64,000 bases of DNA from Isurus oxyrinchus (lineage: Eukaryota), in the NCBI GenBank assembly GCA_026770705.1, contig JANJGN010000006.1:60202001-60266000 (forward strand), read 5' to 3'. Made by a program: the position numbers and the translations under genes. Shown here one piece after another: positions 1 to 64,000 of this stretch; positions within the stretch are counted from its first letter, which is position 1; every line of letters begins with the position of its first letter. The notes beneath the pieces were generated by a model that worked only from the letters and a program-made list of their open reading frames with translations, ran no database searches and was not told the DNA's origin.

Positions 1-750
1 CCTCTTTAATAAAAGATTCTAGCATTTTCCCAATGACAGATGGACTAACCGGCCTATAATTTCCTGCTTTCTCTCTCCCTCCTTTCTTGCATAGTGGTGT
101 TACATTTATGATTTTTCAATCCGCTGGGATCTTTCCAGCATCTAAGGAATTTTGAAAGTTTGCAACCAATGCATCCACCATCTCTGCAGTCACTTCTTTT
201 AGGCCATCAGATCTAGGCACTTGTCGGCCTTACCCCCATTAGTTTTCCTAGTACAAGTACATTTTCTCTAGTGTTCATGATGGTTTTAAGTTCTTCCCTC
301 CCTTTTGCCTCTTGATTTTCTACTTTTCTTGGGATGTTTTCTGTGTCTTCTACTGTGAAGGCAGATACAAAATACTTGTTCAAAGTCTCTGCCATTTCCT
401 TGTTTCCCATTATTATTTCCCTAGTCTCATCCTCTAAGGGACCAATGCGTACTTAAGCTACTGTCTTCCTTTTTCTATACTTGTAGAAGTTTTTACTGTC
501 TGTTTTGTATTTCTTGCTAGTTTTCATTCATACTCCAATTTCTCCTTCATTTTTTTTAAGTCATCCTTTACTGGTTCCTAAAATTTTCCCAATCTCCTGG
601 GCTACTAAATTTTGCAGCATTGTACACTTCTTTCAATTTGGTATCATCCTTAACTTCCTTAGTTAATCACAAACGGTGCAGCCTTCTCATGGAGTCTTTC
701 TTTCTCAATGGATTATGTACACCTTTGTTGGGAGTTAGGACATATCTCCT
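1..750 (-). mobile_element. CR1 LINE ORF2 fragment (family A), degraded, runs off the window start
   Basis: ORF 213..410 reads MAETLNKYFVSAFTVED...KLMG, typical of the CR1 ORF2 linker before RT. The reverse complement near position 50 encodes NYRPVS. Confidence 0.85.
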
Positions 751-764
751 TATTCTAATTTTTA

Positions 765-858
765 GCCACCATGGTAGGATTTGATCCTTCTCTAGATCAT
801 TGATTCAGGCTTCTAGGAATACTAGTCTGTAATATAATCACAATGCTATCATAGCCCA
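765..858 (-). mobile_element. tRNA-like SINE/LINE-B head fragment
   Basis: Resembles the heads at 54300-54409 and 37250-37345 (gccaccatggtaggatttga...ctagtctgtaatataatcac). Confidence 0.45.
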
Positions 859-869
859 TTTGCTGTATA

Positions 870-1430
870 TTCTTGCAAATGTCACCAATGCCTTCTTTTT
901 CAAGGAGAGTTTAGTTTATGCAACCTGACAATGAGTGATAATTTTTAGGGAATAGTAAGGTTCTGGAACTATTGATTGCATTTGCAGGCTTCATGTTAAC
1001 TGTCATATTCAGATTGAACACAAAAGCATCCATTTCCATAGTTGTACAAGCCATTTGCAATGAAATGCACAACATTTTGTGCATGAATTCTTGGTATGTT
1101 GGAACAGTCATGATGCCTTCTTACTTCACCAGCCCAGTGTCCCTGCTGCATTTCACAAACAGTACTGCTGGGTGACAAGATGTACCCAATGTTCCCAAAA
1201 CCCACCTTACCACTTCACAAGATAACTGGAGCTGCCAAGGAATAGCTATGATGAAGCAAGCAGTTAAGTCAATAAATCTAACTGCACAGCATTGGGATGC
1301 TTCAAGGTAGTTTCAATTGCATGTAGACACCCAGGGGTACCTTGCAATATGTGCTAGACATCATCTCTTGAGTTACAATAGCATCATATGTGCTTCATAA
1401 TTTTGTTATTGAGAAAGAACTCATGGATCA
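870..1430 (+). pseudogene. Old Harbinger (PIF/IS5-like DDE) transposase relic
   Basis: Broken frames give IDC, SIVVQAIC, GNSHDAF, LLGDKMYP and HSIGMLQGSFNCM*TPRGTLQY...ASYVLHNF. These are Harbinger transposase motifs in the same order as at 25960-26400. Confidence 0.7.
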
Positions 1431-2980
1431 CTGAGCCCAATGATGACATTGCCAGTCCCAAAGATCTGGCTTTTGACAAACATGCTCCTTGCTCCTCATA
1501 TGTAGCCAGCACATTATCGTAATGAGCCTCACCACAGCATGGTATCCATTCCGCGTTGCTCTGATAGATAGCTAAGCACCTGAATCAGCTACTTTTCATA
1601 TTGCTGGGCAGGATTGGGGGCAGGAATGCCATCAACAGCAGGCCATATACAGAGAGTTATAGCAACTCTGGATATTAACAGGTACAATCCTGCCAATACA
1701 TTGGGGACCCAAAAATTGTGGGTCCAGTGCACTTTAGAGATCAACTCCATGTTGACAAAAGAATACAGGCCAGAGCACTAATAACAAAGATATTTTTCAG
1801 ATAAATTATGCGACCTCAGCCCTTTAACTATATCGGTACCTTTTATGCTCCTTGGCAATCCCAGGTTAGATACTATGAAGAGGCTTCTGTTGATTGTAGT
1901 TAACTTTCCAGTGGCTTTCTATTCTTTTGCTCAAAACAGTCGCAATGGGAAGAAGAATTCACTTGTAAATCTGACCTTCAGTATGTGTGAATTTTTTTCT
2001 TTTCAAAAAATGTCAATACAATCAGCTGTTAATTGGTTATCCTTATTGCACTCTAGATCGAATTGAAAAGACATCATGCGAATATTATTTAGTCTGAGCT
2101 GATAACAACCAAAAAGCAAAGCAGGAAACTTCCCAAGACCTGCTTATTTGTATAAAGAATGAAAGTGTGACAGTGGGTTTAGAATTAAAAGTGCACAGGG
2201 CCAGAGCCCCGAGCAAGGTGGAGCCACAAAGAAGAAAGGCATAGTGTATCCTGCTCTAAAATGTTAGCAAGATCCCTGTCTATCGGATTATTTTCTCCAT
2301 AGCTGACTGATCAAATGCCAGATTTTTAAATTTGGAGAGAAAAAAAAAGTACCAAATGTTGGAGTATGACAGAGTAAAGCTGTTCTGGAAACAGACCAAA
2401 TTGAGGTAAAACTGCCACTGCGATAATTTTGGGATTACAGTTCGGAAACTAATAGGAGCATTTCTATTTGTTTTGAAGATCCCACAGAATGCTTCTAGGG
2501 TAATAATAATTGCTTTGGGCCCAAATCTAGAGGATTTTAAACAGTAAAATGTAAAGTACCCAAAATAAGTAAATGCTTTATATAATTAAATTACAATTTC
2601 TAGATTGAATTTTGTTACCTGTGCATCAAATCTTTTATCCTTTATGTATATACCTTAGAAGTTAACAATACCTCTAAAAGGATAAATTTGATAAACAAAT
2701 ATTCTGCTAGATATAGGCCTCACTGAAACCTCTGAATCTTCAATATGATTTTATAGATATGATGCATTTTTATTAAATAAGAACACTTTGATATAAAGTA
2801 CTTTAAACCTGATGACCCAAAATTTCCTGAGGCCAGGCTGCAAATGGTGTATTAGTTAGACTAGTCCTTGCGCATTTAATTTTGGCAATATTTTGTGCTG
2901 CAGGTTACTGAAAGATGGAAATAGTGTGGTGTGCTCTATAGAGCAACCAGGACCTGTTTAAACAACCCAGGCAACTGGGT

Positions 2981-3080
2981 AATAAAAATAAAGTGATGGA
3001 AAACCTCAGCAGATCTGGCAGCATCTGTGGAGAGAGAAACAGTGCTAATGTTTGGAGTCCAATGTCACTTCTTCAGAGTT
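2981..3080 (-). mobile_element. Penelope-like element 3' tail with decayed hammerhead motif
   Basis: Reverse complement is aactCTGAAGAagtgacattggactccaaacatt...ctccacagatgctgccagatctgctgag, the same tail as 9479-9710 and 20005-20183. Confidence 0.65.
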
Positions 3081-3659
3081 GGTAACTGTCTCCTTAACTA
3101 ATCAGATTGAAGTATTGTGAAATTAATAGCACAAAGATTGAGAAGGAAGTGTGGAGTGAGTGAATTCAATACCAAGTCAGGTACGGAGAGGGAAGGAAAG
3201 ATTGGATTAACAGAGAGAGAGAAAAATGAGACTTAATTGAATGAAATGAGCCTTCACACTTGTACTAGTTAATTTGGTAATGTATTTAGTAACTGGGTTG
3301 ATTGAATGACACTGAGTACACCTTGTGGTAGTTGGATGTAGATTTTGTGACATGGCACTGGATTCTGGAGGCAGTTTGGACATTTCAGAGCTTTGTTCTG
3401 AAAGTGAATAGCCATTTGGGTTATAAATGAGAATAATTTAAGTAGAAACTTCATGGGGCAGTGAAGAGGGACTGTGTGGGGCTGGAACTAGGGTTCTAAA
3501 AAAGAAAATTGGACCAAAAAGTTTCTTTAGAAAGAGAAATGTGATGGTGTATGATGACCTACATTTCAGATTTTCTCCACTCTCCCACTCTAAGGATGTT
3601 ACTAATCATCTCGGCTTGCAATATAGGACTTGTGCCAACACTTAACATTTTTGGATTGC

Positions 3660-3778
3660 AGGTCTTGAAATGTTAATTCTGTCTTTCTCTCCACAGATGC
3701 TGTCAGACCTGCTAAGTTTTCCCAGCACTTCTTACTTTTGTTTCAGATTTCCAGCATCAGCAGTATTTTGCCTTTACT
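3660..3778 (+). mobile_element. Penelope-like element 3' tail
   Basis: gaaatgttaattctgtctttctctccacagatgctgtcagacctgct...tttcagatttccagcatcagcagtattttg matches 20067-20180. Confidence 0.7.
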
Positions 3779-5034
3779 TCAAAAGTACTTCATTGGCTGA
3801 AAGGTGCCTTTGGGCTTGGGTTATATTAAATTGGAAGTCTTTCCTTTTATGTTTAATAGGACCCCTGTCCATCGATTGTGTGTATTTAGAAATGCTGATA
3901 TTTATAGAATGAAATTCTTGGAAAAGAATGCTTAAAGTACCTTTGCAACTTTAGGGCAACAGAAATTGCTTAGAAGATGGAAGGTTGTATTTTTTTTCAT
4001 ACGCTTGGTCAACAAAGACAAGGTTTTTATACTAACCGTAGTGTTGTGTGCTGTATTTATAATCAGGGAACATTCAGGGGTACATTTATAAAAGCCTTAC
4101 AGCAGAAGGGGCATGGCAGAAGGTGAAGTGGTAGACTCCTAGCAACAAGCAAAGGATTAAGAACGATGTGAATGTACAAGTGTCACGGCATGACAGTTTG
4201 CAGTACAAATGGTGCTGTCACCAAGTCCTGCTGGCGGTGCCAGGGGAATTTCTCTCTGTAAATTACATCACTGTGTCTAGCCTGAAGGCACAACAGTCAA
4301 AGGAAAATTAGGGAAATAAGAGAGAAAGGAGGGAGGAATGTCAGCATACTAACATGCCATTTAACTAGATGAGGAATAGAGATTCATGCATTCAGTTACT
4401 TTCCGAGTGGTCTTGTTTTCAGAGTTCTCAATTTGGAATGCGTCAGGCCATTATCAGTACTTAAACAGATCATAAATATGATTTTACTTGTTTTTGCTAA
4501 TTGCTAACCAGGACTGGAGACTTCCAGGAGTAAGAAAGAGCTCTGTGGTTCTTTTCTAAGTTAGGCTATTGTAATTTTTTTTACATGTTGACCATATCCA
4601 TACAAATAAAAAAGAATATATTCTTGGTTGTTTTCAATATATTTTAAAGCGTCAAACCTTCAGTATGCTTGATTTTGACTAATTTTTGCATAAAGTGAGT
4701 GGGATTATGGTCAATCCTTGTTTCTTTATAGTTTTTAATGATTAGCTTAAAGCAGGGGCTGCAATGATAATATTAATGTCCTATTGTTCTAATTTGTGGT
4801 AGATAACATGCTGAGCACACATAACATTGTAAGCAACTTACTGTATTAATGTAGGAAGAGCCTCAGTTTGTTGTGATATGTACATGGTCAGTGAATATTG
4901 GATCGATTGTATTATTTGCTCAGGATAGTGTGGCAAATTCTGTCCGATTGGCAACACGCAGTAAGTAGCTTGCTCAGAAAATGAGACCGCTTTGATTGTT
5001 CCATATGCGGCATTCTGGCCTGAATGTTCTGGAA

Positions 5035-5497
5035 AGAAAAAATGCCTGCAATTGTGTAATGACTTTCACAATCTCAGTACATCCTAAAATGCCTCACTGC
5101 CAGTCAATTACTTTTAAAGTGTACAGTGTACTTGTTGTAATTTTGGGGGATGTGTGTCAAACAACTTGTGCACAGTCCACTAATAGCAATAAGATAAATG
5201 ATCAGATGATTTTTTTTTAAATACTATTGGTTGAGCAGTAATTGTAGACCAGAAGACTGAGAGAATTCTCTGCCCTTCTGCAAATAGTGCCAAGGAATCT
5301 TTTTACACCTACCTGAGAGGGCATACAGGACCTTGGTGTAACAGCTAATTTGAAAGATGCACCTCCGATTAATGCAGCATTTCTTCAGTACTGCAACTGA
5401 AGTGTTAGGCTAAATTGTTGGTTCAAGACCTGGAATGGAACTTAAACCCACAACTATTTTACTCAGAGGATACAGTGTTGGTTTAAAGCTAACGCCA
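5035..5497 (-). mobile_element. tRNA-derived SINE with Deu-type core and L2-like tail (SacSINE1/DeuSINE-like)
   Basis: The reverse complement has a B box (ggtttaagttcc) and the Deu-like gtaaaaagattccttggcactatttgcagaagggcag. It is collinear with the copies at 12829, 37415 and 41543. Confidence 0.65.
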
Positions 5498-5834
5498 AAA
5501 TAAGAAAAGCTCTGTCACTTTCCAAAATATGGTAATGGTCAAGCATAACAGTGAATTTGTGGAGAAAAAAGACTTGCATTTATGTAGCACCTTTCAGGAT
5601 CTTGGGGTGTCCTAAAGCACTTCACCGCTGATGAAGGACTATAGTATTCTGGTACATCAATGAAAAATTGGACAGAAACAAAAACAGAAGTGGCTAGAAA
5701 TTATAATTGTAGAGGAACTGTGTCTTTTGACTAATTTGGTTCAGGTTGAATTGAGAATCTGGCATATACACGTGGATCATTTGATTTTTGTCAAACAAAA
5801 TGACTGATTAGGTTCCTGGAAGAAGGGAAGGATC

Positions 5835-7032
5835 TTTTTTTTTAATCCATTCATGGGATGTGGGCTTCGCTGGCTGAGCCAGCAATTAATGCCCATCCCT
5901 AGTTGTCCATGAGAAGGTGGTGGTGAGCTGCCTTCTTGAACCGCTGCAGCCCACGTGGTGTAGGTACACCCACAGTGCTGTTAGGGAGGGAGTTCCAGGA
6001 TTTTGACCCAACGACAGTGAAGGAACAGCGATATATTTCCAATTCAGGATGGTGAGTGATTTGGAGGGGAACTTCCAAGCGGTGGTGTTCCCATCTATCT
6101 GCTGCCCTTGCCCTTCTAGATGGTTGTGGTCGTGGGTTTGGAAGGTGCTGTTGGTGAGCTCCTGCAGTGCATCTTGTGGATGGTACATACTGCTGCTACT
6201 GTGCATCAATGGTGGAGGGAGTGAATGTTTGTGGATGTGGTGCCAGTCAAGTGGGCTGCTTTGTCCTGGACGGTGTAAATCTTCCTGAGTGTTGTGGAAG
6301 CTGCATTCACCCAGGCAAGTGGGGAGTATTCCATCATACTTCTGTCTTTGTGCCTTGTAGATGGTTGACAAGCTTTGGGGAGTCAGGAGGTGAGTTACTC
6401 GTCACAGGTTTCCTAGTCACTAGCTTGCTCTTGTAGCCACAGTATTTATACGGCTAGACCAATTCTGTTTCTGGTCAATGGTAACCCCCAGGATGTTGAT
6501 AGTGGGGGATTCAGTGATGGTAATGCCATTGAACATCGAGGGGTGACAGTTAGATTCTCTCTTGTTGGAGAAGGTCATTGCCTGGCACTTGTGTGGCATG
6601 AATGTTACTTGCCACTTAGCCCAAGCCTGGATATCGTCCAGGTCTTGCTGCATTTGAACGTGGATTGCTTCAGATTCTGTGGAGTCGTGAATGGTGCTGA
6701 ACATTGTGCAATCATTAGCAAACATCCCCACTTCTGACCTCGTGATGGGAGGAAGGTCATTGATGAAGCAGCTGAAGATGGTTGGGCCAAGGACACTTTC
6801 CTTAGGAATCCCTGCAGTGATGTCCTGGAGCTGAGATGACTGACCTCTAACAACTGCAACCATTTTCCTTTGTGTTAGGTATGACTCCAACCAGTGGAGA
6901 GTTTTCCCCCTGATTTCCATTGACTTCAGTTTTGATAGGATTCCTTGATGCCACACTCAGTCAAATGTGGCCTTGATGTCAAGGGCAGTCACCCTCCCCT
7001 TACCTCGGGAGTTCAGTTCTTTGGTCCATGTT
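5835..7032 (-). mobile_element. CR1/L2-group LINE (family B), 5'-truncated RT to 3' UTR
   Basis: ORF 6420..6956 reads WHQGILSKL...SVLGPTIFSCFINDLP...MFANDC (FADD). It ends in an A-rich tail and is collinear with 51264-52440. Confidence 0.9.
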
Positions 7033-8084
7033 TGTTCATCTTTCAAATCAACAGGAGAAGGTTGAGTTTACCCATCCCAGAAGTCCAGGATATTCCGGCT
7101 AAACTTGAAGAAATAACAACTTCAGAATTACCAACTGCAGAAATGGGTGGTTGGTGATCAGGCTACACAAACCCACCCAGCAGTGTAATAATCAAAAGTG
7201 CCAGTTTACCTAGTTTAATCAGATGATCTGGCCCAATTTGGCTGCCACATTTCCTACCATCATGGCTACAGTTCAAACTACTTAATTGTTAAGCATTTTG
7301 GCACAACCTGAGACCATGAAAGCTACAAGTCTTTCTTTCTACGCAGTGATTTATCAGCAGTAGTCGAAGGCATATTCTACTGAGAACCTGCAAATCCATT
7401 TAAATACCAAATCTATAAGTTATAAGTAATGGAAATGATAGATGATTTACAAGTTTACTGACAAGTGTAATTTATTAATACATAAAACTGGATAAGGGGT
7501 ATTTATTGCCTGATGGCTAGAATGTAAAAACAGTTTGTAATTGAGCAATACATGCTAATTTAACCTGGAAGTGTTGAAATGGGTACTGATAGAAAAGTTT
7601 GTGCAATGACAAAATAAACTTGCTGTTCAGAGATCATTTCTTATGTACCTGATCAAATTCATCCATGCAGCTGCATCACACTCATTAGATCAGTCCAAAT
7701 TAGTAGAAAATATAGGCCCTATATTACTTAATATTTGTCCCAATTACTTAACAAAGTTATGACAAAACCTCTGGAGAAGTAGCTGGAAATGGCTGTTTAT
7801 GCCATTTCTCTGGAATTTCTGCCAATTTGAATGATGACAACACAGCCAAGTAATGTGCAGTGCCCTTCCACTTTTTTTGAAATTACATTTTGGGCAGAAA
7901 AATAATGGAATTTCAACAGTTTTATGGAGTAGTTACTGATCTTGGACAGTGAGTTATGAGTTACCACACATATGCATAAGTCATTATTTATGTCTTGTGC
8001 ACAAATATTTAATGCTCACTGTGCCAGATGCTTACTCATATAAGTCCTGTATTCAATAATGGTGAGAGGGTCTGACATACTGAT

Positions 8085-8530
8085 TTTTAAAAATTAATTT
8101 GTGGGATAAAGGCTAGGCCAGCATTTATTGTCCATCCCTAACTGTCCATGAGAATAAGGTGGTGAGCTGCCTTCTTGAACTGCTGTGGCGTAGGTACACC
8201 TACAGTGCTGTTGGGGAAGGCATTCCAGGATTTTGACCCAGTGACTGTGGAGGAACGGTGATATATTTCCAAGTCAGGATGGTGAGTGGCTTGGAGGGGA
8301 ACTTGCAAGTGGTGGTATTCCCACGAATCTGTTGCCCTTGGTCCTTCTAGGAGGTAGAGGTTGTGGATTTGGAAGGTGCTATCGAAGGAGCCTTGGTGAG
8401 TTGCTGCACTGCATTTTGTAGATGGTACACACTGTGTCGGTGGTAGAGGGAGTGAATGTGGAAAGTGGTGGATGGGGTACTAATCAAGCTTTGTCCTTGA
8501 TGATGCCGAGCTTCTTGAGTTGGAGCTGCA
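8085..8530 (-). mobile_element. LINE family B 3' fragment
   Basis: ccagcatttattgtccatccctaactgtcc...gagctgccttcttgaac shared with the 5835 and 51264 copies. Confidence 0.85.
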
Positions 8531-8589
8531 TGAGAAGCAATAATATAATTTCTAACAATACCTGAAAGACAACCAAGTATCAATTCAGG

Positions 8590-8910
8590 ATCTATGGGGA
8601 GTTAATTGATCTCAACCAGGCTAAATTAACCTCAGTGACCCTGAGTTAGGGAGAGGAAGGTGAACCAGGGTTCCCATTTCTGATTTCCAGCAGAGTTGCT
8701 GGGAGGCAATGGGTGTGTACTTTTGGATGTTGGGTCAATTTTGAAGACTTCAGATGTGATACTTTCCAGAGGTCAAACAGTCTACAGACACTACTTACTT
8801 ATGCTCCCACCTGAAAAAATAGCCAATTGCATGAGGTTACAAGAGGGCAGCTGGAGTCTGTGGAATTGGACCTCAGCATGAAGTCTATGCTTCAGGAGTG
8901 GAGGAAAGAA
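8590..8910 (+). mobile_element. Ancient unnamed SINE-like repeat
   Basis: Weakly collinear with 40820-41140, 58402-58700 and the reverse complement of 62440-62740 (gatctcaaccagg...ctcagtgaccctgagttaggg...ccagggttccc). Confidence 0.45.
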
Positions 8911-9478
8911 ATCTGACAGAAAAAATAAATGCATATAAGGCCATAAGAATAGACTTTACCCATTTTAAGCACCTGAGTCAAATACTGATTTCTGTGTTGA
9001 TAATCCCATCTGACAAAGACATTGATGGGTTAAGTGGAGAAAGCTGACGCATCAGTTTACCTAATTTTTAGCTCCAAGTATTTCTCCAAATTGGTGTAAT
9101 CAGTGAATCTTTACCTCTGTGGTATTTTCAGATCTCACCTTGATGGACAGTGGTTTTTGCTATTGTCTTTGAGCGTTAGCCTTCTTTTATGGGAAGAATG
9201 AATTTGGAAATGTATTCATATTGAGGCTTGGTCAGCGTAAGTTCTAGAAACCTGTTTAAAATAAATGTGATAGGAACTGTAATAAAAATTCACCAATGAA
9301 ATTTTATGCTACTCAGGTAGCCACTGCAGCACTGCCAGAATGTGATGCATTTATGGAGGGCATTGCATTTGACCCTGAAATCATCTGAAGTGCTTATTTT
9401 CAAGGATTACATAATGTTCCGAACCCAGGCTGTTTTCCCTTCATAGCAAAGGGATTGTGAGACCAATGTAGCAACTTT

Positions 9479-9535
9479 TGTCCCTAAAACCACACCCCCC
9501 TCCATTTCTCTCCCCCCACCCAAACCCTGCCACCC

Positions 9536-9566
<31 letters not shown>

Positions 9567-9710
9567 ACACCTTAAACAAGCTTATATTTCACCCCTTCCT
9601 TGGATTCACCTTGTTCTGTTGAAGGGTCATGAGGACTCGAAACGTCAACTCTTTTCTTCTCCGCCGATGCTGCCAGACCTGCTGAGTTTTTTCAGGTAAT
9701 TCTGTTTTTG
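9479..9710 (+). mobile_element. Short Penelope-type retroelement insertion with 12-bp TSD
   Basis: TGTAGCAACTTT at 9467-9478 and 9711-9722. Contains a poly-C/(CA)n tract. The 3' about 100 bp is nearly identical to the reverse complement of 33036-33144. Confidence 0.85.
9612..9650 (+). ncRNA. Minimal type I hammerhead ribozyme-like motif (variant core)
   Basis: gtt CTGTTGA a GGGTC atgag GACTC GAAAC GTC aac: helix II of 5 bp, GAAA, palindromic ACGT helix III, GUC triplet, helix I gtt/aac. Confidence 0.6.
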
Positions 9711-9909
9711 TGTAGCAACTTTACAGCCATTCCTGCTGGGATGAGTTGACATGGCACAGACTGGGGATTGAAGCTGGGACTTTTCGGGTTGCTTTGTCTC
9801 AGTTCTGCAATATTAGGGAAAAAAGTCCACTGATCCATTAGCAGAGTTTGGTATTATATTTCATAAAGACAGCTATCATTTAAACTGAAAAATTCCAGCA
9901 GGAAGAATC

Positions 9910-10397
9910 ACAAAAGGTCAGCATGCAAGATATAGCAAATAATTAGGAAGGCAAATGGAATGTTGGCCTTCATTACGAGGGAGATGGAGTATAAAAGTAG
10001 GGAAGCCTTTCTACAACTGAACAGGGCATTGGTGAGACCACACCTGTATAACTGTTTACAGTTTTGGTCACTTTAAGGAGGGACATATTTGCATTGGAGG
10101 CAGTTCAGAGAAGGTTCACTAAGCTGATTCCTGGGATGAAGGAGTTGTCTTATGAGGAAAGGTTGGGCCTATACTCATTGAAGTTTAGAAGAATGAGAGG
10201 TGATTTTATCTCAACATATGAGATTCTGAGGGGGCTTGACAGGGTAAATGCTGACAGGATGTTACTCCTCATGGGGGAAATCTAGAACTAGGATGTACAG
10301 TGTAAAATTATGGGGTCTTATATTTATGACAGAGATGAGGGGGAATTTCTTCCCTCAGAGGTTGTTATTATTTGGAATTATCTTTCCCAGTAAGCAT
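9910..10397 (+). mobile_element. CR1 LINE (family A) ORF2 3' fragment
   Basis: ORF 10064..10285 reads LEAVQRRFTKLIPGMKELSYEERLGLYSL..RRMRGD. Confidence 0.85.
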
Positions 10398-10559
10398 TGA
10401 AGGCTGGGTCACTGAATCATGGCGGATTTACAGTTAGCGGGGCCCTGTGCTTAGCTTCATTTTTGGGACCCCCCAGGAACCAAAAGGCAAAGCCAAGAAA
10501 ATACACAAATTGTTCATTGCTCCTACACTTGTAAAAACATGCCTGTATGAATAATTGCC

Positions 10560-10900
10560 TTGTGAAATCCAAGTTTACCTCTTGTCTGAATGATGGTAAA
10601 GACGGTAAATATTGCGACGCAAGGCAAACAAACATGGGACTTGCTGCCAAGAAAAGCCAAAAACCAAGGGCAGATTGTACATAGATAGAGAGAGGGAGAG
10701 AGAGTGTCAGCAAGCAGGAGATGGAAGCTGACTAGATGCCCACTCGAACATCGATACGTCAGTCTGTTGTATTTTATTCAGAGACGGAGACAGCAGACTA
10801 GAGCCCTGCTCCGGTGCCAACAGTTTACTGAGGCAAAACAGCACCGACAACACATTTGTTACCTAGGAGACCCGAGAAACTTTGCATTTTACTGAGATCT
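10560..10900. promoter_or_regulatory. Candidate CpG-retaining regulatory segment (left half)
   Basis: Non-repetitive, with about 10 CpG in about 320 bp by eye against a CpG-depleted background, plus a GA tract. Confidence 0.3.
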
Positions 10901-12280
10901 GTCAGTGGTAGGGAAACTATCACGTCAACGGTAGGGAAACTATTGGAGAAAATTCTGAAGGAGAGAATCTATCTCCACTTGGAGGGACAAGATTTGATCA
11001 AGGATAGCCAGCATGGCTTTGTCGGTGAGAGATCATGCCTAACAAATTTGATTGAATTTTTTAAGGAGGTGACCAGGTGTGTAGATGAGGGTAGTGCAGT
11101 TGATGTAGTTTATATGGATTTCAGCAAAGCCTTTAACAAGCTCCCACATGGGAGACTTATAAAGAAGGCAAATGCACATGGGATACAGGGTAATTTGATA
11201 AGGTGGATTCAAAATTGGCTTAGTTGTAGGAGACAGAGGGTGATGACAGAAGGATGCTTTAGTGACTGGAAGCCAGTGTCCAGTGGCGTACCACAGGGAT
11301 CTGTGCTGGGTCCCATATTATTCGTCATTTATACAAGCGACATAGATGACTATGTGGGGGGTAGGATTAGTAAGTTTGCGGATGACATAAAGATTGGCCG
11401 GGTGGTTAACAGTGAAGTTGAGTGTCTTGGCCTATAGGATGATATAGACGGGGTGGTCAAATGGGCAGAAAAGTGGCAGATGGAATTTAACCCTGAATAG
11501 TGTAAGGTGATACACTTTGGAAGGAGTAATTTGACAAGGAGGTATTCAATGAACAGCATGACACTAGGAAGTTCTGAGGAACAAAGGGACCTTGGCGTGT
11601 GTGTCCATAGATCTCTGAAGGCGAAGGGGCATGTTAGTGGGGTGGTGAAAAAGGCTTTTGGGCCACTTGCCTTTATCAATTGAGGCATAGATTACAAAAG
11701 TAGGGAGATCATTTTGGAGTTATATAGATCCTTGGTGAGGCCACAGATGGAGTACTGTGTGCAGTTCTGGTTGCCACATTATAGGAAGGATGTGATTGCA
11801 CTGGAGGGGGTGCAGAGGAGATTCACCAGGATGAAACATTTAAGTCATGAAGAGAGATTGGATAGACTTGGGTTAGTTTCGTTGGAGGAGAGAAGACTGA
11901 GGGGTGACCTGATCGAGGTGTACAAGATTATGAGGGGCATGGATAGGGTGGATAGGGAGCAGCTGTTCCCCTTAGTTGAAGGGTCAGTCACGAGAGGACA
12001 TAATTCAAGGTGAGGGGCAGTAGGTTTATGGAAGGATGTGAGGAAAAACGTTTTCACCCAGAGGATGGTGATGGTCTGGAATGCACTGCGTGGGAGCGTG
12101 GTGGAGGCAGGTTGCCTCACATCCTTTAAAAAGTACCTGGATGAGCACTTGGCATGTCATAACATTCAAGGCTATGGGCAAAGTGCTGGTAAATGGGATT
12201 AGGTAGGCAGGTCAGGTGTTTCTCACATGTCGGTGCAGACTCGATGGGCCGAAGGGCCTCTTCTGCACTCTTTGATTCTG
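10901..12280 (+). mobile_element. Young 5'-truncated CR1 LINE with 8-bp TSD
   Basis: RT motifs SQHGFV, YMDFSKAF, GVPQGSVLGP and KFADD. Ends in the GATTCTG tail. TGAGATCT at 10893-10900 and 12281-12288. Confidence 0.92.
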
Positions 12281-12288
12281 TGAGATCT

Positions 12289-12800
12289 CATCACTCACTG
12301 GAAAATCTCAGAACAGTATCGCTCAGCAGAAGAACATGAGCTGCTCTTGTGGTTTCAGGACGGCCCACATTACAATCATTTAAATTAAAATCAAATGAAT
12401 ACTCCGCTCGAGGTCAATGTTTCAACCTCTGACCAAACTGGCCGAGTTTTTGCTGAAACTCGTCTCTCCACCAAAGCTTGCTGATTATTAAGAGAGAATG
12501 TGAATGTGCGGAATGAAGCTCTGGGACTGCCCAACATTTTACCTCCAACAACCGACCACAGTCTGTTTTTCAAACCAGTTTCTGGTGTCTTTCTGCGCTG
12601 GAGTGAGAGCTAAAGAATGATTCTGAAGATGTGACTATGAAACCAGCTGATAGGGTGTAACCCAGAGCAGTGACAGGCAAATTTATTTCTATTTATTTAC
12701 TGTCATGGAGTCTAACTCAATATTGAGGTAAGAAGCTCACCGTAAACGTGTGTGTGGATTACAATTCCTCCTGTCCCAGTATGCTGGGCTGGCACTTTTA
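12289..12800 (+). promoter_or_regulatory. Candidate CpG-retaining regulatory segment or non-coding exon (right half)
   Basis: Unique sequence with about 12 CpG in about 470 bp by eye. Strong donor GAG|GTAAGA at 12727/12728. Confidence 0.3.
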
Positions 12801-12828
12801 AAGCCACCTCATAGCTATACCAAAATTT

Positions 12829-13192
12829 AAAGACTTGCAATTATATAGCGCCTTTCACGACCCCAGCAGCCCCAAAGCTGTGCAGCTAATGAGGTACTTT
12901 TGAAGCGGGGATGTGGGAAATGCCATAGTCAATTTACATCCAGTAAGCTTCCATAAATAATGTGATAATGACCAGAATCTGTTTTGTGTGATGTTGATTG
13001 AGGGTTAAATATTGGCCAAGGATAACTTGCCTGCTCTTCTTCTAATAGCTTCAGGGATCTTTTACACCCAAAGGTTGCATCGCTGACAGGTCAGCAGTTC
13101 CCTGGAATATCTGTCTGGATGGGAGTGGGACCTGAACCCACAACCATCTGACCCAGATGCCAGACTGCTATCACCGGAGCCATAGCTGACAC
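12829..13192 (-). mobile_element. DeuSINE-like tRNA SINE
   Basis: Reverse complement head gtgtcagctatggctccggtgatagc...gggttcaggtccc (A/B boxes), Deu-like gtaaaagatccc...gaagagcagg...ggccaatatttaaccctcaatcaacatcac, and an L2-like tail. Confidence 0.7.
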
Positions 13193-13814
13193 CTTTAACC
13201 TGTGGCCCTGGCTATTCATTCAAATAACCAGTGAGCGAGCTCCCTACTTGCATTGGTGATCATGGGCTGAGGGGAGTGGACGGACTTCACTATTGTTGGG
13301 TAAAACCAATTGGTTCATCTTGTGCCCCTAGGGGTCTGTCTGCTCTAGGCTTGTTAACAAGTAGCACACTTTGTATCAGTGAGAAAGTATATATGGGAAG
13401 TGAGGATTTATCCAAAAAAGGGGGAAATATAATTGCTGCGGCAACCTGTTTGGAAAAGGAACAATTCCTAGCTACCTGTTCATATCATTTCTGAACATTT
13501 CAATCTCCATTCAAACTTACTTTTCTAGGCATCATTTTCCTGGTGAAATAGCAGAGTCTTACTATTTACTTTGTGAGGTTTGGCACAGTCCTGCTTTGCG
13601 AAATGATTATTTTTCAGGAAAGCGAGTGCTTCTGAAAGGTGTTTTCTTTAAATGTGTTTTTGATCAGAGGCAGAGATGTTGCCGAGACCACCCCAGGTGC
13701 CTGTTGTTCCCATCACACACGACTAATAACTAATTTACTCGACGCTTCCTCTTTTAACTTTGCAAATGCAGCATCAGTTCGCGGATGCAGTTTGAATGTT
13801 TTGAAATCCGCCCC

Positions 13815-14000
13815 TGCAATGAATATATTCAAACCTGAGTTAGACAGATTTATGATGGACAAGGGGAGTCTAGGTTTATGGGGAACAGGCAGGAAGGTGT
13901 AGTTAAGGCCACATCAGATCACGCATGATCTTATTGCCTGGCAGAGCAGTCTCAAGGGGCTGAATGGCCTACTCCCATTCTTATTTCTTATGTTCTTACA
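13815..14000 (+). mobile_element. CR1 3' UTR fragment
   Basis: ggggctgaatggcctactcccattcttatttcttatgttctta is a CR1-type tail. Confidence 0.65.
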
Positions 14001-16638
14001 AGCAGTGGAATGAATGAAGCACACATCAAATGTTTTGATTTATTTATCAGAGGTTGTAGATAACTAATCATAACGTGTTGTCTTGCTCGTATGCTAACAT
14101 ACTACAATTAGAATTTTCTGGAGAACTTCGGTAAGCAAAGAAAGATGTGATTTACAAAAGATAAATGGATATTCACCAGGGAATAATGGTTTTAGTTTTG
14201 CCCTTGAAGAAAGAACCACTTTTCTGGTTATGAGTCAGAAGATTAGGTTGTCGAAAAAAATGTCTTTTAAAGCATTTCATAATACCTTTACAATATTAGC
14301 TGCAAGGCATTCCTCCATTACTTGATTCTTTGGAAGGAAAAAGAAGAAAGCTTTCATTCATAATAGCGTCAGTCATAAGTGAAGAGACTTTTGTTATAAC
14401 ATGCAAAAAAAAGTCCGGGATATTTTTAAATTCAAACATTGAACCAAATAGCGCCACCATTCATGTAGCTGACCAAACACAAATCTGCATTACAATAGTA
14501 GTTTTAGTCAAATAGATGACATAAGATCTAAGAATTTTTTTATTTTCACTTTTTTAAACAATGGGGAAAAGCATTTTACATCAAAGTTATTGGACGGCTT
14601 CATTTGTTTATACCATGCTATGAAATAGCCAGGGGTTATAAAAGCATGAAGGAAAATAATAAGTCTGAGTCATTGTTACCGACATTACTTGATGTGCTGG
14701 CTTGTAGTGCTTTCATTGATTTCCTAGACTAAAGCTATTCTTCAGAGGTTACTCGATAGTGAACAGGAACTGAAAAATCGATATCAGACAGAAATTTCAC
14801 CATGCAAAGCAGGGAACAATAAAGTTCACAGAGGATAACAGACCATTACTGGAAGGATAAGTTGCTAACAGACCAGAAGTGTGAGGTGCATGCAGTGGAG
14901 ATGCTCATTGGGATTTGTGGGATCGCGGGCTGAGAGATTCTTAAAAAGCCTGGGATGGGGGGAACAAAGGCTGCTGATGTGATGAAGAGGACTAAAGTGC
15001 AGTAAGAAACAGCTCAGGGCCAGAATAAACAAACCTGCTGGAGGAATGACCCCTTAAAGGCTCCAGTGAAGACACCAACTTTGTTCAGTTAAGAATAAGA
15101 TGCTAAAGAGATGCCAGCTCAACCAGAGGTTGCTTATTGTCAAGAACTGGGAGGTTAAAAAACCTGTAACACACAAAACCAAAGGTTTTCCACAATCAAT
15201 AGAGGTGATCAGATATCTGACCATTGTACCTTCCCCAAAGAAAGTGGAATGCTCAGTTCTCTGATTGCTGTTACAGGGCATAGACTTTCCCAGAAAGGAA
15301 TTTTTTTGTAGGAGTAACTTGGTTTTTTTTCTGTGGCAGTAGTTACTCTATTGTTACTATGTTATTTGGCCTGATTGTGTCTGTTGCTGTGCTGTTTCAT
15401 CGTAAGACTTTAATGGTAGCATGTGGTAGCTTGTTACTGTAGGGCTAAACCAGTGAAAAATAACTGCTTGCAAGGAGCCTAGTAAAACTGATCTGCATCC
15501 CCTAAGAATGAAGCTCCTCTCTGGGAGTGCAGGATTTAGAATTATTCTGAAAGTATATATTTGTTAATTAGTTACCTGTAGATTAACAGAAGATTATTTG
15601 AGGTCTGTCTCTCTTTTGCCCCCACCACCCACACTCAAAACTACGCATTCACTCTGTCTCTCCGAAATAAATGTACTGTATTTACACTTCCCCAGTAATA
15701 TTTATGTACAAACACCTTAAATAGCGCCATTATAAAAGAGAGTTCAAACTTGCTTTCAACCTTTCCCTTTCTCACTATCATTTTTCCAGCATAGTACATG
15801 AAGAAAAATGCCTTTAGGACATCTACTGGCATGTTTAGTAATTAATGCATGGCAGCTGATGTACTAAAACACAGTAATTATGTATCCAGCTTTATTTAAG
15901 TTTCAATTCTCATTCATTTTTCGTACTATACAGAGGACTGTTGTTTTTACTACAAGAACATGGTCTAAGACTAGTGGCATTCCAAGGATGTGACATATTT
16001 GTGCACACTTTTCATTTTATATAACTGAATGATTGATTGAATTGAGGGCAAAGGATGAAAGGCATTAGGGAAACAACATTGACACTGGTGTCTTGAGACC
16101 ATTATTACATGTTTGACATCAGTGCACGGATATGTTATTTTGTCAGGTTGTTTCCCTCTAGTATCTATTCTGTTCTTCCTTACCATTTTGTGTTTTCCAA
16201 TTATCTTTTTAATTGATTTAAAAATGGAAAAATGGGATTCAGATGTCACGTTTGAAGAAAGAAATAATTCGCATTAGCTATCACTATCATGGTCAGGAAG
16301 TGGCTGCAGAGACAGCAGAGGCATGGTCAAAATATCCCAGAACTCACTGGATTCCAGGAGGGTTCCTGCGGATTGGAAAACCGCTAATGTGATGCCCCTG
16401 TTTAAGAAGGGAGGGAGACAAAAAACAGGAAACTATAGACCAGTCAGCCTAACATCTGTCGTTGGGAAAATGCTAGAGTCCATTATTAAGGAAGAAATAG
16501 CAGGACATTTAGAAAAGCTTATCACAATCAGATAGAGTCAACATGGATTTGTGAAAGGGAAATCATGTTTGACAAATTTGCTAGAGTTCTTTGAGGATAT
16601 ACCAAGCAGAGTTGATAAAGGGGAACCAGTAAATATAG

Positions 16639-17455
16639 CGAGGAATGTTCTGGATGACGTCCCGACATCACCGCGTGTCATTTCAGTTCGTCTGGCGCAC
16701 AGCCAGCAGGCGCTCAACTGTCAAAGGCCTATTAAGGCCTGTTAAAAACTAATTAAAACAGTTAAATGAGCTGCCTGTCCAACCTTAAAGTTGGCGGGCA
16801 GGCGAAGAGCCCAGGCGGCCTTCGCATTTTTCTTGAAACCTCTCCCTTCCCCCCACCCCACCCCCACTAAGGCTATCTGTACCTTGCTCATCCTGCTTTC
16901 TACCCTTAATGTCACCTATTAGCATATTTCTTAGCTAATATCACCACTGTCAACACCTCTTTGTCCTTTTGTCTATGACATCTTTTGGCTATCTCCACCT
17001 ATCACTGGCCCGCTATCCAGCTCTACTTGTCCCACCCCCCCCCACCCCCTTAAACCAGCTTACATTTCACCTCTTCTATTTTTCCTTAGCTCTATTGAAG
17101 AGTCATACAGACTTGAAACGTTAATTGTGTTCCTCTCTGCAGATGTTGTCAGACCTGCTGAGTTTTTCCAGGTATTTTTATTTTTGTTTTTATCCCTGAG
17201 GCAGCACTTAGCCTCAGGGAGATGAGTGTGCTCTTTCGCACGCATGCGCGCAAAAGAGCGCACTCCCGGCTTAGGGTATCACCCCACCTGCACAGGGAGC
17301 TTATAGTGCTTACTGGTGGATGTCATGCTGGGCAGGCTTAATTGGCCCACCTGCGTAAAATGGTGGTGCGCCCCCGATCAGGGGTGCCGATCGGAGGTGC
17401 GCCCGCACACGCCCGTTCCTGAGCTTCCCTCCCAACGGGGGGGAAAATTCTTCCC
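16639..17455 (+). mobile_element. Harbinger-type MITE, left end deleted
   Basis: Collinear with 24352-24867 and 57723-58401 (attaaggcc, ggcgaagagcccaggcggccttcgcat, gaaacctc). Right end is gaaaattcttccc. Confidence 0.7.
16843..17190 (+). mobile_element. Penelope-like 3' UTR/pLTR nested in the MITE
   Basis: Collinear with the reverse complement of 19110-19350. Tail ctattgaagagtcatacagacttgaaacgtt...ctgctgagtttttccaggtattttt. Confidence 0.75.
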
Positions 17456-19036
17456 AAGGAACCTGCAAGGAGTTATGGATAGGATAAGTGAGTGGGCAAA
17501 AACTTGGCAGATGGAGTTTAATGTAAGAAAGTGTGAGGTAAGAATTAAATGGAGAAAGATTCCAAAAAAATGCAGTACAGAGGGATCTGGGTGTTCTTGT
17601 GCTTGAAGCACAAAGAGTTAGCATGCAGGTGTAGCTAGTAATTAAGAAGGTAAATTGAATTTTGGCCTGTATTGCTAGGGGAGTTGGAGTTTAAAAATAG
17701 GGGAGTCTTGTTACAACTTTATAGGGTGGTGAGGCTGCACCTGGAATACTGTGTACTGTTTTAGTCCCCGTGTTTAAGAAAAGATGTACTGGCATTGGAG
17801 GCAGTTCAAAAGAGATTCACTAGGCTGATACCTGGGATGAAGGGGTTGGCTTATCCAGAACAGCTGAACAGGTTAGGCCTTTATTCATTAGAGTTTAGAA
17901 GAATGAGGGGTGATCTTATTAAAACATACAAGATTCTGAGGGGGCTTGACAGGGTAGATGTTGAGAAGATGTTTCCACTAGTGGGTGTTCCTCGAACTAG
18001 GGGACATAGTTACAGAATAAGGGGACACTCATTCAAAACTGAGATGCGAAGGAATTTCTTCTCTGAGGGTGGTGAATGTCTGGAATTCTCTACCCCACAG
18101 AGCTGTGGAGGCTGGATCACTGAAAGTATTTAATGAAGAGGTAGATAGATTTTTGAAATATCAGGGAGTTGAGGGCTATGAGGAGCTGGCACAAAAGAGG
18201 AATTGAGGCCTGGGGCAGGTCAACCATGATCTTTTTGAATGGTGGGGCAGGCTTGAGGGGCCGAATGGCCTCCTCCTGCTCCTATTTCTTATCTTCTTAT
18301 GGGTGCAATGAGTCAGTGACCTCTTTCTATACAGTAAAGGAGGGTTATGGAAATTACATTAATATGATGTACCCAGATTGCAGAAATAAAAATCAGACTT
18401 CTGAGACTAATGGGAAAAAGTAACATAATTTTTATTTTGCTTTCCATTTTCCCTTTTAATTATTTTAATTGAATTTACAAAACTCAAAACATAATTAGTG
18501 CCCAACAAATACAGTCCTTGGGGAAGGCCAGTAAGATGGGGCTCTTTCTTTCACTGAGTTCTGATTTGTCTTGGCCTTGAGGAAATAAAAATGTGATTAT
18601 GCAACCTCTCAAGTATTCTCTGGGAAGAGTTTGGTGGCTCAAATGTTAATTCTGGAAAGCTGGCCCAACTGAGAGAGTTTGGTTTGGATTTGGATTTAAG
18701 CCAGCCAAATTCCCAAAGCTTTGCTGCACTCTACCTCCGACTGACAGCCACTGTACTTGTGCTCACTGCTATTATTGTTGCTCCTCCTCCCGCAATTATT
18801 GTTGCCCAGGGAATGGTAAAGACTGGTTCCTCATGATGGCGAAGTTGTGCAGCTTTCAGCAGACACAGACACATCTGGATACCTGCATTCAAAGCAGCTT
18901 GCTAATCATGAATACCTGTCCCACTGTGACTATATATATTTGAAATTATATAATGGAGTATGGAAAGAGAATCTTCTGGTTTGGTTGGTTTCTGTCAAAC
19001 CTTTCAGCAATTTGGTGAATTGAGCCCTAGTTTTGG

Positions 19037-20183
19037 AACAAAAACAGAAAATGCTGGAAAAACTCAGCATGCTTAACAGAAGTAAAAACATGATGAAATT
19101 TATACTGTTTAAGATGGGTGGAGGAAGTGAAGCTGGATAGAAGGCCAGTGATAGATGGAGGCAAAGAAGAGATTGCCAGAGATGTCGTAGACACAGCGGT
19201 GTTAATGGTAGTGACACTAGCTAAAGGAGGTGCTGATGGTGACATTAAGGTCAGAAAGCAGAATATGATAATAGCAGGACAAGGGTAAGCACTCTGGAAA
19301 GAACAACATGAACAAGTGACAGATGGCCCTTGTGGGGTGGGGTGGGGGGAGGGGACGGTGGTGGAAATAAAGATTGAAAATAGAATAAAAGGTGGGGATA
19401 AAACGATGAATAAAAATGAAAAATAAAAATAAGTGGATAAAAATATAAATGAAAATGTATGTTGAAAAAGGGGATAAAAAAGGGCTGAGGATGGAGGAAA
19501 GAGTTCAGATTCTGAAGTTGTTGAACTCAATGTTAAGTCTGAAAGGCTGTAAAGTGCTTAATCAGAAGATGAGGTGCTGTTCCTCCAGTTTGCGCTGGGC
19601 TTCACTCGAACATTGCAGCAGGCCAAGGACGGACGTGTGGGCATGAGAGCAGGAAGGTGTGTTGAAACAGCAAGCGACAGGAAGGTCTGGGTCATGCTTG
19701 TGGACAGATTGAAGGTGTTCCGCAAAGCGGTCACTCAGTCTGCGTTTGGTCTCTCCAATGTAGAAGAGACAGCATTCGGAGCAGCGAATACAGTAGACCA
19801 AATTCAATGAGGTGCAAGTGAAGCACTGCTTCACCTGAAAGGAGTGTTTGGGCCCTTGGACGGTGAGGGGAGAGGAGGTAAAGGGGCAGGTGTTGCACCT
19901 TCTGCGATTGCATGGGGAGGTTGTCGTGAGAGGGGGATGAGGTGTTGGGGGTGATTGAGGGGTGGACCAGAGCGTCCCGGAGGGAACAGTCCCTACAGAA
20001 TGTCAACAGTATAAATTTCATCACATTTTGACTTCTCTTTAGCTCTGAATAAGAGTCATACGGACTTGAAATGTTAACTTTTTTTTCTCTCCAAACGTGC
20101 TGTTAGACCTGCTGAGTTTTTCCAGCATTTTCTGGGGGTTTTTTTTTCAGATTTCCAGCATCCACAGTATTTTGCTTTTTTGG
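19037..20183 (-). mobile_element. 5'-truncated Penelope-like retroelement with inverted pLTR and 9-bp TSD
   Basis: Minus-strand body at 19037-20004 and a plus-strand inverted copy of the tail at 20005-20183. TAGTTTTGG at 19028-19036 and 20184-20192. Confidence 0.85.
19500..20004 (-). pseudogene. Penelope-like GIY-YIG endonuclease with upstream Cys motif
   Basis: PCNRRRCNTCPF followed by LVYCIRC...FYIGETKRRLSDRFAEH...RKLEEQHLIF (ORF 19562..19834). Confidence 0.85.
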
Positions 20184-20415
20184 TAGTTTTGGGAGCTGAG
20201 ACCTGCTATTTACTGCTTGTTTCTTGGGCTGGGGGATGTATGGCATGGTGTCCTTTGGGGGTCATTGTTAGTTCTCAAGAATGTATGTAAAGGAATCACA
20301 ATCTCAAAATTTGCAATCAACAGCAAAATAGAGAATATAGGATAGTAAGCCTCTTTTGTAAGCAACTGCATTGTAAATTGATCTATTGATCTCAGTTTTA
20401 AAATTTTCACTCTTG

Positions 20416-21642
20416 GGGCTGAATTGCCCCAGATTTGCACTAAGTGCAGTAGCGGGCGGAAAAAAATGTTTTACCCGCCAGCCACAATGGCAGCTTTTCA
20501 CAGTGTATTGTCCCAATCCTGCCTCATTAATTGTGCATTCTCAGGAAACACACAATTTCGATGACGGGTGCCACATTTAAAGTGCAGCCGCACATGAACC
20601 TCTCAGTGCTTCCAGCAAGGACTTGCTGCAAAGAAGACAAGGCCTCAAAAGCAAGAAAACTGCAGCCCCCAGTTTAGTGATGTGTCCCTCGAGCACCTTT
20701 TGGATGCCATGGAGGCCCACCATGATGTCCTGTACCCCTACTCCAGCCACAGGAGGGGTAGCAACATTACCACTCCAGCTTGGTAGGTGATGGCAGTGGC
20801 AATCAGTGCCAATGCTGCACGGAAGAGGTTAGCCATCCAATGCAGGTAGAGGATGAATGATCTCATCCGTGCTCCCAGGGTATGGCAACCATCTCATGAC
20901 TCTAAACTCACACGCTCAAGCCCATCACGTTCGCTGGCCTCTCATCACTGCCAGCTCAAAGGACATCACCCTCAACTCTCCATCTGGCCTCATCTCCTCT
21001 TGAGACTGCCTCCTCAGTCCTCACCATCTTGAGGTCTCTTGCATGGATCAACTTGTATCCCCATACACACCCTGGGATACCCCACTTTCCCAGTACAGCC
21101 CTTACCCAGCAGCCTTTTCCCTTGCCTGAGGCCACTTCGCCCCCTTCCCCTCGCAAGCCCTAGCCCTGCAGCCGTTGAAAAGCCAGCTCCACCTTATGGC
21201 TGGTCTGGTAGGTAGAGACCTGCCTGTGAGCCTCCCTAAAAGTGGTGTGGTGCTGTCTGCGAAGCCTGGCACTGATGACTGCGAGTACTGACCGAGGCGA
21301 GGCAGGCAGACAAACCCTGAAGTCCCAAGCGAAGTGCAGCTTACCAGGTGCTTGTCGCTTACGTAGAGTTGTGAAACACATTGGCATGCAATGATGCTGA
21401 CATGCCCAGATGATCCAGCGTGGGGGGATGATTCCAACGAGCTGCTTGCAATAATATGCAGATGTATTACAATGAGGTTCCTGATGTTTGATGGCGGGAA
21501 ACGCGGACTGCCTTTGATGGGCAGAGTGGGCAATTGCAAACTGGTTTCACGACATCGTGAAACTTATTTTTGGCCTTCTTGCCATTTTGTCTGCTCACAC
21601 TGCCGAACACGCCCCAACCAGCAGACATGGAAAATTCCACCC
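20416..21642 (+). mobile_element. Non-autonomous Harbinger (1.2 kb) retaining Myb/SANT exon 1; TSD TTG
   Basis: Ends gggctgaattg / ggaaaattccaccc. TTG at 20413-15 and 21643-45. Encodes KKTAAP.FSDVSLEHLL...AW*..A...R..IQCR*RMNDLI followed by a GT donor at 20880. Confidence 0.8.
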
Positions 21643-22705
21643 TTGGTTTCAAATCTCTCCCTGCGTCACCCCTCCCTATCTCTATAACCTCCAACAGTCC
21701 TGCAACTCTCCAGGATCTCTATACTTCTCCAATTCTGGCCTCTTGAGCATCACTGATTTTAATTGCTCCACTTTGGCAGCTGTGCCTTCAACTGCTTAAG
21801 CCCTAACCTCTGGAATCCCCTCCCTAAGCCTTTAAAAGAGAAAAAAGGAGACATATTAAATACTCTATTCAAACTCAAAGAGGATAAAACCCCTGCTCTA
21901 GATAGATTGCATCTGTACTTTAAAATAATCTAAAAAAGAGATAGCTGAGACACTACTATACATAACCAATTTGTTATCTGTAGTGCCAGAGGACTGGTAG
22001 ATAGCCAACCTTATACCTGTATTTAAAAAGGATGTAGAACATGTCCAGAGAACTAGTATAGACCACACACTGGAAAAAGTTCAAAAAAAAGGATTTACAA
22101 GGATGATACCAGAAATGCAAAATTATACCCAGAAGGAAAAGATGAGCAAGCTAGGTCTCCTCTCTCTTAAAAAAAAGGCTAAGGGATGACAAATTGGAGG
22201 TTTTTAAAATTGTGAAAGGGATTGATAGAGGGAATGTTTCCATTTGTAGCCATCAATATAAGACAGTCACCAAGGAATGAAATAGGGAATTTAGAAGAAA
22301 CCTCTACCCAGAAAGTGGTGAGAGTGTTGAATTTGCTACCACAGGAAGTGTTTGAGGCCAACAGTATAGATACATGAAACGGGAGGCTCAATAAGCATAT
22401 GAGGGAGAAATGAATAGAGGGTCATGCTGATAAGAGTTACATGAGGAAGAATGAGAGGAGACTTGAGAGGAGTGTAAGCATTGGCATGGATGATTTGGGT
22501 GATTGACCCACTTGCGTGCTGTATATTCGATGTAATTCTGTTACCTCTTTGCCTTTCTCCCCTCCTTTAAGATATTTCTTACAACCTACCATTTTCTTCT
22601 GTCCTTAGGTGGCTTGGTGTCAAATTTTGTTTGATAATGCTCCTGTAAAATGTCTTGGGACTTGTACTATGTTAAAGGCACTATATAAGTGAAAATTGTT
22701 GTTAA
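21643..22705 (+). mobile_element. L2 3' end (21643-21830 and 22540-22705) split by a CR1 fragment (21830-22540)
   Basis: L2-type tccaattctggcctcttg...ctctggaatcccctccctaa and tail tatgttaaaggcactatataagtg. The CR1 part has VPEDW-like coding and a CR1 tail. Confidence 0.65.
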
Positions 22706-23417
22706 AATATAAGATGAATTAACTCTTAAGTTTGTGTTTATTGTTGAAAATAAGTGCTTAATTTGCCTTGAATGGTGACTACTCTACACCCAGACCGGTG
22801 TTTGGGCTGTTTGGACGTTGAAGAGATCGAAATTACGGGCTGTATGTCCATTAAATCAGATACAGTTTAATATTATATCGTAATCACAGAACCTCAAAAA
22901 CATAAATGCTCTGATTATGTGGTTAATATGTAAAAATCAATCCTTTTTCCCTGGTTAGTTAGTTTCTTCATGTTAATTTCAGAAATCAATCTTATAGTAT
23001 AATCAACCCTTCAAAAGCATTTTTGCATAAGATGCACAGCTCCTTAAGAGTAAATTATCAGGTGCTAAGCAGGAGAATTGATTATCAACCATTTAATTTT
23101 CCGCTTTCATATTTTTATTAATCAATAATGATAATCAATTGTTAACTCCAAGAACATTTTGATATTTGAAATTTATCATGGTAATGCATTTCTTGTACAG
23201 GCAATAAAGCTTGTGAATTGTAATTAGGGATTTTTGTAGCACTCTTCTGTGCATTTGTGGAATGAGTGGTTTAGAGTTAGGTTCTCTTGATGATAGCAGG
23301 GGAAGGATTTACATTCCACAAACTGTGGAATTAATATGATTGTTTCAAACTGGAATAATGAAAGTCAGCTATAATTCCAGAAATAAAACTGAGACATAAG
23401 AGGAAAGAGTAAGAGAT

Positions 23418-23600
23418 CAAAAATATGTTGATACTGGAAATCTGAAATAAAACAGAAAATTCTAGAAATAGTTAGCAGCAGCGTTGGCATCTGCGAGAGG
23501 TTAACAGGTGATAAAGTTATGATGAATCACTTCAAAACGTTAACCAGTTTTTCTCTTTCATAAACTGTGCATTTCCCCTATTTTCTGTTTTTATTTTAGG
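23418..23600. mobile_element. Head-to-head pair of Penelope-type tails (palindromic relic)
   Basis: Left arm ctggaaatctgaaataaaacagaaaat (minus tail). Right arm aaacgttaacc...ttttctgtttttatttt (plus tail). Confidence 0.5.
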
Positions 23601-24351
23601 AAAGTATAGTTCCAGTTGCTTGAAATAGACATTGTACTTAGGAATTTTATACCGTATTGTGATTTACTTTGAGGTCTGTGTTACACAGTAACTGGTCAAA
23701 AGTGTATGCGGTTTATGTCACAGAGGTAGAGGTGTGTCAAGTGCAGCAGTGTCGTAAACTATAAAAATAGTCAACACCAATGGACATGGAAAAAGTAATT
23801 TCTTACTACTTTGATAAAATGTGAGTGCAATAAATTACATTTCAGTGAAGATTCTTCATGTTTGTTGATTTAGATTCTGTTCCTGTTATTTGTTTGAAGC
23901 AGATGATCATTTCAGATGGATGGCAGGCTTCCAAGGTTTAATCAGAGTGAAATAATTCTGTAAAATAAAAACTCATACTGCAATTATACTGAATTTTGTT
24001 TCACAGTGTTTAATAGAGATAATCAATAAAGGGGCTTTTGCACAAATGTACAGTGCTCATCAGAATGAGTGATGGTGCTAGAAATGGAAAATTTGTGCTG
24101 TGAACACATGCTGAGAACTGAGTTAAGTAAATCCAAACTCTCTTCACATGGGACATTAGCAGGGAAGGGAGACATTCAACTCATTGGTCTAGACTAGGTT
24201 AAAACCAAGATCCTAAAAGTGAAGTGATCCTACATCAAACTACTTGGCTACACATTCCCCAACATAGAAAAAGACAGAAGACAGCAAAGAGGTGTTTGGT
24301 ATTGGTTCATGAGCTACAACAATAGACTCTAGTTTCTGCACTCAGAGACAC

Positions 24352-24867
24352 AGGCCAGAATCTTCGGGTCGGCGTGTGGGGAATGGGCCCCGCTCACCGA
24401 CACATAAAATGATGCACGGTGACATTGGGCGTGCGTCCTGATGTCACCACGCATCATTCCGATTTTCAGTTCAGCGGGTGCACGCTGGAGTTGGCTGCGC
24501 TCCCGTCGAACTGCCAAAGGCTAATTAAGGCCATTTAAAAAGTAATTAACGGAGCTGCCCATCAACTTTAAGGTTGGCAGACAGGCGAAGAGCCCAGGCG
24601 GCCTTCGCATATTTCATGTAACCTCATCCACGGGCGGAATGAGGTTTCATGAAGGTTTTTAAACTTTAATGAATAATTTTAATATTTATTGACATGCCCC
24701 AGCTTATGTGACACGGTCTTAAAATGTTTTCTTTTCTTTATTTAAACTTTTCAAAATCAGCTCTGTGCCTCAGGGAGATTTCTGCGCTCTTTCGCACATA
24801 GGCATGAAAGAGAGCAGGCCCCAACTCAGCCTCCTCCCCCCGCCCGCATAGAGAGCGCTCAGCTCCC
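24352..24867 (+). mobile_element. Harbinger-type MITE, right end truncated
   Basis: Starts aggccagaatcttc and is collinear with the 16639 and 57723 copies. Confidence 0.7.
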
Positions 24868-25410
24868 CAGAAGGTTGATTCCTGGTCTAGGTTAGCATTT
24901 ACACTTATACATTCTCAAAGTAACATGTATTCATCGCGCAGAATTTTACCCTTGGCATGCGGGATACACCAGTGCATGAAATAAAGCGCTTTGACATCAG
25001 ATGAGTGATATTTCGCTAGGCGGGTGTGCGATGAAGACAGAGGCATGCCCGCCATTAATTAACCGGCCAGTTAAGGCCCTTGAAAGACCAATTGACTCCG
25101 TGTTTACGTAGCCCATGCAATTTTTAAGCGGTCGCATGGGCAAAACAGGCAGGCGGGCAGGTCACGATTTGTAAAACCTCATCCATTGGCAGGATAAGAG
25201 GGATCAGTGGGCTTCACAAAGCAAATAGTGAATAGTTTCAAATATCGCTGCTGCTTGCTTCTGTGAACAGGACAGCTTCATTTTGCTTCAGTGCTGCATT
25301 CTGAGCATTTAGAGGCTTCAGTTCAGGACTCAGTGTTGCCTTCCAGGTCCCCGGAGGATTCACATTGCATGAAGCCTTCCAGGTATCAGACCGCCTTCCC
25401 TTACCCTGGT

Positions 25411-26592
25411 AAAGGGGATTGTGGCCTCCACTGAGGCACCTTCTCTGAGGAGTAAAAGAGGGCTAGAAGGGGGAAGAGGCCAGCTGTCCCTATTCAGCTT
25501 GCAGGAAAGACACCTGTGGGAGGAGAGGCACAGGCACAAGGGGTGCAGGTCCAACAGGAAGGCCAAGGTGGAAGGGGCATCAGAAGATGCCACTATCCTG
25601 CTGCGATGCAGCTACCTCAATATGTCTGAGGTGCAATGCTGAAGGAGGCTTCGTGTCTCAAGGGAGACAATGACCTCCATCTGTCAGAGGATTGGACCTG
25701 AGATCAGCTCTGACAATGTGGGTGGACACCCAATGCCAGTGGATCTGAACGTCACAGTGGTCCTAAAGGTCTATGCCTCCGGCTCTTCCCAGGGCCCAGT
25801 GGGAGATCTGCATGGATTCTCCCAATCAACTGTCCACAGTTGCGTCAAACCGGTGACAGACACTTTGTTCAGGCGTGCATTGACTTTCATTCGTTACTGT
25901 ACAGACAAGGCCAGCCAGGCTGAGCGAGCCAGAGGCTTTGCAGCAATTACTGGCTTCCCCCGCGTCCAGGGTGCAATCAAATGCACACATTTGACCATCA
26001 AGACACTAGCTGGTGAGTCAGAAGCCTTCATCAATAGCTTCCACTGCATGAACGTGCAGATAGTCTGTGACCATAGGATGCAGATTCTGCAAGTCTGTGC
26101 AAGTTACCCTGGCAGCTCCCATGACGCTTACGTACTGAGATACTCCCAGGTGCTGAAGCTCTTCAATGCGCCAGCCTGGCTAGATGGATGGCTGCTGGGT
26201 GACAAGAGCTATCTGCCACCCAAGAACAGAGGCCGAGCAGCAGCACAACAGGAGCCATGCCTCCACAAGGGCGGTGGTAGAGAGAACCATCGGTCATCTC
26301 AAGATGCACTTGCAATTCCTGGACTGTACAGGGGCTGCACTACAATACCCCCAGATTGTGTGTCACTGATAGTGGTTGCATGCTGCGCTCTGACAATCTG
26401 GCACTGGAAAATGGGGATGCAGTGAATGAAGAAGATCTTGACACAGCTGCACAGGTAACAGACAATGAGTCCAGTCGTGAGTACGAGGATGAGCACGCTC
26501 AGGAGAATGCTGAGGGCATAGATGCACATCTGAGAAATCTCCATGCAGGCAGGGACACCCGGGAAGCTTTGATCCAACACTCCTTCAGCTAG
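25411..26592 (+). pseudogene. Harbinger DDE transposase (HARBI1-like), frameshifted
   Basis: GFPRVQGAIKCTH (first catalytic D lost), MNVQIVCD, YPGSSHDAYVL, LLGDKSY, RAVVERTIGHLK. Internal stops and frameshifts. The start position is approximate. Confidence 0.85.
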
Positions 26593-26818
26593 CCCACCAA
26601 GTAAGAACCACCACCACACGCCAGGGCTGCAGGCTCCATATTCAGCCCCTAACAGGACCAATTCCTGGGTCAACAACATACACTATGTGCCACTGCAATA
26701 AGATTGAAGGAGTCACACATCCATCATTACAACATGGCTTATCTTGCACCTACAGAACAAATGAAACATCCGAAGGCCAGTTGCAAAAAAAAATGGGGGA
26801 AACAAATATCGTCCATGA

Positions 26819-28607
26819 TCAGGCTGTGTTATGCTTAAGGTGCTTTAAGTTTTCGCTTGTGGGTGCTCCGTCTAGGTGCTCCCCCTCCCTGGCATCGAGA
26901 TTGGAGACAGCCTGGTCACTCTGCAGTCCTGTTGGCCTTGATGACCTTGTCGGGCATCCTCTGGCCTGTGAAGCCTGTGCTGACCGTACCTGGGAGGGAA
27001 CGGCCAGTGCCATGGCTGGCATCTCCCCAGTCGCCGCAGCCTCTTTAGATGCCACAGTCACTGGCAGTGAGGCAGAAGAGCTGCTGCCATCATCCAGAGC
27101 GCCCTGAGAGGAGCCCGCAGTGAATACAGGCAGCTTATGCGCCAACATTAGGTGGCTCTGGACCTCACTGCTCACCATTGATGGACGGACACCTAGCTGG
27201 GATACTGGGTGCCTAATCCATCTCCCACAGTGACACTGACCAGCTGAGGTCATTGCTTTTGTGAGGCCCTACAGGTCCCAGTGCATCCCCAGGAACCCTT
27301 GATTGAGCCCTGGAGGAGCCTCTCCATGAGAGTCACCCCTCTCTCCATGGAGGAGGCATTGTTCTCAGCCATGAGAGTTAATGCAGTGTTTATGCTGCAC
27401 ATGGACTCCCCACAATGGAGACCATGGTATGCAAACCCTCATTTGTCTCTGTCTGATCCTCCCGCACACCCTGCTGGACGTCCAGCAGCTGCTGCCTCAG
27501 GTACACCTCCAGAGGCCCATCATCAGCCATCGCCTGAGCACTGTCCTGTTCCCCAGCAGTCCTCCAACTGCCGGCACCCTGGGCATTCTCTGCCTCCGCC
27601 TGCACCTTAAGCGAGTGTGAAGTGCCCTCACCAATGTACAGTGAGATACTAGATGCCGATCTTATGAGGTGCTGGTATCTGTGCTAGTGCCTGCTTCACA
27701 GAGAGGGTGTGACGCTGGTGCGTGCTCAGCATGCTGGTCCTCAGAGGTCAGGGGTGGGCCTTCAGGCTTCTCACAACAAGGAGCGGCTGGTGAGCCTAAA
27801 AGGGAGAAGAAGTCATTAGACAGTCAGTATGCATGCCTGGCGCCCTGATGAGATAGAGATCTGCATCATTGTGCCCTCGTCTTTCCATTATCAATGGGCA
27901 TTCCAGGTTCAACACACATCAATATACAGACTACACTGCAAAGGCTGCAAGAAGCCACATTCTCACCTCAGTGCACTGCACTCTTACCTCCCTCTGGCAC
28001 CCCAACCTCACCACGGCCGCTCGACCAAGGTGAATGGTACCTCTCCAGCTCCAGGGCCCCCTGCTCATATCTACTGAGGATGAGGAGGTGTGGGGGTCCC
28101 GCTGCAGTCTGTGACCTCTCTGCATTGTTATGGGATGTTTTCTCCTGGAAGGATAGAGGAGCATTGATTAGTTCCCCCTCTACCTGCAGCGCCATTGCAG
28201 CCTGGCCAATCCCACCTGAGGAACACCTCGCAGGGCTCAGCCATTCGTGACCCTGGAGCTGCAAGGCACTCAGTTCAAGCAGCCAGGGCTCACTCCCTTG
28301 GCCAGATCCTGCCTCATTGACATTTGCCACTCACATTGTAACACCTCTGAGGTTCAAAGGGTGATGGGCAGCTCTTAACTGTTCTACGAAGTGACCCATG
28401 CCAACACGGTACTTACCCTTCCCGATCGCGGGAGATTGTTAAGCACTTCTGGCACGGGACCCATGTGCGCCTCACCACGTCATGGCAGCTGACCCTGGAT
28501 GCCACCTCCTCCAGGAGGGCAGTGAGGCACTCATCCGAAAAATGCGGGGCCGACTGCCCCGCCGACCTGCCCTCCTGCCTGCTGCGTCCACCCGCTGCGA
28601 CATCCAT
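26819..28607 (-). pseudogene. Harbinger Myb/SANT-like DNA-binding protein, three exons (28607-28417, 28144-27988, 27795-26819)
   Basis: APHFSDECLTALLEEV; donor GTAAGT at 28416; acceptor ttccAG at 28145; EKTSHNNAERSQTAAGPP; donor GTAAGA at 27987; acceptor ttttAG at 27796. Confidence 0.75.
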
Positions 28608-30289
28608 GCGCACAGCTTCTGCATCCTTCGGAGGCAGCCTTCCAAGGGCTGCTGAGGCTGCATTTGAATCGGCTACCGGATCACGATTGGACCTGGCGGA
28701 CATTAAGCTTCCGCCCTCCCCTTTGCCCTCATTGAAAGGCCACGTCCCACTCTGGATGGGCCTTAATTTGCGATGCGCTGCCGATCGCGGGCGGTGGTTG
28801 GCTTCCCAATGCCCCCTGCCGAGCCTGCACGCCAAGGGTAAAATTCTGCCCATCCTGTGGAGAGAAAACTGGCAAAGGAGGTAACTGCTTCCTGCAAAGC
28901 CCTAATGTTTTGTGCCTCATTGTCATGCAAAAGGGCTTCATTTTCCCCATCAGCCCCCTAGTGTACCAAGTCAGGTGAGAGTTGAAATAGAAGGGCATAC
29001 AAAGAGATGCTTGTAGTATCGATTCTTGCCACTCAGTTCCTAGGCACTAGCGTGCTCCTTCGAGCTCCACAAAAATAAATTCAGACTTTCATTCTGCGCT
29101 TCTCTTGAGCTAGATGCACAAGAGCTACATGCTCTGCCCAGGCTGAGTCCTAAAATGGCAACTGGGATCTTTTGAACACGCACAGAGAGCACATCATGGG
29201 AAGTTGTGGGCATGCAGAACGTGATTTTCTACCACTAAAGAACTGGGCTGCAATTAGAACATAGCTCCCCACTGGAAGTGGAAGATCACAGAATCATCTT
29301 ACTCTGAGCGTCGATGCAAATGATTAGCTGCTGGATTACTTCATACCATTAATGGGCAATAATTGTGAAACCATTGCAACGGGTTTCTGTAAAGCAGATA
29401 ATTTGTAGCTGGCTATTGTAAAACTTTGGTGTGGCTAGTACATTTAAAGTTTCAAGTTGATAAATTGAAAAGGAGAATTAGTTCCCAGAAGGAGTCACAA
29501 TAAACCATATTCATTCAACAAGAAAGGTCACTTTTCCAGGAAAGCTTGACAGGATTAGCGATACAGAAATCAGTAATATTTTCATTCTTAGCAATCATGA
29601 AGCATGTTTTTAGTTTAAAACCTGTGAGATACATTGTTACAGCCTTATTTCTCAAACCCAGAGGTTTGCACTACTCAACTAATTAATCAGATTAAACATA
29701 ATTTTATAGCTTATAGTGGTCGAAGTTGACTATTTGTGACAAGTTTCTGGAGAAAATCCCGTACGTTGGCTCGAACATTCAGTTGCATTTTTTTGGCTGC
29801 GCAGGAGTACAGGGCTCTTTATCAGAATGGCAAAACACAAATAATTAAAATTGTTTTCAAAATCATCTTGTTGTTTTTGAAGATAGTGAACTTCTGTTTA
29901 AGACATGGATCAGTTACATCACTGCAAGCCAGGTATAGAACCCCCGTTCTGGTCAGCCTGTTTCATATCTGGCTCCTTTAGAAGTTGATGATAAGTGTAT
30001 TTTGTGCAGTTGGTTATTGATGTGAGCTATAGAGTTGGTTACTGTTGCACGAGATTGTGACCTTGCCCTCAACCCCGACAATCCTTACATAAAGTGATTT
30101 CCTCCTTTCCAGATGTGCTGGAGGTATCGTGGTACAGTAAGTGTATGAAAAGGGAGGGAAATTAAGTTGAATCATCTTAGCACACACTTTGTGGGCCCCT
30201 GAATTAAAAAAAAATACACCTCTCATTTAGGGATAGAATGAATGTTTTGCGCACAATACTTAAAAATAGTCTCTAACAAACCCAGTTTG

Positions 30290-30500
30290 AGCTAAAAATA
30301 AAACCGGTCCCCCACCCACAATAATTTCTAAAATAAACGTCATCTCCCACTCTATCTCTAAACTAAATGTCATCTCCCACAACTACCTCTAAAATAAATA
30401 AACATATTTTCCCCCTCCACACAGCTATCTAAAACCTTTCATCCACCGTTTGCTTGAAATGGATCTCTCATCACTCTCTTTCCAGCCAGCTAAAATAAAT
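30290..30500. repeat. Degenerate minisatellite, unit about 30 bp
   Basis: tctaaaataaacgtcatctcccactctatc / tctaaactaaatgtcatctcccacaactacc / tctaaaataaat. Confidence 0.6.
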
Positions 30501-30921
30501 CGTCCAACCACAAGTAAGTTTCTTCTAGCTTCCATAGGATTCAGTACTTAGTGTTGTACGATTTGGCTCAAAGCAAAGAAAAACTTAGAACATGGGGTCA
30601 AAAGCATACAATGCAAGGGCATAGGTTAAAACAACTATTTTGAATTAATTTGACGTCCGCAATAAAGGAACTTGGAAGAATTTGGATCATTTTGAGCTTG
30701 TGTCTGTGCCTGTTGAGGCAAAGCTGACACTCTGCAGATTCTTCCAGGCATCTTTGTCCTAAAAGGAACTGCATCAACATCTTCAGGATTATGGTCAACT
30801 GTTAGCTGAAAATTTACTAGTAAAATTTAATGGTAAAATGAAGTTGACTATGTGCAAGCAAGAAGATGGCTGTGTTGGTCGTAATCTTTGTGTTGGTGCA
30901 CAGGCTTTTGCTACAGAAATG

Positions 30922-31648
30922 GGACTTGAATTTTAGCGCCTTCCAGGGGTGGGAAAGTGGAAGTGGGTAGGTGCAGAATTTAATGTCGCTAGCCTGCATG
31001 CCACTTACATCGTCTTCACCCCCAATTCATTTTCCCAAAGGTGGGATGGTGTTCGGCAGGGCTACCAGCCCACATGCAGTGGGTAGCCTATTACATCACT
31101 TAAAGGCCAATTAAGACTTGTTTACAGAGTATAACTGGGATTTTCCAGTTGGCCTCCAGCACCCTGCAGGTGGCAAAGGATGGTTTAGCTGTCTAGAGGT
31201 GGCCTCAGGGCAGGAGACCAAGGGGCCAGGGCTCCAGACAGGCCCAGAGGTCTTCCCTGCCTGCCTGGATGCAGCAGGAACAGTTGGCCATCCTATGACT
31301 AGATCCCTTGCACACAGTGGTGGACTGGCTTTAAAGGCCATTTTTCATTTTAAATTTCAAACAGTTAGTTAGGGGCAGGGGGGGCATCTCCGTTTTTGGG
31401 ATAACTTCTCTCTCACGAACCTGCCGTGACATTCTGCTGCTGCTTTTAAGCAGGAAAGACTCCTACTGGTTCTCCAGTTTTGACAGCTTGCCTGTCATCC
31501 ATAATTGGATAGCAAGCCCATCATTGACCACTAATTTAATAAATCAGGGAAAATCACAAAGAGTAACTGATTCCTACACAGTGCGGACTTTTGACCCCCA
31601 TTTGAGTCTGACAACAGGGTTCAGAAGCCCATGGCCGAAATCTTGCAC
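30922..31648. mobile_element. Old Harbinger-like MITE
   Basis: Starts ggacttgaatttt, contains ttaaaggccaattaa motifs and ends gaaatcttgcac. TIR and TSD are degraded. Confidence 0.4.
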
Positions 31649-31811
31649 TTGGGGTCTGAAAGCTACAGCATGTGGGCACCTAGAGACCTGAATACAAATT
31701 GGTCTAGGTCAACATTTATTTTTATTGTGGACTGGAAATTCACTCAAATCAAGAATTCTACAGTCTAGTTTTGCTCTCTACTCCCTATTCTAAACCTGTT
31801 TCTACATGAAA

Positions 31812-32000
31812 GTAGAAAAGAAACCAAAAGTGCTGGAATAACTGAGGGTTGATTAGTGTCTGCAAAAGAAAGACAAGTTTTCAAATATCACTACCAAAAT
31901 TGATTCTGATAAAGGTTCACACCTGAAATGTTAACCTATCCTTCAGACTTTGACAGACTAATTTCCAGCATTTTCTGGTTTCATTATCAGGTTTCACAAT
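31812..32000. mobile_element. Head-to-head pair of Penelope-type tails with hammerhead relic
   Basis: Arms aaaagtgctggaa / ttccagcatttt. Core CTGATAA AGGT tcac ACCT GAAAT GTT at 31906-31932. Confidence 0.55.
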
Positions 32001-33035
32001 TTTTCCTTTACCTCAGCATACAGAGGCATGGGTTGCTTTTGAGTCACTCTTGAGTAATGGATTAGGCTTTTCCCCAAAAGGTGTCACGTTGCACTTACCT
32101 AGGGAATTGGGAGGCTTGGAAAACTGTAACTGTTGATATTTCTTAAGTATTTTAGTGAGCTGCTTAGAGTTATTGAATTAATGGGTAAGATTCGAAATCT
32201 ACTCATAATAAAATGTACTTCTTTCCCACCATCACAGTAAATATTTAGCTTTCAACAATGTTTTAAATAGTCTCTAACACGTGGTTGCTGACTCACTACT
32301 CGGTTTGTTTCTCTATTATTCATGCTGTACCTAAGTTCACATCTGAGCATTTCATAACTGTTTGTGAGTATTATAAATTGGTCAATTTAAAATGGGTGAT
32401 TCAATTGGTTGGGCAGTGGACACTAATTCCTATTATATATAGGTGATACTCAAACTTCATTTTAACCGTGCATGTTCTTAAACTTACTGCCTAGTGTGGA
32501 AGTCTGTCTCCTTCTCGTATGCTGTAGAGGCATACAGACTCTATGTGGAAATATGGCAGCCTTAAGATCAGCAAAGTAGTCCTAGTGCTTTGCTGTTTAA
32601 TCTTCTCCTGTTTCCTCTTGTTCCACCTCAAAAGCTGCATGTTCCCACATCCTTCAACTATGTGAAAGGTTGAGAATGAATTCATTTCTGATCGTCTAAA
32701 TCTGAACCATGTGCACAAGCTGCCTTCCAAAATTGTAAACCTTGATTGACAGATGCGACCTTACAAATCTTGGAGAAAGGAAGAATTATGGTGTGATGAA
32801 ACATTATAGCAAATCAGTTGAGAAAGAAGAAATCACAATTAGTTCAAAAGACAAGAATGCGTTTTCTATACAGAATTACTAAGAAATGCTTGTATACAAA
32901 AATGTGTGAGTTTCACAGCATAGTTATCTGGTGTAGACAAGAGTATGCATAGAATTGATGGGAGGATCCTATATTATATCTTGATTATGATAAATACAGA
33001 CTTTCTTTTTATCTATGCAGCATGTAGAAATAGAT

Positions 33036-33144
33036 AACAAAACAAAAACAGAATTACCTGGAAAAACTCAGCAGGTCTGGCAGCATCGGCGGAGAAGAAA
33101 AGAGTTGACGTTTCAAAGTCCTCATGACCCTTCGACAGAACTAG
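33036..33144 (-). mobile_element. 109-bp Penelope-type insertion with 14-bp TSD
   Basis: ATGTAGAAATAGAT at 33022-33035 and 33145-33158. Nearly identical to 9613-9710. Confidence 0.88.
33103..33142 (-). ncRNA. Minimal hammerhead ribozyme-like motif (CUGUCGA core)
   Basis: Reverse complement AGTT CTGTCGA a GGGTC atgag GACTT t GAAAC GTC AACT, with helix I AGTT/AACT. Confidence 0.6.
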
Positions 33145-33803
33145 ATGTAGAAATAGATGGCTGTCAGTGAACAGCGTGGCAGTAATTCAACGAGGCTTTT
33201 CATTTGGCATCTTAACCCAAGTGGGAGAATCTTGAACTATAGTGCATGTATTCTCCATTCTTTATCTAAATGAAATACAAAGCCCTAATTTACATTAAGG
33301 CTTCAGATGGCATTGTGAACTATCCAAGCTTCATTACCCTGTACTGACCTTGAGATTAGATCATTGTCTTAAATTCAGTCAGTGGTGTTATTGTTTGTAC
33401 TGGAAATAGCATATGGTGTATTTTGTTTAGGTGACTTACATAATTTTGTGGTGCAATGTGCAGATCAGTTTAAGATGTTGATATCTGATTCATGATGGCA
33501 TCTTACATGATAGGACCATCAGCATTTCAAGGGTGATTTTGAATAGTCAAGCGGGAAGAATTATGCTGTCAGTGTCCAGTAATACAGTAAAATTATATGT
33601 ATTTTCTGCCTTGTTTTAGGGAATGGCCCATCATATTTCAAAAGACTCATTGTAACAACAATAATACAAAATAATGGCCTGAAAGGGGAAATTTCCAGGG
33701 GTTGCCTTTCCAGCTTTGTTGATCCTTATGGGCATCACATGGAGGGAAAGGAAAAATGAATCTGAAGAAGAACCAGCCAGAGTAGTTGATAATCACAGAT
33801 GTT

Positions 33804-34505
33804 GTGTGGAACTTAATACCTCCCAGCCAAGCTGGCAGTGAGTTTGGCGCGGGGGGCATTTAATTAGGCAAGAGGGTGCGGGTTGGGGATCCCACTACCT
33901 TTGCACCTCCACCTGATTAAGTCTGGGATGAGAAGGCTTGTGGACTCATTGAGACCCTTAAGTGGGCAATTAATGCCCACTTAAGGGTCTCACCCACTGC
34001 CATTGGGATTCAACCAGCAGCGGGCAGGGGAAGTCACCAAGCAGGGAACTTAAAAAGCAGAACGCTTCTAAGAAGGGGTCCCTCATTGTCAGATACTCAG
34101 TGCCTGATCGAGGGACCTGGCATCAGGTAGGGGTGTCCTGCTGAGAGCACCTCCCTGCCCTTTCTGCTGACCCCTCTCACCCCTTCTACCGTGACCCCCA
34201 TCCCACCCTCACACACCTTCAGCCTGGGATTCATCGTTGAATCTGGGATGCTGGTGGGTGCATTGCCAGCAGTTGCCACTACTCCCAGTGGCACTGACAG
34301 CAATGGAGAATTATTGACCTCTGATTGGCAACTCTCAAAGGGTGTGAATTCTGTCCCAGGGACCCTTAACCCTGAGGAAGACCCACAATGGCCACTTAAT
34401 TGCCTGATGGGCATATAATTCTGGCAGGCCTTTCCCAAGGGAGGTGATATGCCACTCCCACCAGTTCTCCAGCTGGCAGGTGAGACCCCTATCACAAATT
34501 CCGTC
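33804..34505. mobile_element. Old Harbinger-like MITE
   Basis: GC-rich island with cttaagtgggcaattaatgcccacttaag and ggccacttaattg motifs and degraded termini. Confidence 0.4.
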
Positions 34506-34751
34506 AATAATGTCCATAAGCCTACCAAACTGTAGAAGATATTTGAAGACTTCCCTATGATAATGTTTCTTCAGAAATAATGAGCACAGTAAATGTTCAA
34601 GTAACCATAAATGATGAGCATTGCATCTTTGATAAATTATTCACAAAGGATTCACTTTATGAATCAGACAAGTTATTCTTTTTTACTCGTAATGCTCATA
34701 TTCATTAGTAACTTAAGATTACGATCAAATTTTAAAGTAATGGGTGCCACA

Positions 34752-35682
34752 GTGACCTTCCCTCCATCATAAGGTCAGAAGTGCGGATGTTCGCTAATGA
34801 TTGCACAATGTTCAGCACCATTTGTAACTTCTGAGATACTGAAGCAGTCCATGTCCAAATGCAGCAAGATCTGGACAATATCCAGGCTTTGGCTGACAAG
34901 TGGCAAGTCACATTTGTGCCACACACGTGTCAGGCAATGCCCATCCCCTTCAAGAGAAAACATAACCATCGCCCCTTGACATTCAATGGCATTACTATCA
35001 CTGAATCCCCTACTATCAACATCCACTATCAACATTGACCAGAAACTGAACTGGACTAGCCAGATAAATACTGTGGCTACAAAAGCAGGTCAGAGGCTGG
35101 GAATCCTGCGCAAGTAACTCACCTCCTGACTCCCCAAATCCTGTCCACCATCTACAAGGCGCAAGTCAGAAGTGTGACGGAATACTCTCCGCTTGCCTGG
35201 ATGAGTGCAGCTCCAACAACACTCAAGCTTGACACCATCCAGGACAAAGCAGCCTGCTTGATTGGCATCCCATCCACAAACATTCAGTCCCTCCACCACT
35301 GACGAACAGTGGCAGCAGTGTGTACCATCTACAAGATGCACTGCAGAAACTCACCAAGGGTCTTTCAACAGCACCTTCCAAACCCATGACCACTACCATT
35401 TAGGAGGAAGGGCAGCAGATCAATGGGAACACCACCACCTGGAAGTTCCCCTCCAAGCCATTCATCATCCTGACTTGGAAATATATCACTGTTCCTTCAC
35501 TGTTGCTGGGTCAAAATCCTGGAACTCCGCACCTAAGAGCACTGTGGGTGTACCTACACAACATGGATTGCAGCAGTTCAAGAAGGCAGCTCACCAGTAC
35601 CTTCTCAAGGGCAATTAGGAATGGGCAATAAGTGCTAGCCTGGCCATTGACGTTGGCATCCCATAAAATGAATTTAAAAAAA
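34752..35682 (+). mobile_element. LINE family B 3' fragment
   Basis: MFANDCTMFS RT motif through the 3' UTR to an A-rich tail. Reverse complement of the 5835-6770 type. Confidence 0.88.
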
Positions 35683-35844
35683 CAATTGTCTTGGTCTTTC
35701 ATATTCCTTTTATTAATTTCAATAACAATATCAAGTGATCATACAAATTAAGATAAAAGGTATTGATGTGTGTATCTAGGAAAAAACAGCAAGCAATGGA
35801 ATAAAAAGAAATGTGTCCACAAAGTCATGATGGTAATACTATTC

Positions 35845-36176
35845 ATTCATGGAATTTGCCAACATTTATTGCCCATCCTAATTGCCCTTTGTTCTTGTGA
35901 GCATCACTGACATTCAGGTGACTGGAAGACTGTGTGTCTTAGAGTGGAACTGCGGGTGGTGGTATTCCAGTGGGGTTCTGCAGGACTCAACGATAGTGAA
36001 AGAACAGCGATATATTTTTGGTGAACCGCCTTCTTGAATAATACTAAGTGGTTTGCTAGATTATGTCAGGAGGCATTTAAGGTGCAACTGTGCTGTGGAT
36101 CTGATATCACCACATACAAGCCAGATCCAGTAAGGATGGCAGATTTCCTTCCCTAAAAGATATCAGTGGACCAATA
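35845..36176 (-). mobile_element. SINE-sized derivative of LINE B (central domain plus LINE B tail), interrupted by a 132-bp insert
   Basis: LINE B tail (atttattgcccatcctaattgccctt...gccttcttgaa) joined directly to the domain seen at 54135-54262. Confidence 0.6.
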
Positions 36177-36605
36177 TGAACTGTCATTCTTCTTCCCCCA
36201 ATTTCCCCAGTTCTCAGCTAGTGCCCATTGCCATCATATTTTCTCAGGTTTTCCAAGTCCCAGAGATCTTCAAAAGCTCCAATTGCTTTGTCTAATGAGA
36301 ACCGTTCACTAACTAGAGTTAATTTTTCTTCATGATCAGTGTTGCAATGTGCAGTTTGATCAGAGTTGCCATTGATAGGACCAGCTGATATGTTCATTCA
36401 GATATCATTTCATCGCTGTCACTGGGTCAAAGTCCCAGAATTCCCTCCTAGCATCATTGAGGCACAGTGCTTAAAAATATATTGCTGCTCCTTCAATGTA
36501 GCTGAGTCCTGCGGAACCCCACTGGAACACCACCACCTGCAAGTTCCCCTCCAAGCTACACAGACTTCCAGTCACCTGAATGCCAGTGTTGCTTACATAT
36601 ACAAA
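35888..36605. repeat. Local inverted repeat, arms 35888-36019 and 36473-36605
   Basis: About 22 differences in about 133 aligned positions (about 83%) by eye. Confidence 0.8.
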
Positions 36606-36721
36606 TAAAAAATTAAGAAGCATAGTTCCATTTGGCAGATTGGTCAGAAAAGTAATGGTCCATGAGATCCAAGGGTGAGCTGAAAAGAAAGTTATCTTAG
36701 TGGCTAGAAGCAAAGGGGAAT

Positions 36722-37345
36722 GCTACAGATTTGGAAGGTGCTGTCACAGGAACCCTAGTGTGATGCCACAGTATTTCTTATAGATTGCACAAAATGCTGC
36801 CATTCTTCATCAGTGGCTGGAGGAATGAATATTTAAGGTGATGGATACAGTGCCAGTTAAGCAGGCTGCTTTGTCCTGAATGATATGGATCTTCTTGAGT
36901 GTTGTTGGAGCTGCATTCCAGGCAAGTGGCATGAATTCCATCACATTCTTGACTTATACCTTGTACATGGCGGACAGGCTTTTGGGAGTCAAGAGGTGAA
37001 TTACTCACCACAGAGTTCCCAGCCTCTGATCTGCTCTTGTAGCCATGGTATTTATATGGCTGGTCCAATTAAGGTTTTGGTCAATGGTAACCCCCAGGAT
37101 CTTGTCTGGAGTCACATATAGGCCAAACTGGGGCAGGGTGGCGGGTTCGTTTCCCTAAAAAAAAACAGATGCTTCTACAACATTCCAGCAGTTTCCTGGT
37201 CACCATTATTGATATTTACTTCCTTTTATTCTAGATTTATTTAATTAATTGAATTCAATTCCCAAGTTGCCATGGTGGATGTGATCTTGGTGTTTCTAGA
37301 TCATTGGTCCAGACTAGTCCAGTAACATAGCCACGATGCCACCAT
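36722..37345 (-). mobile_element. Internally deleted LINE B (tRNA-like head joined to RT C-terminal part)
   Basis: 36722-37100 matches LINE B. 37100-37345 matches the head at 54185-54409 in the same orientation. Confidence 0.65.
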
Positions 37346-37414
37346 ATCTATCACAATACTGGAATTCTGGTGCATGCCTAGCGTCTTATCTGTCATCTTA
37401 ATAAATAAGAAATA

Positions 37415-37796
37415 AGCTGGGATTGCATAATGCTTATCACATCCTTGGGATGTCCCACAGCATTCACAGCCGAAGTAATTGTTTTTGCAATTTCAGCCAA
37501 TTTTCACATTGCGAAGTGATCCATGACCAGATAATCTAATTTAGTGCTATTGCTTAAGGGATAAGGGTTGGCGAGGACACCAGGTGAAACTCTATGATCA
37601 TCTTCAAATTGTGCCGAGGGATCTTTTATGCCTACCCAAGCAGGCAGACAGCACCTCATCTGAAAGACTGAACTTTCAACAACGCAATATTCCCACAGCA
37701 CTGTCCTGATTATTTACTTAAATCTCTGGAGTGGAGATTGAATCTACACCCTTCTTATTCAGTGGTGATTGTGCTACCACAGAGCTAAGGCTGACT
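37415..37796 (-). mobile_element. DeuSINE-like tRNA SINE
   Basis: ggcgaggacaccagg...gggatctttta...ctggagtggagattgaatc...ctaaggctgac is collinear with the 12829 copy. Confidence 0.65.
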
Positions 37797-39959
37797 TATG
37801 GAAGAGATGAATGACATTAGTAGTTAAGTGTTTGTCATTGGAAGCAAGCAGTGATTCATGGATAGGTGGGCACACTTGTTTAATTTAGGGAGCATGATTG
37901 TTCCTAGGCATTTTCTCCAGAGCTTTAATTTTAGAGCATAAAGAGCATACATAGAGCACCAGAAGGACTGTGTGGAGGAGGTTCGCCTCTATCTTCTCGG
38001 TCAGCTAAGGATGAATGTTAGATACAGCCTTGCCAAAGTCTCCCTCATCCAGGGAACACATTTTCAAACTCGTGCTTTTTAAGGGGTTCTATGTACTCTT
38101 TAAATCTTTTACATTAGGTTATTTTTGATTTCAATCTCTCAATTTCAATGTTGTAAAGTTTTCAAGACCTTCATATTTACAGTAATAATTCTAGCTAAAT
38201 ACAGTGTAAATTTCATGGCATTTTCCTTGTGGTTTTTCTCAACTGACTGTAATTTGAGGTTTCTGTTTTCTTTTTGAAGAAGGAAACAAAAGTGCCTTTT
38301 GAATGAATTCATTGCCCAACCTGGATTTGTGGTGAAAAACAGTACCTCTATGGATTGTAATTGGCATTTCAACCAAAGCCCAATAATACTGTAATAATGA
38401 AAACAGTGCTCTGAGGAAATAACCTTCACACCATTGCAGCACCAGAGGCAAATAACGATTATAAATAGTACGAACGTGAGTTTGGAAACATCCCTTCTGG
38501 TCTAGCAGGCAGTTGCCCTTGCGACTTAATAAATTTATGACCTGTGATTTTATGGGTCTCTTAACTCAGACTGACATAATTGGAACTTCTAATTTTTTTT
38601 TAGCTTGTTTCCCATTAGCCCCCTTGTAACTTTTTTTGAGAGAGATCATTATTACAAGCTGCAATGATTAGAAAACAAAGCTGTCATGAAACATATTACC
38701 TTCATTACATGCACAATGGGATACACTGAAGAATTACTTATTCAAGAATCATTTTATATCTATAATTAATACATAACATTTAAAAAAAGCATTGCTATCT
38801 GGAGTGGCAATACAGAATCCTTTTTGTATGTAAATTGAAAATAATTTAGAATTCTTTAGGTTATTTTTACAATTTTACAATTGAAATTGTAATTGTGAAT
38901 TTTTTTTATTATTAAAATTACAGTTTTAAACCAGAAAACTGGTTTCATTGAGCACCTCAAATTCAGGGACGAAGTGAACATCAGTACAGGTAGTTAGATG
39001 TGTTCAAATAGTGCATGTTAATTCAGCTAGTTGGTGCTGACTTAATTACACTACACTGAAGGAAGCATGTAGAACAAGTCTAACATACATCAGATAAATA
39101 TGATTATGTTATTGCATATTATTCATTCAATAATTTTGCAACTATAACTGCATTTTATTTATCAATCCAGAGATCTCCCTGTGTAATTATTGCACACAAG
39201 ATGAATCTCTCGTAGCAGAGAAATGTGGAATATGTTCTCTGGAAATTCACATGATAGGATTAGAATTTATCAGGTGAAAAAGATTCCAATAAGTATTTCT
39301 AAACTTGCTGCAAGGTTTAGCATAATAGGAGTTTTTGAGTAAAGTACTCCTGTTTCAAGATTATGAAAGGAATTGTCTCAAGTTGAACCCAGCAAGTTGT
39401 TCATTATAGTGAAGAGTTCAAATTTCAAAACCAGAAGTTTAAAATTTAAGGTGGGAGTAAGGAGGAAAGGCAGGCAGAAATATTTCACCCAAATGGTATT
39501 AGAATTGTGACATAAATTACCTTGATACTCCATTCAAGTGGACAGTACAGTGGGTTATTTTAATAATTGGGTGCTTCTTTGGAGAAAAGGGACTGGAAGG
39601 AAGAATTGATCTGGTCATCTTGCCTGGTGGTGCAGTAAGTATCTTTGTGAAAGTTTTCTTTGGGTGGTATTTCTAGTGAATAAATAAGTTACAAAAGAAC
39701 AAATGGCTGAAATTCTACAGGTTAGGATGGTCACAGGTTGGTTACACCGTGATTGTACTGTAAGGTGCACTCCAGCGCTGACCCTGTCAGAACACTGAGC
39801 TCAGTAGGTCAGGTGGGGACAGATGCCACCTCAGGCACATTTCCAAAGCCTGCCTGGCCATGGAGATTATTTCCAAGGACTTCCCTCTGATCCTGGCCAT
39901 ACTCCCCTTCTGCCTTTCAGTTAGGGACACAATCTGTCAAAAGGAACCCCACTTATGTC

Positions 39960-40690
39960 ACTGCTCTTTTTAATGTATGTTAATGACCTGTGCTTGGGTT
40001 TGCAGGGTATACGTTTGCAGATGACACGAAACTCAGACAAATTGCAAACAGTGAGGAGGATAGTAACAGATTTCAGAAGTACCTACAGACTGGTGAAATA
40101 GCAGACTGATGCCAGATGGAATTTAATGCAGAGAAGTGTAAAATGATGGTTTAGGTAGAAAGCATGAGGAGAGGCAATATTAAATGGCACAGTTTTAAAG
40201 GGGTGCAGGAACAGAGACCTGGGGTTGTATGCACTGAAATCTTTGAAGGTGGCCGAACAAGTTGAAACATCTGTTAATAAAACATTTGGGATCCTTAGTT
40301 TTTTAAGTAGTGGCAGAGAGTACAAAAGCAAAGAAGTTATGCTAAATCTATATAAATCACTGGTTAGGGGCCAGCTGGAGTATTGTGTCCAATTTTGTGC
40401 CCCACACTTTGGGAAGGATGTCAAAGTCTATGGTGCAAAGCAGATTTATTTGAATGGTACTAGGAATGAAAAACTTTAATTACCTGGAGATGAAAGAAAC
40501 TTGTGGTGTTCCCATTAGAGTCAAAAACTTTATGGTGAGATTTATTAGATCAACATCATGAAGAATTTTGATAACAGAAATAAGGGGAAACAGTTTCCAG
40601 TGACAGATGGGTTGATGATCAGAGGACACAGACTTAAAGTAATTGATGAAAGAACTGGAGGCAACACAAAGATAATTTTTATTTTACAGA
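39960..40690 (+). mobile_element. CR1 LINE RT to C-terminal fragment
   Basis: FADDTKL and YKSKEVMLNLYKSLVRGQLEYCVQF (ORF 40225..40479). Confidence 0.8.
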
Positions 40691-40819
40691 CTGAGTAATG
40701 ATAAAGGTGGAGTAATAAAAATACAAGAAATAGATGTATATATTTTATGAGACTTCTGAATGTTTTTTTCTGTCTATGAAATCAAAATAACATGCATTTA
40801 ATTTAACAGTTAATTTAAG

Positions 40820-41140
40820 CTTCCCCGGTGACTTGGCATGTATATGCTCTGCTTAATGTGGTACCGAACTGTTCAGAACATCACAGATTTGTTCTTTGTC
40901 TGTGCTGATTAACCAAGGTCTGCTTTGAATCGGGAGGAAAGTTCAGAGAGGGTCCCTGCTCCTGGCCATGGCCAGTGACTTACTCTAGGAGGCACACGTG
41001 CATTTACATTTGGAGAGGACAGGTTTTGCTTCCCCCGTGATTCCTTCCATAGTCAAATAATCTTATTTATAAATTATCAAGGCTGGTGCAAGAAGGCCAA
41101 CACTTTGGGTGAGGTGACTGGCATTCATGGAAGTTGGGAA
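40820..41140 (+). mobile_element. Ancient unnamed SINE-like repeat
   Basis: Weak similarity to 8590-8910 and 58402-58700. Confidence 0.4.
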
Positions 41141-41542
41141 GAGTTTCGAAAAAAAAACATTTTAAAGAGTACAGGTAATATGTAAGGGTTAGATCACTTT
41201 GCGTTCTGACAGGCATCATTTGAATCAGACATCATCAGTTCTGTAGATAAGGGAAGGTGACTCAACATGTCTAGACCAGGCAGGAAAGGAAATTTATATT
41301 TGAGACTTGGAATTTCTCAAAGACTGTAATTCTCTGTGTTTTGCTCTTGTCATGCGAGATGCATGCATAGCTGTTTTACAGAGGATCATTTTTCAAATGG
41401 TTATCATCTACTTCATGCTGGTGCTCCCAGCAAGTTGGTAACCATACCTTGACAGGAGGCAATGTGAAGCCTGGCTGTTTACCTTTGTTTGGATTATTTA
41501 AGAATTTCTTGACAAGTTATGAATAAAGGAAGGGAAGAGAGA

Positions 41543-41922
41543 GGACTTGTATTTATATAGTGTTTTTCAAGACATTGGAGCATTCTACAGTGCTTTACAG
41601 CCATTGAAGTATTTTTTATGTGTAGTTACTACTGTAATGAAGAAATGAGGCAGCTGAACAATGTTGGTTGAGGGATGAATATTGGCCAGGACACCAGGGA
41701 GAACTCTCTGATTTTCCATGAATAGAACCATTGAGTCCTTTACATCCACCCAAGAGGGCAGAAGGGACCTCACTTTAACACCTCATCTGAAAGACAATCA
41801 CCTCTGTTAGTGCAGCGCTCCCTTAATAACTGCACTGGAATGTTGTCCTGGATTGTGTGCCCAAGCCCCCATGAACTTCTGATTTAGAAAAGAGGGTGCT
41901 ACCACTGAGCTGCAACTGACAC
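41543..41922 (-). mobile_element. DeuSINE-like tRNA SINE
   Basis: gttggttgagggatgaatattggccaggacaccagggagaactc (Deu-like core) and head gctaccactgagctgcaactgacac. Confidence 0.72.
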
Positions 41923-42524
41923 CTAAAGAGAAAGGATGTCTGAATGATGTTTCACAGACAATGTTCAGCTACTGCATTTCTTAATTAGCATTAAAAACGT
42001 AAAAAGGTTACAGTCTTAACGTTGATGTATAATTAACCTTTTTGTGCAGTTTTGTTGATATTGCTTCCCTACACTTAGCTTAATTATGATGTGCAAGTTC
42101 ATGCTGCTTACATAACTGTCAGAATCTGCTAGCTGTATAGCAACTGCACTGCTTCATACCTTTGCTTAATTCACTAATGTAAGTTAGGAACTTAGTTGAC
42201 TTCCTGGTTGTGGTGATTTGTAATAAAAATTGGCTGTAGATTTTCTCAAGCAGTCAACTCTAAGTTATTCCTTAACAAAACTACAGGAAAGATATTTAAT
42301 TTTTTTGTATCTTTTTCTTACATGGAGTATATCAACATTTTCAACTGGCTGAGAAGACCCCAATAACTGCATGCATAATCCTTATACATATGCAAACTTG
42401 CTTATATGGTGGAAATGTTTCATGGCTCTTTTGTGAGTGATAAATGAATAGCATTTCAGTACTTAGCCATGAATTGAAGAGTTGTTTGCATGCTTTTTTT
42501 CTTCCACAAATATCGTAGTTATTT

Positions 42525-43040
42525 TCACATTATAGTAAAGATGTGATTGCACTGGAGGGGGTGCAGAGGAGATTCACCAGGATGTTGCTTGGGATGAAAC
42601 ATTTAACTTATGAAGAGAGGTTGGATAGACTTGGGTTGTTTTCATTGGAGCAGAGAAGACTGAGGGATGACCTGATCGAGGTGTACAAGATTATGAGGGG
42701 CATGGATAGGGTGGATAGGGAGCAGCTGTTCCCCTTAGTTGAAGGGTCAGTCACGAGGGCACATAAATTCAAGGTGAGGGGCAGGAGGTTTATGGGGGAT
42801 GTGAGGAAAAACTTTTTTACCCAGAGGATGGTGATGGTCTGGAATGCGCTGCCTGGGAGGGTAGTGGAGGCGGGTTGCCTCACATCCTTTAAAAAGTACT
42901 TGGATGAGCACTTGGCACGTCATAACATTCAAGGCTATGGGCCAAGTGCTGGTAAATGGGATTAGGTAGTTCAAGTGTTTCTCACGTGTCAGTGCAGACT
43001 CGATGGGCCGAAGGGCTTCTTCTGCACTGTGTGATTCTGT
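42525..43040 (+). mobile_element. Young CR1 3' fragment, same subfamily as 10901-12280
   Basis: ORF 42543..42965 is open to the stop and highly similar to 11776-12280. Tail GTGATTCTGT. Confidence 0.9.
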
Positions 43041-43693
43041 AAGCAAGTGAAGATTTTTGATGTTATTTGATGGCTGACTATAATAGCAAATTAGTATAAA
43101 GCCTCGGACAGGACTCGCATGTTTTTGTCATTAGAGCTCACATTTGATAATTGCCACATATTTTGCAATAACAAGTGATTATAATTAAGATGTTTCACCA
43201 TTGAGTATTTTTTGCTAATATTGGACTGTAAACTATATTCTTTTGTATTTTCCATTGTGCTTTGAACATTTTTGCACCATTTACAGTAAATTACTAACAA
43301 TTATAAATGACTCTGTAATAGAGAGAGATGCCTACAGTCCTTTGTGGACTATGGCTAGTTACTTACTTACTCAGAGCAATGTCAAGGCACATAAGTACTG
43401 AAACATCAATGTGCTTCACTGTTTGAAGATTAGTTTCTGCCTGCAGCTTCACCCCAAATCTCCAGTAACAAACCATCGTAAATCCTGGTGCCCACTGCAC
43501 CTCCATTTCCCTCCATTATTTTCAGTGGCAGAAAGATTGTGCAGACTGTGCCAGAATTTCAGATGTGAACCCTTCCCTGGCAGTGTTTCTTCCAGGAGGT
43601 ACAAAGTCTGAATGCTACCCATCATATCCCAGCTTCATTTGATACAGGTGTTATAGATTTACCTTCAATTGTGCCAAATGTTTGAGAGACCAA

Positions 43694-44939
43694 GGGTGGA
43701 ATTTTCCATGCCCGCTGGTGTTGATGTGTTCAGTGGCGTGAGCGAACAATACAGCGAGAAGGCCAAAAATCGGTTTCATGACATTGTGTAACATTGTCCG
43801 CTTAGCCCATCGATAGCGGGCCGCGTTTCCCACCATCGGACGTCGGGAACCTCATTGTAAGATATCTGCACATCATTTTAAGGCTAGCCCACCGGAATCA
43901 GCACCCCCCACCCCCCCTCCACCGCTGTATCGTCTGAGCATGCTGACCTGTTTCACAACATACCTAAGCGATGTGCACTTGATGAGCTGCACTTCGCTTG
44001 GAATTTTGAGGTTTGTTTGACTACCTTGCCTCGGGCAGCACTCGCAGTCATCAACACCAAGCTTCACCGGCAACACCACACCACTTTTAGGAGGGCTCAC
44101 GGGCTTCCTACCAGACCAGCCGTAAGGCAGGGGTGGATTATCGACAGCTGCAGAGCTAGGGCTTGCTTGGGGAAAGGGGAGAAATGGCTTCGAGCAAGGG
44201 AAGAGGCTGCAGGGCTAGGGCATTACTTGGGAAGGGGGATATCCCAGGGTGTGAGTGGGGACACATGTTGATCTGTACAAGTGGCCTCAAGAGGATGAGG
44301 GCTGAGGAGGCAGTCTCCAGAGGAGATGAGGCCAAAAGGAGATGTGAGAGGGAGTGAGTGGTGACGCCCCTTGAGCTGGCAGTGAGTGAGATGCCAGTGA
44401 ATATATGATGGCCTTGTGAATCGGAGAGTTTAGAATGATGAGATGGTTGCCTTACACTGGATGAGATCATTCATCCTCTTTCTGCACTGGATGGCGAAAC
44501 TTTTGTGTGCAGCATCGGTACTGATCATCTCTACCATCGCCTCCCAAACCAGAGTGGTGAAACTGATGGGCCTCCTGCGGCCAGAGCAGAGGTAGAGGAC
44601 ATTGCGACGGGCTCCAGTGGCGTCCCAGGGATGCGCAACTGAATCGGGGGGGCTGCAGTCTTTTTGGGTTTTGGGGCCTTGTCTTCACTGGTGCCCTCCT
44701 GGACTGGAAGCACTGAGAGGTGCATGCATGGCTGCACTTTAAATATGGCGCCCGGCATGAGGAAGTGGCGAGATGATAGTGTGGCTGGCGAATGAGAGCC
44801 TGCCCACCATCGAAACGGCGTGTTTCCCAGGAATGCATAATTAATGCGACTAGGTTGGGACGATATGGCATGAAAAGCCGCCATTGCAGCCGGCAGACAA
44901 AAAAAATTGAACTTAGTGCAGAATAGGACAATTCTGCCC
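43694..44939 (-). mobile_element. Non-autonomous Harbinger (1.2 kb) retaining Myb/SANT exon 1
   Basis: Reverse complement of 20416-21642 along its whole length. Ends gggtggaattttcc / caattctgccc. KPKKTAAP..F...QKEDE. Left flank CAA. Confidence 0.8.
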
Positions 44940-45560
44940 AATTATTCAATTTAAATACAAACATCCATGGGATTTGTTCAAATATTTGTTTGGTTGACAG
45001 CTTTTTTAAAAAGTATGCAATGGTCAGTATTTAGTCTGTTTGGTCCTGTCAATTTTTTGACAATATTGATCAATTGAGAGTTGGTCAGACCAGGTACATT
45101 CTGCAGGTGGCAAGAAAATGATATGAAGAGTATCATGATTAAAGAATATTACTTCCAACAAGGTTTAGCACAGCAGTTGGGAACTTTGTTTGTACTGCAT
45201 GAGGTGTTAGTTCAGGGGCTAGTAGAGCGTACTTTTTTTCTGCCACCATAGAAGGACAAGTAGGATCTCCTGAAAATATGGGCATATAAGTTGAAGAGCC
45301 ACTCTGCCTGCCTGTTCCCAGGAATGCAATAAATTTACCCAAACATCAAGTGAAAACACTGTGTGGGACAAAGGGCTTGCCTTCAGATGTAGTTTGAAAC
45401 AAGGAAGCCAAAAACATCCAGCATAGAGTGAAGAAACTCCAAATAATCACTGCTAACGCATACTTTGTTAAAAAGAAAAATTGCATGCTTTTAACCATGT
45501 TAGTGCCGTCTAATACTAATCCAGTGTCTTCCTCATTTCTTTTTTTAGGGTCTGAACGGA

Positions 45561-45803
45561 ATGTCTGTGGATGAGAAGCCTGAATCACCCATGTATGTGT
45601 ATGAGTCAACTGTGCATTGTACAAATATCCTCCTGTGCCTCAACGACCAGCGTAAGCAGGATATCCTCTGCGATGTGACTGTTCTGGTGGAGAGGAAGGA
45701 ATTCCGTGCCCACCGGGCTGTCCTGGCAGCGTGCAGCGAGTACTTCTTACAGACTTTGATCGGACAAACAGAACATGAACTGGTTATCACCCTGCCTGAG
45801 GAG
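45561..45803 (+). CDS. BACH2: BACH2 first coding exon (N-terminal part of BTB/POZ domain); exon 45549-45803
   Basis: [64 protein letters not shown]...LPEE matches vertebrate BACH2. Polypyrimidine tract plus AG at 45547-48. Phase-0 donor GAG|GTATGG at 45803/45804. Confidence 0.96.
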
Positions 45804-46604
45804 GTATGGCACAGTAACTCACTTTAAACATAGGACATTGTTTAATCAGATCCTAGTTTTTGCAGGAAGTGTGGCATCAGAATAGTCCATACAATATTAT
45901 GTTATTCTTCCCTTGATGCCTAAAATAGCAAAAGCCTAGTTTATGTTAACAAGTTATTTTTGTTCTCTTGACTTTATCATCGCAACTGGAGTTAAAATAA
46001 TACAATAGTGTAGATTCATATTATGGCACATGGGAGCACCAATGTTTGCCACTACTGATGGATGAGATATCGGTTTTTAACTACAATCCCTGACATCTTA
46101 TGAAGTTCTAAGTCTCCACTAAATCATTGCGTAATGCAGGAAAGGACAGCTCACACGAGAATTCTCCCCCATACTACACTCATCTTTAGAGTAGGGACTT
46201 GGGAACAGATCTGCTCCTTATTCCCCTGCCCCAAACTGCAGAAAATTGGAGAAGTCGTCCCTTTGTAGAAGACCATATAAATTTGTAGCATTGGAGACCA
46301 TGCAGCACATCATGTTTGTGCCAGCACTTTACAGGGAAAAGTAAGCACACACACAATATTTTAAAAAATAGCAATTATGGCTTTTTCATAATCTGTTGAT
46401 AAATTTTGCTGCAGGCCAATCTTAAATTCAAGATCTTAAGTGCGCATTTTAAGGATCCCTTTGAGTAAAACATAAATGGAGTTGAAGGTTAGCTTCAACA
46501 ATAATTACTGGTGACAAAAAAGGATGATTCAGGTTTTTAGCATTGGAGAATCTAAACAATTGAGGAAACTCAACTTCAGATTGTAATTCCCCTTTATAAG
46601 TGAA

Positions 46605-47590
46605 CATAGGAACACAAGTAGGCCATTTAGCCCTTCAAACCTCTTCCACCATTCAGTGAGATCTGGGCTGATCTGCAATCTAAGTGCACATATCCACCTA
46701 TGCCCCATATCCCTTAGTATTTTTGGTTAGCAAAAATCTATTAAGCTCAGATTTAAAATTGACAATCACTCCAGCATTAATGGGTGGAAGTAGTTTCTAT
46801 CTACTCCATTTCCCTTAATATCTTGAAAATCTCAATCATATCACCCCTTAACCTTCTACATTCTAGAAAAAAGAACTGTAGTTTGTCTAATATTTCCTCA
46901 AAATTTAACCCTTGGAGTCCAGGTATCAATATGGTAAGTCCCCCTCCAAGGTTGTTATAGCCTTCTTAAGGTCTTATGCCCAGAACTGCTCACAGTACTT
47001 CAATCAGGTGTGGTCTAACCAGGGCTTATATAGCATAACTACTAGCCCCTGTGTTATAGTCCTTATACAGTGGCAGGAGTGTGCACCATCTACAAGATGC
47101 ACTGCAGTCACTTGCCAAGGCTCAGCAACCACCTAAGAGAACAAGGGCAGCAGATGCATGGGGATACCACCACCTGCAAGTTCCCCTCCAAGCCATACAT
47201 CATCCTGACTTTGAAATATACCACTGTTCTCTGTAGTAGCTGTGAATTGGTAGCATCTGTAAATGCAGATAAGATGAGCATTTAGCAAAGAGAGAATAGT
47301 TTTAATGGGGGATTTTAATTTTCATTTAAATTGGGCTAAGCAGGCTAGCTCTTGTCAGAAAGTTAGTGAATTTCTTTATTGTTCAAAGTAGTTTTCAAAA
47401 GCAATATATCCTAGAACCAACAATGAACCAGCCATTTTAGATTTAGTGATGAGTAATGTGTCATATTTAGTTAACAGCCTAATAATGCATGAACGATTAT
47501 TTAATTGTGATCATAATATGGTCGAGTTCAATGTCATATTTGAAAGGGAGAAATGCAAAGCAGCTAAGATTCTATATTTAGGTAGGGCTG
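46605..47590. mobile_element. Cluster of CR1 (-, 46605-47050), LINE B (+, 47068-47230) and CR1 endonuclease (+, 47270-47590) fragments
   Basis: CR1 tail gaacataggaac...aggccatttagccc; gtgtgcaccatctacaagatgcactgc; ILDLVMSN...CDHNMVEF. Confidence 0.6.
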
Positions 47591-47779
47591 ACCTACTGCT
47601 GTCCAACTGCTCCATTCAAATTGCTTTTGCACTCAGTGTACTTACAGCGAGGGAAACAATTAAATTGAAACAAAAAGGACTGGAAATGTTTAGCTGGTCA
47701 GAAGGCATCTGTAAAAAAAAACAGATTACCATTTCAAGTTCAACCCTTCAGATTCTGATGGAGCTGCTCTGTATTATTT

Positions 47780-48922
47780 TATCCATTCATGGGATATTAG
47801 CGTCATTTGAAGGCCAGCATTTTATTGCCTGTCCCTAATTGCCCTTGAGAAGGTGATGGTGAAGTGCCTTCTTGAACTGCTGCAGTCCATGTGATGCAGG
47901 TACACCCACAGTGCTGTTAGGGAGGGAGCACCAGGATTCTAACCCAGTGACAGTGAAGGAATGGCAATGTAGTTCCAAGTCAGGCTGGTGTGTGGCTTGG
48001 AGGGGAACTTGCAGGTGGTGGTGTTCCAATGCACCTGCTGCCCTTGTTCTTCCAGGTGGCGGAAGTTGCAGATTTGGAACGTACTGTAAAAGGAATCTTG
48101 GCCCGTGGTTGCATTATTTCTTTTAGATTGTACACACTGCTGCCACTGTGCCCCTGTGATGGAGGAAGTGAATGTTTAAGGTGATCAATCAAGCAAGCTT
48201 CTTTTTTCAGGATGTTGTTGAGTTTCTTGAGTGTTATTAGAGCTACAATCGTCCAGGCAAATGGAGAGCATTCCATCACACTCCTGACTTGTGCTTTGTG
48301 AATGATGGACGGCTTTGGGGAGTTACTTGTTGCAAAATTCCCAGCCTCTGACCTGCTCTTGTAGCCACGGTATTTATATGGTTGGTCCAACTCAGTTTTT
48401 GGTCAGTGAGACCCTCAGGATGTTGATGGCGGGTGATTCAGCAATGGTAATGCCATTGAATGTCAGAGGGAGATGTTTAGATTACCTGTTGTTGGAGATG
48501 GTTATTGGAGTATGAGTTGGCATGGAGATAGCATAGGTTGACATGGGAGTATGAGGGGCCATGGGTTGTGGGTGAGAGGGCTGAGAACTAGAGGGCCTAA
48601 CAGCTCCTAAAATAAGTGACATGAAGTCCAGTAGAACTGAGGTGGGCTTTCTGACTGGCATTGACTTGCACTTATGTGGCACGAATAAAATTTGCCACTT
48701 ATCAGCCCAAGCCTGAATGTTGTCCAGGTCTTGTTGCCTGCAGGCACAAACTGCTTTGGTATCGAAAGAGTTGGAAATGAAACTGAACACTGCAGAATCA
48801 TCAGCAAGCATCCCCACTTCTGTCCTCCTGCTGAGGATGGTTGGGCCTAGGACACTACCCTGAGAAACTCCTGCAGCGATGTCCTGGGACTGAGCTGATT
48901 GGCCTCCAACAACCACAGACAT
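47780..48922 (-). mobile_element. LINE family B fragment containing a 154-bp foreign insert
   Basis: ORF 48482..48922 reads SQGSVLGPT...MLADDS...QQDLDNIQAWADKWQ and is interrupted at 48506-48659. It is flanked by Penelope-type tail pieces. Confidence 0.85.
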
Positions 48923-49871
48923 TGTTTTCTGTTTTTCTTTAGATTACCAGCATTTGTGAGACATTTTTCTTTTTATTTATACAACTAGATTGGATTGGGA
49001 AGTGAGCCAATTAGGGAAATTTAGGTATAGGAACAGGGGAATGCAGGTGAATTTATTTACAGGCATTTCCTGCATAACTTCTCAATTGCAACTAATTCCA
49101 GTGGTTAGTTGATGGATGGTTTCTTTTGTTGCAGCTTTATATCTAATTTTTTATTGAGAAACCTGGGTGGTGGGCCAAGCCACACAGGCTACCTTCAATT
49201 TTGGAAATGATCCTAGTTATTCCATGTTTACTGCACAAAGCCCTGCCAGTCACTAAAGTCTCTCTTAAACTGTGATTAAAAACTTAATAAAAAGAGGGAG
49301 CAAGCTCACCATGGGTCTAAATAGAAATAAAGACGCTGTTTTAAAATGTGATGGTCTTGCAGCGTTACTTCAGAGGACTAAAATGAACTTTTAAAACATT
49401 TTGACATGAAGTCCTGTATATTTGGTGGCATTGCTTTAAAAATTGTGGTTATGAGTCTTGCATTAGTAAATGCAAAAAATATTGCTCATATTGATGTCAT
49501 GCACTGTGAACGAGTTGTGCTAAGGTGTGATTTAAAACCTATGGGCCAGATCTTCACTACCGAGGTGGGTAGCTCGAGTAGGGAAATTTCCAACTTGGCA
49601 GACCTGCCTCGGCTTAAAGGGTCCTGTTAGACCCAATTTTCCAGGGAGGTGTGGGCGGGATAGAACTCCTGGATGCAGATCATAGGTGGCCACAGAGGTG
49701 TGTGAGTGCCGAGGCAGGCCAGTCAGAAAGCCCGCCTCAGTTCTATTGGACTTCATGTCACTTATTTTAGGAGCTGTTAGGCCCTCTAGTTCTCAGCCCT
49801 CTCACCCACAACCCATGGCCCCTCATACTCCCATGTCAACCTATGCTATCTCCATGCCAACTCATACTCCA
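48506..49871. repeat. Near-perfect inverted duplication, arms 48506-48659 and 49718-49871
   Basis: 152/154 identical. The shared translation SVLLDFMSLILGAVRPSSSQPSHPQPMAPHTPMSTYAISMPTHTP appears in ORFs on opposite strands. Confidence 0.95.
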
Positions 49872-50723
49872 TGCCCCCTCATACCCCCATCATCTCACCT
49901 CCACAGACACACACCCAACATCCACCATTGGCAGACCTCAGAAACCATGTGGAGTTGAAAAAACAAAGTTTAATAATCTATTACAGCCCTCACTCACACA
50001 CACTTGATACTGAAAAACTTCCATCACGAAACGTACTCAAAGCTTTTAAAGTTCCTCAAGTGGTTAATTTGTGATTAAAAACAAATCAAAAAAGCACTTG
50101 AGCCAGTAGCCACATCAAAGACAGCTAATCCTTTGAGAGCCTTTTTAAACTTCTAATCAAATTGCGAACATAGAACCCCTGCTGAGATAATTGTAGCTTT
50201 TGAAATTCAGCCAAGCATTATAATGTCACAATACCAGCCCCTGGGAAATGTCAAAAAATAACTCTATTTAAGTTGTGGAACAGGTGATTTTTTTTCCCCT
50301 AAACTATACTATATGGCCCATCAATCAAAGCAGTCCAGCAGACAGTTTTTATCTTAACTTTCACTGACAGATTAAGCCTTTTTGTAAGTTTAAAGAATTG
50401 GAGATTTTAAAAAAAAATCAGGCCATGACACTTGAGCCTTACCTGCCCTTCAAGAGTGTTTATTTCTACTCCATAAATTCATAGCTCCCAGACTGCAGGT
50501 TAACGCCCTTGGAAGGACAAAATGGAGTCGATTTGACCTCAACACTAAGTTCAAATGCCGTGCCGTGTTCGGGTTTCTAGCCTATGTGAGTCATGCCCCT
50601 CTACATTTCCCTGCCAGCAAAAAATGGTTCTCTCAGAAATGAGGACGGGACTTATGAATCAAAGTCTTGTCCGCTATTTTTAAAGGTCTACAGACTCTTC
50701 CTGACTCAGCAAAAATGTTGCCC
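49543..50723. mobile_element. Old non-autonomous Harbinger-like element, TSD TAT
   Basis: Ends gggccagatcttc / aaaaatgttgccc. TAT at 49540-42 and 50724-26. Confidence 0.55.
50702..50711 (-). promoter_or_regulatory. MARE/ARE core TGCTGAGTCA
   Basis: TGACTCAGCA followed by AAAA. Motif match only. Confidence 0.2.
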
Positions 50724-51039
50724 TATTTTTCTGGTATTTGACAAATCCAGGAATTAAGATTTTGTTTTTTTTATTTACTTGTTTGAAGAAAATAATTCTC
50801 AATTTAATGTTTTGAAAGTTGGTCACCCCTTGGCAAGGCATTTTGCACTTCTTAGTTAACTATTTAAATTGCCAAAATTACCAGATTACTAGTTGAAATT
50901 GATCCTAAAGAGGAAGGTGCTGTTGTCTTTAAATAGTGTGGAGTTAAAGTTCTACAAGGGTTTTCCCATTTGTCCATTGTAACAGATGGGCTCCAGAAAC
51001 CCCTGCAAGTGCTTAATATCATCTACATGCTGCCCCTCA

Positions 51040-54000
51040 TCTGAAGACATTGTGCACAATGACAACAACTACCACATCTCTCAACTCTTCCATTGCAGTG
51101 CTGTCACCCTGTTTCTCTGATATCAAATCCTGGCTGAGCAGAAGTTTCCTCCAATTAAACATCGGAAAATTGAAAGCACGGATTCCACCCCTTTCCCCAG
51201 GAACTGAAGCAGATTGTTTGCAACCTCGGTATTCTGTCTGGAAATTAGCTGAACTTTGGATCCTTTTTTCTTTAATTCATTCATGGGATGTGGGCATCGC
51301 TGGTTGGGCCAGTATTTTATTGTCCATCCCTAATTGCCCTTGAGAAGGTGGTGGTGAGCTGCCTTCTTGAACCTCTGCAGTCCATATGGTGTAAATATAT
51401 CCACAGTGCTGTTAAGGAGGGAGTTCCAGGATTGTGACCCAGTGACAGTGGAGGAACGGCGATATATTTCAAATTAGGATGGTAATTTGGTAGAGAACCA
51501 CCAGGTGGTGATGTTGTTCCCATCTGTCTGCTGCCCTTGCCCCTGGTGGTAGTGGTTGTGGGTTTGGAAGGTGCTGCCCAAGAAGCCTTGATAAATTCCT
51601 GCAGTGCATCTTGCAGATGGTGCACACTGCTGCCACTGTGCGTCGGTGGTGGAGGGAGTGAATGTTTGTGGATGTGATGCTAATCAAATGGACTGCTTTG
51701 TCCTGGATGGAGTCAAGCTTCTTCAGTGTTGTGGGAGCTGCATTCATCCAGGCAAGTGGGGAGGATTGCATCACACTGCTCACTTGTGCCTTGTAGATGG
51801 TGGACAGGCTTTGGGGAGTCAGGAGTGAGTTACTCATTGCAGGATTCCTAGCCTCTGATCTGCTCTTGTAGCCACAGTATTTATATGGCTAGTCCAGTTC
51901 AGTTTCTGGTCAATGGCAACCCCCAGGATGTTGACAGTGGGGGATTCAGTGATGGTAATGCCATTGAACATCAAGGGGTGATGGTTGGATTCTCTCTTGT
52001 TGGAGATGATCATTGCCTGACACTTGTGTGGCATGAACGTTACTTGCCACTTGTCAGCCTATGCTTGGATATTGTCCAGGTCTTGCTGCATTTGGACATG
52101 GGCTGCTTCAGTATCTGAGGAGTCACGAATGGTGCTGAACATTGTGCAATCATCAGCAAACATCCCCACTCCTGATCCTATGATGGAGGGAAGGTCATTG
52201 ATGAAGCAGCTAAAGGTAGTTGGGCCTAGGACACAATCCCGAAGAACCCCTGCAATGATGTCCTGGAGCTGAGATGACTGACCTCCAACAACCACAACCA
52301 TCTTCCTTTGTGCTAGGTATGACTCCAACCAGTGGAGAGTTCTTCCCCCTGATTCCCATTGACTTCAGTTTTGCTGGGGCTCCTTGATGCCACACTCGGA
52401 CAAATGCGGCCTCGGGAGTTCAGTTCTTTTGTCCATATTTGAACCAAGGCTGTAATGAGGTCAGGAGCTGAGTGGCCCTGGCGGAACCCAAATGGGGCAT
52501 CAGTGAACAGGTTATTGCTTAGCAAGTGCCACTTGATAGTACTGTTGATAACCCCTTCCATTACTTTACTGATGATGGAGAGTAGACTGATGGGGCAGTA
52601 ATTGGCCGGGTTGGATTTGCCCTGCTTTTTGTGTATAGGACATACCTGGGCAATTTTCCATATAGCCAGGTTGATGTCAGTGTTGTAGCTGCACTGGAAC
52701 AGCTTGGCTAGAGGTGTGGCAAGTTCCGGAGCACAATTCTAAAGTACTATTGCCAGAATATTGTCAGGGCCCATAGCCTTTGCAGTATCCAGTGCCTTCA
52801 GCCGTTTCTTGATATCACATGGAGTGAACCGAATTGGCTGAAGATTGGCATATATGATGCTGGGAACCTCCAGAGGAGGCCTAGATTGATCATCCACTCG
52901 GCACTTTTTGGTAAAGATTGTTCTGAATGCTTCAGCCTTATCTTTTGCGCTGCTGTACTGAGCTCCTCCATCATTGAAGAAGTGGATATTTGTAGAGCCT
53001 CCTCCCCCAGTGAGTTGTTGAATTGTCTACCACCATTCACGACTGGATGTGGTAGGACTGCAGAGCTTAGACTTGATCCGTTGGTTGTGGGATCGCTTAG
53101 CTCTGTCTGTCACTTGCTGCTTATGCTGTTTGGCACGTAAGTAGTCCTGTGTTATAGCTTCACCGGGTTGGCACCACATTTTTAGGTATGCCTGCAGGCT
53201 GCTCCTGCACTCTTCATTGAACCAGGATTGATCCCCTGGCTTAATGGCCATGGTAGAGTGGAGGATATGCCGGGCCATGAGATTGTGTTCTAGTACAATT
53301 CGGCTGCTGCTAATGGCCCACAGCGACTCATGGATGCCCAGTCTTGAGTTGCCAGATCGGTTCAAAATCTATCCCATTTAGCACAGTGGTAGTGCCACAA
53401 AACACGATGGAGGGTATCCTCAATGTGAAGGCTTCGTCTCCACAAGGACTGCAGTGGTCTCTCCTACCGATACTGTCATGGACAGATGCATCCGCGGCAG
53501 ATAGTTTGGTGAGGCTGAGGTCAAGTATGTTTTTCCCTCTTGTTGGTTCTCACCACCTGCCGCACCCAGCCTAGCAGCTATGTCAGTAATAATGCTACCA
53601 AGCCACTCTTGGTGATGGATTTTGAAGTCCCCCACCCAGAGTACATTCTGCGCCCTTGCCACCCTCAATGCTTCCTCCAAGTGATGTTCAACGTGGAGGA
53701 GCACTGATTCATCAGCTGAGGGAGGGCATTACGTGGTAATCAGCAGGAGGTTTCCTGCCCATGTTTTACCTGAAGTCTCATGGCACCAGGTCTAGAGTCG
53801 ATGTTGAGGATTCCCAGGGCAGCCCCCTTCCGATTGTATACCACTGTGCTGCCACCTCTGCTTGGTCTGTCCTACTGGTGGGACTGAGCATCATCCACCC
53901 AGGGATGGTGGTGGTGGAGTCTGGGACATTATCTGTAAGATATGATTCCATGAGGGTGACTATAGGCTGTTGCTTGACTAGTTTTGGCATTAGCCTCCAG

Positions 54001-54840
54001 ATGTAATGAGTAAGGAGGACTTTACAGGGTCGACAGGGATGTGATTGCCATTGTTGTTTCCAGTGCCTAGGATGATGCCAGGTGTTCTGTCCGGTTTCAT
54101 TACTTTTGTGAGACTTTGTTGCGGTTTGTTACATCTGAGTGCTTGCTAGGCCAGTTTGAGGACATTTAAGACTTAACCACGTTTCCGTGGGTCTAGGGTC
54201 ACATGTACCAGGTAAGGACAACAGATTTCCTTCTCTAAGGGCATTAGTGAACCAGATGGGTTTTTACAACAGACTTTTAATTCTAGATTTTTTATTGAAT
54301 TCAAATTCTGCCATCTGCCGTGGCGGAATTCAAACCTGGGTCCCCAGGGCATTACCCTGGGTCTCTAGATTATCAGTCCAGTGACAATACTGCTACGCCA
54401 TCGCCTCCCTCTATATTCTCTCCATTACAAAGCTTGCCTTCATCCTGCCCCTGTCACCTCAAGATGATCATGCCAGTGCTCTCCAAGCCACCCTCCCATT
54501 TTCTCACCATCCAAAAACTTCAGCTCACCTAAAACTATGCTCCTTATATCCTATCCCACACAACCGCCAATCACTCATCCCATGCTTTGTTGGCTCCTTA
54601 ACCCTAACATCATAAATTTCTCATTCTCATCCTCACACCTCCATGTTTCTGTAACTCCACCAGCTCTACCACGTTCTGAGAACTCTGCATTCATCTAATT
54701 CTGGCCTCTTGCCCAATCTCCACTCCCATTGTCTGACCATTCAGCCTCCCAGGTGGTAAGCTATGGAATTCAGTCTCTAAATCTTTCCACTGCCATTTCC
54801 TCCTTTAAGACCTTCCTTAAAACTTACCTCTTTAAAGATG
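51040..54840 (+). mobile_element. L2 LINE fragment (51040-51263 and 54410-54840) split by the LINE B insertion
   Basis: CFSDIKSWLSRSFLQLNIGK on the left; tctaattctggcctcttg...ctcctttaagaccttccttaaaac on the right. Confidence 0.7.
51264..54409 (-). mobile_element. Near-full-length LINE family B: tRNA-like head, APE endonuclease, RT, 3' tail
   Basis: Endonuclease pieces KQQPIVTLMESYL and VLWVGDF. RT pieces FGFRQGHS, VLGPTTFSCFINDLP and MFADDC. Head with A box (rc of 54389-54400) and B box (rc of 54325-54336). Confidence 0.88.
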
Positions 54841-55014
54841 CACATCCTCTGTCACCAGTTAAAAAGGCACTAAGAGTGAAAGCATAAATTAGGAACAAAG
54901 TAAATTCTATAAACATTTGTAATAAGAAAAGTATGTATTTTTGGAACAGGAAATCACTATTAGACCCAGCAAATCCATTCATTTTTGATATAATCTCAAT
55001 TCCCATTTACATGC

Positions 55015-55598
55015 TTTTTTTGCTACAATTGTACAGGATTTTGATGAGACTACACCTGGAATACTGTGTGCAGCTTTGTTTCCACATTTAAGAAGGGCTG
55101 TACTTCCATTGGAGACAGTACAGTGAAGATTCACTAAGTTGGTCTCTGGGATGAGAGGCTTGTCTTACATTGAGAGGCTAAGTAAATTGGGCTTTTATTC
55201 TCTGGAGTTTAGAAGAATGAGAGATGATCTCATTGAAACCAACAAGATTCTGAAGCTTGATACAGTGAACATTGAGAGATCGTTTTCACTGGTGGGGAAT
55301 CTAAAACACAGGGGCACCGTTTCACTATAAGGAGCCAATCATTTAGGACTGAGATGAGGATTTCACTCAAAGGGTTGTGAATCTTTGGAATTCTCTAGCC
55401 CAGAGGGTTGTGGATGCCCCATTGTTGAATATATTTAAGGCTGGGATAGACAGCATTTTTGTCTCTCAGGGAATTAAGGCAAATGGGAACAGACAGAAAA
55501 ATGGAATTGAAGCCCAAGATCAGCCATGATTGTATTAAACGCCGGAGCAGGCTCAAAGGGCCATATGACCAACTCTTGCTCCCAATATCTTGCGTTCT
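55015..55598 (+). mobile_element. CR1 LINE 3' fragment
   Basis: GMRGLSYIERLSKLGFYSLEFRRMRDDLIE followed by a CR1 tail. Confidence 0.85.
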
Positions 55599-56379
55599 GT
55601 GCCAAATCCCATTCTCTTCTCTACAGATATGTATGTACTGTTAACTTCAGTATAATTTTTGGTAGGTTACTCAACACTGCAAAAATTATTAGATTTAATG
55701 CAAGAATGATGGAAAACTTGGATAAACGTAGCAGAAAACTGGATTCTGGAACCGGGTAAGCCTGGTATAAGCACAGAGGGAGATTTTTTATGCTGACTTC
55801 ATGCAATCATCTAACAGATGGTTGACCAGCCCATTATAAAATCTTCCAAATTTTCATTATGGAATGCAAATTAGATGGGTTCTATAATGGGCAGGCAATC
55901 CATCCCACCTTGCTCATGCAGTGATGATAAAAATTTACCTCTTGTCTTTTCAAGTCTGAATTTAAATCCAATTGGAACTTTTAGGATGAAACCTCATCTG
56001 TCTGCTAACTGCTGGGTACTATTTGAAATGCAGTTGGGTGGTTTTAAACCAGTTGCAAATGGACATTGATAGCAATACAAAGTGCCTCTGATGTGGCACA
56101 AATTGGCACCAAATAGGAAATCTTATTCAAGGGTATCATAACGATGGTTGGTTGGGGGAGTGTAAAATGCACAAAGGAGATGTTTGTCTAAGGTTGTTCC
56201 CAACCACTGACCTTGATTAGCAGGAATCTGTGTCACATGAATCTTAAAACAAAAATAATTCACTTTTTAATTATTCTAGTGGCCTATTGGTGGACTGTGC
56301 ATCTTCCAATCAGTCAGCAAAATATTTAAAAAGGAAATTATTTTCATTTTAAAATTCAAAGATGCAGAGTCTACCAAAG

Positions 56380-56915
56380 AAATTCAGGCTGGACTTAACA
56401 AAGGGTCATGGTGTTGTGAATTCACGTGAAAGAATATGCAGTAGCCACAGCATCTCAATTATAACAAAAATTTGTCATCTAAGAAGCCCTTGTGTGGTCA
56501 GTGACAATGTAGGGCTGTGAAAGCTGGACCATCAAGAAGAGTGATGAGCTTCGAATAAGAGCATTTGAAATGAAAGGACACAGATTAATGTTATGTGTGT
56601 CATGAATGGCCAAGCAGACAAACAAGTGGGTGCTTGAGGAAGCTAGTGTTAAGAAGAATTTGTTTGAGGCAGTGATATCAAGGAAACTCACATATTTTGG
56701 ACACCTGATGCAAACAGAAGAGGAGTGTTTGGAAAAAGAGGCAAAACACCTGGCAAACATACAGAAGGGAGACCCAAGATGCCATGGATGGATAATACCA
56801 GAAGGTGGATTGGCCTCGCTGTGAAGCAGGCAATGAGGACAGCAGTGAATAGAAATCAGTGGAGAAAGATTGTTCGTAGTGCGGCCAACCCTTGGAGCGA
56901 AGATGGATGAAAGAC
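56380..56915 (+). mobile_element. RTE-clade (BovB-like) LINE C-terminal fragment
   Basis: GCESWTIKKSDELRIRAFEM...RKLTYFGHLM...CLEK...GRPKMPWMD...RNQWRKIV. Confidence 0.8.
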
Positions 56916-57722
56916 AAGACATGACAGTGGTTGATTATTGCAATTCTACCAACACTGTCAATTGTGACACAAAGCTCCATTAAAGGTCTGCCAACAAAAG
57001 CTGCAAGAGATTGGCTACAATGTAATTAACTTATATTTGCTCAGCAAGGAACTGCTCTAAGAATGTTGGAGAAAAGGGCATTAGTTTGTATGCAATGGTT
57101 TATTTTTATTTAATTTAACTTTCTGAAGATTTTCTTTTGGACTTTAATAAAAGAATCTATGTAATTTGTACATGTTTAGAAGATAGGCATTGTTTATATA
57201 TCTGGCCTTCCATTCACTTAGTTACAGATCTCAGCTATGACATATTGAGGAGGTGTTAAGTAGAGGCTATAAAGTAAAATGTTTGTGTTAGAGAGACAGA
57301 GAATATTACCACATGCATCATCTTGGGCTGCTTTTGCAGTTCCAAGCAGCTGGTGTCAGCAGCATTGGCAACGACCTAGGAGCAGATTCTCCGCTGTCCA
57401 CAGATTATCAGGGAATGATGTGCAGCTTCAATAGGCTCTGGAAAAGGGAAGGATAGAAAAAGCCTGAAAGGGAGCCTCAACTCCTCTGATAGCTCAGCTA
57501 GGTAAAGATGGTGAATAGCTAGCCATAAGGAGCTGAAGATGACAGATTCAATCTATCATAGGAACATAGATGGATGCATGAGTAGGGCATTCAGCCCATC
57601 CACCATGATCCACTATTCACTTAGACTATGGTTGATCATCTAGCTCCACCCCACACCTCCTCGAACATGTTCAGTGATTAGCTTCCACATCTCTCTGGGG
57701 TCGAGGTGGTAGTAAATTAATG

Positions 57723-58401
57723 GGGCAGAATTTTGTGCCCCGCTGTTGGGCGTGTGCCTGACCCAATCGGGAGTAAAACAGTGTGCAATGATGTCAGGCG
57801 AGCAGCCCAAAGTCATTGCACACTCGTGCGATATTTTGGTCAGCAGGCATGCGTGAAATTCAGCAGTGCACCTGCTGACAATTAAGAGGTCTGTTAAGGC
57901 CATTAATCAATTAATTTAATCCTATTTTCCGCTGCCTGTCCAACCTTACAGTTGGTGGGTGGACGAACAGGCCATGGGGCCTTTGTGCTTTTGAGGAAAC
58001 CTCATCCACAGGCAGGATGAGATTTCCAACAGTAATTTTAAAAAAAAATTTAGAAACATCATTTTTATTATGTCCCTGTTCATGTGACTGAGTCACATGT
58101 GGGGACATTTTTATATCATTTATTAAAGCTTTATTTTCCTTTATTAAAATCCTGAGCTCCCTGAGGCAGCTCTGTGCCCTCAGGGAGTTGTCAGCATGCG
58201 CTCCCCCGCATATGTGCAGACTTCCGCGCACACCGTCCTCCCACCCCCACTCCGGCAGTGCTGAGCATTTCAGCCCATCTTCCACACTGGCCGTAAATTG
58301 GCCAGCCAGTGTGAAATCGCGGTTGGGGCCCGATCTCGGGTGGCGATCCATTTCAAGGCTGCTCTCGGGCCCATCCGCCCGACGAAGGAAAAATTCTGCC
58401 T
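57723..58401 (+). mobile_element. Complete Harbinger-type MITE (about 680 bp)
   Basis: TIR gggcagaatttt / aaaattctgcct. Flanks ATG and GTG. Shares subterminal motifs (ttaaggcc, aaacctcatcca..ggcaggat) with the left end of 24936-28851. Confidence 0.8.
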
Positions 58402-58700
58402 GTGGTCTCAGCCAGGATAGCACTGGGGCAGGACAATTAACTTCAGTTCCCTAGGTTAGGGGGAATTTCTGCACCTGACTGTTATCCACTGATTCTTGCT
58501 GGAAAAGAGCATATATGCTTGTCAGGTGAGGGCTAATTGGATTTGGTTGCGCTGCCTCTGTGGGGAAATAGGTTGCCACCAATTATCGTCTTAAGATCAT
58601 ACATGAACATTTGTGGGCACTGGAGCATGACTGATCCCATAGATACAATGTCCCATTAAAGAGTCAGTGTTTCCATGAGAAGACTAAGAGAGGGGGGTGG
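58402..58700 (+). mobile_element. Ancient unnamed SINE-like repeat body
   Basis: tctcagccagg...ctaggttagggg...ttgctggaaa...ggtgaggg resembles the 8590 and 40820 copies. A possible head lies at 57480-57555. Confidence 0.4.
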
Positions 58701-60045
58701 GGAATAGAAAAGTAGGAAATGGGAAGCCCTGAACATCTGCTGAAGTTGTCCTGATCTCCTTTTGGAATCATGGTGGGAGATCCCGGGGAAACAGCACAAA
58801 CTGCTAAACATTTACAAGTTTCTCGTAATACTCAGAAGTTTAGCAGCTTCTGTAGAGACAAAACAGACTCAACAGACTGAATTATCCCCCAGGTGTCAGG
58901 ACCATATGTGGGTTCTAAGCCCACACGTGGCCTTAGCTCCACCCACCAGCGCAACTTTAAGTGAGGCTGTCTCCTCATTGGATGGCAAATGCAAAGGTGG
59001 TTAATTAATGACTGTGGGCAGACCAGGGAAGTAGCCCGCATCAATGTCCAAACAGCATCCTCCCCAGGATAAGTGAACGCTGCTGGGGAAGAGGGAGACC
59101 TAGGGAGTGCATCAAAATGGAGGTGCTCACAAAAGCCTCCTCTTCAGTGGTGAAAAAGGTGATTAACTTCTGTAAGGGGCTTCAGGGTGGAGGGTTAACT
59201 CCCCCCCTTCAGATGAATGGCTGTGACAGCTCCTGGACCCCGTGAACCCTGTGGCCAACTGTTGCTGCCAACTAATTCAGCCACCCCAGTGAGAGATCAG
59301 CTCTGCAGCTTTGCCGGGCTCCCGACATGGAGGGGGAGCCCATACAGCACCAGGCAAGTTGCAGTGCTAGTGGAAATTAGCCTTTGAATGCGACCTTAAT
59401 TGGCTTCATTGCCTAGCCACCTCTGTGGAGCAGGCTGCTGAATCCCACTCTCTACTCCTGGAACTTACCTTTTCTTCCCAGGGCTCAGATCTCACCCTCA
59501 CCAAGTGTTCCCAGGTCACCCGCAGGGTCCCACCTTTACTTGTTCTTTTGCACACTTCAACCACAGCTGCTTGCTTTCTCCATTACCTTACGAGATGTGA
59601 AAAGATTTATTTATGTACTCTGGCATTCACTTATTTATCTATCTACAGTGAGTAAAGAAAGCAATATCTATAAAACACTTCCCAGGAATCAATAAAAATA
59701 AACATTTACTTTGCTGCCTCTTAGGAAATCCACAAACTACCCTCCAATTCCTTTCAGTGATGTAAAATAGAATCATATAATTGAATTTTAACTTTCAGAC
59801 CTGCTTGCAGTGGGAAGGCTGGCAGCACATAGGGAACCTAGAAGTTTCAACACCACATTTCTCATAGGCTTTTTATTTGAGTCACTGCATTTGCCTCTGA
59901 CTTTCAGACTCTCAACCAATTAGATTGAGCAAACGTGTTGACACTCTACGTCAGTATATTTCAGCTCAGCTAGTCAAAGGGACCCTGCAAGGATCACCCT
60001 TGAAGTATTTGTAGAGGTCTTCAGACAGAGCCAGAATCTGGAGCT

Positions 60046-60715
60046 ATGGAGACACAATGTAATAAGGCAGCACCACACTTCAATAATGCCTCTCTGGAAA
60101 CAATGCTACGCTCTGTGAAGACCTCCAAGGGGATTCTGTCCCCTACAGACAGGAAGAGCCCTGCCAGAGAAAACAAGAAGGCGTGGTTGGAAGTCGCCGA
60201 GGGGTTCAGCAGGAAGCGTGCGGTGCTATAGTCCTACAGTGCTGGAAGAGATTTAAAGACCTAATCAGATCTGGAAAGGTGAGTATATCCTGATCAGCAT
60301 CTAACTGCAACTCCCATCAATTTGCTTTTCAAAGCTTACACCAATACATCACTCCTCAGATCAACTTATCTTGCAGGTGCACCCAGTCCCCTCTGTCACA
60401 TCCCCATTTGACCAACCACCATTGATGCTCATTCTTATCTTAATGCAATGTCACACACACCTGTTCCTTTCATTGACCCTCCACAAGTGTTGCCTTTTCA
60501 TCCTCTCAGCACATTTCATTTCTCACACTCATTAGTCTGTTATTTCCCTTCTTAAAGGAGATGAGAGATAGAACCCCAGGGAGAGGCAGAGAACTGGAGG
60601 TGGTCCTCCAGTCATCTCCATTTCGACAATTGCAGGGAAGGAAAAGAAGGATATAAGCCAAGTCTCAGCTTGCCTGACTATCAGAATTGGAGAGATAGTA
60701 TCTCTCAGCCACCTG
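60046..60715 (+). pseudogene. Harbinger Myb/SANT gene relic, two exons (60046-60278, 60558-60715)
   Basis: KAAPHFNNASLETML...KKAWLEVA...QCWKRFKDLIRSGK then donor GTGAGT. Acceptor AG at 60556-57. RERQRTGGGPP in exon 2. Confidence 0.7.
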
Positions 60716-61084
60716 GTAACAAGAGTAAATATCTCACAGCCACACATCCCAACAATTGACGATCGTATCAATCAGTAGTCGCTTCAGCTGTTAGCAATAG
60801 GCAGAGCACTGACCTTACTCAGCCAGCCCATGCTTTCAAAACTCAAAGCATAATGTCTAATGTTAGATATGATTCCACAGTCGGACAGCACCAGCTGAAC
60901 AATCTTGATTGTGCTAAAAATCACATGAACAACCAATTCAAGATTCAGTTGGGCTTGCAGCATGGTTCACTTAAGCTTGCTGGTAGTTTCATATATTTAT
61001 AGGCAGGGATTTCTCCTCTGCAGGCAAAAGGAACATGTCCAGGCATTGCAATTTTTTTTTTATTGAACAAAAGCATGGCGAGGA

Positions 61085-61262
61085 ACAATAGTTCCTTGTT
61101 GCATTCTCCATGGCAACGCCTCGACCAGAGTCGACTTGCCAACCAATCAGCACATTTTTCTCATGCAGTACAAATTGTTGCTCCCTTTGAAATTTGACAT
61201 TCTTGCATCTATCCTGAAGAGTGCAAGACAAAAAGCTTCGACAACATGTCTTTTTTTCAGAA
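61085..61262 (+). mobile_element. 3' end of a second Penelope-like family with decayed hammerhead (61210-61243)
   Basis: tatc CTGAAGA GT gcaag AC (a)AAA AGCT TC gaca, with an upstream ccaaccaatcagc. Confidence 0.55.
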
Positions 61263-61679
61263 ATCTTCACAAGGCCAAGTTAATATGCATTGGTATCATA
61301 AAAGAACTTATTAAATCTTAGAAGATCTACTACATCCCACACAAATGTATATTGACAACTGAATAATGCATGGTACATTAGTACTCCTGTTCTAATACAA
61401 CAGCATATCTTCTAATGTACCAAGAGCAATTCCTCATGGAATCTACCAATATACATATAGAAGTCTTGTGTCTAGCATATCCAGATGCCAAAATATGTTA
61501 CAGTTGCAAAATTATGGGTTCTTTTTAAAGTGAATTTTTCAAGCAGTAACAGCTGTTGTCTGATTCACCTTACAATTTATAAGCCACAAATACCTGGATG
61601 TTCCTCTTTGCAGGAGTGGCATAGATCATATTAACAGCTCTTCATTCCAACAATGTTGCAGACCCAAGACTAACTATGT

Positions 61680-61935
61680 GCAATACCACGAGGGTTCTGC
61701 TAGTACATCACCATCCTTTCCAAGTCTCCCACCATCCCAACATGGACACAGCATTGTTTCTTCGTCATTGGGTCAAAATCCTGGAACTCCCTGCCTAACA
61801 ACATTGCAGGAATACTTTGAATAGACAGACTGTAGTGGTTCAAGAAGGCATCCAACCACAATCTTAGCAACTAGGAATGGACAATAAATGCCAGCCTTGT
61901 TAGTGATACCTATATTCAAGAAGGAATTTTTAAAA
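61680..61935 (+). mobile_element. LINE family B 3' UTR fragment
   Basis: gggtcaaaatcctggaactccctgcctaaca...ggttcaagaaggca...caataaatgccagccttg. Confidence 0.7.
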
Positions 61936-64000
61936 ATCTTGTGTCTAACACCTTTGTTACGCTTAAAAGTGTTACATTCAAGCATGTACTTGCACCAGAT
62001 GGCTTCAATACCACATTCATAAATAGCAGCAAGTCACAACTGAAGAGGCAGGGAGCCTTCCAACCAACAAATAGTATCTTAAAAATATATATTTCAAAAA
62101 AAGAATCAAATGCATTTTATTTTGGTTTCTCCTGACATTGATAACCTGGAGTCTCCCCAAAGGAAGAGTTGGGGATTTACAATGAAGTACCAACCTACAA
62201 CCATACTTCCCACATCTACAACAAACGTCATCTCCGATGTATATATTATAGCAATTTAACTTTTTTCACATTAAGAGGAAAAGCCAGGTTGAACATAGCC
62301 CTACAGTAATGCTTTGTACATTACATTGGATAACATTCCTGTTGTCATAACATAGCATAATCTCTGATTTACTGTGAAGTGTGTTACGGGAAACCTGCTA
62401 AAGAACATAATTATGGAGTTATGTTCTGAATAAACTAGGATTGAACTCAGGAACCTAGGCAATGAGTGTCAGCAGGTTCTTTTGCTTGAGGGGTGGGGTA
62501 GTGTCACTCATCAAACCTAATTGTATCCTCAGCCACTATTCACACATTTACATTTACCAATAAGGATCACAGGATAATATCAAGATTTTTACCCCTACTT
62601 ATCTGTGAAGTACTGAGGCTAGAGGTAGATTCCTTACTTCCACCTTGGCTTGGATCAGCTAACTTATTGTAGATCAGATCAAACTAGAGATCTTCCTAGC
62701 ACAAGGGGTGGTACACTTATCTACTGAGCCATGAGGGAAGGAAGATAAGGCTTTTATCCGGTTAGTCTGGGGAGGATTTAAATCCAACTCTTGGACGTGA
62801 AAGGGTAGAGAGCAAACCCAAATGCATCACTCATACCCCAGGTCAACATTCATTGTCTATTTCTATTTAAACAGTATTAAGACCCTGTGTTTTTTTTATT
62901 TTAGTTAAATCAACAGTTGAAACCAAGAAGCTGTTTTTTTAATCCTGGGACATTTAGGTATTTTCACCTGACTAGAGTGAGGGAATTTAAAATACCTTTT
63001 GATACTGTAATCAGCTCACTGGTTCTGCCATAAATTCTGTTTTATGTCTTAATTTATTTAAAAATTCAGCCTCCGCTTCAGTGCCTTTTTAAAATAGATT
63101 GTGACGTTGTGCCATTTTATCTAAGCATCCTCATACAAAATTAAAGGCTGCTTTCCTACCTCGTCAGTTTTAAGTCAGTCACTTGGGTATGATCAAACCC
63201 AGAGCAATTCAGTCTGAAGTTGAATGCCTGTGCCTGTGCTGTACAGGATTTGTCTTTGTTTGACATGAAAAATATGCGTCTCCTTCGGTCTGTGCTGTTA
63301 TTTGTAATAAGGAAACAAAGGCAAAACTGAGCACAAAGCAGGTCTGTGTGGCTATGTGTTGGATTTTGGCAACGTTCCTAGAACTGCTGTTGATTTTATG
63401 TTCTTTATTATGTTATACATACAATGTACTGACCTTTAATGGCTTCTGTTCATCAAATGCAAAGTAATGTAAGCCTAAACCCAGGAACCTGCATTAGCAT
63501 AAATGTCCTAGTTCTGTCATTTTGATTAATTTGTCTCTTTGTCTGCACGCTGTATGATGAGCTATTAACTGCTGCATCGCCTCATGTGTCAATGACTGCC
63601 TTTAATGACTTCAAATTGTACTTTACTTTTACCTTTTGTTTTTCTACTTTTCTGCTTTTTTTTATTCAGTACTCTACAGATTTTCTTTTCGACGCACACT
63701 TTCATTAATAGCTTGCTGTAATGCTACAGTAATCACATATGGTGCTGGATATTCATGAAGCTGTGATCTCAGGGGCAGCAGCTGCTGATGCAAGCTGAAA
63801 ATAGATCCAAAATACCTTGTGTAGTTCTCCCAGAGGTCCTCTATTTGCTGGTAACGGTCTCTGCCTGAGAAAGCTCAGTTCATTAAGACAAAGGGAAAAA
63901 TTGAGGGGGAAATTTAATTTAGCCTCTTAGAACAGTGAGGATCGAGTTATCACATATGAAATTGCTGAGCAGCTTAAATTTATGTCCAAGCATTACCATT

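Follow-up and report, generated by a model that had tools for sequence, protein, structure and literature searches.

A Penelope-like retroelement of Isurus oxyrinchus carries a hammerhead-like motif with U at core position 6

The window analysed here is a 64,000-nucleotide stretch of the Isurus oxyrinchus genome (assembly GCA_026770705.1, contig JANJGN010000006.1, positions 60,202,001 to 60,266,000, forward strand). Two short insertions with exact target-site duplications lie in it, as a preliminary description had noted. Copy A (9479..9710, + strand) is flanked by identical 12-bp duplications (9467..9478 and 9711..9722). It is the 5'-truncated 3' end (pseudo-LTR) of a Penelope-like element (PLE), and runs from within the 3' UTR through the hammerhead to the first RT start site downstream. 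Copy B (33036..33144, - strand) is a 109-bp stump; as previously stated, its 5' end lies 2 nt upstream of helix I, and it extends to the first RT start site. Identical 14-bp duplications flank its 3' end (33022..33035) and 5' end (33145..33158). The two had been called near-identical; they are 95% alike, but over ~103 nt only, as the 232-bp copy A reaches further into the 3' UTR.

Numbered after the consensus of PMC4209133 Fig. S3, the minimal type I hammerhead-like motif of copy A (9612..9650, +) consists of helix I (9612-9615/9647-9650, with one mismatch), the core CTGTTGA (9616-9622), an extra A (9623), helix II (9624-9628/9634-9638) and GAAAC-GTC (9639-9646), with a predicted cut site at 9646/9647. 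In copy B the motif spans 33103..33142 (-) and its core is CTGTCGA (33138-33132). Position 6, the focus of this study, is T in both (9619 and 33135). The complete fold quoted earlier for both copies turned out to be a composite that neither carries in full: the core CTGTCGA belongs to copy B only, copy A has TGTT instead of AGTT as the 5' strand of helix I, and in copy B GACTTT replaces GACTC, a change that damages helix II on its 3' strand, CpG included. A third copy, reported at 17092, does have T6 (copy C, 17088..17190, +; core CTATTGA, helix II GAGTC/GACTT, U17) and extends upstream into the 3' UTR, but it belongs to an older T6 subfamily and is also decayed at G5. Two decayed copies, each of an older A6 subfamily, lie at 20041..20143 (+, core CTGAATA) and 2975..3080 (-, approximate ends, core CTGAAGA). 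An Rfam scan of the window at E<=1 returned no hammerhead and only two chance matches.

Both insertions represent ends left by 5' truncation of an autonomous PLE with RT and GIY-YIG domains and 3.3-kb tandem units, a relationship that the preliminary description had missed. At locus L061, three motifs are spaced 3,353 and 3,340 bp apart, and the intervals contain open frames of 865 and 926 aa; motif pairs ~3.3 kb apart recur at L062 and L064, in keeping with the tandem or partial-tandem pseudo-LTR arrangement of PLEs. Intact tandem units carry T6, and longer copies run directly into the RT + GIY-YIG frame, whose first Met lies ~170 nt downstream of C3. The 926-aa L061 protein matches RVT_1 (E 7e-08) and has a DKG motif and a C-x4-C-x2-C linker before the GIY-YIG motif; its C-terminal GIY-YIG match is weak (E 9e-04, 19.9 bits, under the Pfam cut-off of 22.6), and many of its homologs carry PF01541. 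Counted from C3, copies end in two 3' classes, near +90..+102 and +129..+134 (an optional 30-40 bp tail), and 12 of 39 young events in a position-chosen sample have inverted 5'-truncated partner copies. EN+ PLEs can retain a spliceosomal intron near the pseudo-LTR; in the shark element splice-like signals occur, with no GT..AG joint among the 8 joints listed from four contig runs. In these four runs of assembled contigs, which cannot show RNA ends, the region is present in three organisms.

This architecture resembles Neptune-type EN+ PLEs (Craig et al. 2021, PMC8557442): a single ORF with RT and C-terminal GIY-YIG, the DKG motif, a Cys-rich pre-endonuclease linker (CX2-5CxxC), partial tandems, inverted 5'-truncated partner copies and a 30-40 bp tail at one end. 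Nematis has this linker too (PMC8557442). Unlike these Neptune-type PLEs, the shark element has clear 12-15 bp target duplications and a non-canonical hammerhead core.

We searched the genome with a 31-nt exact pattern in which positions 6-7 were left open. There were 75,518 exact matches, and none to the reversed control pattern; T6 was found in 73,778 (97.7%) and A6 in 113. The preliminary description had proposed that U6 is a fixed family trait and not decay, and the family majority is indeed U6, not A6. A hidden A6 master among the young copies was considered and rejected: A6 is rarer than T>A at position 4, which served as a control (164), three young-context A6 copies are scattered across different parts of the T6 ladder in a tree of ORF ends, and 20 A6 loci examined have upstream or downstream marks of several different subfamilies. 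One of 43 rows was dropped before building this tree; the rooting, on a long branch, was disregarded, and age order was taken from divergence. U6 is fixed in the source elements of a Penelope-type element that is very abundant and was recently active in this genome. A blind test with an upstream-only query identified an offshoot with C6 at 26 of 30 loci.

To polarize position 6, we used a 1.264-Mb sample chosen by position together with the window, in which groups were classified on downstream sequence only and 26 of 125 matches (short or low score) were dropped before alignment. This sample plus eight loci is the basis for position 6 in older subfamilies. Two old groups have A6 in 4/4 and 20/21 readable cores, the larger at 13% divergence. 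An intermediate group at 6% divergence is mixed (7 T, 7 A and 1 G), followed by T6 in 6/6 at 5% and in 34/35 at 1.2%. Tabulated against element age, as had been suggested, position 6 is therefore A in older groups and T in younger ones, and because the older subfamilies have A6, U6 is derived. The C6 subfamily is a later, amplified offshoot. The genome holds the series A6, U6/U7/U17, U6/U7/C17, U6/C7/C17 and C6, and apart from position 6 the core is the same in the much older A6 groups.

Comparison of the older with the youngest T6 majority shows five changes in the motif: at N7, at two letters of loop II, at position 17 (U>C) and in one helix II pair (A-U to G-U). A sixth difference was dropped as a CpG-decay artefact of a small majority. 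Four of the five affect free positions, of which the motif has 7 among 38 (P=0.002), and the 13 core positions are all unchanged; the only change among the other 31 positions still pairs. The subfamily majorities retain C3 U4 G5 and G8 A9, with a single additional nucleotide ahead of helix II, as well as G12 A13 A14 A15.1, a palindromic 15.2-16.2, U16.1 and H17 (GAAAC-GTC, older GTT). They also have a 4-bp helix I and a 5-bp helix II with G10.1-C11.1. N7 varies between T, C and G, and position 17 remains H while moving to GUC. Since position 6 is not A, we regard the motif as a variant and not a canonical min-HHR. Four-fold sites in the ORF changed at 9 of 69 positions (13%) since the older T6 subfamily; judged against this low divergence, conservation of the core since U6 does not reach significance (P=0.16 with the 13 core sites alone, 0.07 when the helices are included). 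Sequence in the 30 nt that follow the hammerhead is conserved to much the same degree as the motif, so a non-catalytic constraint may act on the whole region.

We next consider the ends of 39 young insertion events, after two of 41 were dropped as old copies (81-82% identity). The inserted cDNAs derive from RNA that was uncut at the hammerhead, as every young copy covering the site spans it. The preliminary description had offered either a natural A6U variant or a lineage that transposes without self-cleavage. The two are not mutually exclusive, and uncut templates do not single out U6 because older A6 copies likewise span the site. The fold may or may not serve as an RT recognition site, the example given there; the RT start sites are situated 65-100 nt downstream of the cleavage site. 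No cutting footprint was detected: none of the 39 young events has its farthest 5' end at +28..+34, and none of 261 arms ends at +30, while one inverted partner arm of the young events starts at +31 and 3/261 arms end at +33/+34. Truncation relative to the fold had also been raised. The 5' ends near helix I do gather at -10..+13, where they are far more frequent than in the 65 nt downstream (1/39), but their excess over the adjoining 34 nt upstream falls short of significance (5/22; P=0.08). They are spread across the zone and 10 of 16 are inversion junctions, so that a sharp transcription-start run-off at helix I is not supported. A U6-specific truncation hotspot was likewise rejected, as older copies have 20/38 and 6/14 ends in the same zone, the count of the oldest group being inflated as it has no upstream reference.

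Folding predictions give a core opening cost of 2.0 kcal/mol with U6/C7/C17 and 5.6 with A6/C7/C17. An A6 swap in today's young sequence is thus predicted to misfold, which would confound a U6-versus-A6 swap assay on the young consensus. In its background of origin, A6U brings no predicted folding gain (2.2 vs 2.6 kcal/mol), so relief of misfolding is unsupported as the reason why it arose. In isolated U6 motifs, helix II has a probability of 0.75-0.98 in three of four (0.08 in one with a decayed CpG), and helix I only 0.07-0.46. With 30 nt upstream and 75 nt downstream, helix I is favoured in none of six copies, and helix II only in the two A6 copies. An alternative helix pairing G5-A9 with U16.1-C1.3 reached a probability of at most 0.29 and was discarded.

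Pseudo-LTR hammerheads of PLEs and their optional cleavage have already been published (PMC4209133, PMC11167929). The shark motif resembles the min-HHRs of metazoan PLEs (Cervera and De la Pena 2014, PMC4209133) in its pseudo-LTR location, CUG..GA with one extra nucleotide, G10.1-C11.1, GAAA, palindromic 15.2-16.2 without a helix III loop (dimer-type), U-H at the cut site, short helix I and mass occurrence as single truncated motifs. It differs at position 6, which is A there and U here (C in the offshoot). In Fig. S3 of that study, A6 occurs in 44/44 rows examined, but the descriptor required A6, and no shark is among those rows; the core variant described in that study is U3-A8. A natural position-6 substitution is known from phage Bcep176, an A6C hammerhead (Perreault et al. 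2011, PMC3088659; Naghdi et al. 2020, PMC7151607). This single phage ribozyme has low but detectable activity and prefers Mn2+, and A6C strongly slowed one ribozyme in Mg2+, with a k_obs of 3.55e-6 compared with 0.3 per min (at 0.3 mM; PMC7151607). The core of the C6 offshoot, CUGCUGA, equals one engineered into another ribozyme by Naghdi et al. (PMC7151607). Unlike Bcep176, the shark family has mainly A6U, in a minimal dimer-type motif, and has it fixed across tens of thousands of retroelement copies. Our literature search turned up no natural A6U hammerhead from PLEs or sharks. A 2017 study by Luense, Weinberg and Breaker reportedly dealt with PLE hammerhead dimers and could include A6U variants.

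The reading we favour, with confidence and doubt about evenly balanced, is that the source lineage changed its hammerhead from A6 to U6 and that this is a slowed, dimer- or protein-assisted self-cleaving RNA. Every other core letter is kept, which suggests that the U6 hammerhead still works, as a candidate ribozyme. The closest mechanistic parallel is PAc, the Poseidon element of Anolis carolinensis (Frangieh et al. 2024, PMC11167929), which also has two internal RT start sites, two 3'-end classes, extension of both target strands and a template uncut at the hammerhead. PAc belongs to a different PLE clade and its ORF starts inside the hammerhead; its cleavage has been shown to be protein-assisted and is not needed for TPRT in vitro, whereas cleavage of the shark motif is a prediction. 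By analogy, the RT/endonuclease would nick both target strands 12-15 nt apart, and reverse transcription would begin internally on the RNA, at two positions that lie ~65 and ~100 nt downstream of the cut. The RT would then copy through the uncut hammerhead and often stop or switch template just beyond it, producing ~110-bp stumps or head-to-head pairs. As templates must be uncut here, a slower ribozyme may cost little or even help. Residual cutting, for example in the processing of tandem transcripts, could keep the other core letters under selection. The later C7 and C17 changes are predicted to have hindered a return from U6, because with A6 the core would now base-pair with the cut site.

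A substantial alternative, to which we give a somewhat smaller chance, is that U6 killed catalysis and that the fold and the remaining letters are kept for recognition by the element protein or as a DNA-level internal promoter of the pseudo-LTR, with no self-cleavage. It would fit the uncut site in all young copies covering it, the equal conservation of sequence downstream, and the second change of position 6, to C in an amplifying subfamily, as expected of a free position. CUGA-turn mutants are low in activity (PMC9901934), TPRT of the Anolis PLE in vitro is unaffected by catalytic mutants (PMC11167929), and Naiad and most Chlamys PLEs multiply although they lack canonical hammerheads (PMC8557442). 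However, the later changes follow the ribozyme consensus precisely (N7, H17 and a paired helix II), the catalytic guanines G8 and G12 (PMC9901934, PMC6155905) are untouched, and natural position-6 variants keep activity (PMC3088659, PMC7151607).

It is improbable that the hammerhead is a dispensable passenger under no particular selection, with U6 and C6 fixed in successful masters and a core too young to decay. Master-element succession, as in the tree ladder, does fix neutral changes, and the absence of core changes is compatible with chance, but changes concentrate in the free positions (4/7 vs 1/31) and the rest of the core is shared with much older A6 groups. Both window copies are short, flanked by target-site duplications and partly decayed, but the idea that they arose by independent mutation in an A6 family, or form a short non-autonomous element of their own, is refuted by the genome counts, with A6 no commoner than the control transversion and scattered over subfamilies, and by the T6 tandem units at L061 and the longer copies that enter the RT + GIY-YIG frame.

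The role of pseudo-LTR hammerheads is puzzling: minimal PLE hammerheads are weak in vitro even with A6 (PMC4209133), one was dispensable for TPRT in a reconstituted system, and they have even been suggested to be passengers. A lineage with a fixed change at a core letter held to be invariant, and with ~74,000 later copies in which the other catalytic letters are spared, offers a natural allelic series for separating 'needs cutting' from 'needs the fold'. Descriptors built on CUGANGA overlook the hammerhead-like family that is most abundant in this genome, and the predicted misfolding of the obvious A6 rescue construct is a warning. We tentatively raise the rather unlikely idea that position 6 is a natural tuning knob. 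Active lineages would swap A6 to U and then C, with protein or dimer compensating for the lost A6 contact; slower cutting would leave more RT-competent RNA, and the changes at positions 7 and 17 would lock the swap. If this were true, the A6-to-C6 series would be a ready-made experiment on why PLEs carry ribozymes.

Longer copies of the window element, found in the 4.98-Gb genome (the window lies on its contig C6), carry a reading frame upstream. Among 20 stretches around motif matches that we examined for element structure, one locus (L061; G000:C1:460500-470400) contained three hammerhead motifs at spacings of 3,353 and 3,340 bp, with frames of 865 and 926 amino acids. The locus is a head-to-tail array in which two units are near-identical and both frames are open; the family is therefore very young, and the genome contains an arrangement like that of a source. 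In the 926-aa protein an RT domain is accompanied by a DKG motif, a C-x4-C-x2-C linker and, at the C-terminus, a weak GIY-YIG match, the layout of Neptune/Nematis Penelope-like elements (PLEs) as given in the available text of PMC8557442. Its nearest named homologs are from the shark Chiloscyllium punctatum (65-69% identity). The longer copies, the L061 units and the protein domains together establish the window copies as 5'-truncated pseudo-LTR ends of a PLE. A separate short element was considered and rejected, as longer copies reach the RT and GIY-YIG frame and units stand in tandem in L061.

Exact target duplications of 12 and 14 bp flank the insertions at 9479-9710 (+) and 33036-33144 (-), as the preliminary description had reported, and T occupies core position 6 in each, as it does in a third copy at 17092. 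The two insertions are indeed near-identical (95%), but over 103 shared nt. The intact fold attributed to them is a composite carried whole by neither: the first has the core CTGTTGA and one mismatch in helix I, and the second has CTGTCGA but GACTTT in helix II. Rfam returned no hammerhead match in the window. Other repeat families (75-90% identity, both strands) occupy 5835-6910, 34750-35682, 47822-48960 and 51317-52348, and 154-nt inverted arms (48506-48659/49718-49871; 99% complementary) lie 1,058 nt apart.

Minimal hammerheads are known from PLE pseudo-LTRs, and the motif here has all features of the consensus outlined in PMC4209133 except A6. It is thus a variant with putative self-cleavage rather than a canonical member. 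We found no report of a natural A6U PLE hammerhead in a literature search whose coverage did not extend to a 2017 study, reportedly on hammerhead dimers of PLEs. A 2026 preprint that deals with retrozymes and PLEs mentions no A6U variant in the passages covered.

In this known kind of element, U6 is a genuine core variant, both fixed and derived. Exact genome-wide matching of a 31-nt pattern that left positions 6 and 7 open gave 75,518 matches (reversed control, 0), with T6 in 73,778, A6 in 113 and, by subtraction, C6 or G6 in 1,627. The family consensus is therefore not A6, and the proposal of a fixed family trait rather than decay holds. A control T>A change at position 4 occurred 164 times, so A6 copies do not exceed the level of random mutation. 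Marks of differing subfamilies were present at the 20 A6 loci examined, and the three A6 copies included in an ORF-end tree were scattered. Two A6 copies (L157:5134 and L186:3977) already have the young-family helix II G and C17, which may have arisen in parallel or been exchanged between sister subfamilies.

Position 6 was tabulated against age, as had been suggested, in 1.264 Mb made up of the window and 120 position-chosen 10-kb stretches. A search profile restricted to sequence 3' of the core gave 125 matches, 99 of which were aligned; copies were grouped by downstream sequence and position 6 was counted in readable cores. The two oldest groups are A6 (4/4 and 20/21; 13% non-CpG divergence in the larger), and a small third group has two A and one C. 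A mixed group (7 T, 7 A, 1 G; 6% divergence), in which T6 is accompanied by a second downstream mark, an older T6 group (6/6; 5%) and the youngest group (T6 in 34/35; 1.2%) complete the series. The tree built from 42 ORF ends has a ladder shape in which terminal branches become shorter, and long-branched old A6 rows cluster in it (support 91/88); its root is unreliable. From the age-ordered groups and this ladder, U6 is the derived state, at the head of the latest expansions. One offshoot with a distinct upstream mark (L229-L283, e.g. G000:C7:44288493-44288557) has C6 (CUGCUGA) in 26 of 30 loci in a blind test with a query ending upstream of position 6; one locus is the query itself and some overlap the earlier locus set. 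C6 followed U6, so position 6 was altered twice in transposing lineages.

We mapped 5' ends, counted from C3 of the core, in 39 young insertion events (41 minus two misassigned old copies). Seventeen read through past -45, 5 end at -44..-11, 16 at -10..+13 and one downstream of the cut-site zone (+28..+34), where none of the 39 ends. Young cDNA thus derives from RNA uncut at the pseudo-LTR hammerhead. Truncation points were thus placed relative to the fold, as the preliminary description had proposed. Older copies end in the same 5' zone, so neither this zone nor the uncut template is due to U6. The 3' ends cluster near +95 and +131. Twelve of the 39 events are head-to-head pairs, nine with a 12-15 bp duplication around the whole pair (L110, L123, L138, L155, L157, L172, L189, L218 and L224); in all nine the arms split between a short site (about +78..+97) and a long site (about +126..+137). 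This pattern matches the Anolis element, for which the available text of PMC11167929 shows that RT starts at two internal sites and that both strands are extended. By analogy, the inverted-pair ends look like a trace left in the genome by priming of the two target strands at two such sites.

We favor, at roughly an even chance, cleavage that survives in slowed form: the U6 hammerhead would still cut, with dimer or protein assistance, and slowness would be tolerated because the template must remain whole. Somewhat less probable is a catalytically dead fold retained for protein or promoter recognition; the low activity of CUGA-turn mutants in a deep scan (PMC9901934, in part) agrees with this, yet a natural A6C ribozyme has activity that is low and Mn2+-favored but present (PMC3088659 and PMC7151607, in the text available). 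As for the use of surviving cleavage, PMC13725137 describes, in its accessible portion, cleavage helping to start translation in some RNA viruses, and a PLE hammerhead might possibly serve likewise.

It is improbable that U6 is a passenger in a motif no longer under selection. Five letters differ between older and youngest T6 majorities (N7, two in loop II, U17 to C, and one in helix II that turns an A-U pair into G-U); four of them lie at the 7 of 38 positions that are free in the published consensus (P=0.002). Two results speak against continued constraint on the rest of the motif. Four-fold sites are altered at only 9/69, so the unchanged core alone is not significant (P=0.16, or 0.07 when helices are included), and the motif is followed by 30 nt that are equally stable.

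Older subfamilies have a sequence resembling a 3' splice site: TTAAC, similar to a branch point, spans the cut site, together with a run of pyrimidines and CAG right before an ATG (17115-17145 compared with 9639-9669, and L061:5087-5200). In the youngest, neither U17 nor the AG remains, and their ATG there opens a 10-codon frame only. About 30 nt beyond, T6 groups carry CAG/GTA, which resembles a splice donor.

Predicted folding of isolated motifs forms helix II and, weakly, helix I; in longer context helix I is favored in none and helix II in two A6 copies only. In the youngest background, A6 is predicted to form a 5-bp helix of positions 4-8 with 15.2-1.1 (probability 0.96), and opening the core would cost 5.6 kcal/mol with A6 vs 2.0 with U6. 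The older background, where A6U arose, shows no predicted gain (2.2 vs 2.6 kcal/mol). U6 therefore looks, in these models, to have become entrenched later and not to have been selected for a folding benefit. Restoring A6 by itself in the youngest sequence would mislead through the predicted misfold. The dated natural subfamily series makes hammerhead function directly testable.

Follow-up and report, generated by a model that had tools for sequence, protein, structure and literature searches.

The stretch of Isurus oxyrinchus DNA analyzed here (the window, 64,000 nt of contig JANJGN010000006.1) carries on its minus strand a LINE that opens with sequence resembling the head of a SINE. The locus raises three questions: whether this head belongs to the LINE or lies beside it by chance, which RNA polymerase copies such an element, and how the LINE and its SINE-sized relatives descend from one another.

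Identity and anatomy of the element

The element at 51264–54409 (minus strand) was identified as a decayed, near full-length copy of an elasmobranch Zenon LINE. Its first 400 nt match CarCar_Zenon-1 (PMC13343379 supplement), with near-identity over the ~400 nt of the published row by eye and by motif search, and on this match, which covers ~400 nt of the consensus, it is assigned to the elasmobranch Zenon (CR1 group) of that paper. The published families (CarCar_Zenon-1 and SquAca_Zenon-1 among them) are given there with the same 5' sequence, a length of ~3.29 kb, endonuclease (EN) and reverse transcriptase (RT), no ORF1 and an A tail. A family majority was derived from 25 aligned copies, namely the 24 least interrupted of 39 loci plus the window copy. 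This majority (3290 nt) contains one frame of 969 codons (319–3225) with EN motifs and RVT_1 matches, preceded by 318 nt. Its sole interruption is a CpG-type stop, at which 14 of the 25 copies read TGA, 7 CGA and 4 CAA. The window copy diverges from the majority by 8.6% and is a dead copy of a single-frame EN/RT Zenon retrotransposon of sharks and rays.

That the minus-strand element starts with an A box and a B box for Pol III, as the preliminary description held, was confirmed. From 54409 the order is A box (54400–54390), tRNA-like anticodon hairpin, B box (54336–54326, with one CpG-type change inside), AT-rich linker, a conserved block of ~150 bp, and a broken EN-RT frame that runs to 51330. 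The head occupies 54322–54409. The linker (54272–54321) is diagnostic of subfamily age and has a 28-nt deletion in the window copy. The conserved block, or body (54130–54271, family positions ~166–317), ends 3' in a hairpin with a 7-nt loop at 54149–54143. A short AUG-started frame (53990–54100, 35 aa in the family) overlaps the EN start in another frame, and the single APE endonuclease plus RT frame (51330–54128) is broken by stops and frameshifts in the window copy. A short 3' UTR with AATAAA (51264–51329) follows, closing in a short A-rich tail at 51264; this end is common to the SINE families described below. The endonuclease frame begins at 54128, with the EN motif ~110 bp past the conserved block, so that an ORF1 would not fit. 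The earlier characterization of a LINE lacking ORF1 stands in this respect, but the absence is no surprise, since Zenon is always without ORF1 and with a poly(A) tail in the accessible part of PMC13343379. The aligned full-length copies likewise end in a short A tail.

The majority head was aligned to a tRNA-Ser(AGA) gene of the same genome, the one tRNA used in this comparison (gene type from ARAGORN calls at 5 of 6 loci). The score was 54, against a shuffle mean of 18.7, and 0 of 2000 shuffles scored as high. ARAGORN and Rfam called no tRNA on the head itself. Judged from the alignment, the head evidently derives from tRNA-Ser, with the A and B boxes kept at tRNA spacing.

For the body, the proposed resemblance to the Meta domain of MetaSINEs had to be abandoned: compared by eye, it does not resemble the printed 66-bp Meta consensus (PMC7245038 Fig. 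S4). The Deu domain was rejected as well, as a mere 10-mer is common to the body and one printed Deu row of that figure (by eye). SacSINE1/DeuSINEs and MetaSINEs (PMC5499810, PMC4824008, PMC7245038 Fig. S4) likewise combine a tRNA head with a conserved body in sharks, but SacSINE1 is described in the accessible parts of PMC5499810 and PMC4824008 with a Deu body and an L2 tail, whereas the Zenon-derived body matches neither printed domain and the tail is that of Zenon. Searches with the body motif gave no match in viral contigs or in the main texts of papers.

Both flanks of the element translate on the plus strand into collinear RT-like peptides (51060–51262 on the left, 54410–54760 on the right), the parts of an interrupted host repeat which, from its motifs, we take to be an L2. 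The genome search for a joined empty site of this repeat returned no spanning match. A clear target-site duplication was not seen at the window element, nor a consistent one among the 25 Zenon copies. Interruption of one L2 by the element, as first described, is plausible from the collinear peptides, with the missing empty site and duplication on the other side.

The head within the LINE family

One account of the locus is the chance insertion of a SINE just 5' of a 5'-truncated LINE, and SINEs do insert into Zenon copies of this genome (L112, L124, L126 and L169). When head plus EN was used as query, all 40 scored candidates (of 14,734 candidates) matched, with unrelated 5' flanks. Because this hit set is biased, an internal, head-free piece was used as query. 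Among the 29 other copies so obtained, 16 start no more than 20 nt into the head, 3 elsewhere in the head or in the leader, and 10 are truncated further in; none has an alternative 5' UTR. The 13 upstream flanks of the copies that start inside the head or leader or further in shared no sequence in register at the junction. As the head-free query and these unrelated flanks reveal no other 5' end, the full-length copies with a different 5' UTR or an ORF1 that would have marked a chance neighbor were not encountered.

The same arrangement is found outside the window genome. In the supplement of PMC13343379, at ~400 nt per row, head and body open every one of the 7 consensus rows for elasmobranch Zenon, which come from five species including sharks and a ray, and within the same ~400 nt the head is absent from 3 of 3 non-elasmobranch rows (2 hagfish, 1 coelacanth). 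A head/body profile found no match (best E 1.7) at 80 metagenome loci encoding relatives, a set not verified as Zenon. Sharks and rays separated about 250–300 million years ago. The head-endonuclease junction, which the preliminary description had singled out for checking, is identical in dozens of unlinked copies and recurs in five species; the chance insertion is refuted, and its probability is negligible. The head is a fixed part of the Zenon LINE family in the window genome and in five shark and ray species, not an adjacent insertion. It would have been gained in the elasmobranch lineage by a template switch to a tRNA or a tRNA-headed RNA during reverse transcription.

The family itself has already been published (PMC13343379), and the tRNA head is a real, family-wide feature of a known LINE. 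The main text of that paper contains 0 matches for tRNA, promoter or polymerase III, and does not describe the tRNA head, the T-run avoidance, the missing AUG or the derived SINEs. A literature search (most subscription papers lay outside its scope) yielded no report of a coding LINE with a tRNA head from sharks and no description of the Zenon head; Repbase, Dfam or SINEBase entries may already contain the SINEs. The accessible part of PMC3747384 and a search of the PMC5804259 supplement (no matches) added nothing on the element. Small-RNA sequence fused to a retroelement is also seen in tRNA/LINE-1 chimeras (PMC13174262) and in TRIMp3 (PMC10886601). As presented in the accessible parts of these papers, the former are 21 one-offs, mostly with antisense tRNA halves, and the latter are short non-coding LTR elements, whereas the shark head is fixed, in sense orientation, full, and carried by a coding family.

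Transcription and translation of the full-length element

The consensus was inspected for T-runs, as had been suggested. On the sense strand of the 3290-nt majority there are 0 runs of T≥4 against 4.4 expected (P = 0.009), with A, C and G runs near expectation; the avoidance is limited to the sense strand. Within the frame, T≥3 runs number 4, whereas shuffling of synonymous codons gives 12.5 (no count this low in 1000 shuffles). Across 136 Zenon RT fragments (118.6 kb), 48 T4 runs were counted against 230 expected, a comparison that does not represent 136 independent tests because the copies share ancestors. In 16 CR1 RT fragments of the same genome (10.4 kb) there were 41 against 29 expected. 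This CR1 RT row was the only valid sense-strand control, and the other repeat rows were left out (strand unknown or wrong; the L2 row held 1 copy). Decayed Zenon copies have a median of 2 T≥4 runs, and the window copy has 2. All 27 of the metagenome relatives considered (27 of 80) carry T4 runs.

The significance of T4-run avoidance depends on the null model used. TT dinucleotides are generally low in the majority (94 vs 136), a first-order Markov control gave P = 0.19 for zero T4 and P = 0.08 for six T3, and synonymous shuffles gave P = 0.076 for zero T4. Serving as T-run control, an RT-bearing, CR1-like LINE fragment also lies in the window at 10832–12284 (plus strand; RVT_1 E 1.7e-22), 90% identical to 42526–43043.

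Because the tRNA-derived head is family-wide and T-runs are avoided, copying by RNA polymerase III is the reading we prefer, and Zenon is probably transcribed by that enzyme. The head would act as an internal Pol III promoter for the whole 3.3-kb RNA. Since there is no T4 stop inside the element, Pol III would run through it and end at a flanking T-run. Counting against this, Kojima argues in PMC10886601 that such RNAs are confined to about 1 kb by the processivity of Pol III.

The head may instead be family-wide while Pol II produces the LINE RNA, either by read-through or starting at a promoter in the head or body; the A and B boxes would then serve the SINEs only or be vestigial, and the low oligo-T would have another cause. 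The 3' UTR with AATAAA and terminal A's fits Pol II, and translation by default requires a cap. The general TT depletion and the non-significant Markov controls also fit, as does the rule stated in the accessible part of PMC10886601, which assigns non-LTR elements to Pol II (Pol II for LINEs, Pol III for SINEs). Transcription by Pol II is nevertheless rather unlikely, in that LINE consensus rows of five species retain the boxes precisely at their 5' end, and T-runs are not depleted in the CR1 of this genome, nor are they in four head-less relatives of matched T content (T4 runs 2, 7, 4 and 10 vs 3.5, 5.0, 4.1 and 6.4 expected). If Pol III transcription holds, a coding LINE that kept a tRNA promoter across sharks and rays, with its T-runs purged, would be a natural Pol III messenger RNA.

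Contigs of four sequencing runs (among 23) cover the element, and these contigs are without start, strand or level information. Runs guessed to be RNA had shares of 0.18 or less, and the contigs were left out of the argument on transcription. For run X16, labelled coral metatranscriptome, ~3000 contigs match the element with the same differences as in the other runs, and contamination or a mixed sample is the likely source.

The start of the EN-RT protein was considered separately. The first Met of the 969-codon frame is residue 285, and no AUG opens the EN-RT frame. An AUG at family position 347 opens the 35-aa frame, which overlaps the EN start out of frame; its ATG is present in 21 of 25 copies, 92 nt 5' of the EN motif, and in 17 of 25 the offset is 2 mod 3. 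The protein may start by frameshift or re-initiation from this mini-frame, or by non-AUG entry. An uncapped Zenon RNA would be translated cap-independently, a step suggested by the lack of an AUG opening the EN frame, and Zenon would then be a test case for cap-independent, AUG-independent translation.

In the dicistrovirus intergenic IRES, several pseudoknots form a conserved fold, at whose end a mimic of anticodon and codon precedes a start without AUG. The hairpin at 293–307 of the Zenon majority bears AGC in its 7-nt loop, and GCT stands at 325 in the EN frame, 25 nt on; in 57 of 76 copies the AUG follows this GCT by 22 nt. The possible pairing is 3 bp only. In stability the body fold did not surpass shuffles (z = -0.22, with lower values of -3.2 and -2.2 for two ORF controls), and neither covariation in the body nor an Rfam match to it was found. 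By this analogy the body might work like a dicistrovirus-type intergenic IRES, which we consider improbable.

SINE-sized derivatives and their origin

Head-only matches were followed into their 3' sequence at 29 loci: 13 run into the LINE, 13 join straight to its last ~73 nt, 1 has another deletion and 2 consist of the head only. Three fixed junctions between family positions were distinguished by exact 21-mer matches, with counts that are lower bounds (reversed controls 0): type a joins 291 to 3216 (at least 3767), type b 314 to 3215 (at least 3449) and type c 317 to 3187 (at least 49), compared with at least 2227 for the LINE leader. All three have the properties of SINEs (100–700 bp, multicopy, fixed structure), with tRNA head, body and LINE-shared tail in ~360–420 bp. 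Median body divergence from the own group majority was 9.6% for the LINE, 10.1% for type a, 12.0% for type b and 23.8% for type c (rough values; truncated rows were counted as well).

In a tree of 52 near-full heads (from 80 sampled, plus the window copy), type-a and LINE heads were intermixed in one group (91/91, support below the starred threshold of the tool), with types b and c outside. Type-a tails lacked all three b-specific states (0 of 20 each). The youngest SINE type has head and tail states in common with the present LINE. Of 25 full-length LINEs sampled, just 2 have the state most frequent in type-a tails, so the parent of type a would be a sister subfamily. By eye, the type-c head resembles that of SquAca_Zenon-1, a Squalus LINE. 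The older linker was followed at 30 loci: the tail is present at 26, and a LINE frame at 0; parents of types b and c were therefore not found as full-length LINEs in the window genome.

Older joins lie in the window itself. The reported union of head and LINE RT sequence at 36722–37345 was upheld by profile search: at 36727–37344 (minus strand) an older-type head (37344–37104, E 4.6e-21) is followed by RT (37104–36727, family positions 2619–2993, 64% aa identity), making this an internally deleted copy of an older subfamily. The piece described at 35845–36176 as head or domain joined to the LINE tail proved correct in part. It is a 5'-truncated SINE of the oldest junction type, c (35841–36174, minus strand), in which the body (36174–36043) is followed by the tail (36017–35841, E 1.3e-22), but it has no A/B boxes and includes ~115 bp of extra sequence within the tail.

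All SINE sequence is collinear with the LINE ends, without any SINE-specific segment. A deletion joining head and body to the last 70–100 nt would at once yield a promoter-bearing, RT-recognized SINE, and the SINE families likely arose by repeated internal deletion of the LINE, the simplest reading. The LINE-to-SINE series of the preliminary description is retained in this form: head-plus-tail families with fixed junctions are best explained by internal deletion, whereas for capture of a ready-made SINE, no free-standing SINE was seen that combines the head with a tail from outside Zenon.

The opposite direction, also compatible with Pol III use, is that a pre-existing SINE (tRNA head, body and Zenon tail) gave its head to the LINE, later heads being swapped by template switching and the SINEs remaining independent. 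Types a and b share one 3' breakpoint, for which descent of one SINE from another, with exchange of heads, also accounts. In the window genome, LINEs bearing a type-b or type-c head are outnumbered by the SINEs of those types. Non-shark Zenon relatives offer no match to the body, which under this account came from elsewhere. Against such a donor stand the collinearity of every SINE base with the LINE ends, the derived states common to type a and the LINE, which are present at either end as far as the junction, and the old-type head joined to old RT sequence at 36727–37344; we regard it as unlikely.

Internal deletion is accordingly the origin carried forward here. A full-length RNA driven by the tRNA-Ser head as internal Pol III promoter, together with repeated birth of SINEs by internal deletion, would explain LINE and SINEs jointly, and on the sequence evidence this combination has a somewhat better than even chance of being right. 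A wider proposal is held only tentatively, as a possibility: Zenon as an autonomous coding element with an end-to-end Pol III RNA from the tRNA-Ser head, translated free of cap and AUG via the body (possibly an IRES-like pseudoknot), and a standing SINE factory in which a single deletion suffices for a complete SINE, as would have happened three or more times in the lineage. By such a deletion series SINEs would arise in one step, a new route whose generations are dated within a single genome. The SINEs nested in Zenon copies L112, L124, L126 and L169 are of type a and are usable for dating.

Among known systems, lepidopteran Zenon with Persaeus is similar in that Zenon yields, perhaps repeatedly, short 5'+3' deletion derivatives with poly(A). 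As described in the accessible part of PMC6740152, Persaeus lacks both homology to tRNA and a promoter for Pol III, whereas the shark derivative is a SINE by every sequence criterion. Bipartite RTE/Vingi SINEs (Kojima 2018, PMC5786205) similarly unite an RNA head with 5' and 3' LINE parts; there, in the portion available, the head is added to a deleted LINE, in RTE and Vingi only, whereas in the shark the full-length coding LINE already has the head. Bivalve SINEs also use Zenon tails, according to the accessible part of PMC11481361. The abundant Zenon family will be mis-split by repeat libraries into SINE and LINE hits.

Further repeats were recorded in the window. Additional 5'-truncated Zenon copies of differing ages lie at 5838–7034, 8097–8530, 34749–35680, 47066–47230, 47775–48932 and 61705–61927. 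A rearranged Zenon 3' fragment is present as an inverted 83% duplicate (36406–36605, plus strand; 35888–36019, minus strand), with no other copy among 40 scored genome matches. A 154-bp inverted pair (48506–48659 and 49718–49871, 98.7% identical), the first member inside an interrupted Zenon copy, possibly represents the ends of a young DNA element. At 33950–33992 there is a 43-bp near-perfect palindrome. A 260-aa frame at 25643–26425 (plus strand) matches DDE_Tnp_4 (E 8e-13), a PIF/Harbinger-type transposase, with more open frames to ~28900.
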